Shown piece after piece: positions 1 through 64,000 of a DNA stretch of 64,000 nt. The position numbers were made by a program, and so were the translations under genes. This DNA comes from Isurus oxyrinchus. Its lineage: Eukaryota. The notes below the pieces were generated by a model. It had not been told where the DNA came from and did not search any database. It saw only the letters and a list, made by a program, of their open reading frames with translations. Each line of letters opens with the position of its first letter. Positions within the stretch are counted from its first letter, which is position 1. The stretch lies in assembly GCA_026770705.1 (NCBI GenBank), contig JANJGN010000071.1, positions 2,232,001-2,296,000 of the forward strand, given 5' to 3'.

Positions 1-1475
1 CCCCACTCTCCAAGAACTCGCTTTGGAATCTCCTCCAACATGACACTTTCACTCAGACACCTTCCACAAGGGTCCACTTTCACTATTTCAAACTCTCCTT
101 CCCATGTTCCTGTCCCCTGGATCGCCACGTGCATTCAGCCTTCCTTCCACGCCCTGTCTCTCCAATGCTCAGCCGTGTCAATGGAACACCATGGCTTCAC
201 ATGGCCGTAGTAATGAGTCACCAACCTGTGGTGTCTCCTAGGATCTTCTGGCTTCTCACAAGCCTATTTTGCTTTAGGTCTGTGTCCTGCTGCTTTCTCC
301 CTTTATGTTTCGAGCATTCTTCTGTTCCTCACTCTTAACTTCACTTAACAGGGCCTTTCCCAGATTTGACTAGAAGGTTTTCTTGGGCCCTTTCTCCTGT
401 TCCACTCGATGGTTTTGGCTTCATCTTTACTTTGGGACTGACTATCTGTCCCGCTCCTTTGCTGCTTCTCCTGGCAACTCCTTTCAACAGAACTGAAAGT
501 ACTTTTCTGTTTTTCTTTGTCTCTGTGTGTCCCTCCCTCTGGACCACTGTTACTCGGCAACAGCACAGTTTCTTCTACCTTGTGTTTGTTTTGACTTCCC
601 TTCAAGAGTCATAAAAACTCATTAGATAGGCGGCTTCTTCCAAAGTGAAACCAAAACTCAAGTTCCCCCTTTTCAAAACACCCAAATACAGAAATACAAA
701 CTAAACTTGAACTGAAAGATATACCTTATGCCTAACGCACTCAAATACACAGAGAACTTCCTTAAGCCAACCCCAGTTCCAAAAAATCACATGACACACT
801 TCCCCTCGAGTGATGTCATGCTGCTGTCCCTGAAAGGCATATTACAGCAGTGTTATCACTTGGCAGGTGATGTGTGCCAGGCAGACCAAGTCCATGAGAG
901 AAAGCTGGTCACACGATCATAAAGATTTTTGATTTTTTTTATTTATTATGAGATGTGTGCACTGAATTCAGAAGCAATATGTCCACAAAGACCTTTAGAG
1001 ATTTAAAACAATAAATTAAATATTTGCCATCAAAATAAAAGATTTCAAGCACATACATAAGACTACAATGACTGCTATAATAACTCCTAAAATTCCTAAT
1101 TAACCTGACTCCCAGTTACACTTCCTTTAAGGCAACAGACCAAAAATAGATGTTAGATTTAAAACAAACTCAGCAAGTTAACCCAATGCCCTGGACAATG
1201 GAATTCCAAATGGATTTTACCCAACTTCAGTTCTGTTGGATAGCAGGCTTGTGCACAAACAGGGTCCTGAGGACCATGAGCCAATGTAGAATGAACTTGT
1301 CCACTCCTGTGTCCAGGATTCTCTCCCATCCATTGTGAAACCTTGGGGAGTTCCATGTGTGTCCTGTAGATGGTCCACACTGCAGCCACTGTTCCCAAGT
1401 GATGGAGGGGGCGGATATCAAGTCTAGTGGATCTACAAACCATCCAGAGTTAAATATTGATATTTCTCTCTCCAG

Positions 1476-1862
1476 TTGGACTGTCACAAGAGTGGAAAGG
1501 TGACACTCCACGAGAGGTGACAGCGCAGGAAGGTTCGTGTGTACAGATTCCATGTCATTACAGTTATCCAGCACTTCTAGTAGGGAGAGCACGTGTTGGA
1601 ATCTGGTATGTGAAATGGTACACATGGAATACATGGAATACAAGGTCTAGAGGGACCATAGCATTTCACTCCAAGGATCACAGTCACGAGTTACCACGGT
1701 TCCACCATCGGACCCGGCTGTCTGGAGACCTGAAAGATGGCGGCTGTTCCCTGATTATAAACAACATCAGACGGGAAGATGAAGGATATTATTATTTCAG
1801 AATAGAATTTGACAATGGTCCGAGCCATAACTATTACCCTGTAACCCAGCTTCAGGTTTCTG
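1476..1862 (+). CDS. Siglec-like gene A, V-set Ig exon 1 (V1)
   Basis: AG acceptor ends at 1475, GTAAGT donor at 1863; 387 nt, phase 1-1. GSCVQIPC...GIW...LSGDLKDGGCSLII...EDEGYYYFRIE. Siglec hallmarks: B- and E-strand Cys, extra pre-B Cys, no F-strand Cys, essential F-strand Arg. Confidence 0.93.
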
Positions 1863-2089
1863 GTAAGTGCTGTGTTATAATTACTCAACAATTCACATCC
1901 AACACTCAATGGGAAATAATAGTGTTTGATTTGCTTGTTTTTTGGCCGTGTTAACCAGCGTCACTATTTTTAATGATTTGTCTATTTCTGCTCCCAGATC
2001 CATGAGCTTATTGTGTGTGATTGAATCCACATCATAGCTGTAACGTAAACTGAGCGGAGGGGTGATGACACCTCCCCCCTGAGTGAAGT

Positions 2090-3492
2090 GTCTCCTCCCC
2101 ACTACACCTTCCACCCCTCACACTGTCCGTGTAAACCCCCGTCCCATCTCCAGCCTCTCTTTCCCCTCCAAAGTCATTGAACGTGTTTCCATCTCCCGAA
2201 TCTGTTCCCATCTTTCCCGGAACTCCATGTTTGAATCCCTCCAATCAGGTTCCCACCCCAGCCACTGTGCTGAAACAGCTCTTATCAAGGTCACAAATGG
2301 CATCCTGTGTGACTGTGACAAAGGTCAACTTTCCCTCCTTGTCCTTCTCGATCTGTCTGCAGCCTTTGACATGCTCGACCACACCATCCTCCTCCAACAC
2401 CTCTCCACTGTCGTCCTGCTGGGTGGGACTGCTCTCCCCTGGCTCCATTCTTATCCATCTCATCGTAGCCAGAGAATCACTTGCAATGGCTTTGCAGCAT
2501 CATCTGAACAGTGTTAGTTTTCACCTGTCCACTGAGGATCCCCAGCTCTACCTCACCACCACCTCTCTCGACTCCTCCACTGCTGCTAAATTATCAGGCT
2601 GCTTATCCGACATCCAGTACTGGATGGGCAGAAATTCCCTCCAATTAAATATTGGAAAGACTGAAGCCATTGTCTTCATTCCCCGCTCCAAACTCTGTTC
2701 CCTCGCTACCAACTCCATTCCTCTCCCTGGCAGCTCTCTGAGATTGAAGCCAATCTGTTCACAGCTTTGTTGTCCCATTTGATCCTGAGATGAGCTTCCG
2801 GCCTCATATCTGCGCCCTCACTAACACCGTCTATTTCCACCTCCGTAACATCGCAAGACTTCACCCTGTCTCAGCTCATCTGCTGCTGAAACCCTCATCC
2901 ACGCCTTCATTACCTCCAGACTCGACTGTTCCAACACACGCTCTACACTCCATAAACTTGAGGCCATCCAAAACTGCTGACCACGTCCTTACTCACACCA
3001 AGTCCCATTCCCTTATCACCCGCTCTGCTCGATGACCGAGACTGGCTCCTGGTCAAGCAAAGTCTCAATGTCCAAATTTTCATCTTTGTTTCCTCACTAT
3101 CTCTGTAATCTCCTCGTCCTCCTCCAGTACCTACAACCATCCCATTCTCTGTAACCTCTTCAAGCCTCTGCTGCTTCTCTATATCTGTAAATTCATCCTG
3201 CACAACAAACCTACCAATCTCTGCAACCTCCTCCAGCCACTACAAACCTCTCTATCTCTGCAAACTCCTCCATACCCTACACTCTCCCAATCTCTCTTAA
3301 ATTTTCCAGCCCCTACAACCCTCCCTATCTCTGTAACCTCCTCCAGCCCCTCCAACCCTCTGAGGTCTCTGTGCTCATCCAATTCCAGCCTCTTGACCAT
3401 CCCCCGGTCCCATCACTCCAACATCGGCGGCCGTGCCTTCAGCTGCCTGGGGCCCGAGCTCTGTAATACCCTCCCTCAACCCCTCTCTGTCC

Positions 3493-3526
<34 letters not shown>

Positions 3527-3720
3527 ATCTCTATCTCTCTCTCTCTCACTATCCATTTCATCCCTCTTTGAAGATTCTCCATAACACCGACCTCTTCTGG
3601 CCAGCTGTCGCTAATATCTCCACATGTGTCTGGGTGACATACTTTGTTTTATGACGCTCCTGTGTAGCACCTTGGGGTGATTTGTCATGTTAAAGTTGTT
3701 GTGTAAATATAAGTTGTTGC
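2090..3720 (+). mobile_element. L2-clade LINE fragment (RT + 3' tail, with internal 37-bp minisatellite)
   Basis: RPISSLSFPSKVIER...QSG...ETALIKVTN...LLDLSAAFD..DHTILL; frameshifted. Confidence 0.85.
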
Positions 3721-4264
3721 CCTTTGACCCTCAACCCCAGCTTGAGTCTTATTTTTGAGGGAATGTACAACCTCCTTAGATTTCTGACCAAAATGTCATT
3801 TGATTATTTTTATTGAGCGAATGCCAAGCCCCGATACCGAGTGAGAGCCTCCTCATTTGCGGAGTTTAAGGTGATGAGTCAGCACCTTAGTCCGTAGAGG
3901 GGATTCTCCTCGGTAATGTGCAGCCTTGTTTGTGTCTCTCCACAAGCGCATGAGGGGTTTGTACAGAGGCTGCAGTGCTGGAGGGGGTCTGCACAGGGGT
4001 CCTGGCCTGTCCTGAGCCGGTTTTAGCAAGGACCACTCTGGCCTTGGCAGCTGAAAGCAAGCCATTGGACAGACGGGGCCTGTCACAAGGAGCCTGTTAG
4101 TCACTCCCCACCGTGTCTCCTGTGCTCGGATCCAGACCATGTTGGCTGGTGGATCTGGCTCAGGATGGGTCCTCCCCATGGGACCCCCAGATGGAAGGTG
4201 GGTCGAGCGGGTCAGTCACTTGCATGTTTATTCTGCAGCTTTAATATTTTAAGAAGGTAAGATT

Positions 4265-5095
4265 GTAGGAACATAAGAAATAGGAACAGGAGCAGGCCAT
4301 TCGGCCCCTCGAGCCTGCTCTCACTGATCTGGTTGTGGCCTTAACTCCATTTTCCTGCCTGTCTCCCAAACCCTTGACTCCCTTGTCGATCAAAAACCTG
4401 CCTCACTCAGCCTTGAGTCTATTCAATGGCCCAGCCTCCACTGCTCTCTGGGGAAGAGAATTCCACAGGCTAGCGCCCCTCTGAGAGAGGAAATTCCTCC
4501 TCATCTCAGTCTTAAATGGGAGAGCCCTCATTCCGAAACTGTGCTCCCTGGTTCTAGATTCCCCCACGAGGGGGAAACATCCTCCCAGCATCCACCCTGT
4601 CAAGTCCCCTCGGAATCGGATATGTTTCAGTAAGGTCACCCCTCATTCTTCTAAACTCCAATGGATACAGGCCCAACCTGCTCAACATTTCCTCACGGGA
4701 CAAACCCTTTAATCCCAGGAATCAGCCCAGTGAACTTCCTCTGAACTGCCTCCAATGCAGTGTCTATCCCTCCCTAAGTAAGGAGACCAGAACTGTACAC
4801 ACTGCTCCTGATACAATCTCACCCTGTGCAGCTGTTGCAAGACTTCCCTCCTTTTATACTCCATCCCTTTGCAATAAAGGCCAACATTCCACTTGCCTTC
4901 CTCATTCCGTGGTGTTCCTGAATGCTGACTTTCTGTGATTCATATACAAGGACACCCAGATCCCTCTGTACTGCATTCTGCAGCCTCTCTCCATTTAAAT
5001 AATATCCTGTTTTTCTATTCTTCCTGCCAAAATAATTTGTTGCAGTCCTCCTCAGTATTGACCATCCCCCCAATTCAGCCTCATCTGTAAATTTG
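4265..5095 (-). mobile_element. CR1 LINE 3' fragment (duplicate at ~19590-20430)
   Basis: Minus-strand YYLNGERLQ..QRDLGVLV...FKTEMRRNFLSQR...LWNSLPQ. Confidence 0.85.
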
Positions 5096-5150
5096 AGTCT
5101 GGTGGATCCACAAACCATCCAGAGTTAAATATTGAGATTTCTCTCCCCAG

Positions 5151-5519
5151 TTGAACCCTCACAAGAGTGGAAAGGTGACACTCCACGAGAGGTGACAGCG
5201 CAGGAAGGTTCGTGTGTACAGATTCCTTGTCATTACAGTTATCCATCGTGTCTGGAAAACCAACCGCGAGGTGGACTCTGGTTTAATAATGAGAAACAGA
5301 TTCCCTGGGCTCCCATTGCCTTTCACTCCAAGGATCACAGTCACGAGTTACCACGGTTCCACCATCGGACCCAGCTGTCTGGAAACCTGAAAGATGGCGA
5401 CTGTTCCCTGATTATAAACAACATCAGACGGGAAGATGCAGGACCTTATTTTTTCAGAATAGAATTTGACAATGGTCCGAGCCATAACTATTACCCTGTA
5501 ACCCAGCTTCACGTTTCTG
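5151..5519 (+). CDS. Siglec-like gene A, V-set Ig exon 2 (V2)
   Basis: CCCCAG acceptor, GTAAGT donor, 369 nt open, phase 1-1; GSCVQIPCHYSYPSCLEN...PYFFRIEF. Confidence 0.92.
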
Positions 5520-6333
5520 GTAAGTGCTGTGTTATAATTACTCTAACAATTCACATCCAACACTCAATGAGAAATAACGCAAACTGTGACGTTTACATAT
5601 TAACACAAAACACAGCTTATTATAGCACACTGTCTGATTCTCAATAACCTGGTGATAGCTCCCAGTTCAGTCCTAAAGCAATGTCTAATACTCACTTTAA
5701 TATCAATGATTAAATGTATTGACTGTGTCCATCAATGTTATCAGGTTATCCACTCCCATCGATCTCCCTAACCCTGTTTGACAGTCTTACATATCGACAA
5801 AAGAAAGATTCGCATTTCTATAGCGCCTTTCAACACCTCTGTACGTTGCAAATGGTTTCACAACCAATGAAATAATTCTTGAAATGTTGCCCTTGTTGTA
5901 ATATGGGACACACAGCAGCCAATTTATTCACAGGAAGCTCCCAGAAACAGCAATGTGATCAATAACCTGATCATCTGTTTTAGATGCCGGTTCAGTGATT
6001 GGTTCAAATGGATTCTCTCCTGCTGGGAACAGGATAGAATTTAAATCTGGCAGATTTCGGAGAAAGTAACAAGCCAGTGTGTCAGGAACTGTGAGCTGCT
6101 CCCCCACCCTCACCTGGGATTGTCAGTTCAATTGTCTCAAAGTGGAAGTGAATTCATCTGAGAGACAGAAAATCCACTAAGTCTGAAAATAGGAAATTCT
6201 CTCCTGATCATTGTAATCTCTCAGTTCTGATATCATCCTTGTAAAAGTGCTTTCTCTTGTGGGACTGTGGTTTCTATTTGAACTGATGCTTCACGTTATA
6301 TTTCTCTAAAAGGATCCATTCTCTGTCTGTTAG

Positions 6334-6626
6334 ATTTCACAGATAAACCCACGATATTCCCTGCTGAAATTATCGCAGGAAAGCGTGTGGATGTAAGCTG
6401 CACCTTCAACACAACGTGCAATGGAACAGCAGCACCTGTCTTAACCTGGGACACTCCCACTGACCTGGATCAGTCTCAAACACTGTAACTCAGCATGGTG
6501 TCACTCTGATCTATACTTCTGTTCTGACCCTGATCCCATCACTCAAACACCACGGACACACTCTCAGCTGCAGAGTGAGATATCCATCTGTTTCATCGGA
6601 GCGGACCCTTGTACTAACTGTACAAG
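6334..6626 (+). pseudogene. Gene A first C2-set exon with 4-bp frameshifting deletion
   Basis: 293 nt versus 297 nt in paralogue 21666-21962 (ACTGACCTGG vs ACTGACGTACCTGG); premature TAA at 6486-6488; splice sites intact. Confidence 0.85.
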
Positions 6627-6949
6627 GTAAGTACCGACACCTTTCATTCTACATCAGCACTCCCTCAGCGCTGACCCTCTGACAGTGCAGCCCGTTCTCA
6701 GTATCTACATTCTCAGACCTCTCAAAGTGCTTCACAGTCGATAGAAGTTAACTGATCTTTATTTGATTATTGCTGAATGAAGAGACAATCTGCCTAAACT
6801 TTACAGCTCGCACACATTATTTTCCATGGCAACACCGCCTCCAATCAGAGACCACTTGCCAATCAATCAGCACTCTCTTCCCATTAAATATAAATTGTTG
6901 TTCACTTCCTGTTGGGAAACCAGTGATCTGTCATGTTGAGTCCTGCCCT

Positions 6950-7102
6950 GACATCTGAATATCACAATGAACAGAACAAGTTCCAACAATGAGCTGTGGT
7001 TGGGGATTCCTCACGTTACATCCAGGGACACTGGAGACTATCAGTGTGTGGCAGAGAATGAACATGGAGCGTTGGAGGGTTTCATAACCATCACTGTGGA
7101 AC
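6950..7102 (+). pseudogene. Gene A remnant (3' half) of a second C2-set exon
   Basis: MNRTSSNNELWLGIPHVTSRDTGDYQCVAENEHGALEGFITITVE|GTGAGT nearly matches the 3' half of 26429-26710; 5' half and acceptor replaced by unrelated repeat-like sequence. Confidence 0.85.
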
Positions 7103-8220
7103 GTGAGTGTACACAGACTTCAACAGCTCTCTCAGATTCAAACACTACACAAACACATACAATTATACAAACCTAAATAGACACGTGCAGACACACAATC
7201 CCACATGTATGAGCACACAAAAGGACACACTCACAAACAAAGACACTAACAGATTCTCCCCCGTGGGTTACCTGACCTCCCTCAGTGCTGCACCGGAGAG
7301 TTGACATGGATTCTGGGAATTGTGTTCCCTTTCAAGTTTATGGAAGAACGCGGAAATTGCAAAGTCTATTAGACACCCAGATGCACAGAAATTCTCACAG
7401 ATACTCTCTGCCTCTCTAACTCTCTATCCTCCTTTAAAAAGCTTCCTGAAACCTAACCCTTTGACCAGTCACCTGTCCCAACTCCTCCTTATGTAATTCT
7501 GTGTGAAATGTTGTTTGAGTATCTGACAGTAAGAGAGAGATGGAGAGGTTTACGAAGAAATTTCTGTTGGTGAAAAGCTTACATCATGTTCTCACCTTTC
7601 CAGAGCCCATTTTGCACATGATGTCCAATGTCCAAGTTCATAATGGGGATTGCCTATGTAAACGTCACGCTGCAGTTACACTCTCCCACCAGTGGTGGCA
7701 CGGTAGCACTTAACCCTTGCATCTCCCAGCTTTTCAAGCAATTTCACTTCCCAATTTGCTACTATTCACCTCAACCACTCCCTGTGGGAGCGAGTTCCAC
7801 ATTCTCCCCTCTCTCTGGGTAAAGATTGGAACTGTTTATTAAGTGGGGGGTGTAAGTCCGTGAGGGAGTCCATCTCGATCCTGCCCGATTCACACACGCG
7901 TCCGAGATGGATTTCCACCCTGCACTAAACGTTTCCAGAATTTTCTACAGCACAATCCTGTACACAGCGATGGAGAGAAACATTGGACAGGGAGTCCAAC
8001 AGCACAATGATCCATTCTCACCAATGTTCCACGCTAAGGGGAAAGTTCCGATTGTCCACTCTTAGAGTGTTTACAATGAAAACATTCATTCCACATTGAA
8101 TCCCAGTGGATGGGTCAATATTACAGCAAATGTTGCAGTGATATGAAGCTTGATTGTTCAGCCAGAGTGAGAGATTGAAAGCGGAGAGTCAGTGATGATT
8201 TTTTTCTGTGTGTTCTCTAG

Positions 8221-8360
8221 ACAGTGGAGGAGAGATTCTGCACGTGATCCTGATCCTGGGAATACGAGCTGTGATATTCCTTGTGGCTGTGGTTATCACT
8301 ATCGCTGGAGTCTGTGTCTGGGAGAGACAAACAGTGAAAGGAAGTCGACAGACTGTTTAA
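8221..8360 (+). CDS. Gene A transmembrane exon with intramembrane Arg and short tail (activating-type receptor)
   Basis: Polypyrimidine tract + TAG acceptor at 8220. Read in phase 1: SGGEILHVILILGIRAVIFLVAVVITIAGVCVWERQTVKGSRQTV*. Arg codon 8265-8267, no Tyr motif. Not in the ORF track in this frame. Exon 3' end uncertain. Confidence 0.78.
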
Positions 8361-8384
8361 AGTTTTGTGCAGCAACAATTTCAT

Positions 8385-8985
8385 CATGGAACAGAAGAAC
8401 AGCATTTGGCCCATCGACTCCATGCTGTCTCTCTGTAGAGCAATCCACTCAGTCCCATTCCCCCTCTCTATCCCCGTATCTCTGCAAGTTTATTTCCCCT
8501 CAAGTGTCCATCCAATTTCCTTTTGAAATCGTTCATCGTCTCCGCTTCCACCATCCTCGTAGGCAGCGAGTTCCAGCTCATTACCACTCGCTGTGTAAAA
8601 AAGTTCCTCCTCACATCCCCCTCTGCCCAAAACCTTCAATCTGTGTCCCCCAGTCCTTGTACCATCAGCTAATGGCAACAGCTTCTCTTTGTCTACCTGA
8701 TCTAAACCCATCATCATCTTGTACACCTCGATCAGATCCCCCCTCAATCTCCTTTGCTCCAAGGAGAACAACCCCAGCTTCTCCAACCCAACCTTGTAGC
8801 TAAAATCCCTCATCCCTGGACCCATTCTGCTCAATCTCCTCCCCACCCTCTCAAGGACACTCACTTCCTTCCCAAAGTGAGGAGACCAGAACTGGACACA
8901 ATACTCTAGTTGTGACCTAACCAGAGCTTTATAAATGTTCAGCATAACCTCCCTGTGTTTGTACTCAGTCCCTCGATTTATGAAA
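8385..8985 (-). mobile_element. CR1 LINE 3' fragment
   Basis: YKALVRSQLEYCVQFWSP...LGLFSLEQRRLRGDLIEVYK. Confidence 0.88.
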
Positions 8986-9199
8986 AGCTTATTCTTTCCA
9001 TCAGCACAAACAACAATTTCCAAGCGGACTCCCATCAGCAGACAGAGTGCAATGAAACATCGGCATGCCTGCTTCTTAATGTACGGAGAGAAACCTGGAA
9101 CGAGAGATTCTCCTTCTCCTCAGCAAACTGAAACTTTTCCTTATACCTGGTGCTCCCCAGTCCTGCTGTGTGGACACATCATAACCACGGCATTGTCTG

Positions 9200-9344
9200 G
9201 CTGTGTGCAGCCAATATGGTCGAATAGGAATGAACAGAAATGTGACGTTGCTAAACTCTGTTCTCTGATTGGAATGTGCTTTCTGAATGCTGCACCTTTT
9301 TCATGCTGCGATAGATTGTAAGAAGCATTTGGCTTATGAATAAA
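9200..9344 (+). other. Probable gene A 3'UTR with AATAAA (9339-9344)
   Basis: Aligns by eye with the gene B tail-b 3'UTR at ~36268-36410 (TGTGTGCAGCCAAyATGG...TTCTGAATGCTGCACCTTTT...AGATTGT). Confidence 0.6.
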
Positions 9345-9699
9345 ATTACATTGATTAACTCAAGTGATTAAAATGCTCAGCCTGTTCTGTAGATATTTAT
9401 AGATTAAAATTCTTATTTAGCTGCCAAATGTTTGGCTCAGAGACATTACTTCATGTTGTCACATTTTCTCTATCATATGAATTCCTGTGCCCATCTTTAT
9501 AATCGAAATTTCCAATGTAAACATGTCACATTGTAGTTGCACACTCCTGCCAGTGGTGGTGCCATTCCAAAGCTGTCTTGCTGCACAGACACAGTGAGAA
9601 TTATTCTCGACGTCTACATGATGTTGTTGGGACACAGACATCAGACGGAACCTTGGGCAGTGCCTAGAATGCACTTAGGACAGTGCAGACCACACTCAG

Positions 9700-10785
9700 A
9701 ACTGACAGTGCAGCGTTTCCTCAGTGCTGACCCTCTGTCAGTGCAGCGCTCCCTCATTACTGTCCCTCTGACAGTGCTGCACTACCTCATTATTGACCCT
9801 TTTTAATTGCAGCACCCCGTCAGCACTGACCTTCTGACAGTGCAGCACTCCCTCAGTACTCACCCACCCACAGTGCAGCACTCCCTCAGTACTGATCCTC
9901 TGACACTGTATCCCTCCCTCACTACTGACCTTCCGACAGTTCAGCACTCCCATGGTACACACCTTCTGACAGTGCAGCACTTGCACAGTGCTGACAAACT
10001 GACAGTGCAGCATTCCCTCAGTACTGACCCTCTGACACTGTATCCCTCCCTCACTACTGACCTTCCGACAGTTCAGCACTCACTCAGTACTCACCCTCCC
10101 ACAGTGCAGCACTCCTTCAATTCTCACCTTCCCACAGTGCAGCCCTACCTCTGTACACACCCTCCCACAGTGCAGCCCTCCCTCAGTACTCACTCTCCCG
10201 AAGTGCAGCCCTCCCTCAGTACTCACCCTCCCACAGTGCAGCACTCCCTCAGTACTCACCCTCCCACAGTGCAGCACTCCCTCAGTACTCACCCTCCCAC
10301 AGTGCAGCACTCCCTCAGTACTCACCCTCCCACAGTGCTGTGCAAGTTGTTTCAATCAAGACTGGTGCCCAAAGAGGCAGGTTTCAATGCTAAATCATTG
10401 AAATCGTTGAAAATTATTTTTAGGCTTACGGGAACAAGACTTAGTTCCTCAAATCATTTCTTTGCAATAACACACAGTACAAGAATCTCTGTTTAAATAA
10501 ATTCCAGTTAAACTTTGCCATGAAAGGATATCTCCTCACACGTCTCTCTACCTCAGTACTAACCCTCCCACAGTCCGGCACACTCTCAATACTGACCCTC
10601 CAAATGTGCGGAACTCAGTCAGTACAGACCCGCCGACAGTTCAGCAATCCAACATTACTGACCCTCTGACAGTGCAGCACTCCCTCATTACTGACCCTCT
10701 GACAGTGCAGCACTCCATCATTACTGACCCTCTGATAGTGCAGCACTCCCTCAGTACAGTGCCGCTGACAGTGCAGCACTCCCTC
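9700..10785 (+). repeat. 33-bp minisatellite (CAGTGCAGCACTCCCTCAGTACTGACCCTCyGA), Deu-SINE-derived unit
   Basis: Tandem unit visible directly; same unit at ~32570-32880, 35700-35870, 44960-45280, 55120-55390, 57395-57625. Confidence 0.85.
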
Positions 10786-10999
10786 CGTTATGATAACAGG
10801 GATCGTTGAAATGTATCATAAGGCCAGAGACCTGTATTGGGAACTCTTATCGCCTGAGTTTCAGGGGGAGGAGTCTAATCCCACGGAGCCAATGGAGAAG
10901 CTTCATGACTACAGCTGCCCAAATATGAGCTGACAGATCATCACATGGTAAACGTTTTGCTGAGAGCACAAAACATCCTCGATCTACTCACTGGTTACC

Positions 11000-11140
11000 C
11001 ACTTCCTCATTTTGTCTCACAGTGACACATCCACCCTTTCTAATTAAACACACAGAGGGAGCAGCACAGGAAGAGGTCATTCAGCCCAAGCAGAGCGTGT
11101 GGGCAGTTCCTCCCCAGGCGAGCAGTCGGACAGGTCCTGG
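11000..11140 (+). promoter_or_regulatory. Candidate gene B promoter and non-coding first exon with a PU.1/Spi-B site
   Basis: CACTTCCTCATTT at 11000-11012 (reverse complement AAATGAGGAAGTG); strong donor CTGG|GTAAGT at 11140, upstream of the leader exon. Confidence 0.55.
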
Positions 11141-11590
11141 GTAAGTAACGGAACGATTGGAATTCAATTCCACCACCAACACCGTCCTTTGTTGATGTTG
11201 TGACTTTATAAAGACAGATTCCAATGATTGATGCCTTTGGAAGATTTCTACTGATTATTGAGATCTGGGTGTGAGGCTCAAGTCTGTTGTACAGAACATC
11301 TTTCTAGCTCAAGGGATGAGGGCAGAGCAGAGACATGAGCTTTGGGACGTCTTGAGGTGGTGAAAGGTGCTATAGAAATGCAAATCCTTCAATGGTTTTC
11401 TTTCTTAAAGCCTTGTAACTCTCTGCAGAGCACCTATCATCCCACAGGGAATCAAATTAGACTGTCAAGGCATTGTCTAAAAGCAGTTCTGATCTCTCGA
11501 GAGCTGTCGGACAAGAGGTGAGGTCTCATTAACTCCTTTCTCTTTCAGAGTTTGAGAGTCAGAAGCTAATGAAATATCTGGGAGTGGACA

Positions 11591-11630
11591 ATGATCGGGA
11601 AATCTTACTTCCTCCTGTCACTTCTCCAAG
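11591..11630 (+). CDS. Siglec-like gene B signal-peptide exon
   Basis: MIGKSYFLLSLLQ(G)|GTAATA, phase 1; acceptor TTTCAG at 11548; joins V1 in frame (VGLSQEW). Confidence 0.85.
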
Positions 11631-13099
11631 GTAATAACATCGTCAGCTCGGACAGATTCATGGTGAATAGTCTTTGTAAAAGATCATTCTTATTGAGTGT
11701 GATTGGGAACCGATTCAGCAGTGAGCCAGTGTACAAACTGACACCAAGTCCCATTCACCCATCACCCCTGTGCTCACTGATATACACTGACTCCCTGTCT
11801 GACAGTAGAATTGGAGGAGAGCAGAGATCTCAGAGGGTTTTAGGGTTGGAGGAGGTTACACAGATAGAGAGTGTAGAGGGGGGATGGTGGGGTAAGAACT
11901 CGATGATGAGAATTTGAAATTTGAGTCATTGCTGGACTGGGAGTCAGTGTAGTTCAGCCAGTGACAGGGGAGCGATCCGCTTAATAGAGAATCAGGAATA
12001 CCAACTGGGGGATGAGGTCTATCCTGATGCTGGGACTCGGATAACAATGCCCTGAAATTTGTGTCTTTTGCTGATTTTAGTCAGAATTTCCCATGAAGAC
12101 AACACAGCAGCTCCTAGAATAGACAGGCTGTTCAGTGTCACACTTCCTGTCCATTCTCACCTTGCTAGATACTTCAATAAGGGAGCAAGATAACTGAAAG
12201 AGAGAAGGAAGGTAAAGCTGTCTGTGTGTAAAACTGTCAAATATTCTGAGTTATCATGATTGTTTCTGATCTGCTGCAGAGTTTAAAGTTCTCAGAACAT
12301 TAGCACTTTGCAGCTCAGAGAGAGACCATTGACTCACTGCCTGAAAGGGCGGTGGAAGCAGATTCAACAGGAACTTTCAGAAGGGGAACTAGATAAATAC
12401 TTGAAGGGGACATTTTGCAGGGCTGTGGAGGAGAGAGCAGAGGTTAGAGTGGGACTAATTGGACAGATCTTTCAAAGGCCCAGCACAGGCTCGATGGGCC
12501 AAATGGCATCCTTCATTTCCGGATCATTCTACAATCTGATAAATTAAGCCCCACATCAGTAACTCTTCAGGCTCCTGCTGCAGGGATGGATCTTTGAGAA
12601 GGACAGGGAACAAGAGGTTCCTGGTATCATTTTCATATTTCTTGACAATTATATAAGTGTATAGATCTGTTGAATATTTGAGTCTCTAAAGCGTAGAGGT
12701 AATCTGCTGTTATATCGAGATCTTGTGGTGGCAAAATTGTCTGGAGGTTTCTTTAATTACTCACATTGATCTGTGGGATTGTCATTCTTCGATGTTGTCC
12801 CTGGTTTCAATTGACATTACACCCTTGATGCAACTGAGGAGGCTTTAAACTAATATGGCAGGGGATCGGATCCCGAGAGGAGGTTCAACAGAGAGAGATG
12901 CACGGCCAAAATTAGAAGAGAGAGCAAATGAAACTGGAAGGCATAGAAATTATTGACCATTTAAGGCTCAAGATAGTGTGGCAAAGTTGGATTGTATTAA
13001 TCTTAATGCAAGGAGTCTGACAGACTTGCATTCTCCTGCAGGTGTAATGTTGCAGCTCCCTTGAACCTGCCAATATTGTTGAATCTGTCTGCATATTTC

Positions 13100-14806
13100 A
13101 ATGTTATGTCATGAACTGAGCTGATGGGATAGTTTCTGAGACTGGGACAGACATAAATCCATTGGCTTTCGGCCGGACCGGACAATCATGGAAGTGGGTG
13201 GGGCCAGAAAATCCCACCCCTATGGGAACATTTTCAGTTAATTTGATGTGCCCAGAGAGATCAATAAAGACCACAATCCACAATTTATTGGCAAGCCACG
13301 TCAGGATATGTGTGAGAGGTGGAATATCGATCACCGCTCCTAGTCTCGTCGTGTACATCATCGCCATTTCCTGGTTTGTCAGTCACCACATGTATATGTT
13401 CCTGATGGGATAGCGGATGGTCATTCTTATTGCTTGAAGGTTCCCCGTTGTGCAGGGTTTGATTGGATCAGCGCACGGCTCTTTGTAGCTGCATCAGCCT
13501 TTGCTCTCGTGCCCTGCCGCTGTCAATGGCCCTTTCTGCCACAAGCCTTGCAGGATTGGTGGAAAGCTGGGCATTTCCTTGGTGCCTGCAGAAGGCCACA
13601 CCTTCCACACATCTCACTAGGTTTGGATGTTCTAGTGAGTGTGTCAACAATTGATGTTGTACTGAGGACCTGTAAGCTTCGTTGACCTGCGAGGATCACT
13701 TCGTATTTATGTCCATCCTTGAGTAGCTCTTCAATGCTATAGGTTTTGGTCTTATCTAGCAGATCTTTCTGGAAGGCTTCCATGGGAGTGGATGTAATCA
13801 CCAACTCAACAACTCTGTCTGCAGGCTCTGTGTTTGAAATCACAGTGCGTACCCTTTTCTCTACATCGGCTGATGAAGTGGTCTATGGATTGTGTAGGCT
13901 GATGAAATGACATAAACTCTGGTTGATGAATATGGAGTTTCACCTGAATCTGAACCTGTCTTCCAATATCGTCCGTATCTATTGGGGATCCTTTCGCTCT
14001 TCTGCTGTTAATCCTGATGTGCTCAGCCTGTGTAGACCTTCATTCCCAATCGCAAGGTGAATTTTTATGGCTTGCTCGTCTGGTTCAGTCACACCTGAAT
14101 CAGGAAACCAGAGCTCTGTTCGCTGTTTAAACATTCTGAATTCAGATAGTCGGTCAGCTACATCCCAGTTCAAACTGGGGAATTTCGTGGACATTCTGAC
14201 AATATTCCTTTGACCTTCCTTCTCCTACAGGACCTGGGATGAGTGTCGCTTTAGCCCCTTTCGTGTGCTTTTCCGAAGCTCCGCCCACGAAGACGGGTTG
14301 TGGCAGGAACACACCACGGAGTAATGGTGTCTTTGTTTTTTATTCAATTTGCTGTTCAGCAATCTCGAAGCCGCCCGTTATAATCACTAACTTCTCTGGG
14401 CTGATTTTTATAATGGTTTTTGTGTGTTTGACTCTCCCTCGCTCACTATCGATCCAGCCCACACCTTGGTCACTCGCCTTCCCTGACTGAGCTAACCCGC
14501 TGCTGGTCCTGGCGATACACACTGTCCCACTCACTGACCTACAGGCCGTGTGCTGTAATCTCACCACGAGGGATCCGTCTGCTCCCCAGCTCTTTACTTG
14601 AGCTCTTTCCCGTCACTGTGTCTTCAAAGGATTCCTGAGCAGTCAGTACACTGCGATTTCAACCCTCTCTGATGCTGTGTCTCTGTTGTGGTCTGACCAA
14701 AGCGTCGAGGGTCGTCTCATGTCATGTAGCTCGATCTCAGGCTGTTCACCACGTCATACCTGTACTGAATCTTGCTGCCAGAATGTTTGGCCACCGCTGA
14801 TCACCA
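13100..14806 (-). mobile_element. Ty3/Gypsy LTR retrotransposon fragment (PBS, gag with zinc knuckle, degenerate protease)
   Basis: Minus-strand TGGTGATCAGCGG PBS after the LTR end; FPSLNW...FKQR..LWF; CGRCG...CPA...CKACGRKGH. Confidence 0.8.
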
Positions 14807-16291
14807 TGTTGTGTTTTTATAATGATATAAAGGCACCAGCCACTGATACGGAATTGGGTAAATACATTGTGGGTTCAGTTATTTGGAACAAGGACATGAG
14901 AACAGATATACAAGGATAGAAAGCTGGGAGACACCTGCAGCCAAACTGTGTGAGCTGTGTTCTGCTCACAGGCCAAAGTGAAACTTGGACTGGATGGTGT
15001 TATCATCCCAGCTGATGTTACTACTGGGCAAGTCAGATCCCAGGGTGGAGCTCAGCTTGATAGGTCCTAACTTTTATTTTTTATTTAGGAATGTGGAGTG
15101 CGGCTACTGAACAGAGTCACAGGAGTCATCTGATGAACGTCTAACAAAAGAATAAAACATTTATTAAACTAGGAAAGACAAACTATATGACATTACTCAT
15201 TCACCCAGATCTATACCTTTACAGATACATAAGTAGAACACAAGTTACAATAACTATCTTATATTCTCATGTTCACACTAAGTACACAGTCCGTGTAAAC
15301 CAATAGACGACCTGTGGTCAGGGACACAACATTCTGAAGCAAGTGGCAGAGCCCACTTGAAACAAATTCTATGTCTCATCTGTCCCCAGACGCTTGTTGC
15401 ACTGTGAGCCCACCAGTCTCACTGAAAAGCTTCTTTCATATGAGAGTTTCCAATCTCCACTCTCCAAGAACTCACTTTGGAATCTCCTCCAACATGACAC
15501 TTTCACTCAGACACCTTCCACAAGGGTCCACTTTCACTATTTCAAACTCTCCTTCCCATGTTCCTGCCCCCTGGATCGCCACGTGCATTCAGCCTTCCTT
15601 CCACGCCCTGTCTCTCCAATGCTCAGCCGTGTCAATGGAACACCATGGCTTCACATGGCCGTAGTAATGAGTCACCAACCTGTGGTGTCTCCTAGGATCT
15701 TCTGGCTTCTCACAAGCCTATTTTGCTTTAGGCCTGTGTCCTGCTGCTTTCTCCCTTTATGCTTGAAGCCTTCTTCTGCTCCTCACTCTTAACTTCACTT
15801 AACAGGGCCTTTTCCAGATTTGACTAGAAGGTTTTCTTGGGCCCTTTCTCCTGTTCCACTCGATGGTTTTGGCTTCTTCTTTACTTTGGGACTGACTATC
15901 TGTCCCGCTCCTTTGCTGCTTCTCCTGGCAACTCCTTTCAACAGGACTGAAAGTACTTTTCTGTTTTTCTCGGTCTCTGTGGGTCCTTCCCTCTGGATCA
16001 CTGTTGCTAGGCAACAGCACAGTTTATTCTACATTGTGTTTGTTTTGACTTCCCTTCAACAGTCATAAAACCTCAATGGAATGCTGGCTTCTTTTTAACT
16101 CAAGTTCCCCCTTTTCTCAACACCCAAATACAGAAATACAAACTAAACTTGAACTTAAAGATAGACCTTTTGCCTAACACACACAAATACACATAGAACT
16201 TACTTAAGCGAACACCAGTTCCTAAAAATCACATGACAAACGTCCCCTCGAGTGATGTCATGCTGCTGTCCCTGAAAGGCATATTACAACA
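14807..16291 (-). mobile_element. 5' LTR (TGTTG...CAACA) probably interrupted by a nested ~1.2-kb LTR-like insert (~14998-16238)
   Basis: Inverted termini adjacent to the PBS; internal segment begins TGTTATC; boundaries approximate, no TSD recognised. Confidence 0.5.
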
Positions 16292-16911
16292 GTGTTATCA
16301 CTTGGCAGGTGATGTGTGCCAGGCAGACCAAGTCCCTGAGAGAAACCTGGTCACACTATCATAATGATTTTGCAATTTGTATTTATTATGAGATGTGTGC
16401 ACTTAATTCAGAAGCACTAACTCCACCAATACCTTCAGAGATTTAAAACAATAAATTAACATATTTGTCATCAAAATAAAGGATTTCAAGCACATACGTA
16501 ACTACAAGACTGCTATCATAACTCCTAAAATTCCTAATTAACCTGACTCCCAGTTACAGTCCCTTTAAGGCAACAGACCAAAAATAGATGTTAGATTTAA
16601 TAAAAATCAGCAAGTTAACCCAATGCCCCGGACAGTGGAATTCCAAATGCATTGTCCCAACTTCAGTTCTGTTGGAGAACAGGCTTCTGCACAAACAGGG
16701 TCCTGAGGACCATGAACCAATGTAGAATGAACTTTTCCGCTTTTGTGTCCAGGATTCTCTTCCATCTGGTGTGATACCTTGTGGAGTTCATTGTGTGTCC
16801 TGTAGATGGTCCACACTGCAGCCACTGTGCCCGAGTGATGGAGGGGGTGGATATCGAGTCTAGTGGATCAACAAAACATCCAGAGTTAAATATTGATATT
16901 TCTCTCCCCAG

Positions 16912-17289
16912 TTGGATTGTCACAAGAGTGGAAAGGTGACACTCCACGAGAGGTGACAGCGCAGGAAGGTTCGTGTGTACAGATTCCATGTCATTACAGT
17001 TATCCATCAGATTTGGTAAAGAAACCACAGGTCGGAATCTGGAAAATGAGAAGATACATACAGAACAAATGGTCTAAATGGTCTATAGCCTTTCACTCCA
17101 AGGGTCACAGTCGCGAGTTATCACAGTTCCACCATCGGACCCGGCTGTCTGGAGACCTGAAAGATGGCGACTGTTCCCTGATTATAAACAACATCAGACG
17201 GGAAGATGCAGGACCTTATTTTTTCACGATAAAATTTGGCAATGGTCCGAGCCATAACGTTTCCCCTGAAACCCAGCTTCACGTTTCTG
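16912..17289 (+). CDS. Gene B V-set exon 1 (essential Arg replaced by Thr)
   Basis: 378 nt open, AG/GTAAGT, phase 1-1; ...PYFFTIKFGNGPSHNVSPETQL. Confidence 0.92.
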
Positions 17290-17519
17290 GTAAGTTCTGT
17301 GTTATAATTACTCACCAATTCACATCCAACACTCAATGGGAAATAATAGTGTTTGATTTGCTTGTTTTTTGGCTGTGTTAACCAGCGTCACTATTTTTAA
17401 TGATTTGTCTATTTCTGCTCCCAGATCCATGAGCTTATTGTGTGTGATTGAATCCACATTATAGCTGTAACGTAAACCGAGCTGAGGGGTGATGACACCT
17501 CCCCCCTGAGTGAAGTGTC

Positions 17520-19515
17520 TCCTCCCCACTACACCTTCCACCCCTCACACTGTCCGTGTAAACCCCCGTCCCATCTCCAGCCTCTCTTTCCCCTCCAAAG
17601 TCCTTGAACGTGTTTCCATCTCCCGAATCCGGTTCCATCTTTCCCGGAACTCCATGTTTGAATCCCTCCAATCAGGTTCCCACCCCAGCCACTGTGCTGA
17701 AACAGCTCTTATCAAGGTCACAAATGGCATCCTGTGTGACTGTGACAAAGGTCAACTTTCCCTCCTCGTCCTTCTCGATCTGTCTGCAGCCTTTGACACG
17801 CTCGACCACACCATCCTCCTCCAACCCCTCTCCACTGTCGTCCAGCTGGGTGGGACTGCTCTCCCCTGGATGCATTCTTATCCATCTCATCGTAGCCAGA
17901 GAATCACTTGCAATGGCTTTGCAGCATCATCTGAACAGTATTAGTTTTCACCTGTCCACTGAGGATCCCCAGCTCTACCTCACCACCACCTCTCTCGACT
18001 CCTCCACTGCTGCTAAATTATCGGGCTGCTTATCCGACATCCAGTACTGGATGGGCAGAAATTCCCTCCAATTAAATATTGGAAAGACTGAAGCCATTGT
18101 CTTCATTCCCCGCTCCAAACTCTGTTCCCTCGCTACCAACTCCATTCCTCTCCCTGGCAGCTCTCTGAGATTGAAGCCAATCTGTTCACAGCTTTGTTGT
18201 CCCATTTGATCCTGAGATGAGCTTCCGGCCTCATATCTGCGCCCTCACTAACACCGTCTATTTCCACCTCCATAACGTCGTACGACTTCACCCTGTCTCA
18301 GCTCATCTGCTGCTGAAACCCTCATCCACGCCTTCATTACCTCCAGACTCGACTGTTCCAACACATGCTCTACACTCCATAAACTTGAGGCCATCCAAAA
18401 CTGCTGACCACGTCCTTACTCACACCAAGTCCCGTTCCCTTATCACCCGCTCTGCTCGATGACCGAGACTGGCTCCTGGTCAAGCAAAGTCTCAATGTCC
18501 AAATTTTTGAATATTTTTCCTCCCTATTACAGTAATCTCCTCCTTTATCTTCATCCACGGCAACATTCCCTATCGCAGGAGCCTCCTCCAGTCCCTACAA
18601 CCCTCTCTATCTCAGGAGCCTCCTCCAGTCCCTACAACCCTCCCTATCTCAGGAGCCTCCTCCAGTCCCTACAACCCTCCCTATCTCAGGAGACTCCTCC
18701 AGTCCCTACAACCCTCCTATCTCAGTACTCTCTTCCAATCCCGAAAACCATTCCTATCACTGCAAACTCCTCCGGACCCAACACCCCTCCCTATCTCTTT
18801 AACCTCCTCAAGCCCCGATAACCCTCGCGATATTTGTAGCCTCCTCCAGTCCTAACAACCTCCCCTATCTCTGCAACCTCCTCCAGACCGAATACCTCTC
18901 CCTATCTCTGTAAGCTGGTCCATCTCTTACAACCCTTCATATTTCTGTAACCTCCTCCAGCCCACTACAACCCTCCCTATCTCTGTAACCTCCTCCAGTC
19001 CCTAAGAGTTTCCTTCATCTCTGTAACTCCTCCAGCCATTATAACCCTCCCTATCTCTGTAGCCTCCCTCAGCCCCAGCCACACTCCATATCTATGTAAC
19101 CTCGTCCTGCCCCTACAACCCTCCCTATCTCTGTAACCCCATCCTGCCCCAAAAACTCCCCCATCTCTGTAAACTCCTCCAGTCCCTGCAACCTTCCCTA
19201 CCTCTGAAACCTCCACCAGCCTTTCCAACCCTCCCTACCTCTGCAATCCGTCCAGCCCCTACAACTCTTCCTATCCCTGTAAACTCCTCCTGCCCCTAAA
19301 ACCCTCTCTGCCCTTGCAGCCTCCTCCAGTCCCTACACGTTCCCCATCGCCATAAACTCCTCAAATCCCTATAGCCCTCCCTATCTCTGCAACCTCCTCC
19401 AGGTCCTACCACCCTCCCTATCTGCGTAATGTCCTCCAGTATCTACAGCCCTCCCTATCTCTGTTACCTCCTCCAGCCCCCACAAACCTCCCTATCTGTG
19501 TAACCTCCTCCAGCC
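17520..19515 (+). mobile_element. L2 LINE fragment (duplicate) plus expanded minisatellite
   Basis: Same RT motifs as 2090-3060; CTCCAGCCCCTACAACCCTCCCTATCTCTGTAACCTC-type repeats. Confidence 0.82.
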
Positions 19516-20485
19516 CCAGATGGAAGGTGGGTCGAGCGGGTCAGTCACTTGCATGTTTATTCTGCAGCTTTAATATTTTAAGAAGGTAAGAATGTAGGAA
19601 CATAAGAAATAGGGACAGGAGCAGGCCATTCGGCCCCTCGAGCCTGCTCTCACTGATCTGGTGGTGTCCTTAACTCCATTTTCCTGCCTGTCCCCCAAAC
19701 CCTTGACTCCCTTGTCGATCAAAAACCTGCCTCACTCAGCCTTGAGTCTATTCAATGGCCCAGCCTCCACTGCTCTCTGGGGAAGAGAATTCCACAGGCT
19801 AGCGCCCCTCTGAGAGAGGAAATTCCTCCTCATCTCAGTCTTAGATGGGAGAGCCCTCATTCCGAAACTGTGCTCCCTGGTTCTAGATTCCCCCACGAGG
19901 GGGAAACATCCTCCCAGCATCCACCCTGTCAAGCCCCCTCGGAATCGGATATGTTTCAATAAGGTCACCCCTCATTCTTCTAAACTCCAATGGATACAGG
20001 CCCAACCTGCTCAACATTTCCTCACAGGACAAACCCTTTAATCCCAGGAATCAGCCCAGTGAACCTCCTCTGAACTGCCTCCAATGCAACTCTATCCCTC
20101 CCTAAGTAAGGAGACCAGAACTGTACACACTGCTCCTGATACAATCTCACCAACGCCCTGTGCAGCTGCTGCAAGACTTCCCTCCTTTTATACCCCATCC
20201 CTTTGCAATAAAGGCCAACATTCCACTTGCCTTCCTCATTCCGTGGTGTTCCTGAATGCTGACTTTCTGTGATTCATGTACAAGGACACCCAGATCCCTC
20301 TGTACTGCATTCTGCAGCCTGTCTCCATTTAAATAATATCCTGTTTTTCTATTCTTCCTGCCAAAATAATTTGTTGCCATTCTCCTCAGTATTGACCATC
20401 CCCCCAATTCAGCCTCATCTGTAAATTTTGAGTCTAGTGGATCCACAAACCATCCAGAGTTAAATATTGAGATTTCTCTCCCCAG

Positions 20486-20854
20486 CTGAACCCTCACAAG
20501 AGTGGAAAGGTGACACTCCACGAGAGGTGACAGCTCAGGAAGGATCGTGTGTACAGATTCCATGTCATTACAGTAATCCATCGTGTCTGGAAAACCAACC
20601 GCGAGGTGGAGTCTGGTTTAATAATGAGAAACAGATTCCCTGGGCTCCCATTGCCTTTCACTCCAAGGATCACAGTCACGAGTTACCACGGTTTCACCAT
20701 CGGACCCGGCTGTCTGGAGACCTGAAAGATGGCGACTGTTCCCTGATTATAAACAACATCAGACGGGAAAATGCAGGACCTTATTTTTTCAGAATAGAAT
20801 TTGACAATGGTCCGAGCCATAACTATTACCCTGTAACCCAGCTTCACGTTTCTG
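20486..20854 (+). CDS. Gene B V-set exon 2 (Arg retained)
   Basis: 369 nt open, AG/GTAAGT; ...PYFFRIEFDNGPSHNYYPV. Confidence 0.92.
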
Positions 20855-21665
20855 GTAAGTGCTGTGTTATAATTACTCACCAATTCACATTCAACACTCA
20901 ATGGGAAATAACACAAACTGTGACGTTTACATATTAACACAAAACACAGCTTATTATAAAAGACTGTCTGATTCTCAATAACCTGGTGATAGCTTCCAGT
21001 TCAGTCCTAAAACAACCTCTAATACTCACTTTAATATCAATGATTAAATGTATTGACTGTGTCCATCAATGTTATCAGGTTATCCACTTACATCAATCTC
21101 CCTAATCCTGTTTAAAATTCTTACATATCAACAAAAGAAAGATTTGCATTTCTATAGCGCCTTTCACCACCTCTGGACGTCGCAAATGGATTCACAACCA
21201 TTGAAATAATTCTTGAAATGTAGCCCTTGTTGTAATATAGGAAACACAGCAGCCAATATGTGCACAGGAAGCTCCCAGAAACAGCAATGTGATCAATAAC
21301 CTGTCATCTGCTTTAGATGCCGGTTCAGTGATTGGTTCAAATGGATTCTCTCCTGCTGGGAACTGGATAGAATTTAAATTGGCAGATTTCGGAGAAAGTA
21401 ACAAGCCAGTGTGTCAGGAACTGTGAGCTGCTCCCCCGCCCTCACCCGGGATTGTCAATTCAATTGTCTCAAAGTGGAAGTGAATTCATCTGAGTGACAG
21501 AAACTCCACTAAGTCTGAAAATAGGAAAGTCTCTCCTGATCGTTGTAACCTCTCAGTTCTGATATCATCCTTGTAAAAGTGCTTTTTCTTGTGGGACTGT
21601 GATTTCTATTTGAACTGATGCTTCACGTTATATTTCTCTAAAAGGATCCATTCTCTGTCTGTTAG

Positions 21666-21962
21666 ATTTCACAGATAAACCCACGATATTCCCTGCTGAA
21701 ATTATTGCAGGAAAGCGTGTGGATGTAAGCTGCACCTTCAACACAACGTGCAATGGAACAGCAGCACCTGTCTTAACCTGGGACACTCCCACTGACGTAC
21801 CTGGATCCGTTTCAAACACTGTAACTCAGCATGGTGTCACTCTGACCTATACTTCTGTTCTGACCCTGATCCCATCACTCAAACACCACGGACACAATCT
21901 CAGCTGCAGAGTTAGATATCCATCCGTTTCATCGGAGCGGACCCTCGTATTAACTGTACAAG
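21666..21962 (+). CDS. Gene B C2-set exon 1 (Siglec domain-2 type)
   Basis: 297 nt; DFTDKPTIFPAEIIAGKRVDVSCTFNTTCNGTAAPVLTW...LSCRV; carries the BC-loop Cys used for the Siglec V-C2 interdomain disulfide. Confidence 0.92.
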
Positions 21963-22329
21963 GTAAGTACTGAAACCCTTGATTCTATATTAGCTGTAAT
22001 AGGTTACAATGTGCAGAGCAAGATCCCACAAACATCACTGGGTTGAAGACAAAACAGGTCCTTTTTTATTAGTGATATTGACCAGGGAGAGCTCTTCCTG
22101 TATTGAGCCTTGGGATTGTTTGTGCCTACCTGATAGGGCAGAGGGGGCCAAGGTTGAACTTAAAAGACAATATAGGATAATATAAATATTGTCTTCATTG
22201 ATGTCAAAGATTTTGGGGGAGTTGTAGTATAAAAGTTTAATATTAGCAATGTAAATAGATAGTATTTATCATTAATTACTCAAGGTTACATGAGAATAGA
22301 ACACGGAGAGAGATAGTTCTATAGATACC

Positions 22330-24400
22330 TAGGTACATAGAAACTAGGAGCAGGATTAGGACATTCAGCCCTTCAAGCCTTCTCCGCCATTCAATATGAT
22401 CAAGGCTGACCCTCTATCTCAAAGCCTTATTCCTGCTTTCTCTCCGTACCCTTTGATGCCCCTAATATCAAAATATTTATCAGTTTCTTTCTTGAATACA
22501 CTCAGTGACCCGGCCTCCACAGCCTCTGTGATGGAGAATTCCACAGATTGACCACCCTCTGAGTGAAGAAATGTTTCCCTATCTCAGTCCAAAATGGCCT
22601 GCCCTGTATCCTGAGATTGTGGCCCTTGGTTTTAGACTCCCCAACCAAGGGATGCATCCTCCCTCCATCCAGTCTGTCTATCTCTGTTAGAATTTCTTAC
22701 GTTTATTCAGGTCTCCTATCATTCTTCTAAACTCTAGTGAATACAGACCCAGTCGTACCAATTCTCCTCATACGACAGTCCTGCCGCCCCTGGTATCAGC
22801 CTAGAGAACCTTCTCTGCGCTCTCTCGACGGCAAGTCTATCCTTTTTTAGGGAGGGAGACCAAAACGGCACGTAGTACCCCATGTGCAGTCTCACCAAGA
22901 CCTTGTATAACTGCAGTAAGACATCCCTACTCCTGAACACGAATCCTCTTGCAATGAAGGACAACATACCATTTGCCTTCCGAATTACTTGCTGCACCTG
23001 CCTGTTTACTTTCATTGGCTAGTGCACAAGGACACCCAGATCCCTTTATACATCCACATTTCCCATTATATCACCATTTAAATAATACTCTGCCTTTCTG
23101 TTTTTCACACCAAAGCCTACAATGTCACATTCATCCACATCATCTGCCATGTGTTTGCCCACACACACAACTTGTCTAAATCGCCTTGAAGCCTCTTTGC
23201 ATCCTCCTCACAGCTCACACCCTTACCCAGCGTTGTGTCATCAGAAAACCTGGAAATATTGCACTTGGCTCCTTCACCCAAGTCATTTAAATATATCGTG
23301 AATAGTTAGGTCCCAAGCACGGATCGCTGTGGTACACCACTAGTCACCGCCTGCCACTCAGATAAAGACTAATTTATTCTGACCCTCTGTTTCCTGTCTG
23401 TCGACCAATTCTCAATCCATGCCAGTAAATTACCCGCAATCCCATGGGCTTTAATGTTGCGCACTAGCCTCATGTAGGACCTTATCAAAAGCCTTCTTGA
23501 AGTCTAAATACACCACATCCACTGGTTATCCCTTATCTATTCTACTCGTTACATCTTCAAAATCTCCAATAGATTAGTTAACCATGATTTTCCTTTCATT
23601 AACCCATGCTGATTTTGTCGAATCCCATTAAAGCTTTCCAAGCATTCCATTAGCACACCTTATATAATAGGCTCTAGCGTTTTCCCCATGTTAGACTAAC
23701 TGATCTGTAATTCCCAGTTTTTTTCTCTCCCTTCTATTTTAAATAGTGGAGTTACAATTGCCACTCTCCAATCTATAGGAACTGCTCCAGAGCCTATAGA
23801 ATTTTGGAGGATGACCACCAGTGCTTCCAATATTTCCAGGGTCACTTCCGTTAGTCTCTGGGATGTAGATTTTCAGGCCCTGGGGACTGTTCAACCTTTA
23901 ACCCATTAATCTCTCCAGATTCATTTTTTAAAACTAATCCTGATTATCTTCAATTCCTCCCTCTCACTAGACACTTGGTTCCCTAACATTCCTGGGAAAT
24001 TATTTGTGTCCTCTTTTGTGAAGACAGAACCAAAATATATGTTCAGTTCTTCTGCCATTTCTTTGTTTCTCATTAGAATTTCCCCCATTTCTGACTGCAA
24101 GGAACCTACATCGGTCACTGCTAATCTTTCTCTCTTCACATATTTATAGAAGCTTTTACAGTCGGTTTTTACGTTCCCTGCAAGTTTACTCCCATGTTCC
24201 ATTTTCCCCTTCTTGATCAATCTTTTTGTCCACTTTTGCTGAATTCTAAACTGCTCCCAATCCTCAGCATTGCTGCTTCCCCTGGCAATTTTATGTCTCC
24301 TCTCTGGATCTAATACTATCCCTAATTTCTTTTGTAAGCCCTGGTTGAGCACCATTTCCTGACTTATTTTTACGCCAGACAGAAATGGATACTTGTTGTA
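22330..24400 (-). mobile_element. CR1 LINE ORF2 fragment
   Basis: KLAGNVKTDCKSFYKYVKR...MAEELNIYFGSVFTKED; KANGMLSFIARG...LYKVLVR. Confidence 0.88.
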
Positions 24401-24519
24401 GCAAATGCTTCAGCCTTATCTTTTGCCCTGATGTTCTGGGCTCCCCCTTCATTGAGGATGGGGATATTTGTGGATTCCCCTCCTCCAGTGAGTTAATTGT
24501 CCGTTACCATTGGATACGA

Positions 24520-25510
24520 GCATTAGTGGACTGTATTAGACCATTATCGAAAATGAAAGCCGGACTCCAGTATGGCCTCACTATGATGGATATGACAACT
24601 CGATTTCCAGAGACCATCCCTTTAGGAACAATTACAGCTAAAGTAGTAATAGGGAAGTTAACCCAATTTTTTACCCATTATGGATTACCGCTGGAGATCC
24701 AGTCAGATCAAGGTTCCATCTCTATGTCTTAAAATTTTCCGAACATAATGAGTAATTTGGGTATAAAACAGTTAAAGTCCGCAGCATATCATCCATAGAC
24801 ACAGGGCTCTTTAGAGAGGGACCAACAAACCCTCAAAACAATGATTGAAGCTATTGTCATGAACTCCCCATGACTGGGACAAAGGACTGGATTTTCTTGT
24901 ATTTCCCACACGAGATTCACCAACTGAATCGGCAGGTTTTAGTCTTTTTGGAATAACTTATGGACACGAGATAAGAGGCTGTCTGAAATACATCAAAGAA
25001 AGATATTCCGGACAGAGGGATGAATCCTCTATTTCAGATGATGTGTCCACGTTTCAGGAACGGCTCATGGGAGCCTCCAAAGCGGCACAAGAACATCTTA
25101 TAGTTTCTCAAACAGAAATGAAGGAATGGGGCAGACAGGCAAGCTGTGACCCGAACATCTCAACCAGGGGGATGACGTGTTAGTATCATTGCCTTGGCAG
25201 GGGGAGCCTCTGAAAGCACGGTTCAGTGGTCCCTACAAGGTAATTAGGAGGGTTGGTCAAGTAAATTATTTGATAGAAACCCCAGATTGTAGAATAAAGA
25301 ATCGGCTGTGACACATCAATATGTTAAAACGATACCATCGTATGGAGGGAGGTAAAAAGGAGCAGGTATTTCATTTCCAACCAGATTCTGCATACATTAC
25401 AGAAAGGTTAATGCAGCAATAAAACCAGATTCCTACCCAATCCCCTGTTTAGAAGATGGTATTGACGAGGTTGGCAGTGCCATGTTCCTTACTGAGATAA
25501 ATTTGTTGGT
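24520..25510 (+). mobile_element. Gypsy integrase + RT fragments
   Basis: VDCIRPLSK...MDMTTRFPETIPL...IQSDQGS; AYHP.TQG.LER; downstream YRKVNA..KPDSYPIP. Confidence 0.85.
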
Positions 25511-26428
25511 AGTGGGGGGTGTTCGTGACCATCAGTGTGGAAGGGTTAGGTTTACAGGTTACACAGACCAGACACACACCAACAGACACACACACACATG
25601 TAAGCACGCACATTCACACGCACATGCTCACACACACAACACACACACGCACACACACACGCACACACACACACACACACACACGTAAGCACGCACANNN
25701 NNNNNNNNNNNNNNNNNNNNNNNNNNNNNNNNNNNNNNNNNNNNNNNNNNNNNNNNNNNNNNNNNNNNNNNNNNNNNNNNNNNNNNNNNNNNNNNNNNNN
25801 NNNNNNNNNNNNNNNNNNNNNNNNNNNNNNNNNNNNNNNNNNNNNNNNNNNNNNNNNNNNNNNNNNNNNNNNNNNNNNNNNNNNNNNNNNNNNNNNNNNN
25901 NNNNNNNNNNNNNNNNNNNNNNNNNNNNNNNNNNNNNNNNNNNNNNNNNNNNNNNNNNNNNNNNNTGTGCAGAAACGCAAACACACACACACACACGTGT
26001 GAGTTCCCTCTCCTCGCTCAGGGCTGCACTGGAGTCTCGGTGTCAGCTCCAATTCTGTGCTGAAGGAAGGTAAACTCCAGATCAGCAAGACCCTGAATTG
26101 GATGAGCAACCTCCTGAACAGAGAATGGTAGATTTACCCCTCAGTGCTCCATCGATCAAATACAATTCATTGCCTGTCAAGCCCTTGGGGACATCCTGAG
26201 GATGTGAAAGGCAGTTTCTTTAAATCTGGATGGACAGGGTCTCTGGTGGGAGAATGCTCCTGCAGTGTGACAGTTTACATAGGCAGTGCCCATTGTAAAT
26301 GTGACATAGGAACTTATCTTGAGAGAAGGTGCCTAGAAATGCACACAGGCATCAGTTACAGCGAGATGATACAGGAAGTTTTGCTGTGCACTGTGTTTGC
26401 TCACATTAAAATCTTTATATATTTTTAG

Positions 26429-26710
26429 ATGGACCACAGAATCTCTCAATTAATTCTCTTGATATGATTAACGCTTCATCGGTCAATATAATTGAGGGGA
26501 ATTCTGCAGTGATAATCTGCTCTGTCGAGAGCTTCCCAGCTTCTAACCTGACGTGGCGACATCTTAATGTCCCAATGAACAGAACAAGTTCCAACAATGA
26601 GCTGTGGTTGGTGATTCCTCACGTTACATCCAGGGACACTGGAGACTATCAGTGTGTGGCAGAGAATGAACATGGAGCAGTGGAGGGATTCATAACCATC
26701 ACTGTGGAAT
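26429..26710 (+). CDS. Gene B C2-set exon 2
   Basis: 282 nt, TTTTAG/GTGAGT; DGPQNLS...EGNSAVIICSVESFPASNLTW...DTGDYQCVAENEHG. Confidence 0.92.
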
Positions 26711-26769
26711 GTGAGTGTGGAGATACATTTGTTTGTTTGTTGTCTCCGTGGTCTCCGTGGAGCCATTGG

Positions 26770-27040
26770 GATCGTGTTGTTTTTAATCCAGTTTTCTTCA
26801 ATCCTCGCTCAGTCCACGTTATCCACACACCCAATTTTTCCTCTCCCTTTCTGTTTTTGCTCTCAGTTTCTCCTTCAATGGTTGTGAGGACAAGGCTGTC
26901 AGGTCTTCGTTTCCAATCTCCGTACTTGATGAACTTTCTCTCTCTAACTGTCCTGAACAACCCTTTTAATTGCTGAACGTCTCCTCTTGATCTAAGCCAC
27001 TCATTGGTCTTTCTGTCCATCCAGCTGATTCTGAGCATCT
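26770..27040 (-). mobile_element. RTE-like LINE 3' fragment
   Basis: LRISWMDRKTNEWL...IEG motif. Confidence 0.6.
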
Positions 27041-28260
27041 GGCAGCATCTGTGGGGAGAAAGACAGGGTTAGCGTTTGGAGTCCGTAAGACTCCTCTTCA
27101 GAGCTAAAGGGAAGTAGACATGTGGTGAAATATATCCTGTCTAAGGGGGGGCGATGGGACAGGTGGAGCTGGATAGAAAACCAGCGATAGGTGGAGGCAA
27201 TGGAGAGATTGTGGAAGATGTCATAAACAAAAGGTCAAAGGGTTGTTAACAGTGGTGGTATTGGATAAAGGAGGTGCTCATGGTGACATTAAGCAGAGTG
27301 TGATAATGGGCGGACCAGGGTAAGCACTCTGGAAAGAGACAGATGGCCCTCGTGGGGGTGTGGAAGGGGGAGGGGACAGTGGAGGGAATAAAGATCGAAA
27401 ATAGACTAAAATCTGTGGATAAAACAATCAATAAAAATGGAAATGAATTTCAAATAATAATAATAAAAATAAGTGGAAAAAAATTAACAAGTAAAACAAT
27501 TAAAATGTATATATTAAAAAATCGGGTCAAAAAGCAGTGAAGATCGAGGAGAGAGTTCATGATCTGAAATTGTTGAACTCAATATTCAGTCCGGAAGGCT
27601 GTAAAGTGCCAGGTCGGAAGATGAGGTGCTGTTCCTCCAGTTTGCGTTGGGCTTCACTGGAACAATGCAGCAGGCCAAGGACGGACATGTGGGCATGAGA
27701 GCAGGGTGGGGTGTTAAAATGGCAAGCGACAGGGAGGTCTGGGTCGTTCTTGCAGACAGACTGAAGGTGTTCTGAAAAGTGGTCACCCAGTCTGTGTTTG
27801 GTGTCTCCAATGTAGAGGAGACCACATTGGGAGCAGCGAATGCAGTAGATTAAATTGAAGGAAGTCTGCATGAAGCGCTGCTTCACCTGGAAGGAGTGTT
27901 TGGGTCATTGGACAGTGAGGGGGGAGGAAGTAAAGGGGCAGGTGTTGCACCTTCTGCAAATGCATGGGAAGATGTCATCGGAGAGGGTTGAGGTGCTAGG
28001 GGTGATGGAGGAATGGACCAGGGTGACCTCGAGGGAATGATCCCTATGGAATGCCAACATGGGGGGGGGGGGTGGGGGGGGGGGCAGATGTGGTGAAGGG
28101 AAGATGTGTTTGGTGGTGGCATCATGCTGGAGTTGGCGGAAATGGCGGAGAATGATCCTTTGAATGAGGAGGCTGGTGGGGTGAAAAGTGAAGACAGGAG
28201 GGACCCTTACATTGCTCTGGGAGGGAGAGGAATTTGCAAGGGGGGATGCGCGGGAGATAC
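27040..28260 (-). mobile_element. Penelope-like element 3' part (GIY-YIG endonuclease)
   Basis: NLIYCIRCSQCGLLYIGDTKHRLGDHFSEH...PVACHFN...EQHLIFRPGTLQPSGLN. Confidence 0.88.
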
Positions 28261-28586
28261 ACAATCTCCAACTCTTTCTCAACCATTAAGATGCTCCTTA
28301 AAACCATTAAGACACACCGTTAAAACCTCCTGCTTTCAGCGAGCTTTTGCTCACCTCTCCTAATATCTCCTAATGTGACTCGGGGTCAGATTTTGTCCGA
28401 AGGAGGTGAGAAATGATGGAGGGAATTCCAGAGGTTAGGGTCCAGGCAGCTTAAGGCACGGCCGCCAATGGTGGAGAGATGGGAATGGGAGAATGTGCAA
28501 GGGGTCGGAATTGGAGGAGCACAGAGATTTCGGAGAGCTGTGGGGTGTGGGGATTACCTGCTGATTGTTCTCTGTCTTTGTTCCAG

Positions 28587-28862
28587 ATCCCCCACAGGAG
28601 ACGATGGTGTCCATCAGCAGATCCTCAGGTGGGATAAGAGAGGGAAGCAATATCACATTAACCTGCTCCAGTGAAAGTGTCCCACCGATATCTCATTACA
28701 CCTGGTTCAGGATCGAGGGGAACACCAGCACCCAGTTAAACACAAGTAGCCGCACTCTCTCCTTCACTCCTGTAACACGGGAGAATGATGCAGGTTTCTA
28801 CTGCACAGCGAGGAACCCAATGGGTAACAGCACCTCCAACATCACCCACCTGAACGTACAAT
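28587..28862 (+). CDS. Gene B C2-set exon 3
   Basis: 276 nt, TTCCAG/GTAAGC; YPPQETMVSI...EGSNITLTCSSESVPPISHYTWF...DAGFYCTARNPMG (CD22/sialoadhesin-type repeat). Confidence 0.92.
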
Positions 28863-28989
28863 GTAAGCATTTTACTCCCCCTGTCTCTGCTTAAAACTCA
28901 AACACTTTCTGTCTGAGGGCAGCTTCCTTGCTGTTGTTTAGCATAACTAGCATCACCTCCCTGCTTTTTTCACCCTGCGCCTCTCCGAG

Positions 28990-29825
28990 ATACATAAGGA
29001 GATATCAGAACAGGGACTGAAAGCTCAGAGAAAGAGGCCAGATTTTAAGGAGTGTCTGAAATGAGGAGAGAGATAGACATGGAGAGGTTTACGGTGGGAA
29101 TTCTAGAGCTCGGGGCCCAGGCAGCTGAAGGCACGGCCGCCAATGGTGGAGCGATAGGAATCGGGGGATGGTCAAGAGGCCGGAATTGGAGGAACGCAGA
29201 GACCTCGGAGGGATGTAGATGCTGGAGGAGGTTACAGAGATAGGGAGGGTTGTGGGGTCTGGAGGAGGTTACAGAGATAGGGAGGGTTGTGATGGCTGGA
29301 GGAGGTAACAGAGATAGGGAGGGTTATAGGGGCTGGAGGAGGTAACAGAGATAGGGAGGGTTGTGATGGCTGGAGGAGGTAACAGAGATAGGGAGGGTTA
29401 TAGGGGCTGGAGGAGGTAACAGAGATAGGGAGGGTTGTAGATGCTGGAGGAGGTAACAGAGATAGGGAGGGTTGTGGGGTCTGGAGGAGGTTACAGAGAT
29501 AGGGAGGGTTGAAGGGGCTGGAGGAGGTTACAGAGATAGGGAGGGTTGTAGATGCTGGAGGAGGTAACAGAGATAGGGAGGGAGTAAGGAGGAATTTGAA
29601 ACGATGTAAATTTTAAAATTGTGGCATTGTCGGACCGGGAGCCAGTGTAGCTCAGTGACCAACAGGGAGTGATGTGTGAACGGGACTCGGTGTGAGTTAG
29701 GACATGGGGACAGCAGAGTTTGGGATGAGCTGATGTTTCCGGAGAGTGGAAGATGGGAGGTCAGGCAGGAGAGTGTTGGGATAGTCGAGTGCGGAGGTAA
29801 CAAAGGCAGGAATGAGTGTTTCAGT
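28990..29825 (-). mobile_element. L2 LINE 3' fragment with 37-bp minisatellite (29215-29585)
   Basis: Reverse complement of the 3060-3480 type sequence. Confidence 0.75.
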
Positions 29826-29892
29826 GTTAAGATTCTATCTTACGCTCTAACTTTGCTATGACGTTGTCTCATTGTTGTCCTTCCCTCCTCAG

Positions 29893-30186
29893 ATAAGCCG
29901 GAGATTTCCCAGCAGTCGGAGTGCACTCGGAGGTCAGAGGGGGTCACCTGCGTCTGTGTGGCCAACTCCAACCCACCCGGAGACCTCACCTGGCACCTGC
30001 CCAGTGCCAACATCAGTGGTAACCAAAAAAACGGAGGTTTTGTGTCGTGGCAGGTCAGAGATGGGCATCTGGTGACTGGTTCCCTCACCCTGATGAGACC
30101 CCAGGATGAGGGGGGAGTGATGGCATCCTGCTCGGTTCAAAACCCACACGGGGAAGCCATGTTCAAGATGTATCTGTGGGTCAAAG
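29893..30186 (+). CDS. Gene B membrane-proximal C2-set exon 4
   Basis: 294 nt; YKPEISQQSECTRRSEGVTCVCVANSNPPGDLTW...SCSVQNPHG; C-x8-CxC pattern of MAG domain 5 and the last domain of Siglec-5/10/11. Confidence 0.9.
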
Positions 30187-31070
30187 GTGAGAGACTCGCT
30201 CAGGATCGATCTCCACTCAGCTGGATTGATCCCTAAACTCGAGAATTCCCTCCCTCAACCTCTCCACCTCTCTCTCTACCTCCTCTAAGATGCTGTGTAC
30301 AACTGACCCCTTTGACCAAGCTTTGAATCGCCTGACCTCATGTGACAATGGCAACACTTGGTCAAATTGGAGCCAGGCCGTTCAGGGGGTGATGTCAGGA
30401 AGCACTTCTTCACACAAAGGGGAGTGGAAATCTGGAACCCTCTCCCCCAGATAAGCTGCTTCATTGGGTGCAAGACAGAAAGCTTTGACAAAATGTCCTT
30501 TCTCAGCAATACTCAGGTTCTCCTCCCAAACGATAAAATATTATATATAAACATTACATAGATTACATCGAGAAACATTTTATATAAATGTTACATAGAT
30601 TACATTGATAAATATTATATATAAATGTTACATAGATTACGTTGAGAAACGCAACAGCTGATTTGTGCAGAGCAAGATCCCACAAACAACAGTGTGAGGA
30701 TGAGGTGATAAATGATTATTTTAGTGATGTTAGTTGATACATATATATAGAAATTAAAGATATAATTACACATTTAGTGAGGGAAACCTGTCCATTTTAA
30801 CAGGTCTGGGTGTATATGTGACTCCAGTCTCAGACACCATCATGGTTAACTCTTACCTGCCCTCTGAACTGCTCTCCCAGTTTGGGACCAACCAGTGGTT
30901 CAGGAGGAAGACCCCCCACCACCTTCTCAAGGGGAAACTAGGGATGGACAATAAATGTCAGCATTGCCCGAGAATGAGTATTTAAACACTGAGTGAGTGT
31001 ATCGCTTCTCGAGATACATCGGAGCATCATTGTAAACCTGTAGTGCAGTAATTAATGGCTGTTTTTACAG

Positions 31071-31167
31071 GTAGAGACTCCAGTAAATGGACAGTAGGAT
31101 TGTTCACGGCTGGGATCATGTTGAGTGTTTTCCTGGCTGGAATCTTCATCTTCATCTGTGTGAGAAA
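31071..31167 (+). CDS. Gene B transmembrane exon (uncharged)
   Basis: TTACAG/GTAAGT, 97 nt, phase 1-2; GRDSSKWTVGLFTAGIMLSVFLAGIFIFICVRK. Confidence 0.9.
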
Positions 31168-31890
31168 GTAAGTCTGAAGATTTAACTTGATTTTAATATA
31201 AACATTTGTTTAGGATTAATTGGACAGTTTTTACAAAGGGCCAGCACAGGCACGATGGGCTGAGTGGCTTCCTCCCGAGCTGTGAGATTTTAAATTCTTT
31301 CATCGAATGTGACTGTCACTGGCGTGGCCAATACTAATTGCCCATTCCCTAAATGCCCCTTGAGAATGAGGTGGTGAGCTGCCTTCTTGACCCGCTGCAG
31401 TCCATGTGGTGTAGGTACACCCACAGTGCTGTTAGAGAGGGAGCTCCAGGATTTTGACCCAGCGACAGTGAAGGAACGGTGATATATTTCCAAGTCAGGA
31501 TGGTGAGTGACTTGGAGGGGAACTTCCAGGTGGTGGTGTTCCCATGTGTCTGCTGCCCTTGTCCTTCTAGATGGTAGAGGTCGTGGGTTTGGAAGGTGCT
31601 GTTGAAGGAGCCTTGCTGAGTTGCTGCAGTGCATCTTGTATATGTTACACACACTGCTGCCACTGTGTGTTCGTTGTGGAGGGAGTGAATGTTTAATGTG
31701 GTGGATGGGGTGTAGATCAATCGAGCTGCTTTGTCCTGGATGGTGTCGAGATTCTAGATTCTGTGCTTTGTGCAGAAGTGATTTAAAGAGACAGTCCAGT
31801 CATTGGTGTAAGGTTACAGTGGGCTCTGTGTCTGTGCTGCACTGACTCTTTGCTATGTGATAACCACAGTGTGATATTGTGTTATTGCAG

Positions 31891-31972
31891 GAGAAAGACA
31901 GCGATGGAGGAGAGAGTTTCAGGGACCAGTGACATTGCATTGACCCCCAGTTCACTCTCTGTGAAGCACCAG
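31891..31972 (+). CDS. Gene B cytoplasmic exon 1a
   Basis: TTGCAG/GTACAG, 82 nt, phase 2-0; RKTAMEERVSGTSDIALTPSSLSVKHQ. Confidence 0.85.
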
Positions 31973-33024
31973 GTACAGGAGCTGTTTACACTCACTCCAA
32001 AGCTTCAATCTCAGTGTGTAGACAACACATGTCCCAGATTCCCTGCCCAGTTACCCACTGATTTGTACCTGTGGAGTCAGCAATGGTTCAGTATCATGCT
32101 GTCTCTCTGTTATGACACAGCAACTGGTAAAGGCTGTTGTTTAAAAACCCAGAGGGAAACTTTAAACAACTGTCATAACCTATACTTCCCAGTGGAATGT
32201 TTGAGATGCATCTCTAAATTCAGGAATAAGACCACCAGTTCTGGAGATGGGTTTATATCAAACTAAATGAGACATATATTAATTTACACAAGTTAAACAT
32301 ATGCACATGGTTACAAACTAGTATTATCATAACTTTTTAACAAATTCTCAAACTAATCTCCTCTAAGACAACCCATAGTCTTTAAGCAGATTCCAGGCAT
32401 TTTCACCTCACAAGTTCCAGTTTCTCTCTCTATCTCAACCTCCCTTTCTTTCTCTCTCTTTCTCTCTCTCTCATCCTCTCTCTGATTACAAGGTGCATGT
32501 TAATGAGCTTCACACCAGAAACTTGAGTGAAGAATCCAAGCCGTCACTCACCAGAGCCATTACCGAGGGAGTGCGAGACTGACAGCGGGTCAGTACTGAG
32601 GGAGTGCTGTACTGTTGGAGGGTCAGTACTGAGGGAGAGTTGCACCGTCGGAGGGTCAGTACTGAGGAAGCGCTGTACTGTCGGAGGGTCAGTACTGAGG
32701 GAGCGCTGCACCATCGGAGGGTCAGTACTGAGGGAGCGCTGCACTGTCAGAGGGTCAGTACTGAGGTTTTTGCTGCGCTGTCGGAGGGTCAGTACTGAGG
32801 GAGTGCGAGACTGACAGAGGGTCACTATTGAGGATGTGCTGCACTGTTGGAGGGTCAGTCCTGAGGGAGCACTGCACTGCCATAGGTGGTTTCTTTCATA
32901 AGACATGGGAGAGAGAGTTAAACCCACTGAGACACGACTGACATTAACGAAGCTGCACAATAATTTAACCCTATCAGTGCCAGTAAATGATGTGAGGATG
33001 TCTTCTGTTTCCATTTCTCTGTAG

Positions 33025-33273
33025 GGTAAACAGAACGTGCTGATTACTGAGCCCCGGAACACAACCAGAGACACAACTAGCGAGGGGGAGACCCCAACTC
33101 CCCGGGGTCTCTCTGAAGGTGCAGTGGGAGGCGATGCTGGACTTGGGAACCCCGGCAAACCTGAAGAGTTTCTCTACGCCAATCCCCAAGTTTTGAGGGT
33201 GTCCAGTGGTGATGGGTCTGTCCACAGGGAAGAGGAGACGGAATACGCACAGATCAGGTTTGAGCATAACTGA
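33025..33273 (+). CDS. Gene B terminal cytoplasmic exon 2a (degenerate ITIM FLYANP + ITSM TEYAQI)
   Basis: CTGTAG acceptor, 249 nt to TGA; AATAAA at 33798-33803. Confidence 0.85.
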   Translation, partial: GKQNVLITEPRNTTRDTTSEGETPTPRGLSEGAVGGDAGLGNPGKPEEFLYANPQVLRVSSGDGSVHREEETEYAQIRFEHN

Positions 33274-34420
33274 ATGAGAAATGGGGACTGGGAGTGAGGA
33301 GGAGTGGGCGTGGGGGTAGGGATTGAGATTCCTGGGAACAGGAAACAACCCACTGGGGGAGAGGGGGAGAGAGGGAGGAAGGGATGGAATTGGGCTACGG
33401 TTGGTGTGGTTTGGAATGAAATGCTTCTCCAGAGAGGACTGGATGCTGAGCCATTGGGGAGTGAGATTCACTGTCTCTCTCTCTCTCTCTCTCTTCCTCT
33501 CTGTCTCTCTCTTTCTTTCTGTGTCAGTCTCTCATTCTCTCTCTCTTGCTCCTCCTTTAAGATGACCGTTAATGACTGACTTTGATGACTCAGCTGTTGG
33601 TCTCCTGTCCCTAATATCTCCTCATGTGCCTCAGAGTCAGGTGAAATGTGACTAACAATCCCCGGATGAGCCTTGGGACATTTTGCTACATTGAAGGTGC
33701 TATATAAATGCAAGTTGTTGCAGTAACTCTGATCTGCTTCTATTAACAATGGAACCACAGAGGTTCCTTCGACAGGGCGTGTGTGCAGCAGGGTCACAAT
33801 AAATACATTGAGCTGTGAGATTTTTCATTCTTACATCGAATGTGGCTGTCACTGGTGATGTCCGCATTGATGCCAATCTCTAACTGCCCTTGAGAAGGTG
33901 GTGGTGAGCTGCCTTCTTGACCCGCTACAGTGCATGTGGTGTAGGTACACCCACAGTGCTGTTAGAGAGGGAATTCCTGGATTTTGACCCAGCGACAGTG
34001 AAGGAACGGTGATATATTTCCAAGTCAGGATGGTGAGTGACTTGGAGGGGAACTTCCAGGTGGTGGTGTTCCCATGTGTCTGCTGTCCTTGTCCTTCTAG
34101 ATGGTAGAGGTCGCGTATTTGGAAGGTGCTGTTGAAGGAGCCTTGCTGAGTTGCTGCAGTGCATCTTGTAGATGGTACACACACTGCTGCCACTGTGTGT
34201 TCATGGTGGAGGGAGTGAATGTTTAATGTGGTGGATGTGGTATGGATCAATCGGGCTGCTTTGTCCTGGATGGTGTCGAGCGTCTTGATTCTGTGCTTTG
34301 TGCAGAGGTGATTTAAAGAGAGAGTCCAGTCATTGGTGTAAGGTTACAGTGGGCTCTGTGTCTGTGCTGCACTGACTCTCTGCTATATGATAACCACAGT
34401 GTGATATTTTGTGATTGCAG

Positions 34421-34502
34421 GAGAAAGACAGCGATGGAGGAGAGAGTTTCAGGGACCAGTGACATTGCATTGACCCCCAGTCCACTCCCTGTGAAACACC
34501 AG
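34421..34502 (+). CDS. Duplicated cytoplasmic exon 1b
   Basis: Near-identical to 31891-31972 with the same phases; RKTAMEERVSGTSDIALTPSPLPVKHQ. Confidence 0.8.
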
Positions 34503-35991
34503 GTACAGGAGCTGTTTACACTCACTCCAAAGCTTCAATCTCAGTGTGTAGACATCATATGTCCCAGATTCCCAGCCCAGTTACCCACTGATTTGTACCT
34601 GTGGAGTCAGCAATGGTTCAGTATCATGCTGTCTCTCTGTTATGACACAGCAACTGGTAAAGGCTGTTGTTTAAAATCCCAGAGGGAAACTTTAAACAAC
34701 TGTCGTAACCTATATTTCCCAGTGAAATGTTTGAGATGCAGCTCTAAATTCAGGAATAAGACCACCAGTTCTCAAGATGATTTTATATCAATCTAAATGA
34801 GACATTTATTAATTTTCACAAGTTAAACATATGCACATGGCTACAAACTAGTATTATCATAACTTTATAACAAATTTTCAAACTTATCTCCTCCAAGACA
34901 ACCCATAGACTTTAAGCAGACACCAGGCAAAGCATTTTCACCTCACAAATTCCAAATGAGGCTCCTTTCACTTTGGTTCCTTTGCAGACAAGTGTAGGAT
35001 TACAGCTGCTTTGCTGTTACAAGCCTCTGCTCTGCACACACAAAACTGCACAAGTTATACCCAGCTCTTGAGTGTGAAGAAGATGGAGATTGATGGGCTC
35101 TTGATTGGTAAAGGGATCAATGGTTAGGAGAGAAGGTGGGAGAATGGGGTTTGTGAAACATATCAGCCATGTATGAATGGTGGAGCAGACTCGATGGACC
35201 GAATGGTCTAATTTCTCCTCCTATGTCTTATGGTCTTATGGCTTCTGTTTGAAGGTAAATTCGCAATGTATCATCAGGACCTTTGAACTCCATCTCTTCC
35301 AATCCCCTTTCATCGTATCAATTTTATTAGTAATATAAACGTTGATTGGTTTAAGATTTCAATCTCAGACTTTGAATGTTTTATTTAAAAATACAAATTA
35401 CCACTTTACCTCTTTGTTTACATCTCAAAACTACTATACATCAAAGCACACAGACTGGCTGTCTTTAATCCAATTTAAATACACACAGACACACACACAG
35501 ACTAAACCTCTGTTTAAAAAGACAGTTTGCATTTATAATACAAACATTAATAGATTAATAACACTCTGTCTCTATCCCTCCTCTATCTCTCTCTCTCATC
35601 CTCTCTCTGATTACAAGGTTCATGTTATTGATCCTCACACCAGGCACCTGAGTGCAGAATCCAAGCCGTCACTCACCAGAGCCATTACCGGGGGAGTGGG
35701 GGACTGACAGCGGGTCAGTACTGAAGGAGTGCTGCACTGTCGGAGGGTCAGTACTGAGGGAGTGCTGCACTGACAGAGGGTCAGTACTGAGGGAGCGCTG
35801 TATTGTCGGAGGGTCAGCACTGAGGGAGTGCTGCACTGTTGGAGGGTCAGTACTGAGGGAGTGCTGCACTGCCATAGGTGGTGCCTTTTATCCGATAGGA
35901 GAGAGAGAATTAAACAAGTCTGCACAATAATTTAACCCTATCAGTACCAGTAAATGATGTGAGGATGTCTTCTGTTTCCATTTCTCTGTAG

Positions 35992-36240
35992 GATGAACAG
36001 AACGTGCTGATTACTGAGCCCCGGAACACAACCAGAGACACAACTAGTGAGGGGGAGACCCCAGCTCCCCGGGATCTCTCTGAAGGTCCAGTGGGAGGCG
36101 ATGTTGGACATGGGAACTCAGACAAACCTCACGAGCTTCTCTACGCCAACATCAACTTTTCAAAGCTGCCCGGCGGTGACAGGACTGTGCACAGGAGCGA
36201 GGACACGGAATACGCACAGATCAGGTTCCAGAAAAACTGA
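35992..36240 (+). CDS. Duplicated terminal cytoplasmic exon 2b (ITIM LLYANI + ITSM TEYAQI)
   Basis: CTGTAG acceptor, 249 nt to TGA; ITIM/ITSM pair as in CD33-related Siglec tails. Confidence 0.85.
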   Translation, partial: DEQNVLITEPRNTTRDTTSEGETPAPRDLSEGPVGGDVGHGNSDKPHELLYANINFSKLPGGDRTVHRSEDTEYAQIRFQKN

Positions 36241-36429
36241 GTGTGAAACAGGGAGCGGGGCTGTGGGGTGTGTGCAGCCAACATGGCCAAATAGTAATGA
36301 ACACAAATATGATGTTGCTCAACTTTTTTTTATTAGTTCTGAGTGAGCTTTCTGAATGCTGCACCTTTTTCCATGCTGTAAAAGATTGTGAGAAGCTTAT
36401 GAATTATGTATAATGTTACATCTGTTAAT

Positions 36430-50050: not shown

Positions 50051-52609
50051 GTAGGGTGTGGTGGTGTGTGTCAGCTTCACCTGCGACTTCTGAGCCGTCT
50101 GAATCACTCCCACTCCCTGGGTTCTAGACCTTGGACTTATTCGGGGCTTGTCACAAAGTGCAGCAGACAACTGGTTTTGGTGCAAGACAAAAACTGAGTT
50201 TACTGAAGTCACAAATGAACTTATAACATTAGGATGACACTGAGATTATACAGACTTACAAAGTACACTGAGTTAAGAATAGGGAACACATGGCATAACG
50301 AGGGAGAATCACGCTACTAATGCCCTTACCCTTGTCCCACCCCCCATCCCTAACTAAATTGCACTAGGAGAGGTCAGGGGTCACGCTCACCAACCCAGGG
50401 TTCCTTGACAGGTGGAAATCCAGCCAGGTAAGCCGGTTGCAGTTTTGGGGGACGCTCTTAGTGTCCTCTGGGGCCTGTCATCCCCACGTGGTCCTGGTCT
50501 GTGGAATCTGTGAAGGGTCTTCAGTTGGGTGGAGGGCGCGGTTGTGGGTGGTCGATCTTCATGGAGGGCAGCGGTTGTGGCCTTGTTGTCTTCGGTTGAG
50601 CCTGCCACCCCGTGCCCCTCACCGTGATGTTGCCTGTGGGCCTGCAAACCTCCAGATCTCCTTGCTTAAACTCTGCTTCAGCCGCTCCCAACTGCTCACT
50701 GCCCTGTGTCAGCTTTCAACACTGCAACCCTTCTGCTGGCTGGTTTCTCTCCCAACTGACTGCCCAGTTATACTGCCTTTCGAGTTTCTTATCGCAATCC
50801 AAATCAAGGTTCGTTCTTTGTTTGTCTTTGGTGGGCTTCCCCAGGTGATTGATGTCTCGTTGTTGTTAATGGGCTCGCATGATGTTTATCATTGTCTTCC
50901 TGCCCAGTAACTAGTTTTGAACTGAAAGCCATTGTATGTGTGGAGTATTGATGGCTTCGCATAATTAAATTGCCGGCCTCAGAAGTTAGGAGCGATTATT
51001 GATGCAAGATTTAGATGGGCTTCAGTTGCGTGTGAAGTGAAGTCTTTCTCTGGGTTGATTGTATTAAAGGGAAGAATGCGTATTCTGTCTCCTCTCGTTG
51101 TCTGGTTTCAGGCCAAACATTCCACACTGCTCTCAATAAGCCCGCACATGTGCAGCCCCAGGCCTTCATGGGCCCAGCCTCCTGTCTGCAGGGTTTTCCA
51201 CTTAACTCAGCAGTTTAAAGGTGCAAAAGTGATATCCTTGTTGATGATATGGAAAATGTGGGAATTTTGAGAACCCTTCAAGAGATAGGGAGGGTTACAG
51301 GGGCTGGAGGAGGTTACAGGTATAGGGAGGGGTGTAGGGGTTGAAGGTGGTTACAGAGATGGGGAGGGTTGTGGGGGTTGGAGGTGGTTACAGATATAGG
51401 GAGGGGTGTAGGGGTTGAAGGTGGTTACAGAGATGGGGAGGATTGTAGAGGCAGGTGGAGGCTGCCTTAGGGAGGGTTGTAGGGGCTGGAGGAAAGGGAG
51501 AGAGAGGGGAGGTTACAGATATAGGGAGGGAGACAGTCAGAGAGAGAGCCTCCAGGAGATAGAGAGCGATAGAGAGATTGAGAGACAGACAGAGACTGAG
51601 AGAGGGAGAAGAGAGAAGGAGAGTGAGAGAGAGAGAGAACAAGTGTGAAAGATGGTGGAAGGGAAGAGTGGGGAGGTGTTGGCCTAATGGTATTTTCACT
51701 GGACCAGTAATCCAGAGACCCAGTGTAATGCTCCTGGGACCCTGGTTAGAATCCCACCACAGCAGTTGGTGGAATTTGAACTCAATAAAAACCTGGAATT
51801 AAAAGTCCGATGATGACCAGGAAACCATTGCCGATTCTTGTATTAGGGTCACAAATGCCCTTTAGGGAGGGAAATCTGCTGTCCTTACCTGGTCTGGCCT
51901 ACATGTGACTCCAGACCCACAGCAATGTGGTTCACTTTTAAAAAGTGGCCTCTGAACAAGGGCAATTAGGGTTGGGCAATAAATGCTGGCCCGGGCAGTG
52001 ATGTCCACATCACATGAAAGAATGAAATAAAAGGACAGAGAGGGACAGACAGAGTCGAGAGACACCCAGAATGAAAAAAATACAGTAAACACTGGAAAAT
52101 AAACATTCTGGTCTGATCTGGTCTTGTATACCTTCAAATGGAACACCAGTAAAACAGGGAAATAAGAGTACTGGGCCAAACTGTTAGAGAGGGACACATT
52201 TAGAGAGAGAGAGAGAGATAGAAAGAGGGAGACACTGAAAGAGATAAGGACAAGGAAAGAAAGAGTGAGAGAGAGAGACAGACAGAGACACACAAAGAAG
52301 TAGAAAGAAAGTGATAGAGATGAAGCAGGAGAGAATGAGGAGAAAGATAGATAGATAGAGAGAGAGGATGGTAGAGAAAGAGAACGAGAGGAAAAGAGAC
52401 AAAGGCAGAATGTGATGGAACACTGAATCCTTGTCTATGCGTTTTGAAATCCAGCCCAGAACTATCATTGGAAGATTCAGCGAGTGTCCAGTACAGGGGA
52501 CCCAGCCCAACCTTCTCATCCTGACCTTCCCAGTGGGGCTGAAGAGGGCAGAGAGGAAACCTTCCTCTGTTATTCTGTTGTCGAATAAACACAACAATTC
52601 TGGAACTCT

Positions 52610-53205
52610 GCCCTTTCTATCTCACGGATTAGAATATAAGGGGGCAGAGGTCATGCTTCAGTCTACATAAAGCCCTGGCTAGACCACACCTGGAGTCACT
52701 GTGAGACATTCTGGGCCCCACACCTTAGGAAGGATATATTGACCTCGGAGGGAGAGCAGTGTCGATTTACCAGAATGAGACCGGGACTCCAAGGGTTAAA
52801 TCACAACGAGAGATTAAACACAAACTCGGCTTGTATTCCCTGGAAGTTAGAATGTTAAGCAGGAGATTTGATGAAAGTTTGCATGATAATAAGGGGAACA
52901 GATTGGGGGCAATAAAGAGAAACCATTTCCCCTGGTTGGGGGGAGTCTGGGACTCGGCGTCAGAGCCTAAAAAGGAATTAAATTAGGAAGTACAAAGGGT
53001 GGGAGAAATTTGGAACTCTCTTCCCCAAACTGAAACTGATGCACGATCAAGTTGTTCATTTTAAACCTGTGAGACTGATAGATTTTTGTTATCCAAAGGT
53101 ATTAAAGGAGATGGGACAAAGCCATATGGGGCTAGTTTGCAGATCAGCCATGATCTCATTGAATGGTGGAGCAGGCTCGAGGGGCCAAATGGCCTCCTCC
53201 TACCC
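52610..53205 (+). mobile_element. CR1 LINE 3' fragment
   Basis: GLEYKGAEVMLQ..., LGLYSLE..., terminal GAATGGTGGAGCAGGCTCGAGGGGCCAAATGGCCT. Confidence 0.75.
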
Positions 53206-53587
53206 TCATGTAATAGAAACTTACCTGTCAGAAGCCAGTTTATGTTGATGTGAGTCTGAGTCGATGACTGAACCCAGTTGGTGACTTGTTCCATACAAAG
53301 CAAGAACGTTCATGCCCTTCAATGTTCCTGGATAAACCAAGAACAAAGCTGATGACAGACAGTCTCCACATGGTAAACACTGACCGATCAACACATGACA
53401 TGGCTGTTAACCCTTAAACCTCAGCGTAAATCAGTTCCCCCTCGAGGCCCCTTGTCCAAAATAAAAGCAACGCACACAATTTGTAAAATAGTAAGTGTAG
53501 CAATGAGAGGAGTAAGGGGTTAGGGGGCATGCGGTTCACCTGATTTGCCAACATAAGAACCAGCCCCTCTGTTTTTGCTATGTTGTG

Positions 53588-53800
53588 TTGCGTCAATATG
53601 AACACATATTTGCACAAGGTGAAGGGCGTTGCGGAGGGACTGATAGTTCTCGGCGCCAGACAGTCAATGTCCCAGTGACCTTACTGCTGGTCCCAGGCCA
53701 GTGGGACAGGGAACATCGACACTGCAATATCCAGAAATGGGTGTGATACCACACAGCTACCCACCCGCGGCTGTCCCCTTCAAGTGTTTCAGGTATAAGA
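53588..53800 (+). promoter_or_regulatory. HAMP: Hepcidin proximal promoter
   Basis: TTGCGTCA (53588, C/EBP-ATF/CRE-like); TTGCACAA (53610, C/EBP); TCGGCGCCAGAC (GGCGCC BMP/SMAD element 53652-53657 plus AGAC); degenerate STAT-like ATCCAGAAA ~53729; TATAAGA 53794-53800. Confidence 0.7.
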
Positions 53801-53870
53801 GCAGGAAGCTCCTCTAGTTACAAACCAAAGCATCAAAGCAGAGCCAGAAGATCAGAAGAGACAGGCAGAG

Positions 53871-53963
53871 ATGGGAAGCTCCCAGATGAAATGGCGACTT
53901 GTCTTGTTCACTCTGACTTTGCTGCTCTCCCTGCAGCTGAGTCACTTCTTCTCCTTGTCGAGG
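53871..53963 (+). CDS. HAMP: Hepcidin exon 1 (signal peptide)
   Basis: MGSSQMKWRLVLFTLTLLLSLQLSHFFSLSR|GTAAGC; 93 nt, phase 0; resembles the mammalian MALSSQIW...LLL leader. Confidence 0.85.
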
Positions 53964-54159
53964 GTAAGCTAAGAGATGTCCCTCTGGGTGAGGTGTTTCT
54001 TGCACATGACTCTACGTCTACCACCCAGATAGACTGGTCACTTCCGCAGTTTGATATTATTATGTTGGTGCGTTTAATATTGTCGCCCTCTATGAATTTA
54101 ACATCATTTCCTTCTGTCGTTTCCCCTGAAATTCTCATTCTTGTTTTCAATCCCTCCTC

Positions 54160-55060
54160 AGCGACTCCCTATCTCTGTAACCTCCTCCAGCCCGTACAAC
54201 CCTCCCTATCTCTGTAACCTCCTCCAGCCCCTACACCCCTCCCTATCTCTGTAACCTCCTCCAGCCGCTACAACCCTCCCTATATCTGTAACCTCCTCCA
54301 GCCCCTACAACAATCCCTATCTCTGTAACTTCCTCCAGCCCCTACAACTGTCCCTATCTCCGTAACCTCCTCCAGCCCCTACAACTGTCCCTATCTCCGT
54401 AACCTCCTCCAGCCCCTACAACCCTCCCTATCTCTGTAACCTCCTCCAGCCCCTATAAACCTCCCTATCTCTGTAACCTCCTCCAGCCCCTACAACCCTA
54501 CCTATCTCTGTAACCTCCCCCAGGCCCCACAACCCTCATGATCACTGTAACCTCCTCTAGACCCTACAACCCTCCCTATCTCTGTAACCTGCTCCAGACC
54601 CTACAACCCTCCCTATCTCTGTAACCTCCTCCAGACCCTACAACCCTCCCTATCTCTGTAACCTCCTCCAGGCCCCACGACCCTCAGAATCACTGTAACC
54701 TCCTCCAGCCCCTACAATGCTCATGAACTCTATAACGTCCTCTCCACACTATAACTCTCTCTATCTCTGTAACCTACTGTGGCCCCTACAACAGTATCTA
54801 TTTTGGTAACCTCCTCCAGCCTCGACAACCCTCCCTACCTCTGTAACCTCCTCCAGCCCCCACAACCCCCCCATCTCTTTAACCTCCTACAGCCCCTACT
54901 CACCTCCCTATCTCTGTAACCTCCTACAGCACCTACAACCTTCCCTATCTCTGTCACCTCCTACAGCCTCTAGAACCCTCCCTATCTCTGTTACCTCCTA
55001 CAGCCTCTACAACCCTCCCTATCTCTGTAACCTCCTCCAGCCGGAACAACCCTACCTAAA
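54160..55060 (+). repeat. 37-bp minisatellite in hepcidin intron 1
   Basis: CTCCCTATCTCTGTAACCTCCTCCAGCCCCTACAACC, about two dozen copies. Confidence 0.92.
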
Positions 55061-55114
55061 TCTCTGGTCTGAGTCTCACTCCAGGGAATTCAGTCCCATA
55101 ACGTCGGTCAACAC

Positions 55115-55710
55115 TCCGTGCTGAGGGAGTGCTGGACTGTCAGAGGGTCAGTAGTGTGGAAGTGTTGCACTATTGGAGGGACAGTACTGAGTGAGTGCTA
55201 TACTGTCGGAGGTCAGTACTGAGGAAGTGCTGCATTGTTACAGGGTCAGTACTGTGGAAGTGTTGCACTGTCGGAGGGTCAGTACTGAGGGAGCGCTGCA
55301 CTGACGGAGGGACAATACTGTGGGAGTGCAGCACTATCGAAGGGTTAGTACTGAGGGAGTGCTGCAGTGTCAAAGGATTAGTACTGAGGGAGCACAACAA
55401 TGTTGAATGAGACATTAAACTGAGTCCCCCGTCTGCCCTCTCGGGCGGGTGTGAAAGATCCCACAGCCACTATTTGGAGGAAGAGCAGGGGGGAGATCTC
55501 CCCGGTGTCCTGGGACCAATATTTATCCCTCACCCAACATCACCAAAAACAGATGATCTAGGCCATGATCACATTGCTATTTGTGGGATCTTGCTGTGCA
55601 CAAATCAGCTGCCACATTTCCTAAAGTGTGAGTGCACTTCAAAAACATCCTTCAGTGGCTGTGAAATGCTTTGGGATGTGGTGAAAGGCGTTAGAGAAAT
55701 GCAAGTCTGT
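55115..55710 (+). mobile_element. Deu-domain SINE (SacSINE1/AmnSINE1-like) with amplified 33-bp unit; second copy ~57395-58000
   Basis: GAGACATTAAACTGAG..GTCTGCCCTCTC..AAAGATCCCA..CCTGGGACCAATATTTATCCCTCA..TTTGTGGGATCTTGCTGTGC; recognised from memory of the Deu core. Confidence 0.7.
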
Positions 55711-55807
55711 CCTCCTCCCCCTCTCTCTCCTGTACCTCTCTCTCTCTCTCTCCCTCTCCCTCAATCCTCCTCTCACTTTCTCCCTGATAAATTCTTTCTT
55801 TTTGCAG

Positions 55808-55864
55808 GTTGACACTGCTTTAGGTTCTTCGACGATTGAGAAATCTGTGGATTCCCCGGACACG
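55808..55864 (+). CDS. HAMP: Hepcidin exon 2 (pro-region)
   Basis: Long polypyrimidine tract + TTGCAG, donor ACG|GTAGGT; 57 nt, phase 0-0; VDTALGSSTIEKSVDSPDT. Confidence 0.78.
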
Positions 55865-58091
55865 GTAGGTGGAAATTCATTCCTTATTTTAAGGTTTCTC
55901 CCTGCTCGTTTCTTCCACAGAAAGTTTTCTGATTTCAAGCTGATTTCAGTGGCAGTCTGTCTCGGTTATACTCAGGAGGCATGTTTGAAATCGAGCCCCC
56001 CCCAACTTTTTTTGCAAAGCTGGGAAGAGACAATTCCAAGGAAGTGAACATATCCCCACAGGAATTTTAAATGTAACCCACGCCGGGAATAGTGAGAGGG
56101 AGACTGATCCAGCCTGGGAGTGGGTTAAAGAGAGGCTGGGAGTCGAGAGTCGGAGAGAGGGATGGAATGGGGGAGGGAGGGATTGGAAGAGAGAGACAGA
56201 GAGTGGGATGGGGAGGGGTGAAAGGGAAAGAACATAGGTGGGAGAGAGTGACAGAGGGAGAAATTAAAGAAGAGATGCAGAGTGAGGGAAAGTGAAAAGG
56301 GAAGAGAGATTGTCCAAGAGAGAGAAATTAACAGGGAAGGGAGAGTTACAGAGTGAGCGAAAGGTACAAAAATAGTGTGAGAGGGAGAGATACAGAGTGG
56401 GAGAAGGAGACAGGGGAGAGAGAGGGAGAGAGACAGGAAAAGGGAGAGAGGAGAGAAAGATTGGGAGAGAGGGCAATTGAGAGGAAGAGTAGGAGAGAGA
56501 GAGACAGGGAGAGGAGGAGTGGATGAGAGGAAGAGAGAGAGAGATATGGAGCAGGAGAACACCTCCTCCGGTCCCGATGTTCCTCCAAAATCTCTGACAT
56601 TACTGCATCTCCCGGGTCCCCCTGATTCCCATCGCTCCACCATTGGTGGCCGTGCCTTCAGCTGCCTGGGTCCCTGAGCTCCGGAATACCCTCCCTTAAC
56701 CTCTCTGCCTCTCTCTCTCTCTCTCCTTTAAGACGCTCCTTAAAAACTGACATCTTTGACCAAGCTTTTGGTCACCTAACCCTAATATCTCCATATGTGA
56801 CTCAGTGTTAGACTTCTCTCTGATTTACGCTCCGGTAATGTGGGCTGGGACATTTTGCAATGTCAGAGGCGCTGTGTAAATGCAAGTTGTGAGTGTTATG
56901 TGGAAGGGCGACCCCAGGCGGCAGTCAGTGCCAGTGACTGGAGTCATTGTGCGCAGACCATATCTAATCTCTCCGAATGCACAATCGGTTTGACTGTCAG
57001 CCAAAGCACTTTTGATATTTGATCCTTCTAACTGTTTATAACCAGGCCTACATCATACACCGAGAGGCTGGTTAATCAACAGACACCTTAGAGGATCAAG
57101 TGAAAGACAAAGAGGACTTGCATTTCTCTAGCGCCTTCCAACACATCAGGACGTCCCAAACTGTTTCGCAGACAATCAAGTGCTTTTTTTCTTTCATGTG
57201 AGGTCACTGATGTACTGTGGGAAAAGAATCAGCCATTGGCGCACAGTAAGATCCCACAGACAGCAGCATGATAATGACCAGCGCACTCCCAGTACTTGCA
57301 CTGCAAGTGTCAGTTCAGGGTGTCTGCTCGATTCTCTGCAACTCTCAGCTCTGAGTTAAAAGGACCACCAGGCGTAATTGAGAAATTACCGAGCTGTCGG
57401 AGGGTCAGTACCGGCGGGGGGGCAGGACTTTCGGAGGGTCAGTACTGAGGGGGTGCTGCATTGTCAGACGGTCAGTCTTGGAGTGCTGCATTGTCAGAGG
57501 GTCAGTACCGGCGGGGGACTGCACAGTCGGAGGGTCAGTACTGAGGGGGTGCTGCATTGTCAGACGGTCAGTACTGAGGGAGTGCTGCACAGTCGGAGGG
57601 TCAGTACTGAGGGGGTGCTGCACTGTTGAAGGCGCTGTCTTTCAGATGAGATGTTAAACTGAGACAACATCTGCCCTCTCAGATGGATGTAGAGGATTCC
57701 ATGGCCACAATTTAAATGAAGTGCGTCAGGAGTTGGGGGTATGTGTGGAGGGGGTGGTGGGGGGTGGATGGGATGCAGTTATGTCTGCTTTCCTGGGGCA
57801 AACATTTATCCCTCAACTGACATTGGTAAAAACCTGAAAATCGGGGCCATTATCACATTTCTGTTTGTGGGATCTTGCTGTGCGTGAATTGCCTGCTGCG
57901 TTTCCTACATTACAGCGGTGAGCTCACTTCAGAAAAAGTCCTTCCTTCAGCTGTGGAACACTTTGGGCCATCCTGAGGAGGGGAAAGGCGCTATAGAAAT
58001 GTGCCATCCTCCTTCCAATGACGCGCCTGATTGAAATGATGCCTTCTTTCTTTCCGGAATGTTCTCACCTATTGTCCTCCTGCTTTTCCAG

Positions 58092-58208
58092 GGCTCCTTG
58101 CTGCAGCGCCAGAAGAGAATGGGCAGACAGCAGCTCTGCAGATTCTGCTGTAACTGCTGTAATTGGAGAGAACCAAATGAGACTTGTGGTCTCTGCTGTA
58201 GATATTAG
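58092..58208 (+). CDS. HAMP: Hepcidin exon 3 (furin site + mature 8-Cys peptide)
   Basis: TTTTCCAG acceptor; GSLLQRQKR|MGRQQLCRFCCNCCNWREPNETCGLCCRY*; C-x2-CC-x-CC...CG-x-CC hepcidin signature. Confidence 0.93.
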   Translation, partial: GSLLQRQKRMGRQQLCRFCCNCCNWREPNETCGLCCRY

Positions 58209-58536
58209 ACCCTGGCCTCATTCACGCAAGGTCATCCTGCACCATGCCACAGCCTCTCCCCTCCTTATCTACTGCTTAGCAATCTATTTCACACAGGCCC
58301 TGTTCATTAATTCCAACTGAAACTTTACCTGCGTTTTACAGCAGGGAAAGAAGCCATTCGGCCCATCTGTTCCATGCTGGAGTTTCTGCTCCACACGAGT
58401 CTCCGCCCACCCCTTCTCCATCTCACCCCATCACCATATCCTTCTATTCATTTCTCCCTCGTGTGTTTATCCAGCTTCCCCTTAAATACATCGACACTAT
58501 TCACCTCACGTGACTGTGTTTGTGTCTGTCTTTATG

Positions 58537-58573
<37 letters not shown>

Positions 58574-58677
58574 CTGTCAATATGTGTGTGTCAATGTGAA
58601 TGTGTGTGATTGTGTCAGCGTGTGTGTGTGTATGTGTGACTGTCAGTGCGTGTCAATGTGAATGTGTGTGATTGTGT

Positions 58678-58710
<33 letters not shown>

Positions 58711-60699
58711 ACTGTGTCAGTGTGTGTCAATGTGAATGAGTGAGTGTGTCAGTGTGTCTGTGTGGGTGTGTGTGACTGTGTCAGTGTGTGTCAATGTGAA
58801 TGAGTGAGTGTGTCAGTGTGTCTGTGTGGGTGTGGGTGTGTGAGTGTGCAAGTGAATGTGTGAGGAATCTTATGACTAAGTCATTTGAATGGATGTTACT
58901 GGGGTTAATGATAGTTAAAATTCAGAGTGATGTAAAGCGGGCTCCTGATTTTGCTGCTTTATGCTCCCGGGCACAGATTGACCCCGACAATGTGTTCATG
59001 ATTCACCATCATCTTGTCGGGACTTTAATTGTAAAGATTATGATTTGTGAAAAAAAATGAATAAACAACTTGTGTCTTCACAAAGTGTCTGGCTTGGTAT
59101 TTCAGGCTACTTGTCTCTCCCTCACCCTCCCCCCCCACCATGCCCCCCACACCAGGGAACAATTGTCCCCCCTTCCTCTGAAGTTCTGGGTAAAGATCAG
59201 CTTTGTTCAATGCAAGCTGTTCCGACATCGAGAACGTTGTTACAAATATCTCACAAAGGGCACACGCCATGATAGCCCACTTTCAACAGATTTTACCAGT
59301 TGACCAGGTTGAAAACCTTTTCATAAACCACAACGTAGGTGTTCAATTCTTGCTGCTGTTTGCTTAATGTTCTCATAACTGCTATAACCTCTCTAGTTCC
59401 ACTACATAACAACACCAACATAAATAAACAGAAGCAGGAGTAGGCCTTTTGGCCTCCCAAGCCAGCTTGTCCATTCAATTTGAACCTGGCTCCTGCTGAA
59501 AGTTATTTAAGTTGAAGCGATAAAGCCATCAGGTGCAGGGATTAAAATGTAAGCAAAGGAAAAATAATACTTAGACATGAGATTTAAAATCAGTTTCTGT
59601 GAAGAATCATACTGAGGCCATTGCACTGGATTCCTTCTTTCCAGAGTGAAGGGTTTAAAACTAGGAGTCACATTCAGCAGCTGCGTTGTCTTCTCTAGTT
59701 GACTATTTGGAGGTTGCCTGTAGATGTGAATCAGCAGGTCAGCAGCTTTGGGGAGTGAGTGAAGGTCCCTTTTATTTACAGGATCTGCCACAGGATGTGC
59801 AGGAATATTCCTGCTGAATTCTCCATCCTTGCATTCATGAAGGGTTTGAAACTGGAAGTCATATTCAGCAGCTGCAATGGCCTCTGTAGCCAACTGTCTG
59901 GAGGTTGCCTGTACAGGTGGACTCAGCAGGTCAACAGCTTTGTAGGGCCGGGGGGTGCACGGGTAGTAAAGGTCCCTTTACTTTAAAGGCTCTGCCAGTG
60001 CAACACTTGATGATCCTGGGTCAAAATCATGTATCACCCTCCCCAACAGCACTGTGGATGTGCCCTATGGAGGTTCCTTGGCTTCGACAAGCAGCCTACC
60101 AGCTCTACTCTCAATTCCTCTTCGCACTTGCTTCCTTCCTCCTCTGGTCTTTACTTTGTTATAGTGTTAGTGTCCGCTCTGCCTTTTTTGTTGCTTTCCC
60201 AATTCTTCCCACCAACTCTCTCTGGCTTGATCCTTCTCTGTGCTCATCTCATTGGTTTGGGTTTCTATCCGTTCATTGACCTGGTGTCATCTGAAACTGG
60301 TGCAATCAGGTAGGGGTGGGGGGGTTGGCGCTGGCCGTGGGTGGTGATACACGGCTACCTTTTTACCAAAATTCTTTCACGGGATGTGGACAGCGTTTGT
60401 TACCTGTTCCTGACTGAGCCCTTGAGAAGGGGGTGCTGAGCTGCCTTTTCGAAGTGCTGCAGTTCGCCTGGTTTGACTGGTCTGTGGCGGGTTTTGATAT
60501 AACTCAGTGGCTTGCTCGGCCATTTCAGGGGCCAGTTAAGAGTCAACCACATTGCTGTGGGTCAGGAGTCACACGTAGGCCAGAATGGGTAAGGACGGCA
60601 GGTTTCCTTCCCCAAAGGGCATTAGTGACCCAGATGGGTTTTTGCAACAATTGGCCTTAGTTTCATGGTCACCATTACTGAGACTAGCTTCGCATTCCA

Positions 60700-62890
60700 G
60701 ATGTCACATCCAGTCGTGGACAATTAAACAACTCACTGGAGGAGGAGGCTCCACAAATATCCCCATCCTCAATGATGGAGGAGCCCAGCACATCGGTGCA
60801 AAAGACAAGACTGAAGCATGCGCAACAATCTTCAGCCAGAAGTGCTGAGTGGGTGATCCATCTCGGCCTCCTCCTGAGGTCCCCAGCATCAGAGATGCCA
60901 ATCTTTAGCCAATTCGATTAATTCCACGTGACATCAAGAAAGGGCTGAAGGCACTGGATATTGCAAAGGCTCCAGGCCCTGACAATATTCTGGCAATAGT
61001 ACTGAAGACTTGTGCTCCAGAACTTGCTGCGCCCCTAGCCAAGCTTTTCTGGAATTTTCTAGTACAGCTGCAACACTGGCAACTACCCGGCTATGGGGTT
61101 CGTCCTGTACACAAAAAGCAGGACAAATCCAACCCAGCCAATTCCCCAGCAGTCTATTCTTGATCATTACTAAAGTGATGGAAGGGGTCATCAACAGCGC
61201 TTGCAAGCAGCACCTGCTTAGCAAGAACCTGCTCACTGACGCTCAGTTTGTGTTCCACCAGGATCATTCAGCTCCTGGCCTCATTACAGCCTTGGTTCAA
61301 ACATGCACAAATGAGCTGAACTCCAGAGGTGAGAGTGACTGTCCTTGACATCAAGGCAGCATTTGACTGAGTGTGGCAAATCAAGGAGCCCGAGCAAAAC
61401 TGGAGTCAATGGGAATCGGGGGAAAACTCTCCGCTGCTTGGAGTCATACCCAGCACAAAGGACGATGGTTGTGATTATTGGGGGTCAATCATCTCAGTTC
61501 CAGGACATCACTGCAGGAGTTACTCAGGGTAGTGTCCTAGGCTCAAACATCTTCAACTGCTTCATCAATGACCTTCCTTCCATCATAAGGTCAGAAGTGG
61601 GGATGTTTGCTGATGTTTGCACAATGTTCAGCACCATTCACGGCTCCTCAGATACTGAAGCAAGTTATGTCCAAATGCAGCAAGACCTGGACAACATCCA
61701 GGCTTGGGCTGACAGGTGACAAGTAACATTCATGCCACACAAGTGCCAGGCAATGACCAGCTCCAACAAGAGAGAATCTAACTGAAGGCGCAGAAAATTT
61801 GGATTTATTTTAAAGAGCCAGCCAGGACCAGCAGCTAGGGCGCCAAAGCGTACACATCCTTACGTGAAAGCTAAAAACCTGTACAAAGGGCTCAGCTGTA
61901 AATTTGCAATGAGGAAATGGGAGACACACACACAAGGACACAGGGTGACTCAATCAAGAAATGGGGAAGGTTATTTCACACCCTCCGATGGCCTTGAACC
62001 ACATCCAGTCAGCCTCCGGAAACCTTTTGTATCGAACAAACATAGATTCTTTGCTGTCTCAAAAGGACAATAGCCAGTCTCTGCCCTGTAATTACTGTAC
62101 AAGAACACAATTATCAGCCCACCGGAGGATCATTGTGCTGTGGCCTTTGTCTAACTAATACCATTACCTTGTAACTGAGAGTAAAAAATATATAAACTGT
62201 GCTCATTTGAACCTCGGTGGAGAAGCACCTGTACTGCCCAGCGTTTGCTCCCCACATGCCTAATAAAGGAACCACTTGAATATTGCATCTGGTGTCCGAG
62301 TGTTGAAATTTTGTACCAGAGTATCCCACAGACCATTCATAACCATCGCCCCTTGGCATTCAATGGCATTACCATCAATGAATCCCCCAATATCAACATC
62401 CTGGGAGTTACCATTGAGCAGAAACTGAACTGGACCAGCCATATAAACACTGTGGCTGCAAGAGCAGGTCAGAGGCTGGGAACCCTGCAGACAGTAACTC
62501 ACCTCCTGACTCCCCAAATCCTGTCCACCATCTACAACGCACAAGTCAGGAGTGTGATGGAATACTCTCCACATGCCTGGATGAGCACAGCTCCAACAAC
62601 ACTCAAGAAGCTTGACACCATCCAGGACAAAGCAGCCCGATTGATTGGCTCCCCTTCCACAGAGCTAGATAGATTCTTGATTAACAAGGGGGTGAAAGGT
62701 CATTGGGGGTAGGCAGGAATGTGAGGTTGAGGTGACAATCAGATCAGCCATGATCTTACTGAATGGCGGAGCAGGTTCGAGGGGCTGAGTGACCTACTCC
62801 TGATCCTAACTCAGATATCCAGATGTTCTCAAAGGCAAATGGGGATGGGCAACAAATACTGGCCTAGTCAGCGACACCAACATCCCTGAA
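60700..62890 (+). mobile_element. CR1-clade LINE ORF2 fragment
   Basis: GPDNI...LKTCAPELA.PLAKLF; GVTQGSVLG..FINDL..FAD; LGVTIEQKLNWTSHIN. Confidence 0.85.
61783..62339 (+). mobile_element. Solo LTR (557 bp) nested in the LINE
   Basis: TGAA...TTCA inverted termini; exact 4-bp TSD TAAC (61779-61782 and 62340-62343); internal TATATAAA ~62189 and AATAAA ~62262. Confidence 0.85.
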
Positions 62891-64000
62891 ATGAATAAGA
62901 AAAAAATGTATCAATCAATTAAATTTATTGATTAATCGAATTGAAATTCCTCCAGCTGCCGTGGTGGGATTTGAACCCGTGCCTTCAAAGCATTCACCTG
63001 GGCCTCTGGATCACTGGCCTAGTGCCATTCCCATTGTGCGACTGTCTGCTATCATCATGGCTCTTTCACATCGATGTGGAAGTCCTGATAACAGAAGCAT
63101 TGGACGAGGTACAGAAAGGTGACAAATCAGGAGCTCCATGGCTCAATATGAACGGATAATAAAGATAAATGAACATAAACCTTCCAGTCGCTAATTAGGG
63201 AGTCACTGTGGAGCCCATGAGTCCCTCGCAGCGCTATTGCAACCTTCTGGATCCCCAGTAGGGGACTCGGGGTGCAGCTGTGTCTTCCTCATCATTTGGA
63301 AAAGCCGGAATTGTTCGGGTGCCCCTTCAAACAGGCCGAAGATGCAGTGGGTGATGTCTCCCACAGGCCCTGGGAGACCTCCCCTGCCAATTTGTTTTGT
63401 AGCTTATTCTTCAACTGCGACATTGGATCAGCTTGAAAAAGGGTGAGCCTGAGGCAATACCACCAGGTAAGCGTCTATCCCCTCAAACATCACCCCCCCC
63501 CCCCCACCCCCGTAACCATCACAGTCCCTCCCATCGTGCTGGAGGAGCATAATGTGCACATTCCCCTCCTTCCAATCAGTCTCCTCCCTTCCTCTCTAAT
63601 CCTTGATCTTATTGTGTTCGGGGTTGACATCCCAGTCCTCCTCCCTAGACTGTCTGATGTTGACATCCCAATGCCCCATGTAGACCTGACCTCTCTCCAA
63701 CTAGAGGCCCATTGTACTGTGACTTACAGAGACCACCGGCCCCCCTCTTTTCCATCCCCACCCCTACCCTCTATATTAACTGCTCCCCATTGACCGGCTG
63801 CAGATGCCTCCCCTGACTGGGATTGTGCCACCTGCGGCCTAGTATCAAGCCACCCACCCCCAGGACCGACGTGTGTGAGGGACTGACCACGTCCTGCACA
63901 CCATGCTGGGCACCACCAACCCAGGACTGCCAGGCTGTCCCCACCACACTGGACTGGGACTAGAATAGGCGTGCCAAGCACAGCTCTCTAAATCGTGGCG

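What the first reader, a model, noticed from the sequence alone, without database searches (positions are those of the whole stretch)
1476..36240. Paired activating/inhibitory double-V Siglecs in a probable cartilaginous fish
Seen: genes A and B share a recently duplicated V1-V2-C2 block but end differently. A has a TM with an embedded Arg (ILHVILILGIRAVIFLVAVVITIAGVCVW) and a tyrosine-free stub; B has an uncharged TM plus ITIM/ITSM tails. Known: this is the layout of mammalian paired Siglecs (Siglec-5/14, -11/16), where a basic TM residue recruits an ITAM adaptor (DAP12; FcR-gamma for Arg-type receptors such as LILRA). Inference: an independently evolved or very ancient paired-Siglec system, possibly countering pathogen sialic-acid mimicry.
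Basis: partly seen in the sequence, partly recalled or inferred. Interest (0 to 1): 0.88.

Follow-up and report, generated by a model that had tools for sequence, protein, structure and literature searches.

The report
Shark paired activating/inhibitory Siglec-like genes
Two neighbouring shark immune-receptor genes of the Siglec type share nearly the same outer (binding) part, but one ends in a membrane anchor with a buried arginine ('act' type) and the other in inhibitory tyrosine motifs ('hold back' type); RNA data show the 'act' ending is really spliced on, although this assembly's copy carries a 4-letter deletion that breaks its reading frame.

Summary
Gene A (V1 1476-1862, V2 5151-5519, C2 6334-6626, Arg-TM exon 8221-8360) and gene B (leader 11591-11630, V1, V2, C2, three more Ig exons, uncharged TM, two alternative tails) share a duplicated block that is 91.5% and 95.9% identical, then diverge. 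The V exons are Siglec-type: the best solved relatives are Siglec-5, MAG and CD33.

In three RNA-like public runs, contigs join 6626 to 8221 (GT..AG). The DNA run does not. So the Arg-TM exon is spliced to the Siglec C2 exon.

The Arg-TM tail, with its core VILILGIRA, also ends RefSeq models of Scyliorhinus torazame and Chiloscyllium punctatum.

Corrections:
- In the window, A's C2 exon lacks 4 bases (ACGT) and is frameshifted. All four runs carry those bases.
- The V1 exons are only 75% identical in protein, and B's V1 has lost the sialic-acid arginine.
- Tail 1 has no ITIM.
- A's 5' end lies outside the window.
- The assembly gap lies in a (CA)n repeat inside an intron of B.

Adaptor coupling, sialic-acid binding and pathogen pressure remain untested. 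The scan has already reported this family on other pieces of this genome.

The parts
1476..1862 (+). Gene A, V-set exon V1 (phase 1-1). It keeps the Siglec Arg (YYYFRIEF). Gene A's leader exon lies upstream of the window.
   Evidence: Acceptor and donor; Pfam V-set and Ig_CD22.
5151..5519 (+). Gene A, V-set exon V2 (YFFRIEF), 97.3% nt identical to B's V2.
   Evidence: V-end to V-start joints appear in RNA-like contigs (table 5c).
6334..6626 (+). Gene A, C2-set exon. A 4-base deletion after 6462 relative to B shifts the frame in this assembly.
   Evidence: ACGT is present at this place in all four runs (table 4).
6950..7110 (+). Remnant of the 3' half of an Ig3-type exon inside A's C2-to-TM intron. 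It has no acceptor.
   Evidence: 95% identical to 26558-26718. Contigs on it run on upstream into ESFPASNLTW coding letters that the window lacks there (table 7).
8221..8360 (+). Gene A, last coding exon: stalk, TM with Arg (codon at 8265-8267), 12-residue Tyr-free tail, stop at 8358-8360. The 3' UTR runs on past 9400.
   Evidence: Joint 6626|8221 in X9, X10 and X17. Conserved in P0006, P0158 and P0022.
11591..11630 (+). Gene B, leader exon (MIGKSYFLLSLLQ, donor GTAATA).
   Evidence: It matches the N-termini of P0002, P0005 and P0013.
16912..17289 (+). Gene B, V1 exon. The Siglec Arg is replaced (YFFTIKF). 75% aa identity to A's V1.
20486..20854 (+). Gene B, V2 exon (YFFRIEF).
   Evidence: PDB best hits are Siglec-5, MAG and CD33 at E about 1e-13.
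21666..21962 (+). Gene B, C2-set exon (intact, 99 codons).
   Evidence: It aligns to domain 2 of MAG, CD33, Siglec-10 and Siglec-5.
25698..25965 (.). Assembly gap inside B's intron, flanked by (CA)n.
26429..26710 (+). Gene B, Ig3 exon (ESFPASNLTW type).
28587..28862 (+). Gene B, Ig4 exon.
29893..30186 (+). Gene B, Ig5 exon (ANSNPPGDLTW type). Pfam gave no hit for it.
   Evidence: tblastn to P0013 residues 516-611; borders.
31071..31167 (+). Gene B, uncharged TM exon (ends in phase 2).
31891..31972 (+). Gene B, cytoplasmic exon, module 1.
33025..33273 (+). Tail exon 1: FLYANP (not an ITIM) plus TEYAQI (ITSM pattern), then stop.
   Evidence: Like the tail of the Carcharodon model P0012.
34421..34502 (+). 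Cytoplasmic exon, module 2. It is a 93% copy of module 1 and has no TM exon of its own.
35992..36240 (+). Tail exon 2: LLYANI (ITIM) plus TEYAQI (ITSM pattern), then stop.
   Evidence: Like the tail of the Cetorhinus model P0002.

Best explanation
A and B are two tandem genes of a shark family of Siglec-type receptors with stacked V domains.

- **Gene B** is the inhibitory form: leader, V1, V2, C2, three more Ig domains, a plain membrane anchor, and a tail with the ITIM plus ITSM pattern of CD33-related Siglecs. That tail would recruit SH2 phosphatases (inferred).
- **Gene A** is the activating-type form. Its V2 and C2 exons have been kept or made nearly identical to B's by recent duplication or gene conversion. 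Its C2 exon is spliced directly to a different, old last exon. That exon encodes a membrane helix with a buried arginine and a 12-residue tail without tyrosine.
- By the general rule for modular immune receptors, such an arginine pairs with the aspartates of a dimeric ITAM adaptor such as FcR-gamma, CD3-zeta, DAP12 or DAP10. Which adaptor is not readable from the sequence.

Shown here: the anatomy, the C2-to-Arg-TM splice in RNA-like contigs, and conservation of the cassette in sharks.

Inferred: adaptor coupling, sialic-acid binding, opposite signalling.

In this assembly A carries a 4-base deletion in C2. This particular copy may be a null allele, or the deletion may be an assembly error.
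For: - **Duplication map:**
- **Exon borders and phases:**
- **Siglec-type V and C2 domains:** Pfam V-set, Ig_CD22 and C2-set_2. PDB best hits are Siglec-5, MAG, CD33, Siglec-8 and Siglec-7, with YFFR aligned. C2 aligns to domain 2 of MAG, CD33 and Siglec-10.
- **Splice:** the joint 6626|8221 has GT..AG ends in X9, X10 and X17 and is absent from DNA run X1. In those three runs intron bins 7165-7617 have no depth.
- **Stacked V domains:** V-end to V-start joints and the V-end to C2 junction also appear.
- **Arg-TM tail elsewhere:** it ends XP_072326180 and XP_072326181 (S. torazame) and XP_072409577 (C. punctatum), with VILILGIRA invariant.
- **Inhibitory tails elsewhere:** the same tail type occurs in many shark RefSeq models.
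- **No decay in C2:** codons after the deletion show dN/dS 0.12.
- **Assembly rule for a basic TM residue and adaptor aspartates:** PMC13107469. Arg-type macaque KIR use FcR-gamma: PMC8102735.
Against: - The window's A copy is frameshifted in C2.
- The RNA-like contigs differ from the window at about 1-2% of letters. In V2 and C2 they are a mosaic of A-type and B-type letters. They may come from another allele, a sister species or a very close paralogue of a large family, not from this exact locus.
- The runs are only guessed to be RNA, and contigs cannot link V1 or V2 to the TM exon in one molecule.
- V1 of A and B are 25% different in protein. dN/dS is 1.1, and dS (0.125) is far above the 3' flank divergence of 2.2%. 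The outermost domains therefore have separate histories.
- No adaptor, ligand or signalling test was possible.
Confidence: 0.7

Rival explanations
1. In this genome gene A is a dead or dying copy. The 4-base deletion is real, the Ig3 exon is half deleted and a LINE fragment sits in the 3' UTR. On this view the transcripts seen come from an intact allele or paralogue elsewhere.
For: - The frameshift and early stop are.
- The deleted letters are not in a homopolymer, which is unusual for an assembly error.
- The half-exon remnant is at 6950-7110.
- One contig (X17) lacks 8378-8999, so that segment is an insertion in the window's form.
- Scan notes describe a large family with many copies.
Against: - All four runs, DNA and RNA-like, carry ACGT on a background nearer to A than to B.
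- The C2 codons behind the deletion show no decay, with dN/dS 0.12.
- V1, V2 and the TM exon are open with intact splice sites.
- The DNA contig over 8183-8358 differs from the window at one intron letter only.
- The half exon has no acceptor and is simply skipped.
Confidence: 0.3
2. The genes are Siglec-like in fold, but A and B do not form a functional pair on one ligand. The outer V1 domains have diverged or been replaced, so the two receptors see different things, possibly not sialic acid at all.
For: - V1 is 75% identical in protein.
- B's V1 has Thr for the key Arg, plus changes in the following strand.
- V1 dS is 0.125 against 2.2% divergence in the 3' flank, which points to a separate origin of the V1 exon.
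Against: - V2 (96% aa) and C2 are nearly the same in both genes.
- V2 keeps YFFR and all the Siglec cysteines in both genes.
- Human Siglec-12 also has two V domains (own knowledge).
Confidence: 0.25
3. A and B are two haplotypes or a collapsed and expanded mis-assembly of one gene.
For: The blocks are 92-96% identical, and there is an assembly gap in B.
Against: - The V1 exons differ by 12%.
- A has its own unique 3' exon that is spliced in RNA-like contigs.
- B's leader exon (11591-11630) lies between A's last exon and B's V1.
- A carries a 4-kb deletion relative to B.
- At single places both letter types occur in one run (5199 in X9, 5294 in X1).
Confidence: 0.03

Closest known systems
Human paired Siglecs (Siglec-5/Siglec-14, Siglec-11/Siglec-16)
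   Same: - Linked genes.
- Near-identical outer Ig domains, kept alike by duplication or gene conversion.
- One member has ITIM and ITIM-like tail motifs. The other has a basic residue in the membrane helix and a short tail (PMC4042635 and PMC13358205).
   Different: - Here the near-identity covers the second V domain and C2, not the outermost domain.
- There are two or more stacked V domains.
- The activating end is a separate cassette found only in shark models so far.
- The adaptor is unknown.
- The host is a cartilaginous fish.
CD33-related Siglecs (inhibitory type)
   Same: - V domain with the YFFR arginine and the three-cysteine pattern.
- A following C2 domain with an extra cysteine.
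- A tail with LxYAxI/L...TEY(A/S)(Q/E)I, about 23 residues apart. This tail is also present in ray, turtle and mammal models found here.
   Different: - The locus lies beside hepcidin. In human that is the MAG/CD22 neighbourhood, not the CD33 cluster (own knowledge for human; hepcidin shown).
- The V domain is equally close to MAG and to Siglec-5 or CD33.
- Published work states that fish genomes lack CD33-related Siglecs (PMC7226832, teleosts only).
Human Siglec-12 (two V-set domains)
   Same: Two V-set domains in tandem ahead of the C2 domains. RefSeq names several of the shark models 'Siglec-12' for that reason.
   Different: Shark models have two to six V domains (P0001, P0003, P0158). The names are automatic and are not evidence of orthology.
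Arg-type activating Ig receptors that use FcR-gamma (LILRA, Fc-alpha-RI/CD89, macaque activating KIR)
   Same: A single arginine in the outer-to-middle part of the membrane helix, followed by a very short tail (PMC13107469, PMC8102735).
   Different: - In CD89 and LILRA the arginine sits within the first turn, after a polar Q/N.
- Here it is residue 11 of a 29-residue hydrophobic run, with no Asn before it.
- Association was not tested.

Membership tests
Siglec (I-type lectin) family | N-terminal V-set Ig domain of Siglec sequence type | tested here: met
   Pfam V-set and Ig_CD22 for all four V exons. PDB top hits are all Siglecs, E 1.8e-13 to 1e-9.
Siglec (I-type lectin) family | Conserved arginine on strand F that binds the sialic-acid carboxylate | tested here: met
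   YFFR or YYFR in A V1, A V2 and B V2, aligned to Siglec-5 YFFRVE. Not met in B V1 (YFFTIKF).
Siglec (I-type lectin) family | Three cysteines in the V domain and an extra cysteine in the following C2 domain (intrasheet and interdomain disulfides) | tested here: met
   Sequence pattern only: SCVQIPC...DCSLII in V, and SCTFNTTC...LSCRV in C2. The bonds themselves are not shown.
Siglec (I-type lectin) family | Binding of sialylated glycans | not testable with these tools
   Needs protein and glycan arrays.
CD33-related Siglec subgroup | Membrane-proximal ITIM plus distal ITIM-like or ITSM motif in the tail | tested here: met
   Tail 2 has LLYANI and TEYAQI. Tail 1 has only TEYAQI.
CD33-related Siglec subgroup | Groups with CD33-related Siglecs rather than MAG, CD22, Siglec-1 or Siglec-15 | tested here: inconclusive
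   E-values: Siglec-5 1.8e-13, MAG 3.2e-13, CD33 7e-13. No tree was built. The neighbour is hepcidin.
Paired activating/inhibitory receptors | Closely linked genes with highly similar ligand-binding domains | tested here: inconclusive
   A ends at 8360 and B starts at 11591. V2 is 96% aa and C2 about 97% nt identical, but the outermost V1 is only 75% aa identical.
Paired activating/inhibitory receptors | One member has an ITIM tail. The other has a charged TM residue and a short tail without signalling motifs. | tested here: met
Paired activating/inhibitory receptors | The activating member is made as mRNA with the charged-TM exon joined to the ectodomain exons | tested here: met
   Joint 6626|8221 in three RNA-like runs from two samples and two studies. 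The source may be an allele or a near-identical copy.
Paired activating/inhibitory receptors | The activating member associates with an ITAM adaptor through the TM charge | not testable with these tools
   No shark adaptor sequence could be brought in. Needs co-expression and co-IP.

The most novel reading that the evidence does not exclude
CD33-related-type Siglecs, complete with an activating Arg-TM partner, already existed in the common ancestor of jawed vertebrates, at the hepcidin/MAG/CD22 locus. On this reading teleosts lost them, and the mammalian CD33 cluster is a relocated descendant. The paired-Siglec principle would then be about 450 million years old, not a mammalian invention.
Probability: 0.25. 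Interest if true: 0.75.

Novelty: new variant of a known kind. Interest (0 to 1): 0.58.

Why it matters
- Paired Siglecs are so far a mammalian story, used as a textbook case of host-pathogen arms races over sialic-acid mimicry.
- The one fish study found here states that fish genomes lack CD33-related Siglecs (PMC7226832). That study covered teleosts only.
- A shark locus with an ITIM/ITSM Siglec next to an expressed Arg-TM partner that shares its inner V and C2 domains has two possible meanings. Either the principle is far older than mammals, or it arose again independently.
- It also gives a concrete, clonable pair for testing which adaptor chains cartilaginous fish use.
- RefSeq already holds automatic models of such proteins in several sharks. 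Six literature searches found no paper on them.

Tried and rejected
- **First C-terminal search:** a word-based search with the 52-residue C-terminus found only two proteins.
- **Wider search:** it gave 59 family members, but no Arg-TM form beyond the three already known. No Arg-TM model turned up for Carcharodon or Cetorhinus. These were partial, length-limited searches, so this is not evidence that none is annotated, nor of absence from those genomes.
- **Pfam on short exons:** nothing for the TM or tail exons, as expected for short segments.
- **Other TM copies:** no second copy of the Arg-TM exon in the window, and no uncharged-TM or ITIM exon between 8360 and 11591.
- **Haplotype mis-assembly:** rejected on structure.
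- **High contig depth at 6863-7164:** it is not a hidden exon of A. It is B-type mRNA laid on a half-exon remnant.
- **GC-skew flip at the gap:** explained by satellite arrays that lie in opposite orientation on the two sides. It is not an inversion of the exons.
- **Spliced model:** every search was done exon by exon, by reference.
- **Gap letters:** none were filled or looked up.
- **Literature:** no paper on shark Siglecs was found.

Full report
**What is there**

The window is vertebrate DNA. Its closest proteins are RefSeq models from lamniform and other sharks: Cetorhinus, Carcharodon, Scyliorhinus, Mustelus, Stegostoma and Chiloscyllium. They carry automatic names such as Siglec-8, -10, -12, -13, -14, CD33-like and MAG-like.

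A self-comparison shows two duplicated blocks. Block 3-3360 equals 15457-18789 at 91.5%. Block 4185-6658 equals 19514-21994 at 95.9%. After that the copies have nothing in common. A third duplication lies inside gene B: 31277-32419 equals 33810-34954 at 93%, with the tail exons at 82-89%.

**Exons**

All four V exons have a polypyrimidine-AG acceptor and a G|GTAAGT donor, and are phase 1-1.

| Exon | Gene A | Gene B |
|---|---|---|
| Leader | outside the window | 11591-11630 |
| V1 | 1476-1862 | 16912-17289 |
| V2 | 5151-5519 | 20486-20854 |
| C2 | 6334-6626 | 21666-21962 |
| Ig3 | half-exon remnant 6950-7110 | 26429-26710 |
| Ig4 | none | 28587-28862 |
| Ig5 | none | 29893-30186 |
| TM | 8221-8360 (Arg, with stop) | 31071-31167 (uncharged) |
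| Cytoplasmic | none | 31891-31972, copy 34421-34502 |
| Tail | none | 33025-33273 and 35992-36240 |

B's leader reads MIGKSYFLLSLLQ with donor GTAATA. It joins in frame to V1 exactly as in the shark models. Gene A's leader must therefore lie before the window's first base. The finding's gene A is cut at its 5' end.

**Family**

- Each V exon hits Pfam V-set and Ig_CD22. The first C2 exon hits C2-set_2.
- Against solved structures, V2 of B finds only Siglecs at the top: Siglec-5 at 1.8e-13, MAG at 3.2e-13, CD33 at 7e-13, then Siglec-8, -7, -10, sialoadhesin and Siglec-15. Its YFFRIE aligns to the YFFRVE of Siglec-5.
- The C2 exon aligns to domain 2 of MAG, CD33, Siglec-10 and Siglec-5.
- The V exons carry the three-cysteine Siglec pattern, and the C2 exon carries the extra cysteine.
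- A V1, A V2 and B V2 keep the arginine. B V1 has threonine (YFFTIKF).

**The two ends**

The exon at 8221 follows an AG at 8219-8220. In phase 1 it reads SGGEILHVILILGIRAVIFLVAVVITIAGVCVWERQTVKGSRQTV, then stop. The arginine codon is CGA at 8265. The arginine is residue 11 of a 29-residue hydrophobic run. No tyrosine follows.

B's TM reads WTVGLFTAGIMLSVFLAGIFIFICV and is uncharged. It shows no evident similarity to A's TM on reading the two side by side (no alignment of the pair was run), so the two ends look like different cassettes rather than point-mutated versions of one.

Tail 2 has LLYANI (ITIM pattern) and TEYAQI (ITSM pattern). Tail 1 has FLYANP, which is not an ITIM, plus TEYAQI. 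The second cytoplasmic and tail module has no TM exon of its own. It can only be an alternative end of B, and this was not tested with RNA.

**RNA evidence**

I laid Logan contigs of three runs guessed to be RNA (X9 and X10 from one sample, X17 from another study) and one DNA run (X1) on 4900-9400. All four carry the same coded organism label.

- **C2-to-TM splice.** All three RNA-like runs hold a contig that joins 6626 to 8221, skipping 1594 bases with GT..AG ends. The DNA run has none. In the RNA-like runs the intron bins 7165-7617 have no depth. The X17 contig is 850 bases long. It covers the C2 exon, the TM exon, and 3' UTR as far as 9391.
- **V-to-C2 and V-to-V junctions.** Contigs that begin at the C2 exon are preceded by TTCACGTTTCT, the 3' end of a V exon. 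Two go-back joints link a V exon end (5519) to a V exon start. One has a V2-type first letter. The other carries the V1-type letters TTGGACTG. Stacked V domains therefore exist in mRNA. Some transcripts place a V exon ahead of a V1-type exon, so A may have further V exons upstream of the window.
- **Limits.** The RNA label is a guess. Contigs do not link V1 or V2 to the TM exon in one molecule. Contigs differ from the window at roughly 1-2% of letters.

**The frameshift**

A's C2 exon lacks ACGT after 6462 compared with B. The frame then runs into a stop.

All four runs carry ACGT there (table 4). Those contigs are not B. They have B-type letters at 6374 and 6510. With only 2 to 4 other letters in all, they must keep A-type letters at most of the remaining seven diagnostic places, 6472 and 6475 among them. 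The RNA-like ones of X10 and X17 run straight on into A's TM exon. The DNA contig over 8183-8358 differs from the window at one intron letter only.

Behind the deletion, A's codons are still conservative, with dN/dS 0.12. The deletion is therefore either very young and private to the assembled haplotype, or an assembly error. I cannot tell which. Scan notes say the family is large in this genome, so a near-identical paralogue as the source of the contigs cannot be excluded.

**How alike are the binding parts?**

| Region | A versus B |
|---|---|
| V2 exon | 97.3% nt, 95.9% aa, dN/dS 0.34 |
| C2 exon | about 97% nt |
| V1 exon | 88% nt, 75% aa, dN 0.141, dS 0.125, ratio 1.1 |
| 1 kb after V1 | 97.8% nt |
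| 1 kb before V1 | 91.6% nt |

The similarity is a mosaic. A young tract runs from just behind V1 through V2 and C2. An older, or separately acquired, segment covers V1 and the sequence upstream of it. The pair is 'paired' through V2 and C2, not through the outermost domain.

**History of A**

Between C2 and the TM exon, A keeps the 3' half of an Ig3-type exon. Bases 6950-7110 equal 26558-26718 at 95%, donor included, but there is no acceptor and no 5' half. Compared with B, about 4 kb are missing there.

In the Scyliorhinus and Chiloscyllium models the Arg-TM exon follows Ig3-type or C2 domains directly. A is therefore best read as a member of an old activating lineage. Its 5' part was exchanged with its neighbour, and it then lost the Ig3 exon by deletion.

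The homology between A and B breaks at 6658. From about 6655 the contigs show short go-back joints and depth rises about forty-fold, which looks like a short tandem repeat.

**Conservation**

The Arg-TM tail ends three predicted proteins:
- XP_072326180 of S. torazame
- XP_072326181 of S. torazame
- XP_072409577 of C. punctatum

VILILGIRA is invariant in all three, and the stop sits at the same place in one of them. Together with the window, which is probably lamniform, that makes three galeomorph orders.

The inhibitory tail type LLYANINF...TEYAQIRF is widespread in sharks. Similar motifs end models from a ray, a turtle and a mammal.

**The gap**

The gap at 25698-25965 is flanked by (CA)n on both sides. 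It lies in B's intron between C2 and Ig3. Order and strand of the exons across it match the Stegostoma (P0013) and Mustelus (P0005) models. Stegostoma has two Ig3-type domains, so one more exon could hide in the gap. Frame is not affected. Continuity is not proven. No gap letters were filled or looked up.

**Mechanism**

By the established rule, a single basic residue in the helix of a tail-less receptor docks onto the paired aspartates of a dimeric signalling module (PMC13107469). Arg-type receptors such as macaque activating KIR and CD89 use FcR-gamma (PMC8102735, PMC13107469). NKG2D uses a central Arg with DAP10.

Here the Arg lies between the 'top' and 'centre' positions, so the adaptor is open. 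B's tail would recruit SH2 phosphatases. Both steps are inference.

**Context**

A Pfam-supported hepcidin exon lies at 58059-58208 (31.3 bits). A further Siglec-like V exon lies at 47783-48190, with sialoadhesin and MAG as best hits. In human, hepcidin sits beside MAG and CD22 (own knowledge). The cluster may therefore mark the old MAG/CD22 neighbourhood. The V domain itself cannot be assigned to MAG or to the CD33 group.

**Literature**

Six searches found no paper on shark Siglecs. A study of teleosts states that fish genomes lack CD33-related Siglecs (PMC7226832).

The scan itself has already reported and followed up this family, and the Arg-TM cassette, on other pieces of the same genome. 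Those notes were used as leads only.

**Method notes**

All searches were made exon by exon, by reference.

Noticed in passing
window 47783-48190 (+): A further Siglec-like V-set exon (GWSMKALPQRAISSSCVVIPCSFDFP...) lies between gene B and hepcidin. Its best solved relatives are sialoadhesin (1.2e-10) and MAG (1.9e-9). It is only 25-34% identical to the A and B V exons. It may be the V exon of a conserved Siglec (MAG, Siglec-1 or CD22 type).
   Followed up: partly
window 58059-58208 (+): This exon encodes a furin site and a cysteine-rich peptide (CRFCCNCCNWREPNETCGLCCRY). It hits Pfam Hepcidin at 31.3 bits against a cut-off of 27. Hepcidin beside Siglec genes recalls the human HAMP-MAG-CD22 neighbourhood.
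   Followed up: partly
window 8378-8999: One RNA-like contig (X17) joins 8377 to 9000 with non-splice ends (AT..CC), while X9 covers the segment. The segment holds a LINE-type reverse-transcriptase fragment on the minus strand (ORF 8490-9035). It looks like an insertion polymorphism in A's 3' UTR.
   Followed up: no
window 5151-5519 (table 5c): A contig of X9 joins a V exon end to a V1-type exon start (TTGGACTG). Some transcripts therefore carry a V exon ahead of V1. Either A has more V exons upstream of the window, or the contig comes from a paralogue with three or more V domains, as in models P0001 and P0158.
   Followed up: no
window 9700-10790, 32558-32886 (reverse), 44959-45288, 55115-55392, 57394-57632; also 3092-3500, 18519-19517, 29207-29582 (reverse), 54165-55066: Two families of repeat arrays recur through the locus, in opposite orientation on the two sides of the gap. 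Their unit lengths were not measured. This explains the change of GC-skew sign at about 26 kb. One array starts where A-B homology ends (about 6655).
   Followed up: partly
window 11569-11628: The first 20 residues of the Carcharodon model XP_041037179 (MKYLGVDNDREILLPPVTSP) match the window at 100%, but in a different frame from the real leader (ATG at 11591). That RefSeq model probably starts at the wrong ATG. The window's species is Carcharodon or a close relative.
   Followed up: no
proteins P0169-P0175, P0188, P0201, P0204 and others: Many family members in sharks carry a second kind of tail: D(D/N)LYANC(D/N)F...(S/A)VYGN(V/I/L). It differs from the ITIM/ITSM tail of gene B, and its signalling meaning is unknown.
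   Followed up: no
window 5228-5251 and 20563-20586: V2 of both genes has a fourth cysteine (PSCLENQ) that V1 lacks. Another scan note proposes a V1-V2 disulfide. I only saw that the residue is present in both copies.
   Followed up: no

What the first reader, a model, noticed from the sequence alone, without database searches (positions are those of the whole stretch)
5228..5251. V2 has gained a BC-loop cysteine that could rebuild the Siglec interdomain disulfide between V1 and V2
Seen: both V2 exons have IPCHYSxPSCLEN (Cys at 5249-5251 and 20584-20586), 7 residues after the B-strand Cys; both V1 exons lack it; the C2 domain has its partner Cys at +6 (SCTFNTTC). Known: Siglecs link the V-set 'GSC' Cys to the BC-loop Cys of the next domain. 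Inference: after exon duplication V2 acquired the acceptor Cys, giving a V1-V2-C2 disulfide chain. This favours tandem rather than mutually exclusive use of the V exons. Tandem V-sets are rare in Siglecs (Siglec-12 is the mammalian example).
Basis: partly seen in the sequence, partly recalled or inferred. Interest (0 to 1): 0.7.

Follow-up and report, generated by a model that had tools for sequence, protein, structure and literature searches.

The report
Disulfide-chained V domains in shark Siglecs
Sharks and rays have sialic-acid-receptor-like (Siglec-like) genes with stacked V domains, and most inner V domains carry an extra cysteine that the outermost one lacks, which likely bonds each domain to the one before it and would stiffen the receptor into a long rod.

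Summary
In detail: both V2 exons have a Cys 7 residues after the B-strand Cys; both V1 exons lack it. The window is part of a huge Siglec-like cluster of a lamniform shark. The Cys follows domain position. In shark and ray homologues, 0 of 76 (plus 0 of 40) first V domains have it, against 38 of 49 V domains that follow a V. In 1.46 Mb of this genome the counts are 7 of 44 and 52 of 52. Nearly identical V1/V2 pairs still differ His versus Cys there. Spliced contigs show V-to-V joints at family level, and the predicted V1-V2 arrangement resembles Siglec D1-D2. A V-to-V disulfide chain is therefore likely (about 0.75), but no bond was measured. Corrections: the Cys is shared by sharks and rays, not gained in this gene; the flagged copy (5228) lies in a gene with a frameshifted C2 exon, while the copy at 20584 is in an intact 787-aa ITIM-type gene; tandem V-sets are not rare, and Siglec-12 and other non-elasmobranch tandem-V proteins lack this Cys (0 of 28). 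New variant of a known kind; I found no paper on it.

The parts
1476..1862 (+). Gene a, V1 exon. Donor Cys 1538-1540; Leu at the +7 position; F-strand Arg present. Its leader lies about 3.5 kb upstream of the window.
5151..5519 (+). Gene a, V2 exon. Starts EPS instead of GLS; donor Cys 5213-5215, B-strand Cys 5228-5230, F-strand Arg present.
5249..5251 (+). The flagged BC-loop Cys (TGT); likely acceptor for the free Cys of V1.
6334..6626 (+). Gene a, first C2 exon, 293 nt against 297 in intact copies; acceptor Cys 6417-6419; out of frame after about 6464, so gene a is a probable pseudogene or truncated.
6950..7104 (+). Gene a, remnant (3' half) of a second C2 exon.
8221..8359 (+). Gene a, transmembrane exon with an Arg in the helix and a short tail (activating type, inferred).
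11591..11630 (+). Gene b, leader exon coding part (MIGKSYFLLSLLQ); the only leader in the window, none between V1 and V2.
   Evidence: leader-to-V joint
16912..17289 (+). Gene b, V1 exon. Donor Cys 16974-16976; Asp at +7; F-strand Arg replaced by Thr.
20486..20854 (+). Gene b, V2 exon. Donor Cys 20548-20550, B-strand Cys 20563-20565, BC-loop Cys 20584-20586, Arg present.
21666..21962 (+). Gene b, first C2 exon, intact; acceptor Cys 21749-21751.
   Evidence: V-to-C2 joint
26429..30186 (+). Gene b, three further Ig exons (26429-26710, 28587-28862, 29893-30186).
31071..33273 (+). Gene b, transmembrane exon (31071-31167), cytoplasmic exon (31891-31972) and tyrosine-motif exon (33025-33273); the whole frame is open for 787 aa.
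34421..36240 (+). Duplicate cytoplasmic and ITIM exons (LLYANI, TEYAQI) behind gene b's stop; an alternative 3' end is possible.

Best explanation
The extra cysteine marks inner V domains of shark and ray Siglec-like receptors and likely accepts a disulfide from the free cysteine of the V domain before it, so that V1-V2(-Vn)-C2 would be locked head to tail as V-C2 is in ordinary Siglecs. Shown: the position rule, one leader per gene, in-frame exons, family-level V-to-V splicing. Inferred: in gene b's product Cys40-101, 166-224 and 285-343 are the intradomain bonds, Cys161-291 the usual V-C2 bond and Cys35-173 the new V-V bond, leaving no free thiol in these three domains. The inner V exon would be a self-stacking module, with an acceptor on top and a donor below, that can be repeated to lengthen a rigid stalk while V1 diversifies at the tip. 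The flagged copy sits in a frameshifted gene; gene b is the intact one.
For: Homologues: +7 Cys in 0 of 76 first-after-leader, 0 of 4 after-C2 and 38 of 49 after-V domains; 0 of 40 further first domains, mostly rays. This genome, 1.464 Mb: 52 of 52 after-V, 7 of 44 after-leader; none of 27 multi-V units starts with a Cys-type V (25 lack it, 2 unscorable). All 27 scored first V domains followed by a V keep the donor Cys. Five V1/V2 pairs differ at only 10-18 of 366 nt and all keep CAT versus TGT; one pair differs at three residues only. All 35 distinct inner exons have TGT while first exons vary (Y, D, H, L, R). With the +7 column removed, Cys-bearing domains are scattered in the tree (at least 10 changes, 3 forced by starred branches; quick tree), so the residue follows position more than framework ancestry. 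The donor and C2 acceptor align with the CD33 cysteines; the MAG Ig1-Ig2 bond C37-C165 is seen in crystals (PMC5150538, passages). A homologue's V1-V2 model superposes over both domains on MAG Ig1-Ig2 (Z 17.6, rmsd 5.0, 194 aligned), against 9.2 for JAML and 11.5-12.9 for PD-L1, CAR and Fabs. V-to-V joints: run X1 (loose end at 20485, 3 contigs) and X3 (table 5c).
Against: No sulfur-sulfur distance or bond was measured; models are modest (pTM 0.51 and 0.61, linker pLDDT near or under 50) and V1-V2 fits Siglec D1-D2 less well than V2-C2 does (rmsd 3.2-5.1). 11 of 49 after-V domains in homologues lack the Cys: 3 in one probably fused gene model, 4 in two ray proteins that have a CC'-loop Cys instead, 2 with another extra Cys, 2 with none. 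Seven single-V genes here put a Cys-type V right after the leader; 1 of the 7 has an intact leader-V-C2 core against 15 of 42 for genes that start without it, which is no clear difference. Tandem V-sets elsewhere do without it: 0 of 28 downstream domains have the +7 Cys, and 21 of 28 upstream domains still keep the free Cys. The acceptor is at +7 here and +6 in C2. RNA support is 11-letter overhangs in contigs of one sample, at 88% likeness, so it speaks for the family and not for this gene.
Confidence: 0.75

Rival explanations
1. The cysteine bonds between chains: two receptors dimerise through their inner V domains, and V1's free Cys pairs likewise or stays free.
For: BC-loop residues are exposed (established Ig geometry). 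Single-V genes with a Cys-type V exist (7 of 44). Most distant tandem-V proteins keep an unpaired-looking Cys in the upstream V (21 of 28).
Against: A dimer role does not explain why the Cys is missing from 0 of 116 first domains in homologues and after C2 domains (0 of 4), where no donor Cys precedes it. In the models the V2 BC loop end faces V1 as in Siglec D1-D2.
Confidence: 0.1
2. The cysteine is a passenger: it arose once in an ancestral inner exon and all inner exons inherited it without selection on a bond.
For: Inner exons in this genome are near-copies (92% mean identity) and the linked silent changes beside the codon travel with it. Paralogues are not independent observations.
Against: It is kept in sharks of four orders and in two rays whose domains are about 50% identical, while neighbouring loop residues change; framework exchange between V1 and V2 leaves this site apart; 35 of 35 distinct inner exons keep TGT.
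Confidence: 0.1
3. V exons are used one at a time (mutually exclusive or skipped), and the Cys serves something else in V2-only products.
For: All V exons are phase 1 to phase 1, so skipping keeps the frame. The joint tables were cut (533 and 118 joints not shown), so minor forms are not excluded.
Against: V-end to V-start joints exist; the EPS start seen in X1 occurs only in inner exons (29 of 29) and replaces the end of the signal peptide; public gene models join the V domains (their RNA support was not checked).
Confidence: 0.04

Closest known systems
Siglec D1-D2 interdomain disulfide (MAG C37-C165; CD33, Siglec-5, Siglec-10)
   Same: V-set with B- and E-strand cysteines, a free Cys five residues before the B-strand Cys, F-strand Arg, and a C2 domain with a BC-loop Cys at +6; the V2-C2 model matches these structures at rmsd 3.2-5.1.
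   Different: Here the acceptor also sits in a V-set (+7) and would link V to V repeatedly; the solved Siglec entries listed have one V-set followed by C2.
Siglec-12 / Siglec-XII (primates)
   Same: Two N-terminal V-set domains (PMC7876704, passages); loss of the essential Arg in an outer V domain also occurs here (13 of 22 first domains of multi-V units).
   Different: A monkey Siglec-12 (P0202, named) has no BC-loop Cys in V2. Shark units hold 2 to 10 V exons and inner domains keep the Arg (47 of 47). Orthology was not tested.
Tandem-V Siglec-like proteins of amphibians, a gecko, bony fish and mammals (gene models)
   Same: Directly stacked Siglec-type V-sets in 24 proteins (10 proteins were looked up by name).
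   Different: 0 of 28 downstream domains have the +7 Cys (one, in Scleropages, has a Cys at +4); 7 of 28 upstream domains have lost the donor Cys instead (not significant, p 0.15).
Paired receptors Siglec-5 / Siglec-14
   Same: Near-identical ectodomain exons on an ITIM-type gene and on a gene with a charged transmembrane residue (the pair is described in PMC13358205, passages).
   Different: Hundreds of copies rather than one pair; adaptor binding is untested.

Membership tests
Siglecs | N-terminal V-set with B- and E-strand cysteines (intra-sheet bond) and no F-strand Cys | tested here: met
   Alignment to Siglec-8, -5, -7 and CD33 chains; V model matches sialoadhesin D1 at Z 17.4, rmsd 1.9, 115 aligned
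Siglecs | Essential F-strand Arg in the V-set | tested here: inconclusive
   Present in V1a, V2a and V2b; replaced by Thr in V1b, the outer domain of the intact gene
Siglecs | Cys pair for the V-C2 interdomain disulfide | tested here: met
   GSC Cys and SCTFNTTC Cys align with the CD33 pair; sequence only, bond not measured
Siglecs | C2-set domains, one transmembrane helix, tyrosine motifs or a charged transmembrane residue | tested here: met
   Gene b open for 787 aa with TEYAQI motif; gene a transmembrane Arg
Siglecs | Binds sialic acid | not testable with these tools
   Needs a glycan array or binding assay
CD33-related Siglecs | Common descent with the mammalian CD33-related cluster (tree and synteny) | not tested
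   Best PDB sequence matches are CD33-related Siglecs and MAG with close scores; no rooted tree or synteny was made
Siglec-12 | Two tandem N-terminal V-sets | tested here: met
   Exon map and V-to-V joints at family level
Siglec-12 | Orthology to primate SIGLEC12 | not tested
   About 30% identity to P0202; database names such as 'lectin 12' are automatic labels

The most novel reading that the evidence does not exclude
Sharks and rays evolved a self-stacking Siglec V module, with a disulfide acceptor on top and a donor below, that turns exon duplication into a covalently locked, multivalent sialic-acid-binding rod of adjustable length (2 to 10 V domains) under a hypervariable outer V that has often dropped sialic-acid binding, deployed in a paired activating/inhibitory family of hundreds of genes.
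Probability: 0.4. Interest if true: 0.75.

Novelty: new variant of a known kind. Interest (0 to 1): 0.58.

Why it matters
It offers a natural test of what the Siglec interdomain disulfide is for: when a V exon is duplicated its free cysteine is orphaned, and elasmobranchs appear to have re-evolved the acceptor in a different domain type, whereas other vertebrates have not. One His/Cys swap in otherwise near-identical domains makes this directly testable. [quoted passage not shown]

Tried and rejected
Separate leader for V2: none by similarity or by a scan for hydrophobic ATG exons in either V1-V2 intron. Recent gain in this gene: rejected, the Cys is in sharks and rays. Intradomain partner: the four V2 cysteines leave only the GSC Cys, which lies at the opposite end of the domain by established Ig geometry (not measured). 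Sulfur distance: the folding tool returns no coordinates; Foldseek on the three-domain model said nothing on V1-V2. Test that leader-plus-Cys-V genes are more often broken: 1 of 7 intact against 15 of 42, no clear difference; two earlier integrity scripts had faulty patterns and were redone. Loss of the donor Cys in distant tandem-V proteins as a mirror solution: 7 of 28 against 2 of 24, p 0.15, not established. Diversifying selection on V1: uncorrected pN/pS 1.08 in the BC-C-C' region against 0.76 for inner domains, not a demonstration. Tree: only the quick search finished, 56 of 126 inner branches open, so one origin or several cannot be told. The exact V1b-to-V2b joint was not among the rows shown. 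No complex prediction was run. Earlier scan findings: none. Paper searches with no relevant hit on shark Siglec clusters or this Cys; on unpaired Cys in short CD33.

Full report
Observation. The codons are as described: CHYSYPSC at 5228-5251 and CHYSNPSC at 20563-20586, with TGT at 5249-5251 and 20584-20586; the V1 exons have Leu and Asp at the same position; both first C2 exons read SCTFNTTC.

Anatomy of the window. Two related genes lie on the + strand. Gene a has V1 (1476-1862), V2 (5151-5519), a C2 exon (6334-6626), the remnant of a second C2 and a transmembrane exon with an Arg and a short tail; its leader lies just upstream of the window. Its C2 exon is 293 nt instead of 297 and runs out of frame into a stop, so the copy that was flagged is in a probable pseudogene; an assembly error was not excluded. 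Gene b has leader, V1, V2, four more Ig exons, transmembrane, cytoplasmic and tyrosine-motif exons and is open for 787 aa. No leader lies between V1 and V2 in either gene. All V exons are phase 1-1. The closest named proteins are from Carcharodon (up to 97%) and Cetorhinus, so the genome is that of a lamniform shark (inference).

The family. The V2 query met 1064 candidates in this assembly, of which 150 were scored, all 93% identical or more. Exact patterns found 243 Cys-type V exons and 249 leader exons; these are lower bounds and may include haplotype duplicates. I mapped 1,464,000 bases in six stretches, chosen around V2 hits: 55 V-containing units, 28 with one V, 17 with two, 7 with three, 2 with seven, 1 with ten; 20 had the Arg-type transmembrane exon, 19 a tyrosine-motif exon, none both.

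Position rule. In this genome 52 of 52 V exons that follow a V have the Cys (a stricter parse left one of them unscorable), against 7 of 44 that follow a leader; 0 of 4 at the start of a unit have it; 7 unscorable exons were dropped. No multi-V unit starts with a Cys-type V. In 96 shark and ray homologues the counts are 0 of 76 after a leader, 38 of 49 after a V, 0 of 4 after a C2, and 1 of 12 first domains without a recognisable leader (that one model begins at an inner-type start); ten partial domains listed in the output were dropped. A second search added 42 proteins, mostly from rays: 0 of 40 scorable first domains. Cys-type inner domains occur in Lamniformes, Carcharhiniformes, Orectolobiformes, Pristiophorus, Mobula and Hypanus (the order names are my own knowledge), so the trait is older than this gene. 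The query was a Cys-type V and the paralogues are related, so the Fisher values are not independent-event statistics.

Natural controls. Five genes have V1 and V2 exons differing at only 10 to 18 of 366 nt; all five keep His (CAT) in V1 and Cys (TGT) in V2, and GL versus EP at the exon start; in one pair these three residues are the only protein differences. The five are paralogues. In a tree of 129 domains built without that column the Cys-type domains need at least 10 changes, 3 of them forced by well-supported branches; the tree is a quick one with many open forks. This fits framework exchange within lineages while the Cys stays with the inner position; it does not settle one origin or several.

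Exceptions. Eleven after-V domains lack the Cys: three in one long model that looks like fused genes, four in two ray proteins that instead carry a Cys in the CC' loop, one with an FG-loop Cys, one with a Cys near the D strand, two with no substitute (loop names by my own assignment). Seven single-V genes here have a Cys-type V after the leader; three have a stop in V, three have a broken or unparsed C2 exon, one is intact in its core and has a fifth V cysteine. Their breakage rate is not clearly above that of the other genes (1 of 7 against 15 of 42 intact).

Splicing. Contigs of public runs, guessed to be RNA, were laid at 88% likeness. Leader-to-V joints appeared in 4 of 4 runs and V-to-C2 joints in 3 of 4, with GT-AG ends. 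Run X1 has three contigs in which the last 11 letters of a V exon precede the EPS-type V start at 20485; that start occurs only in inner exons (29 of 29). Run X3, laid on a paralogue, joins a V end to a GLS-type V start. X1, X2 and X3 are one sample. The tables were cut, the overhangs are short and paralogues cannot be told apart, so this shows tandem splicing in the family and does not exclude skipping.

Structure. The donor Cys and the C2 acceptor align with the CD33 cysteines; the equivalent MAG bond C37-C165 is seen in crystal structures (PMC5150538, passages read). Homologues were folded in place of the window's product: P0015 whole (pTM 0.51) and the V1-V2 part of P0013 (pTM 0.61). V2-C2 matches Siglec D1-D2 at rmsd 3.2-5.1 over 194-211 residues. 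V1-V2 matches MAG Ig1-Ig2 across both domains at Z 17.6, rmsd 5.0, 194 aligned, Siglec-10 at 5.3-5.9 and CD33 at 6.7-7.1, against 9.2 for JAML and 11.5-12.9 for PD-L1, CAR and Fabs (similar). This is weak support: the linker is low-confidence, the predictor has seen Siglec structures, and no sulfur distance is returned.

Mechanism. In gene b's product the first three domains hold ten cysteines at 35, 40, 101, 161, 166, 173, 224, 285, 291 and 343. Six form the intradomain bonds, 161-291 is the usual V-C2 bond, and 35 and 173 remain; pairing them leaves no free thiol, and every added inner V brings one acceptor and one donor (inference). I put this at 0.75, an interchain bond at 0.10, a passenger residue at 0.10, one-at-a-time exon use at 0.04. 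In this genome inner domains are conserved (92% mean identity; Arg in 47 of 47) while first domains of multi-V units are diverse in the BC-C-C' region (54%) and 13 of 22 have lost the Arg. In homologues from other species 26 of 27 such first domains keep it, so that loss is a local trait.

Comparison. A search of cluster representatives gave 24 distant Siglec-like proteins with stacked V-sets. Ten proteins looked up by name came from a monkey (Siglec-12), lynx, tree shrew, frogs and toads, a gecko and two bony fish. None of 28 downstream domains has the +7 Cys; one has a Cys at +4. Thus tandem V-sets are not rare in gene models, the statement that Siglec-12 alone has two (PMC7876704, passages) does not extend to these models, and the acceptor Cys is so far an elasmobranch feature. 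Only the best 150 hits were seen.

Literature. Ten searches of the held library found no description of this cluster or residue. I read passages of PMC7226832 (abstract start), PMC5150538, PMC13358205, PMC7876704, PMC13262535 and PMC8455134; no supplements were read, and the whale shark paper's gene-family tables or subscription papers could mention the expansion.

Verdict. New variant of a known kind; interest 0.58.

Noticed in passing
G000 contigs C52, C71, C121, C150, C189 and others: A Siglec-like cluster with at least 249 leader exons and 243 Cys-type V exons by exact match; many units are broken, and haplotype duplicates may inflate the count.
   Followed up: partly
window 8221-8359 versus 31071-36240: Paired-receptor layout: a transmembrane exon with an Arg and a short tail against ITIM-type tails; 20 and 19 of 55 mapped units, never both.
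   Followed up: partly
window 16912-17289 and first V exons of multi-V units: Outer V domains are hypervariable, rich in Trp, Arg and Lys in the C-C' region, and 13 of 22 have lost the essential Arg, while 47 of 47 inner domains keep it.
   Followed up: partly
proteins P0012 (Mobula) and P0014 (Hypanus), domains 2 and 4: Inner V domains without the BC-loop Cys carry a Cys in the CC' loop instead (4 of 4); its partner is unexplained. The monkey Siglec-12 P0202 also has a Cys in that loop of V2.
   Followed up: partly
G000:C52:2271678-2301088 (-) and C52:1861954-1893645 (+): Units with ten and seven tandem V exons at about 2.0-2.3 kb spacing.
   Followed up: no
window about 47890-48190 (+): A V exon of a different Siglec-like subfamily (about 30% identical to V2, 77% to the start of P0016) that seems to leave frame near its F strand.
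   Followed up: partly
window 33025-33273 and 35992-36240: The cytoplasmic and tyrosine-motif exon pair is duplicated; one neighbouring unit has four copies.
   Followed up: no
window 20563-20586 and about 20770: Gene b's V2 has two private changes at otherwise conserved sites (Tyr to Asn before the BC loop, Asp to Asn in the D-x-G motif); their effect on folding is unknown.
   Followed up: no
window 3-3360 / 15457-18789 and 4185-6658 / 19514-21994: Genes a and b share two long blocks at 91.5% and 95.9% identity, introns and retroelement fragments included.
   Followed up: no

Follow-up and report, generated by a model that had tools for sequence, protein, structure and literature searches.

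Among described receptors, the mammalian CD33-related Siglecs (Siglec-3/CD33, -5, -7 and -9) come closest to the gene analysed here, sharing its V-set and C2-set ectodomain, uncharged transmembrane (TM) segment, proximal ITIM and distal ITSM, a likeness drawn from domains and motifs. The accessible part of PMC10906256 gives the strict ITIM consensus as (V/I/L/S)xYxx(L/V) and that of the ITSM as TxYxx(V/I), and the accessible part of PMC8631942 gives a motif spacing of 25 residues in PD-1/BTLA, with Ala at pY+1 favouring SHP-1. Searches of open-access text, a scope that mostly leaves out subscription journals, yielded no paper on a large shark Siglec-like cluster, and the accessible parts of PMC4227790 and PMC13262535 held nothing further on shark Siglecs.

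The gene lies on the forward strand of a 64,000-nucleotide window of the Isurus oxyrinchus assembly. Its leader exon (11591..11630; ATG at 11591, phase-1 donor) was placed by a tblastn match to the leader of P0004/P0030 and is followed by two V-set exons (16912..17289 and 20486..20854), both matching the Pfam V-set and Ig_CD22 families (PF07686 and PF24518 in the first). Four more Pfam-supported Ig exons come next, the first of the C2-set (21666..21962), then 26429..26710, 28587..28862, which is joined to the following exon in a contig of public run X18, and 29893..30186, before a single uncharged TM exon that ends in phase 2 (31071..31167). An N-terminal V-set followed by C2-set domains is the Siglec layout. 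The outermost V-set carries Thr in place of the essential F-strand Arg, and the gene is therefore classed as Siglec-like only. In the second V-set the Arg is retained: sequence and structure-hit alignments place its FRIE on the FRVE of Siglec-5, three Cys align with Siglec-5 Cys, and the best solved-structure matches are Siglec-5, MAG and CD33 with near-equal E values (1.7e-13 to 5.4e-13). Judged by these domains, the gene is a Siglec-like receptor gene, for which binding of sialylated glycans is a prediction only.

Behind the TM exon, a two-exon cytoplasmic cassette occurs twice, open and with intact splice sites, as an earlier sequence-only reading of this DNA had proposed. Self-alignment delimits cassette a (31277..33809), which begins where an interspersed repeat of the TM intron ends, and the terminal cassette b (33810..36240); the stretches 31277-32419 and 33810-34954 are 93.0% identical, and overall the two cassettes differ by 7-14%. 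Exons 1a (31891..31972) and 1b (34421..34502) both run from phase 2 to phase 0, so that joining them in series shifts the frame, again as had been read. Exon 2a (33025..33273) encodes FLYANP (33169-33186) and TEYAQI (33238-33255), and exon 2b (35992..36240) encodes LLYANI (36136-36153) and TEYAQI (36205-36222), a tail type seen across other sharks; Pfam holds no family for either exon 2, and the tail is likely disordered. The early claim that exons 2a and 2b are alike at their 5' ends and diverge 3' is borne out: over the first 120 nt, 27-29 of the 30 nt in each bin match, and beyond that point 18-26 do. An AATAAA (33798..33803) stands just before the junction at which the duplicated unit starts again at 33810, also as described; it comes from a type-c UTR whose downstream sequence was replaced 6-7 nt past the hexamer. 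Candidate hexamers of cassette b lie at 37399..37404 and at 37317. The two UTRs had been called unrelated, and indeed they show no alignment between themselves, but both match the UTR of a third, terminal cassette type, c, each in a different part.

The motifs themselves qualify the signalling switch that had been suggested. With Pro at Y+3, FLYANP falls outside the ITIM consensus, which calls for a hydrophobic residue at Y-2 and an aliphatic one at Y+3, and the Ile at Y+3 of LLYANI lies outside the strict form. The wider ITIM consensus admits Ile at this position, and LLYANI fits it. TEYAQI agrees with the ITSM consensus in both cassettes, the ITIM-ITSM spacing in the tail is 23 residues, and pY+1 of the tail ITIM is Ala. 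Different tails on one ectodomain are probable, but the proposed contrast between SHP-1/2-recruiting and ITSM-only output is likely graded, because human Siglec ITSMs still recruit SHP-2 (accessible part of PMC10906256).

The splice paths 1a-2a, 1a-2b and 1b-2b had been listed as the possible ones; all three are open, but the list is incomplete, since exon 2a contains an internal phase-2 donor (CAG|GTTTGA, 33255..33263, last exonic base 33257) that fits exon 1b in frame, and five open splice paths run through the TM-to-2b region. Used in this way, the donor gives an open 892-aa product with a 216-residue serial tail carrying four tyrosines. The donor matches the consensus at six of nine positions, with T at +3 and at +4, a score equalled by five of eight ordinary donors of the gene that were checked, and an in-frame internal 5' splice site of this kind is what characterises a composite terminal exon. 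Its use can be inferred from the gene models of relatives: among 174 retrieved proteins, 19 contain the serial join (10 from white shark and nine from basking shark; 11 loci by name), whereas none terminates at exon 2a's own stop, in models that are automatic RefSeq annotation and include one visible read-through chimera in basking shark (P0009). At one white shark locus, isoforms X1, X2 and X6 carry tandem tails, X4 runs TM-1b-2b, X5 runs 1a-2b, and the ITIM-less X3 passes from the internal donor to a different acceptor in 2b with an out-of-frame end, and so does not arise through the equivalent of the AATAAA at 33798. A predictor that maximises ORFs would not favour such an end, and X3 therefore counts for donor use. 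In the public runs, presumed to be RNA, the family is spliced at the TM-to-exon 1 and exon 1-to-exon 2 joints; the join 33257->34421 was absent from the 15 of 430 joints listed, and a search for short proteins across it gave no candidate, which is uninformative.

Conservation of the donor was considered as a sign of selection and dropped: its GT is kept in 100 of 100 type-a copies listed (of 113), with a +5 G forming part of the type-a definition, but AG|GT is also kept in 99 of 100 listed type-b copies; type c lacks the donor GT in 98 of 98. Three contig observations were likewise set aside. Depth over UTR a (intron level in X15, zero in X16) was unused, as contigs cannot rank gene parts, and so was a single X15 contig ending at 37413, just past the AATAAA at 37399. 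An X17 contig (33023-33422) that passes the donor unspliced and continues in UTR-a-like sequence was rejected as a terminal tail a, as its 47 differences fall in the range of type c (46-52) and not of type a (0-33) in this genome.

Across three contigs (C52, C71 and C121), 63 of 156 gene ends carry two to four cassettes and 93 carry one. A type-a cassette is followed by another within 4 kb at 70 of 71 places, the sole exception standing where a contig ends and being followed by a partial b, and no type-b or type-c cassette (0/155) has another after it; within the family copies examined, type a is always internal and the terminal types b and c never are. The census patterns miss variants, and for three of the 71 type-a places the type was assigned from position alone. 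Eleven places that looked like single type-c cassettes were fetched: one turned out to be a-c, and at another, on a different scaffold, an exon 2 stood alone. In the 3' half, type a lies much nearer to type c than to type b (p-distances 0.107 and 0.241), and the 5' halves are homogenised (0.05-0.07), in agreement with the recombination between cassette types that had been proposed as their origin. White and basking shark RefSeq models also carry tandem tails, and the layout has thus been kept across a family-level split; neither tandem tails nor Pro at Y+3 occur in any of 98 non-lamniform relatives, and rays have Leu at Y+3 of the ITIM position. Assembly-wide, about 254 gene ends of the inhibitory type and 213 TM exons of the activating type were counted, haplotype duplicates and pseudogenes still included. 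The family is spread over many unplaced contigs, some of which may be uncollapsed haplotypes, and its copies are young, often 94-100% identical.

The reading that we consider reasonably probable is a Siglec-like gene with a tandem tail, in which the donor of exon 2a joins the copies into the four-tyrosine tail and alternative splicing yields shorter ones. Exon 2a would then likely be a composite internal/terminal exon that is mostly spliced onward, with ITIM-less and other single-tail products as alternatives. One old duplication would have set the proline-type cassette, cut just past its AATAAA, ahead of a terminal cassette, and the shared 5' halves would later have allowed unequal crossing-over that altered the copy number and exchanged the terminal type (b or c). 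As such crossing-over cannot produce a solo type a, the absence of one would be partly mechanical. In the manner of composite terminal exons, the donor would usually win over the truncated poly(A) signal; the long tail, with one ITIM and two ITSMs for SHP-1/SHP-2, would remain inhibitory, and ITIM-less forms would rely on SHP-2 and inhibit more weakly.

The choice originally envisaged was instead one between mutually exclusive last exons: either tail a, closed by its own stop and AATAAA, or tail b. Exon 2a is open to its stop, the type-a hexamer persists (AATAAA in 43/48, AGTAAA in 5/48) with U-rich and GU-rich sequence behind it, and human immune cells often use intronic polyadenylation at composite exons, according to the accessible part of PMC5928244. 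The white shark isoforms X3, X4 and X5 do speak for different tails on one ectodomain, 1a-2b and 1b-2b being annotated among them, but either/or use as the main mode is quite unlikely given the 19 internal-donor proteins against none ending at the type-a stop, the missing terminal type a (0/71) and the replacement at the junction of the sequence past the type-c hexamer. An isoform cleaved at the intronic signal was likewise not found among the 174 proteins, the hexamer being present and run contigs being unable to show RNA ends.

The extra cassettes could also be neutral passengers of rapid duplication and gene conversion, any isoforms being splicing noise that adds no signalling function of its own. 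Crude pN/pS values in the tail exons (0.65-2.7, allele counts against a consensus, with no tree) give no purifying signal and no contrast between cassettes, being near or above 1, and the youth of the copies and the many single-cassette gene ends point the same way. So do nine a-c loci in which the 6 kb upstream contain neither a TM exon nor an exon 1 (still absent when four of them, plus one further locus, were extended), whose orphan cassettes are nearly all intact, with one stop (L084). We nevertheless hold this explanation to be improbable, in view of the tandem tails annotated in two further lamniform species, the intact exon-2 acceptors in 106 of 106 copies and a depletion of distinct indels in exons (1 in 547 nt against 15 in 1138 flank nt; P=0.016 pooled, each group alone not significant at P=0.064 and 0.17, and flanks partly overlapping). 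An assembly artefact, a possibility that had been left standing, is very improbable indeed: near-identical copies on unplaced contigs do exist, but a and b are too divergent for this at 7-14%, the same junction recurs in all 48 type-a copies examined, which are diverged, two other species have tandem tails, and the a-then-b layout is present in each of the 18 best-matching paralogues that were fetched (one cut by a contig end, one without a TM exon in the fetched stretch and one with a 1-nt deletion in 2b).

A bolder extension of the tandem-tail reading, which we regard as tentative and rather unlikely as a whole, would make the cassette a lamniform stackable module of one to four copies, in which an IgM-style contest between donor and poly(A) signal would select the long, ITIM+ITSM or ITIM-less tail per cell state, the YxN/YxxP site of the ITIM-less tail would recruit adaptors in place of SHP-1, and several hundred paired-receptor loci would take part. 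If the tandem-tail reading is true, an inhibitory family would set how strongly it signals through the number of tail copies and through within-gene splicing, besides the usual pairing with activating genes, and multi-ITIM tails would gain a simple, testable origin, in which an in-frame donor gained by a terminal exon turns it into a unit that can be repeated. The analysis also brings a very large shark Siglec-like cluster to attention.

Set against known systems, the nearest models are the lamniform RefSeq entries XP_041037215-XP_041037221 (white shark) and XP_078389744 and XP_078389619 (basking shark), which have the same tandem tail and internal donor, are automatic, and are named MAG-like, Siglec or uncharacterised; literature searches found no paper describing them. 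Compared with the mammalian CD33-related Siglecs, the shark genes differ in a tail arranged in one to four tandem cassettes with an internal donor, in the Pro at Y+3 of types a and c, in an outer V-set without Arg, and in the number of inhibitory-type gene ends given above. In the IgM heavy chain the donor lies within CH4. The IgM secreted/membrane switch likewise turns on an exon in which splicing from an internal donor to downstream exons competes with reading on for a few codons to a stop and using an intronic poly(A) signal (accessible part of PMC5928244), but both outcomes in the shark gene would retain the TM exon and differ in signalling motifs, under a regulation that is predicted. As with the paired Siglec-5/Siglec-14, the shark inhibitory-type genes stand among short-tailed genes with Arg in the TM exon; whereas pairing adjusts output between genes, the tail cassettes would adjust it within one gene.

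Forward-strand exons of the Siglec-like gene in the window (G000:C71:2232001-2296000, from a 4.98-Gb assembly) comprise a leader (11591-11630), two V-set exons, of which the outer, V1, lies at 16912-17289, four more Ig exons, a single transmembrane (TM) exon (31071-31167) and two copies of a two-exon cytoplasmic cassette, with exons 1a (31891-31972) and 2a (33025-33273) upstream of 1b (34421-34502) and 2b (35992-36240). By sequence reading, GT-AG borders occur at every intron, and a 268-base N stretch at 25698-25965, inside an upstream intron, is unreadable. Re-reading the sequence returned the four tyrosine motifs, the AATAAA at 33798 and the duplication junction at 33809/33810 where the sequence-only reading had placed them, as well as its frame clash between exons 1a and 1b in direct series. 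Pfam V-set and Ig_CD22 were matched by both V exons, and the top solved-structure matches of V2 were Siglec-5, MAG and CD33 with the essential arginine aligned; V1 has threonine where this residue is expected, the sialic-acid arginine being absent from the outer domain (16912-17289) and kept in the inner one. The V1-type exons of paralogues diverge strongly mid-domain. The gene is provisionally classed as Siglec-like only, and all 16 proteins retrieved with exon 2a came from white or basking shark (63-88% identity), which makes a lamniform shark the likely source of the window.

The sequence-only reading had listed the paths 1a-2a, 1a-2b and 1b-2b, a list that proved incomplete because it missed TM-1a-2a'-1b-2b, in which exon 2a ends at an internal donor. 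White and basking shark RefSeq models, automatic annotations whose read support is not visible, contain both cassettes in series, joined just past exon 2a's distal motif, and the window counterpart of this join is CAG/GTTTGA after 33257, in phase 2, the phase needed by exon 1b. This path is open, giving 892 aa and a 216-residue tail with tyrosines at tail positions 80, 103, 185 and 208. Tandem splicing of both cassettes is probably the main reading; an either/or last exon, tail a or tail b, is considerably less credible, given that 0 of 174 retrieved proteins stop at the type-a stop, against 19 with the donor join. Among white shark isoforms X1-X6, treated as one locus by names and consecutive accessions, X1, X2 and X6 are tandem, X3 is donor-to-2b and out of frame, X4 is TM-1b-2b and X5 is 1a-2b; X4 and X5 could be products of reads cross-mapping between near-identical exons. 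The X3-type path is open in the window gene (788 aa, stop within the last exon), and therefore the ITIM-less product formerly ascribed to last-exon choice stays plausible, through splicing.

Contigs from four public runs guessed to be RNA (X15-X18) were also examined, revealing exon 1-exon 2 GT-AG joints in X15 and X16, a TM-to-exon-1 loose end in X15, an Ig3-Ig4 splice in X18, and, in X16, X17 and X18, exon 2 of type b together with its UTR. This shows that the family is spliced as predicted, in contigs that cannot tell 1a from 1b, nor paralogues apart; the 15 joints listed, out of 430, do not include 33257-34421, which carries no weight for or against.

Across the assembly, the distal-motif 21-mer has 211 exact matches, many paired 3 kb apart, and typing of 60 loci distinguished three forms of exon 2: the proline motif marks a, which is internal, and c, which is terminal, and b, also terminal, is of the LLYANI type. 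Pattern counts were 113 for a, 98 for c and 156 for b. Of the 156 gene ends on three contigs with complete lists, 71 are b and 22 are c, 35 are a-c and 20 a-b, five are a-a-c, one each is a-a-b and a-a-a-b, and the last is a lone a cut by a contig end. These figures include 7 a places added from the 21-mer list, of which 3 were typed from position alone. There, type a is always followed by another cassette, the cut one aside, and none of the 155 b or c cassettes is. The same duplication junction occurs in all 48 examined a cassettes, which points to a probable single origin. With a layout so widespread in pairing, typed loci and junction, an assembly artefact is scarcely conceivable; the duplicated tail is real and lineage-specific. 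Immediately upstream of the window, the gene at L053+L054 (G000:C71:2200500-2219500) carries the cassette four times, as a-a-a-b, with AGTAAA instead of AATAAA in the first two copies, and on a 243-Mb scaffold L110 (G000:C2:177206300-177216200) is a solitary type-c exon 2 with UTR, exon 1 and TM being absent from the stretch fetched. Some paralogues vary within the motifs themselves: leucine replaces the distal Tyr in L046, Met replaces Thr at Y-2 in L042 and L052, a stop codon interrupts L084 at its proximal Tyr, and L104 is one of several with Thr at Y+3.

Neither Pro at Y+3 nor a tandem tail occurs in any of 98 relatives from non-lamniform sharks and rays, and the homologous tail, where present, is b-like; because of this, type b is, on sequence comparison, ancestral and the proline derived, which upholds the earlier description of the proximal motif as broken. 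Private decay was rejected, as the proline lineage comprises ~211 cassettes of types a and c, and some type-c genes have a single tail. The 3' half of type a lies 0.107 from c and 0.241 from b, the 5' halves are mixed (0.05-0.07), and its UTR is the opening part of the type-c UTR, ended 6-7 nt past AATAAA and followed by TM-intron sequence. One duplication may have produced an a-c or a-b arrangement, with unequal crossing-over within shared halves yielding the others. A third tyrosine motif in the tail exon-1 region occurs in carpet sharks, a sawshark and a skate, and is mostly absent from the window gene (31891-31972) and the examined lamniform relatives.

That the extra cassettes are neutral passengers is a minority possibility. 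Crude pN/pS of the tail exons is 0.65-2.7, and GT at the donor position is also kept in type b. Nine a-c loci have neither a TM exon nor an exon 1 in the 6 kb before them, and those extended further upstream still have none; such orphan pairs (L060, L070, L072, L075, L081, L084, L087, L089, L092; also L113) have been amplified many times, and since their cassettes are nearly all intact, open frames prove little about function in this family. Indels are fewer in exons than in flanks only when pooled (P=0.016; separately P=0.064 and 0.17).

Upstream, a forward-strand sister gene (1476-8357) has two V exons, a C2 exon (6334-6626) frame-shifted by a 4-nt deletion, an incomplete Ig exon (6952-7101) and, at 8220-8357, a TM exon that encodes an Arg and only a very short tail; its likely leader (L099) lies just 5' of the window start. 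The gene resembles a paired receptor of the activating type, broken or mis-assembled here. A 22-mer from the Arg-bearing TM exon matches exactly at 213 places (C52, C71, other contigs), scattered among ~254 inhibitory-type gene ends; together these form a cluster of paired Siglec-like genes that runs to several hundred loci, haplotype duplicates and pseudogenes still counted. At 47840-48187 (+) lies a V exon of another, divergent Siglec-like type, 87% identical to basking shark protein P0014 and truncated by a stop shortly before the F-strand end; this type also lies upstream of orphan a-c tails at three other loci.

We take LLYANI to fit the wider ITIM consensus only, and YxN in both proximal motifs and YxxP in type a to be putative Grb2-type and Crk/Abl-type sites, respectively. 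TEYAQI matches the ITSM consensus, and LLYANI lies outside the strict ITIM consensus in the available part of PMC10906256, according to which the Siglec-3 ITIM recruits SHP-1 and SHP-2, its ITSM mainly SHP-2, and Siglec-9 with a mutant ITIM still recruits both. In the accessible portion of PMC8631942, Ala at pY+1 favours SHP-1 and ITIM-ITSM spacing is 25 residues; in the window gene it is 23. From these motif data, inhibition would be expected of both the tandem tail and the b tail, and of an a-only tail a weaker output, not an opposite one. The partially available literature on Siglecs of cartilaginous fish, or on tail duplication, yielded no paper on shark tandem Siglec tails; such tails are already in automatic RefSeq models. 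The tail would work like that of a CD33-related Siglec, and its exon layout resembles the composite terminal exon as excerpted from PMC5928244.

Follow-up and report, generated by a model that had tools for sequence, protein, structure and literature searches.

A real hepcidin gene (HAMP), belonging to the family of the iron-control and antibacterial hormone, is almost certainly encoded in the window, which is the whole 64-kb stretch of DNA that was analysed. Three coding exons (93 + 57 + 117 = 267 nt) were spliced into an ORF with a single terminal stop, encoding a prepropeptide of 88 aa, with all junctions in phase 0 and both introns displaying GT/AG borders. An earlier note had proposed this arrangement, together with the RQKR furin site and the 8-Cys peptide, and both proposals were reproduced with the following features:

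53871..53963, + strand: coding exon 1, 31 codons, predicted signal peptide followed by the first part of the pro-region; donor ranked 1/239
55808..55864, + strand: coding exon 2, 19 codons, pro-region; acceptor ranked 1/317 and donor 2/239; without homology support
58092..58208, + strand: coding exon 3, 38 codons and stop, with the end of the pro-region, convertase site and mature peptide; acceptor ranked 2/317
58107..58118, + strand: RQKR furin-type site, residues 56-59, directly before the mature peptide
58116..58127, + strand: second minimal R-x-x-R site, residues 59-62, overlapping RQKR
58119..58205, + strand: predicted 29-aa mature peptide, Cys at 7, 10, 11, 13, 14, 23, 26 and 27, net charge +2, ~3.5 kDa
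58161..58184, + strand: extended Cys5-Cys6 loop of 8 residues, with an N-x-T sequon (58176-58184) at its end

Splice sites were scored with an approximate matrix built from general knowledge, by which all 239 GT donors and 317 AG acceptors were ranked, and those of the model proved to be the top two donors and the top two acceptors. Exon 2 headed the 333 frame-keeping candidates with a score of 13.4 versus 4.9 for the runner-up. The introns (1844 and 2227 nt) were repeat-masked over 86% and 55% of their length, respectively, versus 0% for the exons. The N-terminus of the prepropeptide was hydrophobic, with an 11-residue hydropathy peak of 2.5 at residue 10, and candidate signal cleavage sites of the (-3,-1) type followed residue 20 or 30. 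All eight Cys were encoded by exon 3, with gaps of 2, 0, 1, 0, 8, 2 and 0 residues between them; the mature arm comprised six residues before Cys1, with a hydrophobic end, and two residues followed Cys8. A single-sequence AlphaFold model, built with no guiding alignment, was helical (pTM 0.38) and was set aside.

HAMP genes are defined by three exons, a mature peptide in exon 3, an R-X-K/R-R site and eight Cys (PMC3325200), and the layout found here agrees with this published definition in its exon number, in the placement of the mature peptide, in the convertase site and in the eight Cys. The Pfam check proposed earlier was also positive, since exon 3 matched the Hepcidin profile PF06446 with 31.6 bits (cut-off 27; E 2e-7; 30.7 bits when the scan was repeated), 33 query residues being aligned across 29 profile positions. 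The sole PDB match of exon 3 was the hepcidin 1s6w (E 0.26). In the same Pfam scan no homology match was obtained for exon 1, and exon 2 was too short for scanning. The strict Cys pattern occurred once in the six frames of the window and in none of 60 fifth-order Markov copies, where the loose pattern turned up twice. The further HAMP copies suggested by the earlier note were looked for, and no second hepcidin-like Cys pattern was found within the 64-kb window, which thus holds a single copy. Other copies may lie outside it.

Searches for relatives yielded little. Word-based searches, in which exon 3 was extended upstream by 2 or 19 in-frame codons, returned no candidate, a blank that is uncalibrated, as teleost peptides sharing the core were missed too. 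Against 1.84 billion representatives, phmmer recovered a single match, a 577-aa protein at 34% identity with six stretches. When its sensitivity was simulated with the Cys fixed, 157/160 relatives passed at 60-90% identity and 29/40 at 50%; since close relatives nearly always pass, the searched proteins probably lack a close shark orthologue or have it masked by a cluster representative. The top score in the ESM Atlas (0.76) was uninformative, and the Rfam scan gave 0 matches. Hepcidin has already been reported in nurse shark plasma, the predicted proteins of the whale shark having no orthologue of it (PMC9207270), and the present gene therefore adds a new member to a known family. Our literature searches found no characterised cartilaginous-fish hepcidin gene, only this one-line mention of the plasma protein. 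The whale shark comparison and the protein searches bear out the earlier remark that small hepcidin exons are easily missed, and shark hepcidin is a likely annotation gap. The gene is indeed missing from the ORF track, which has an 80-aa floor, yet this is expected for any small spliced gene.

Signals that could accompany expression of the gene were found on both sides of the coding exons, and those of the promoter were statistically borderline.

53588..53617, + strand: pair of weak C/EBP-like sites in the putative promoter; consensus in 8.6% of 5000 shuffles, not significant
53652..53657, + strand: GGCGCC followed by AGAC, one of only two copies in the window; 4.6% of shuffles, suggestive only
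53794..53800, + strand: TATA-like box, 77 nt 5′ of the ATG; 4.5% of shuffles
59060..59065, + strand: candidate poly(A) signal, the first AATAAA past the stop, followed by GT-rich sequence

The BMP-responsive elements of human hepcidin carry this GGCGCC hexamer (PMC3879105). The ten-mer combining it with AGAC appeared in 1/5000 shuffles; it had been picked after being seen and so was not counted. A STAT site (TTC-N3-GAA) was absent from 53000-53900.

Judging from its sequence, the gene is probably functional, and we lean towards a ferroportin-regulating hepcidin with a dual role. By family knowledge, the TATA promoter would drive transcription, chiefly in the liver, and GGCGCC would convey BMP/SMAD input; once the signal peptide had been removed, furin would cut after RQKR, and the predicted secreted product would be a 29-aa peptide with four disulphides. 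Most likely, this peptide would block and down-regulate ferroportin, lowering plasma iron, and would exert a modest cationic antimicrobial activity as the second role of a single-copy hepcidin. Hepcidin contacts ferroportin through its six N-terminal residues and its C-terminal carboxylate (PMC9882908), and the N-terminal arm is required for internalisation (PMC7356000). The regulatory role is supported by the arm of six and tail of two residues, as in human hepcidin (PMC9779829), by the single copy in the window, by the GGCGCC matching human BMP elements and by the protein in nurse shark plasma. The four extra loop residues probably fall within the hairpin turn, remote from the ends that contact ferroportin. 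This role is weakened by Arg3 and Gln4 instead of His3 and a hydrophobic residue 4 in the arm needed for internalisation, by the missing STAT site and the borderline promoter motifs, and by the presence of a six-residue arm in sea bass Hamp2, a peptide with no part in ferroportin regulation (PMC5665920).

It is possible, on a more tentative footing, that the gene is an expressed hepcidin of mainly antimicrobial or acute-phase function, HAMP2-like by convergence, in which iron control is weak or is left to another copy. The absence of His3 fits such a function, as does the Cys1-Cys5 core, identical to that of bass HAMP2-type peptides; cleavage at the second R-x-x-R site could leave an arm of only three residues, and the surrounding immune cluster has undergone recent duplications. 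However, one copy was found in the window, a candidate BMP element precedes it, and HAMP2 proper has been reported only from acanthopterygians; moreover, the net charge is only +2, whereas croaker peptides needed several arginines for bacterial killing (PMC6240063).

A rather unlikely extension of the ferroportin-regulating reading is that this represents a shark-specific hepcidin type, defined by the 8-residue and maybe N-glycosylated loop, the His-free arm and the second convertase site, which would be the only hepcidin of sharks and still control ferroportin. If true, the His3 arm as an iron-regulatory signature would be a feature of bony vertebrates, trimming at the second R-x-x-R site could switch the hormone to an antimicrobial form, and HAMP and Siglec genes would have been neighbours since the gnathostome ancestor. 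The gene model provides a peptide that is short enough to synthesise and comes from the sister group of bony vertebrates, and it can be used to test which role is older, iron regulation or bacterial killing, and also the need for His3.

The earlier note had placed Siglec-family genes next to hepcidin, and this held for two loci:

16860..36240, + strand: intact-looking Siglec gene with 2 V, 4 C2, TM and duplicated cytoplasmic exons with Tyr motifs
47023..48190, + strand: Siglec-like fragment, the nearest neighbour, with a leader exon (47023-47068) and a V-set exon (47889-48190) that a premature stop brings to an end

Downstream of its V-set exon the fragment has no more Ig exons; it shares 68% identity with domain 1 of a 'sialoadhesin-like' protein from Heptranchias (P0034). 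The family assignment is consistent with the essential Arg kept in 3/4 complete V exons, with the C2 domains, TM and Tyr motifs, and with Siglecs as the best PDB matches. Judged by these neighbouring Siglec domains, the host is a lamniform shark.

The broken neighbouring Siglec copies invite the suspicion that hepcidin is itself a decaying paralogue or a recent pseudogene, in which relaxed selection would account for the odd loop and arm, and no close annotated relative was found despite the RefSeq proteins of two lamniform sharks in the database; nevertheless, this is improbable, as the open frame, all eight Cys, the convertase site, the four top-ranked splice sites and the TATA and poly(A) candidates are intact. 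Even less credible is a real gene with exon 1 or 2 mis-chosen, or placed beside the intact Siglec by an assembly artefact: exons 1 and 2 lack a homology match and three N gaps (40648-42639) part that Siglec from hepcidin, but exon 2 leads the next candidate by 8.5 score units, the sizes of exons 1 and 2 (93/57) are near those of teleosts (87/78), and the Siglec fragment at 47.0-48.2 kb lies 5.7 kb upstream on hepcidin's own gap-free stretch.

In the human genome, MAG and CD22 sit 3′ of HAMP. The claim of an ancient HAMP-Siglec linkage stood in part: the upstream fragment supports it, whereas no USF2, MAG or CD22 orthologue was found within the window, where short or masked exons could escape and which ends 5.8 kb past the gene. 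No HLH/USF2 domain was detected in 182 open frames of 36.3-64 kb (17.6 kb upstream and 5.8 kb downstream of HAMP). The linkage is likely, a conclusion that draws on one window. The further proposal, an origin of these Siglecs at the MAG/CD22 locus, was not borne out: the nearest Siglec is truncated, three assembly gaps precede the next intact one, and the V domain scored alike on Siglec-5 (54.0 bits), MAG (53.1) and CD33 (52.0), the Siglec domains here likewise scoring alike on MAG and CD33-related Siglecs; CD22 was absent from its 28 matches, and the Siglecs lie 5′. A 2009 paper in Immunogenetics reportedly argued that all Siglecs share an ancestral region; no literature treating Siglec evolution together with HAMP and USF2 was found. 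As in the mammalian USF2-HAMP-MAG-CD22-FFAR block, HAMP adjoins Siglec-family genes on the same strand, but its shark neighbours are expanded Siglecs and a broken sialoadhesin-like fragment instead of recognisable MAG/CD22, and they are found 5′ of HAMP. Human USF2, HAMP and MAG lie near FFAR2 (PMC4453067); the shark synteny extends this known mammalian neighbourhood and overturns nothing.

Compared with vertebrate HAMP/HAMP1 (PF06446), the shark gene shares the three exons, the predicted signal, pro-region and R-X-K/R-R site, the C-x2-CC-x-CC...C-x2-CC pattern, the six-residue arm with its hydrophobic end, the two-residue tail and GGCGCC in the proximal promoter. It differs in a Cys5-Cys6 loop of 8 residues with a sequon, versus 4-5 in 10/10 published peptides compared; in a mature peptide of 29 aa versus 25-26 aa; in introns of ~2 kb versus 0.1-0.2 kb in teleosts; in the lack of a canonical STAT site in the region searched; and in having neither His3 nor the hydrophobic residue 4 present in 4/4 iron-type peptides compared (human, croaker, sea bass and grass carp Hamp1). 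With teleost HAMP2 (PDB 1s6w, sea bass Hamp2, croaker Hamp2s) it shares the absence of His3, a loop longer than that of human hepcidin and, for 1s6w as for the bass peptides, the identical core; however, its loop has 8 residues versus 5, its charge is below that of the potent croaker forms, and it is present in one copy in 64 kb of a shark, whereas HAMP2 occurs in tandem arrays (PMC9073008) and has been reported only from acanthopterygians (PMC3325200). The nurse shark plasma hepcidin (PMC9207270) is probably the orthologue, and it is likewise without a counterpart in a shark genome protein set. As far as its sequence goes, the gene is mostly ordinary for its family, its unusual traits being the long loop with the sequon and the atypical arm without His3.

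A three-exon gene on the + strand is, with near certainty, the hepcidin (HAMP) gene of this shark, a real and well supported member of a well-known family. Its coding exons are as follows:
53871-53963, + strand, exon 1 (93 nt)
55808-55864, + strand, exon 2 (57 nt)
58092-58208, + strand, exon 3 (117 nt)
The exons present GT/AG borders and phase-0 joins, and their open translation comprises 88 residues and a stop, bearing out the structure proposed in the earlier note. The claimed RQKR site and eight cysteines were also recovered, all of them in exon 3; exon 1 encodes a hydrophobic stretch of signal-peptide type, and exon 2 a pro-region rich in Ser/Thr/Asp. The Pfam Hepcidin model, suggested as a check, matched exon 3 above its cut-off (31.6 against 27 bits, E 2e-7), and the sole match of this exon in the PDB was hepcidin 1s6w (E 0.26). 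The strict hepcidin cysteine pattern occurred once in the window and in 0/60 Markov copies. Exons 1 and 2 are supported by splice signals and size, without homology: under an approximate splice matrix built from general knowledge, the two donors of the model took the top two places among 239 and its two acceptors the top two among 317, and exon 2 topped 333 frame-keeping candidates (score 13.4, next 4.9). The introns, of 1844 and 2227 nt, are repeat-masked over 86% and 55%, respectively.

Hepcidin is reported in nurse shark plasma, and an orthologue is described as missing from whale shark predicted proteins in the same source (PMC9207270), which supports both that hepcidin is known in sharks and that, as had been claimed, its gene is easily missed. 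Word-based searches and phmmer found no close relatives in protein collections, the phmmer blank being moderately informative because of its calibration by simulation. The searched literature, in which few subscription journals were covered, yielded no study of hepcidin genes or their synteny in chondrichthyans, and the gene is probably unannotated in its lineage.

The flanks of the gene contain the following candidate signals:
53588 and 53610, C/EBP-like sites upstream of the ATG
53652, GGCGCC, one of two copies in the window
53794, TATA-like box upstream of the ATG
59060, first AATAAA downstream of the gene
The motif GGCGCC is shared by both human BMP-responsive elements, the proximal of which lies at -84/-79 and adjoins a STAT site at -72/-64 (PMC3879105). 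No TTC-N3-GAA site was found in the shark upstream region. Dinucleotide shuffling of the 400 nt upstream of the gene (5000 shuffles) gave chance rates of 4.6% for GGCGCC, 4.5% for the TATA pattern and 8.6% for the C/EBP pattern, and the motifs are suggestive only.

Upstream of hepcidin lie a partly duplicated, + strand array of Siglec-like immune-receptor genes and a further Siglec fragment:
1.4-7.1 kb, + strand, broken-looking Siglec copy
16.9-36.2 kb, + strand, intact-looking Siglec gene
47.0-48.2 kb, Siglec leader and V exon with an early stop (the fragment), nearest hepcidin neighbour
The V-set exon at 20.5 kb matches 114 proteins, all 113 named ones being from sharks, rays or skates, and two window domains show 97% identity to Carcharodon, 92% to Cetorhinus and 82% to other species, which places the host among the lamniform sharks. 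A recent segmental duplication links 3-6658 with 15457-21994 (92-96% identity). In the upstream copy the first C2 exon is frameshifted near 6470 and a TM exon could not be recognised, which makes this copy a possible pseudogene or a duplicate made in assembly. The intact-looking Siglec gene carries tandem V domains (16890-17378 and 20464-20934); the sialic-acid-binding Arg, present in 154/167 aligned shark domains, is replaced by Thr in the first and kept in the second. Its two cytoplasmic exons are tandemly duplicated (31871-33273 and 34356-36240, 93% along 1.1 kb). Each last exon ends in T-x-Y-x-x-I, but only the second copy keeps a proximal ITIM-type motif, which suggests alternative tails differing in inhibitory strength. 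Fish are said to be without inhibitory CD33-related Siglecs in PMC7226832.

The fragment stands 5.7 kb from the hepcidin ATG, gap-free, and the intact-looking gene 17.6 kb away, with three N runs between. Its identity is 68% with the first domain of a sialoadhesin-like protein of Heptranchias (1522 aa, the matching domain without the Arg) and ~35% with other V domains of the window. No continuation of the fragment was found; the stretch at 47023-49400 runs from it into an apparent decayed gag/protease, Gypsy-type by its motifs and without a Pfam match. Among 182 unmasked open frames of at least 35 codons at 36.3-64 kb, only that of hepcidin cleared a Pfam cut-off, the V exon of the fragment falling narrowly under; none held an HLH domain, so the proposed search for USF2 came back empty there, as did that for further HAMP copies in the window.

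The mammalian order is USF2-HAMP-MAG-CD22, and the shark array lies on the other side of HAMP from MAG and CD22 in human. Since the array adjoins the shark HAMP, the old HAMP-Siglec linkage put forward earlier is likely; in mammals HAMP and USF2 share one locus with FFAR genes, MAG being close by (PMC4453067). An origin of these Siglecs at MAG/CD22 gained no clear support: in the PDB search the V domain scored alike on Siglec-5 (54.0 bits), MAG (53.1) and CD33 (52.0), with sialoadhesin at 41.5, CD22 was not among its 28 matches, and the fragment had its top score on sialoadhesin, 44.4 against 40.6 for MAG. In several species, related shark Siglecs are spread over two or more contigs.

Two minisatellite families (37 and 33 bp), which we take to be probably parts of shark mobile repeats, are dispersed across the window, both hepcidin introns included, alongside LINE remnants:
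3119-3360, 18567-19517, 29207-29582, 51281-51493, 54165-55058, minisatellite arrays, first group
9704-10785, 32561-32879, 35712-35871, 44959-45278, 55121-55392, 57394-57626, minisatellite arrays, second group
37336-37977, LINE reverse-transcriptase remnant (Pfam RVT_1, 40.1 bits)
61339-61716, LINE reverse-transcriptase remnant (Pfam RVT_1, 24.1 bits)
The 5.8 kb 3' of hepcidin hold microsatellite and LINE remnants. A 43-bp tandem array (49547-50051) extends a 319-codon open frame (49168-50127), which matches no family and shows a weak coiled-coil signal.

Predicted cutting after RQKR yields 29 residues of net charge +2, with six residues ahead of Cys1 (the arm) and two beyond Cys8; residues 59-62 form another minimal R-x-x-R site, use of which could shorten the product to a 26-mer and the arm to three residues. 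The Cys5-Cys6 loop is 8 residues long and closes with N-x-T, whose glycosylation is doubtful because sequons near the C-terminus are often skipped. A single-sequence structure model of the product was uninformative. The loop has 4 or 5 residues in 10/10 published peptides compared, a small sample without other sharks: human (PMC9779829), five croaker (PMC6240063), two sea bass (PMC5665920), grass carp (PMC7356000) and 1s6w.

The most likely reading, although held with restraint, is that the product would be a liver-made hormone blocking ferroportin, with some antimicrobial activity; its secretion, cleavage, fold and targets we infer. Human hepcidin contacts ferroportin through its first six residues and C-terminal carboxylate (PMC9882908), and the preserved arm and tail lengths, the one hepcidin gene in the window and the candidate BMP-type element favor this reading. 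However, the arm, on which ferroportin internalisation depends (PMC7356000), is atypical in sequence, and an equally long arm occurs in sea bass Hamp2, a teleost paralogue that does not regulate ferroportin according to PMC5665920. A mainly antimicrobial role, a tentative alternative, is consistent with the His-free arm, yet the net charge is low beside potent croaker forms (PMC6240063). A pseudogene in place of a working gene is unlikely, and so is a wrong gene model. Returning to the hormone, the loop and arm oddities offer a cheap test of the age of the hepcidin-ferroportin axis: the shark arm carries Arg3 and Gln4, whereas the four iron-type (ferroportin-regulating) peptides compared have His3 and a hydrophobic residue there.

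What the first reader, a model, noticed from the sequence alone, without database searches (positions are those of the whole stretch)
58119..58208. Atypical mature hepcidin: no N-terminal His/Phe motif and a loop insertion with an N-glycosylation sequon
Seen: MGRQQLCRFCCNCCNWREPNETCGLCCRY (29 aa). Cys7/10/11/13/14 and Phe9 align with hepcidin-25, but the N-terminus is MGRQQL instead of DTHFPI or QSHLSL, and the hairpin loop has 8 residues (NWREPNET) instead of 4, including N-E-T and two Glu. Known: the N-terminal residues (His3, Phe4, Ile6) mediate ferroportin binding and His3 forms the ATCUN metal site; teleost HAMP2-type peptides lacking this motif are mainly antimicrobial. Inference: a neofunctionalised, possibly glycosylated hepcidin variant, or one co-evolved with a divergent ferroportin.
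Basis: partly seen in the sequence, partly recalled or inferred. Interest (0 to 1): 0.82.

Follow-up and report, generated by a model that had tools for sequence, protein, structure and literature searches.

The report
Diverged, expressed shark hepcidin gene copy
This is a real, spliced and transcribed shark gene for a hepcidin-type peptide whose long loop turns out to be normal for sharks, while its receptor-binding tip and loop chemistry have been rewritten, so it is most likely a side copy of the iron hormone and not the hormone itself.

Summary
The peptide is there exactly as described: MGRQQLCRFCCNCCNWREPNETCGLCCRY, 8 Cys, an 8-residue loop and an N-E-T sequon. It follows an RQKR convertase site in exon 3 of an intact three-exon, 88-codon gene. 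Pfam Hepcidin scores 31.6 bits against a cut-off of 27. Both introns are spliced out in contigs of one public run.

- **Loop and length:** the 29-residue length, Met1 and the 8-residue loop are the shark norm. Public hepcidins of Cetorhinus maximus and two Scyliorhinus species have the same frame, with a canonical M-S-H-L-S-[IV]-C tip and a basic loop.
- **What is special here:** the tip (G2 R3 Q4 Q5), the acidic loop and the sequon.
- **Divergence pattern:** against Cetorhinus the prepro part is 52/59 identical but the mature part only 12/29. The canonical form is 26/29 identical between the two shark orders.
- **Canonical sister:** a contig in the same run continues ...RQKR-M-SHLSICMYCC, so a canonical form is also expressed.

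I read it as a diverged paralogue, analogous to teleost hamp2, and probably not the ferroportin hormone. Function and glycosylation are untested. The scan has already met near-identical copies elsewhere in this genome.

The parts
53794..53799 (+). TATA-like box (TATAAG), about 75 nt upstream of the ATG
   Evidence: Read from the sequence. Contig depth in X1 rises within bin 53700-53856. The transcription start itself was not mapped.
53871..53963 (+). Exon 1 coding part: MGSSQMKWRLVLFTLTLLLSLQLSHFFSLSR (signal peptide and start of the propeptide), followed by GTAAGC
   Evidence: 29/31 identical to Cetorhinus maximus XP_078389754.1. Joint 53963|55808 in 11 contigs of X1.
53964..55807 (+). Intron 1 (GT..AG), holding a 37-bp minisatellite (54165-55058) and a repeat with 33-bp units (55121-55393)
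55808..55864 (+). Exon 2: VDTALGSSTIEKSVDSPDT (propeptide)
   Evidence: 16/19 identical to Cetorhinus. Spliced on both sides in X1.
55865..58091 (+). Intron 2 (GT..AG). A minor alternative acceptor at 57045/57046 is seen in one contig.
   Evidence: joints 55863->58091 in 9 contigs and 55862->58091 in one; 55863->57045 in one
58092..58118 (+). Exon 3, end of the propeptide: GSLLQRQKR. The proprotein-convertase site R-Q-K-R lies at 58107-58118.
58119..58205 (+). Predicted mature peptide: 29 aa, 8 Cys, K+R-D-E = +2
58119..58136 (+). N-terminal segment M-G-R-Q-Q-L before Cys7. The canonical shark form has M-S-H-L-S-[IV].
58161..58184 (+). Hairpin loop N-W-R-E-P-N-E-T between Cys14 and Cys23. Same length as NKKGTKKT / NRKGSKKT of canonical shark hepcidins, but acidic.
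58176..58184 (+). N-E-T sequon: Asn is the 79th of 88 codons and the sequon is followed directly by Cys23
   Evidence: Occupancy not testable here.
58206..58208 (+). Stop codon TAG
58209..58400 (+). 3' untranslated region, at least to the end of the stretch laid
   Evidence: X1 contigs cover 58253-58400 at exon-like depth. The end was not mapped. The first AATAAA lies at 59060.

Best explanation
The finding is exon 3 of an intact, transcribed paralogue of the shark hepcidin gene, lying next to Siglec/CD22-like receptor genes.

**Shown or read from the sequence.** The 88-codon precursor has a signal peptide and a propeptide. A proprotein convertase would cut it after R-Q-K-R, releasing a 29-residue peptide with the eight hepcidin cysteines. 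The cut site is read from the sequence; the cut itself is not shown.

**Inferred scaffold.** By analogy with solved hepcidins, the cysteines form a four-disulfide hairpin. The scaffold (length 29, Met1, 8-residue loop) is the ordinary shark hepcidin scaffold.

**What differs.** The surface has been rewritten. The N-terminal residues are G2 R3 Q4 Q5 in place of S2 H3 L4 S5. The loop is acidic and carries an N-E-T sequon, where the canonical loop is lysine-rich.

**Inferred function.** A canonical form coexists and is strongly conserved among sharks. I therefore infer that this copy is not the main ferroportin-regulating hormone. It is a secreted side copy, functionally analogous to teleost hamp2, with host defence or immune modulation as the most likely role. 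Its N-terminus probably binds ferroportin weakly or not at all.
For: - **Family membership:** Pfam Hepcidin above the gathering score.
- **Gene model:** canonical splice sites and an open frame. Both joints are present in contigs of X1, with exon bins at 1.7e5-7e5 against about 1e3 in non-repeat intron bins.
- **Shared shark scaffold:** gap-free alignment with XP_078389754.1 (Cetorhinus) and XP_038670190.1 / XP_072325013.1 (Scyliorhinus), which share the 29-aa length and 8-residue loop but have MSHLS[IV]C.
- **Reversed conservation pattern:** window against Cetorhinus gives prepro 52/59 and mature 12/29 (4/21 non-Cys), Fisher p=8e-6. Cetorhinus against Scyliorhinus gives prepro 38/59 and mature 26/29, p=0.012 in the opposite direction.
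- **Fold retained:** all 8 Cys, Gly24 and the convertase site are kept although 17 of 21 other residues changed. That argues for selection on the fold.
- **Canonical sister in the same run:** one X1 contig follows the window to 58121 and then reads AGCCACCTCTCGATCTGCATGTACTGCTGT, which is SHLSICMYCC.
- **Resemblance to teleost hamp2:** CRFCCNCC, P-N-x-[ST], CG-x-CCR-[FY] and charge +2 match bass/sea bass hamp2. That peptide protects against infection and does not alter iron parameters (PMC8502971).
- **Where hepcidin contacts ferroportin:** the N- and C-termini are buried in ferroportin, while the variable loop stays extracellular (PMC8235187).
- **Gene neighbourhood:** V-set/Ig_CD22 exons lie upstream on the same strand.
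Against: - **No functional data.** No function was measured.
- **Possible residual binding.** The peptide keeps six residues before Cys7, Leu6, Phe9 and a hepcidin-like C-terminus, so some ferroportin binding cannot be excluded.
- **Charge.** Its net charge (+2) is lower than that of the canonical shark form (+5), so it is not obviously the better membrane-active peptide.
- **Copy assignment.** Contigs cannot be assigned to this copy as opposed to near-identical copies elsewhere in the genome. The intronic contigs differ from the window by about 1-2%.
- **Thin evidence for the canonical sister.** In this animal it rests on one 30-nt loose end in a run whose organism is coded. The gene was not located.
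- **Depth is a poor measure.** The tool states that contig depth measures expression poorly.
Confidence: 0.7

Rival explanations
1. It is still an iron hormone: a hepcidin isoform that binds ferroportin despite the altered tip. The partner could be the ordinary ferroportin or the second ferroportin paralogue reported in some cartilaginous fish.
For: The scaffold, the six-residue N-terminal length, Leu6, Phe9 and the CC-[KR]-x C-terminus are kept. The transcript is abundant in X1. Some cartilaginous fish have a second ferroportin without the C326 thiol (PMC8235187).
Against: His3 and the hydrophobic residue 4 are replaced by Arg and Gln. These residues are conserved from sharks to teleosts and man. 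A canonical form coexists and is 26/29 conserved across shark orders, whereas this one is 12/29. No ferroportin was examined.
Confidence: 0.15
2. It is a functionless by-product of segmental duplication. The promoter still fires, but the peptide is drifting and has no selected role.
For: Earlier notes of this scan report many copies, including truncated and chimeric ones, in Siglec-hepcidin blocks of this genome (not checked here). The mature part has changed at 17 of 29 positions.
Against: The frame, the splice sites, the convertase site, Gly24 and all eight cysteines are intact although 17 of 21 non-Cys residues changed. Under drift of that depth, losing no Cys is very unlikely (inference). 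Spliced RNA is abundant.
Confidence: 0.1
3. It is an old second hepcidin lineage with an actinopterygian-like CRFCCNCC core, older than the shark radiation. Its exons 1-2 and the propeptide have been homogenised with the canonical neighbour by gene conversion. On this view it is not a recent, fast-evolving duplicate.
For: The mature part is closer to bass hamp2 (15 of 20 aligned residues) than to shark canonical hepcidin (12/29). Similarity to the canonical transcript breaks off sharply at 58121, with 12 differences in the next 30 nt and several codons changed at 2-3 positions (counted by hand).
Against: The peptide is short. Only a few positions (Arg8, Asn12, the P-N-x-[ST] of the loop and Arg28) carry the teleost resemblance, so convergence is easy. 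No such peptide was found in the Scyliorhinus or Cetorhinus protein sets, though those searches are insensitive. No DNA of sister copies was available.
Confidence: 0.15

Closest known systems
Canonical-type shark hepcidins: Cetorhinus maximus XP_078389754.1 ('uncharacterized protein LOC144671611 isoform X2'), Scyliorhinus canicula XP_038670190.1 ('hepcidin-2-like'), S. torazame XP_072325013.1 ('hepcidin-1')
   Same: An 88-aa precursor with the same three-part layout. The prepro part is 88% identical to Cetorhinus. All have a dibasic convertase site, Met1, a 29-aa mature peptide, identical Cys spacing, an 8-residue loop that begins with Asn and ends with Thr, and Gly24.
   Different: The tip is MGRQQL instead of MSHLS[IV], so there is no His3 and no hydrophobic residue 4. 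The core is CRFCCNCC instead of CVYCCGCC. The loop is NWREPNET (net -1, with a sequon) instead of N[KR]KG[TS]KKT (+4, no sequon). Net charge is +2 instead of +5.
Teleost type-2 hepcidin (sea bass hamp2 HSSPGGCRFCCNCCPNMSGCGVCCRF, PMC8502971; bass hepcidin, PDB 1S6W)
   Same: It lacks the Q-S-H-L-S-L tip and coexists with a canonical form. It shares an identical CRFCCNCC core, P-N-x-[ST] in the loop (also a sequon), a CG-x-CCR-[FY] end and charge +2.
   Different: The shark peptide has three more loop residues (N-W-R-E inserted in the HMMER alignment) and a different N-terminus. Its prepro part is that of shark hepcidin, so it most likely arose independently. Antimicrobial activity is shown for hamp2 but not for this peptide.
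Human hepcidin-25 (PDB 1M4F, 2KEF, 3H0T, 6WBV)
   Same: Eight Cys in the same order, six residues before Cys7, an aromatic residue at position 9, and a three-exon gene next to Siglec-family genes. The HAMP-MAG-CD22 arrangement in man is from my own knowledge.
   Different: Human has T2-H3-F4-P5-I6 and a 4-residue loop (HRSK). In the profile alignment it is the shark forms that carry four extra loop residues. This copy also lacks His3 and Phe4.
Scyliorhinus canicula XP_038669797.1 ('hepcidin-2-like', mature MTNHSICVYCCGCCNRENCGFCCKH)
   Same: A second, diverged hepcidin paralogue in a shark. It has an altered tip with His moved from position 3, and a sequon of its own (N-H-S).
   Different: It keeps the CVYCCGCC core and has a short 4-residue loop. 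It is a different, independent kind of divergence.

Membership tests
Hepcidin family (Pfam PF06446) | Profile score above the curated threshold | tested here: met
   31.6 bits against 27, E=2e-07, for the exon 3 product alone
Hepcidin family (Pfam PF06446) | Eight cysteines in the order C-x2-C-C-x-C-C-loop-C-x2-C-C | tested here: met
   Cys 7, 10, 11, 13, 14, 23, 26, 27, in the same columns as three shark hepcidins. The disulfide pairing itself is not testable here.
Hepcidin family (Pfam PF06446) | Prepropeptide of about 80-90 aa from a three-exon gene, with the mature peptide at the C-terminus after an R-x-[KR]-R site | tested here: met
   31+19+38 codons, GT..AG introns, RQKR at 58107-58118. 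Joints seen in RNA-derived contigs.
Hepcidin family (Pfam PF06446) | Genomic neighbourhood of Siglec-family (MAG/CD22-like) genes | tested here: met
   V-set/Ig_CD22 exons at 1457-1951 and 16893-17378, and an Ig exon at 26464-26973. The human arrangement is from my own knowledge.
Iron-regulatory (type 1, hepcidin-25-like) hepcidin | N-terminal x-x-His-[Phe/Leu]-x-[Ile/Leu/Val]-Cys motif, including the His3 metal (ATCUN) site | tested here: not met
   M-G-R-Q-Q-L-C. Only position 6 is kept.
Iron-regulatory (type 1, hepcidin-25-like) hepcidin | Strong conservation of the mature peptide among related species | tested here: not met
   12/29 to Cetorhinus although the prepro part is 52/59. The canonical forms are 26/29 across two shark orders.
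Iron-regulatory (type 1, hepcidin-25-like) hepcidin | Binds ferroportin and causes its occlusion or internalisation | not testable with these tools
   Needs a cell assay with shark ferroportin
Type-2 (hamp2-like, defence) hepcidin, in the functional sense | Lacks the type-1 tip and coexists with a type-1 gene in the same animal | tested here: inconclusive
   The tip is lacking. A canonical transcript end, SHLSICMYCC, appears in the same run X1, but the gene was not located and the run's species is coded.
Type-2 (hamp2-like, defence) hepcidin, in the functional sense | Antimicrobial or protective activity without effect on iron parameters | not testable with these tools
   Shown for sea bass hamp2 (PMC8502971), not for this peptide
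Type-2 (hamp2) hepcidin, as an orthologue of the teleost genes | Descent from the teleost hamp2 duplication | not tested
   The prepro part is that of shark hepcidin, which points to independent origin. No tree is possible on so short a peptide.
N-glycosylated peptide | N-x-[ST] sequon with x not Pro | tested here: met
   N20-E21-T22
N-glycosylated peptide | Sequon occupied | not testable with these tools
   The site is 9 residues from the C-terminus and next to Cys. That is the class served after translocation by STT3B, which prefers NXT (PMC3613688), and which needs MagT1 for Cys-proximal sites (PMC4137057). Occupancy is possible but uncertain.

The most novel reading that the evidence does not exclude
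Cartilaginous fish may run two hormone-receptor pairs. The canonical MSHLSI hepcidin would act on the C326-type ferroportin. This rewritten, possibly glycosylated copy would act on the second ferroportin paralogue that lacks the C326 thiol (reported in PMC8235187). If so, the hepcidin-ferroportin axis was duplicated and re-specified early in jawed vertebrates.
Probability: 0.05. Interest if true: 0.8.

Novelty: new member of a known kind. Interest (0 to 1): 0.35.

Why it matters
Hepcidin first appears in jawed vertebrates. Sharks therefore show what the earliest hepcidin-ferroportin system looked like.

- **A correction.** The 29-residue, long-loop form is the ordinary shark hepcidin. Loop length is not a sign of novelty, which fits the structural finding that the loop stays outside ferroportin.
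- **A parallel with teleosts.** Sharks, like teleosts, have spun off copies with a rewritten receptor-binding tip while keeping the fold. This points to a repeated, independent split of the family into an iron hormone and something else.
- **A gap in the literature.** I found no paper in the held library that describes shark hepcidin sequences. The public proteins carry only automatic names.
- **An easy test.** Synthesise the peptide and assay it.

Tried and rejected
- **Word search, exon 3.** I searched the 57-aa open frame around exon 3. No candidate came back. The index did not return even teleost hepcidins that share CRFCCNCC, so this blank says little.
- **Full HMMER search of 1.84 billion representatives.** With the 38-aa exon 3 product it gave only a spurious repetitive 577-aa protein. 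A query this short cannot reach E<0.001 against that library.
- **AlphaFold2.** I folded the exon 3 product with a 4-row alignment. Mean pLDDT was 55.9 and the helices are implausible. I discarded the model and ran no fold search.
- **The look-up of encoding contigs.** No dN/dS or gene-conversion test was possible.
- **Runs X5, X7 and X12.** They cover only the intronic repeats, not the exons. They say nothing about expression.
- **Paper searches.** No description of shark hepcidin peptides turned up.
- **Whole spliced model.** The joined 88-aa model was never built or searched as one sequence.
- **Rejected: a chance ORF or pseudogene exon.** See the observation check.
- **Rejected: the loop as a copy-specific insertion.** See the alignment.

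Full report
**1. Observation**

The stretch 58119-58208 on the + strand translates to MGRQQLCRFCCNCCNWREPNETCGLCCRY followed by a stop. Cysteines lie at 7, 10, 11, 13, 14, 23, 26 and 27, and Phe is at 9. The loop between Cys14 and Cys23 is NWREPNET. The only sequon is N20-E21-T22.

It is more than chance. The 38-residue exon product alone matches Pfam Hepcidin (PF06446) at 31.6 bits, above the curated 27. The best solved-structure match is bass hepcidin 1S6W. This is the only C-x2-CC-x-CC match in all six frames of the window.

**2. Gene model**

| Part | Coordinates | Product or feature |
|---|---|---|
| TATA-like box | 53794-53799 | TATAAG, upstream of the ATG |
| Exon 1 (coding) | 53871-53963 | MGSSQMKWRLVLFTLTLLLSLQLSHFFSLSR, then GTAAGC |
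| Exon 2 | 55808-55864 | VDTALGSSTIEKSVDSPDT, between AG and GTAGGT |
| Exon 3 | 58092-58208 | GSLLQRQKR, then the peptide |

All junctions are in phase 0, giving 88 codons. R-Q-K-R is a proprotein-convertase site in the same place as REKR and RQRR of other shark hepcidins.

The exons were searched apart, by reference, and the joined model was never built or searched as one sequence.

**3. Transcription**

Only contigs, not raw reads, were available. In run X1 (coded organism A) the joint 53963|55808 stands in 11 contigs. The joint 55864|58092 stands in 9 contigs, plus one contig with a one-letter variant. All have GT..AG ends.

Bins over the three exons and the 3' UTR have summed contig depths of 1.7e5 to 7.4e5. 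Non-repeat intron bins lie near 1e3. The tool warns that such depth is a poor measure, so I claim only that spliced RNA of this sequence is abundant in that run.

No differing letters are listed inside the exons. Intronic contigs differ from the window by about 1-2%. The RNA therefore cannot be assigned to this copy as opposed to alleles or near-identical copies.

Runs X5, X7 and X12 cover only intronic repeats. One contig uses an alternative acceptor at 57045/57046. Read in frame, that would end after nine more codons.

**4. Relatives**

The word search with the exon 3 frame found nothing. The full HMMER search found only a spurious repeat protein. Both are weak tests for so short a query.

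The exon 1 frame did find relatives. It hit Cetorhinus maximus LOC144671611. A search with that protein found Scyliorhinus canicula 'hepcidin-2-like' proteins, and the cluster look-up added S. torazame 'hepcidin-1'.

| Species | Accession | Mature peptide |
|---|---|---|
| Cetorhinus maximus | XP_078389754.1 | MSHLSVCVYCCGCCNKKGTKKTCGYCCKL |
| Scyliorhinus canicula, S. torazame | XP_038670190.1, XP_072325013.1 | MSHLSICVYCCGCCNRKGSKKTCGYCCKL |
| S. canicula, second gene | XP_038669797.1 | MTNHSICVYCCGCCNRENCGFCCKH |

The window's exon 3 product aligns to the first two without any gap. The 29-residue length, Met1 and the 8-residue loop are therefore shared.

A profile of the shark sequences hits human hepcidin-25 (1M4F and others) at E=0.01, with a four-residue gap on the human side of the loop. 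So the long loop is the shark norm across at least two orders. It sits on peptides with a perfectly canonical x-S-H-L-S-[IV]-C tip.

This fits the structural account. The variable loop stays outside ferroportin, while the N- and C-termini are buried (PMC8235187).

**5. What is special about this copy**

- **The tip.** It is G2 R3 Q4 Q5 in place of S2 H3 L4 S5. There is no His3 metal site and no hydrophobic residue 4. Leu6 and Phe9 are kept.
- **The core.** It is CRFCCNCC in place of CVYCCGCC.
- **The loop.** It is acidic and carries the sequon, where the canonical loop has four Lys/Arg.
- **The charge.** K+R-D-E is +2 against +5.

The pattern of conservation is reversed between the two comparisons.

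| Comparison | Prepro identical | Mature identical | Fisher p |
|---|---|---|---|
| Window vs Cetorhinus | 52/59 | 12/29 (4/21 non-Cys) | 8e-6 |
| Cetorhinus vs Scyliorhinus (canonical) | 38/59 | 26/29 | 0.012, opposite direction |

So the canonical mature peptide is under strong constraint. This one has been rewritten while keeping all eight Cys, Gly24 and the cleavage site, which argues against simple decay (inference).

**6. A canonical sister in the same RNA sample**

One X1 contig follows the window up to 58121 (...CAGAAGAGAATG). It then continues AGCCACCTCTCGATCTGCATGTACTGCTGT, which encodes S-H-L-S-I-C-M-Y-C-C (loose ends).

That is a canonical tip after the same R-Q-K-R-M. Over those 30 nt it differs from the window at 12 positions. 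All 12 lie in the seven non-Cys codons, and the three Cys codons are identical (counted by hand).

This supports the reading that the animal has both forms. It is only one short contig end, and I could not locate the gene.

**7. Resemblance to teleost hamp2**

The HMMER alignment to bass hepcidin shows CRFCCNCC identical, then NWRE as an insertion, then P-N-x-[ST] and CG-x-CCR-[FY]. That is 15 of 20 aligned residues.

Sea bass hamp2 (HSSPGGCRFCCNCCPNMSGCGVCCRF) also has charge +2. It protects against infection without changing iron parameters. Sea bass hamp1 (QSHLSLCRWCCNCCRGNKGCGFCCKF) causes iron retention (PMC8502971).

The sequon is not unprecedented at this place either, since hamp2 has N-M-S.

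Two explanations for the resemblance remain open: convergence, or an old lineage whose prepro part was homogenised by gene conversion.

**8. Glycosylation**

Asn20 is codon 79 of 88, and the sequon is followed directly by Cys23. Sites in the last 50-55 residues are glycosylated after translocation by STT3B, with a preference for NXT (PMC3613688). Cysteine-proximal sites need the MagT1 oxidoreductase (PMC4137057).

The site is therefore of a class that can be used but is often under-occupied. It also competes with rapid disulfide formation. I would put occupancy at roughly one in three. It cannot be tested here.

A further point, read from the sequence: R-M-G-R, formed by the last Arg of the site and M1-G2-R3, is a minimal R-x-x-R motif. 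A second cut would give a 26-residue peptide starting with Gln. This is speculation.

**9. Context**

V-set/Ig_CD22-like exons lie at 1457-1951 and 16893-17378, and an Ig exon at 26464-26973, all on the same strand. Hepcidin thus sits beside Siglec-family genes, as HAMP sits beside MAG and CD22 in man (own knowledge).

Earlier notes of this scan report many near-identical long-loop copies in Siglec-hepcidin blocks of the same genome. They include one truncated chimeric copy 25 kb beyond this window. One earlier follow-up reached the same view that the long loop is normal for sharks. I did not check those other loci.

**10. Verdict**

- **Observation:** confirmed.
- **Interpretation:** partly supported. 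The loop length is ordinary for sharks. The rewritten tip, the acidic loop and the sequon are real and specific to this paralogue class. A canonical form coexists.
- **Best reading (0.7):** an expressed, selectively maintained side copy that is not the main ferroportin hormone, functionally analogous to teleost hamp2.
- **Novelty:** a new member of a known kind.
- **Interest:** moderate. The scan has met it repeatedly.

Noticed in passing
window 58092-58121 and onward (run X1, table 7): One contig shares the start of exon 3 and then encodes SHLSICMYCC. This is a canonical-type hepcidin transcript in the same run. Its gene is not in this window.
   Followed up: partly
window 57045-57075: Exon 2 is joined to a minor alternative acceptor (GT..AG, one X1 contig). 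In frame it reads A-Y-I-I-H-R-E-A-G-stop, a truncated product without the hepcidin domain.
   Followed up: partly
P0002, P0006 (Cetorhinus maximus LOC144671611 isoforms X3 and X1): The annotated basking-shark isoforms splice hepcidin exons 1-2 onto unrelated downstream exons.
   Followed up: no
window 54165-55058: A 37-bp minisatellite in intron 1: 24 copies, 84% matches. It is covered by contigs in all four runs laid, so it is a dispersed and transcribed repeat family.
   Followed up: partly
window 55121-55393 and 57394-57626: The same 33-bp-unit repeat (CTGAGGGAGTGCTGCACTGTCGGAGGGTCAGTA) occurs in both introns, followed by similar unique tails. It is probably a SINE-like element. Depth is very high in every run.
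   Followed up: no
window 58107-58127: R-Q-K-R-M-G-R contains a second minimal R-x-x-R motif (R-M-G-R). Alternative processing would give a 26-residue peptide with N-terminal Gln. The canonical shark forms (…KR-M-S-H) lack it.
   Followed up: no
window 1457-1951, 16893-17378, 26464-26973: Siglec/CD22-like V-set and Ig exons lie upstream on the same strand as hepcidin (Pfam Ig_CD22, V-set, Ig_3).
   Followed up: partly
window 37357-37977: An open frame with a reverse-transcriptase domain (RVT_1, E=4e-10). It is probably a retroelement fragment between the Siglec genes and hepcidin.
   Followed up: no
window 58510-58848: A long imperfect (TG)n / 62-64-bp compound repeat lies 300 nt downstream of the stop codon, possibly inside the 3' UTR.
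   Followed up: no
P0005 (Scyliorhinus canicula XP_038669797.1): The catshark's second hepcidin has a short 4-residue loop, a shifted His (M-T-N-H-S) and its own N-H-S sequon at the tip. It is another, independent diverged shark paralogue.
   Followed up: no
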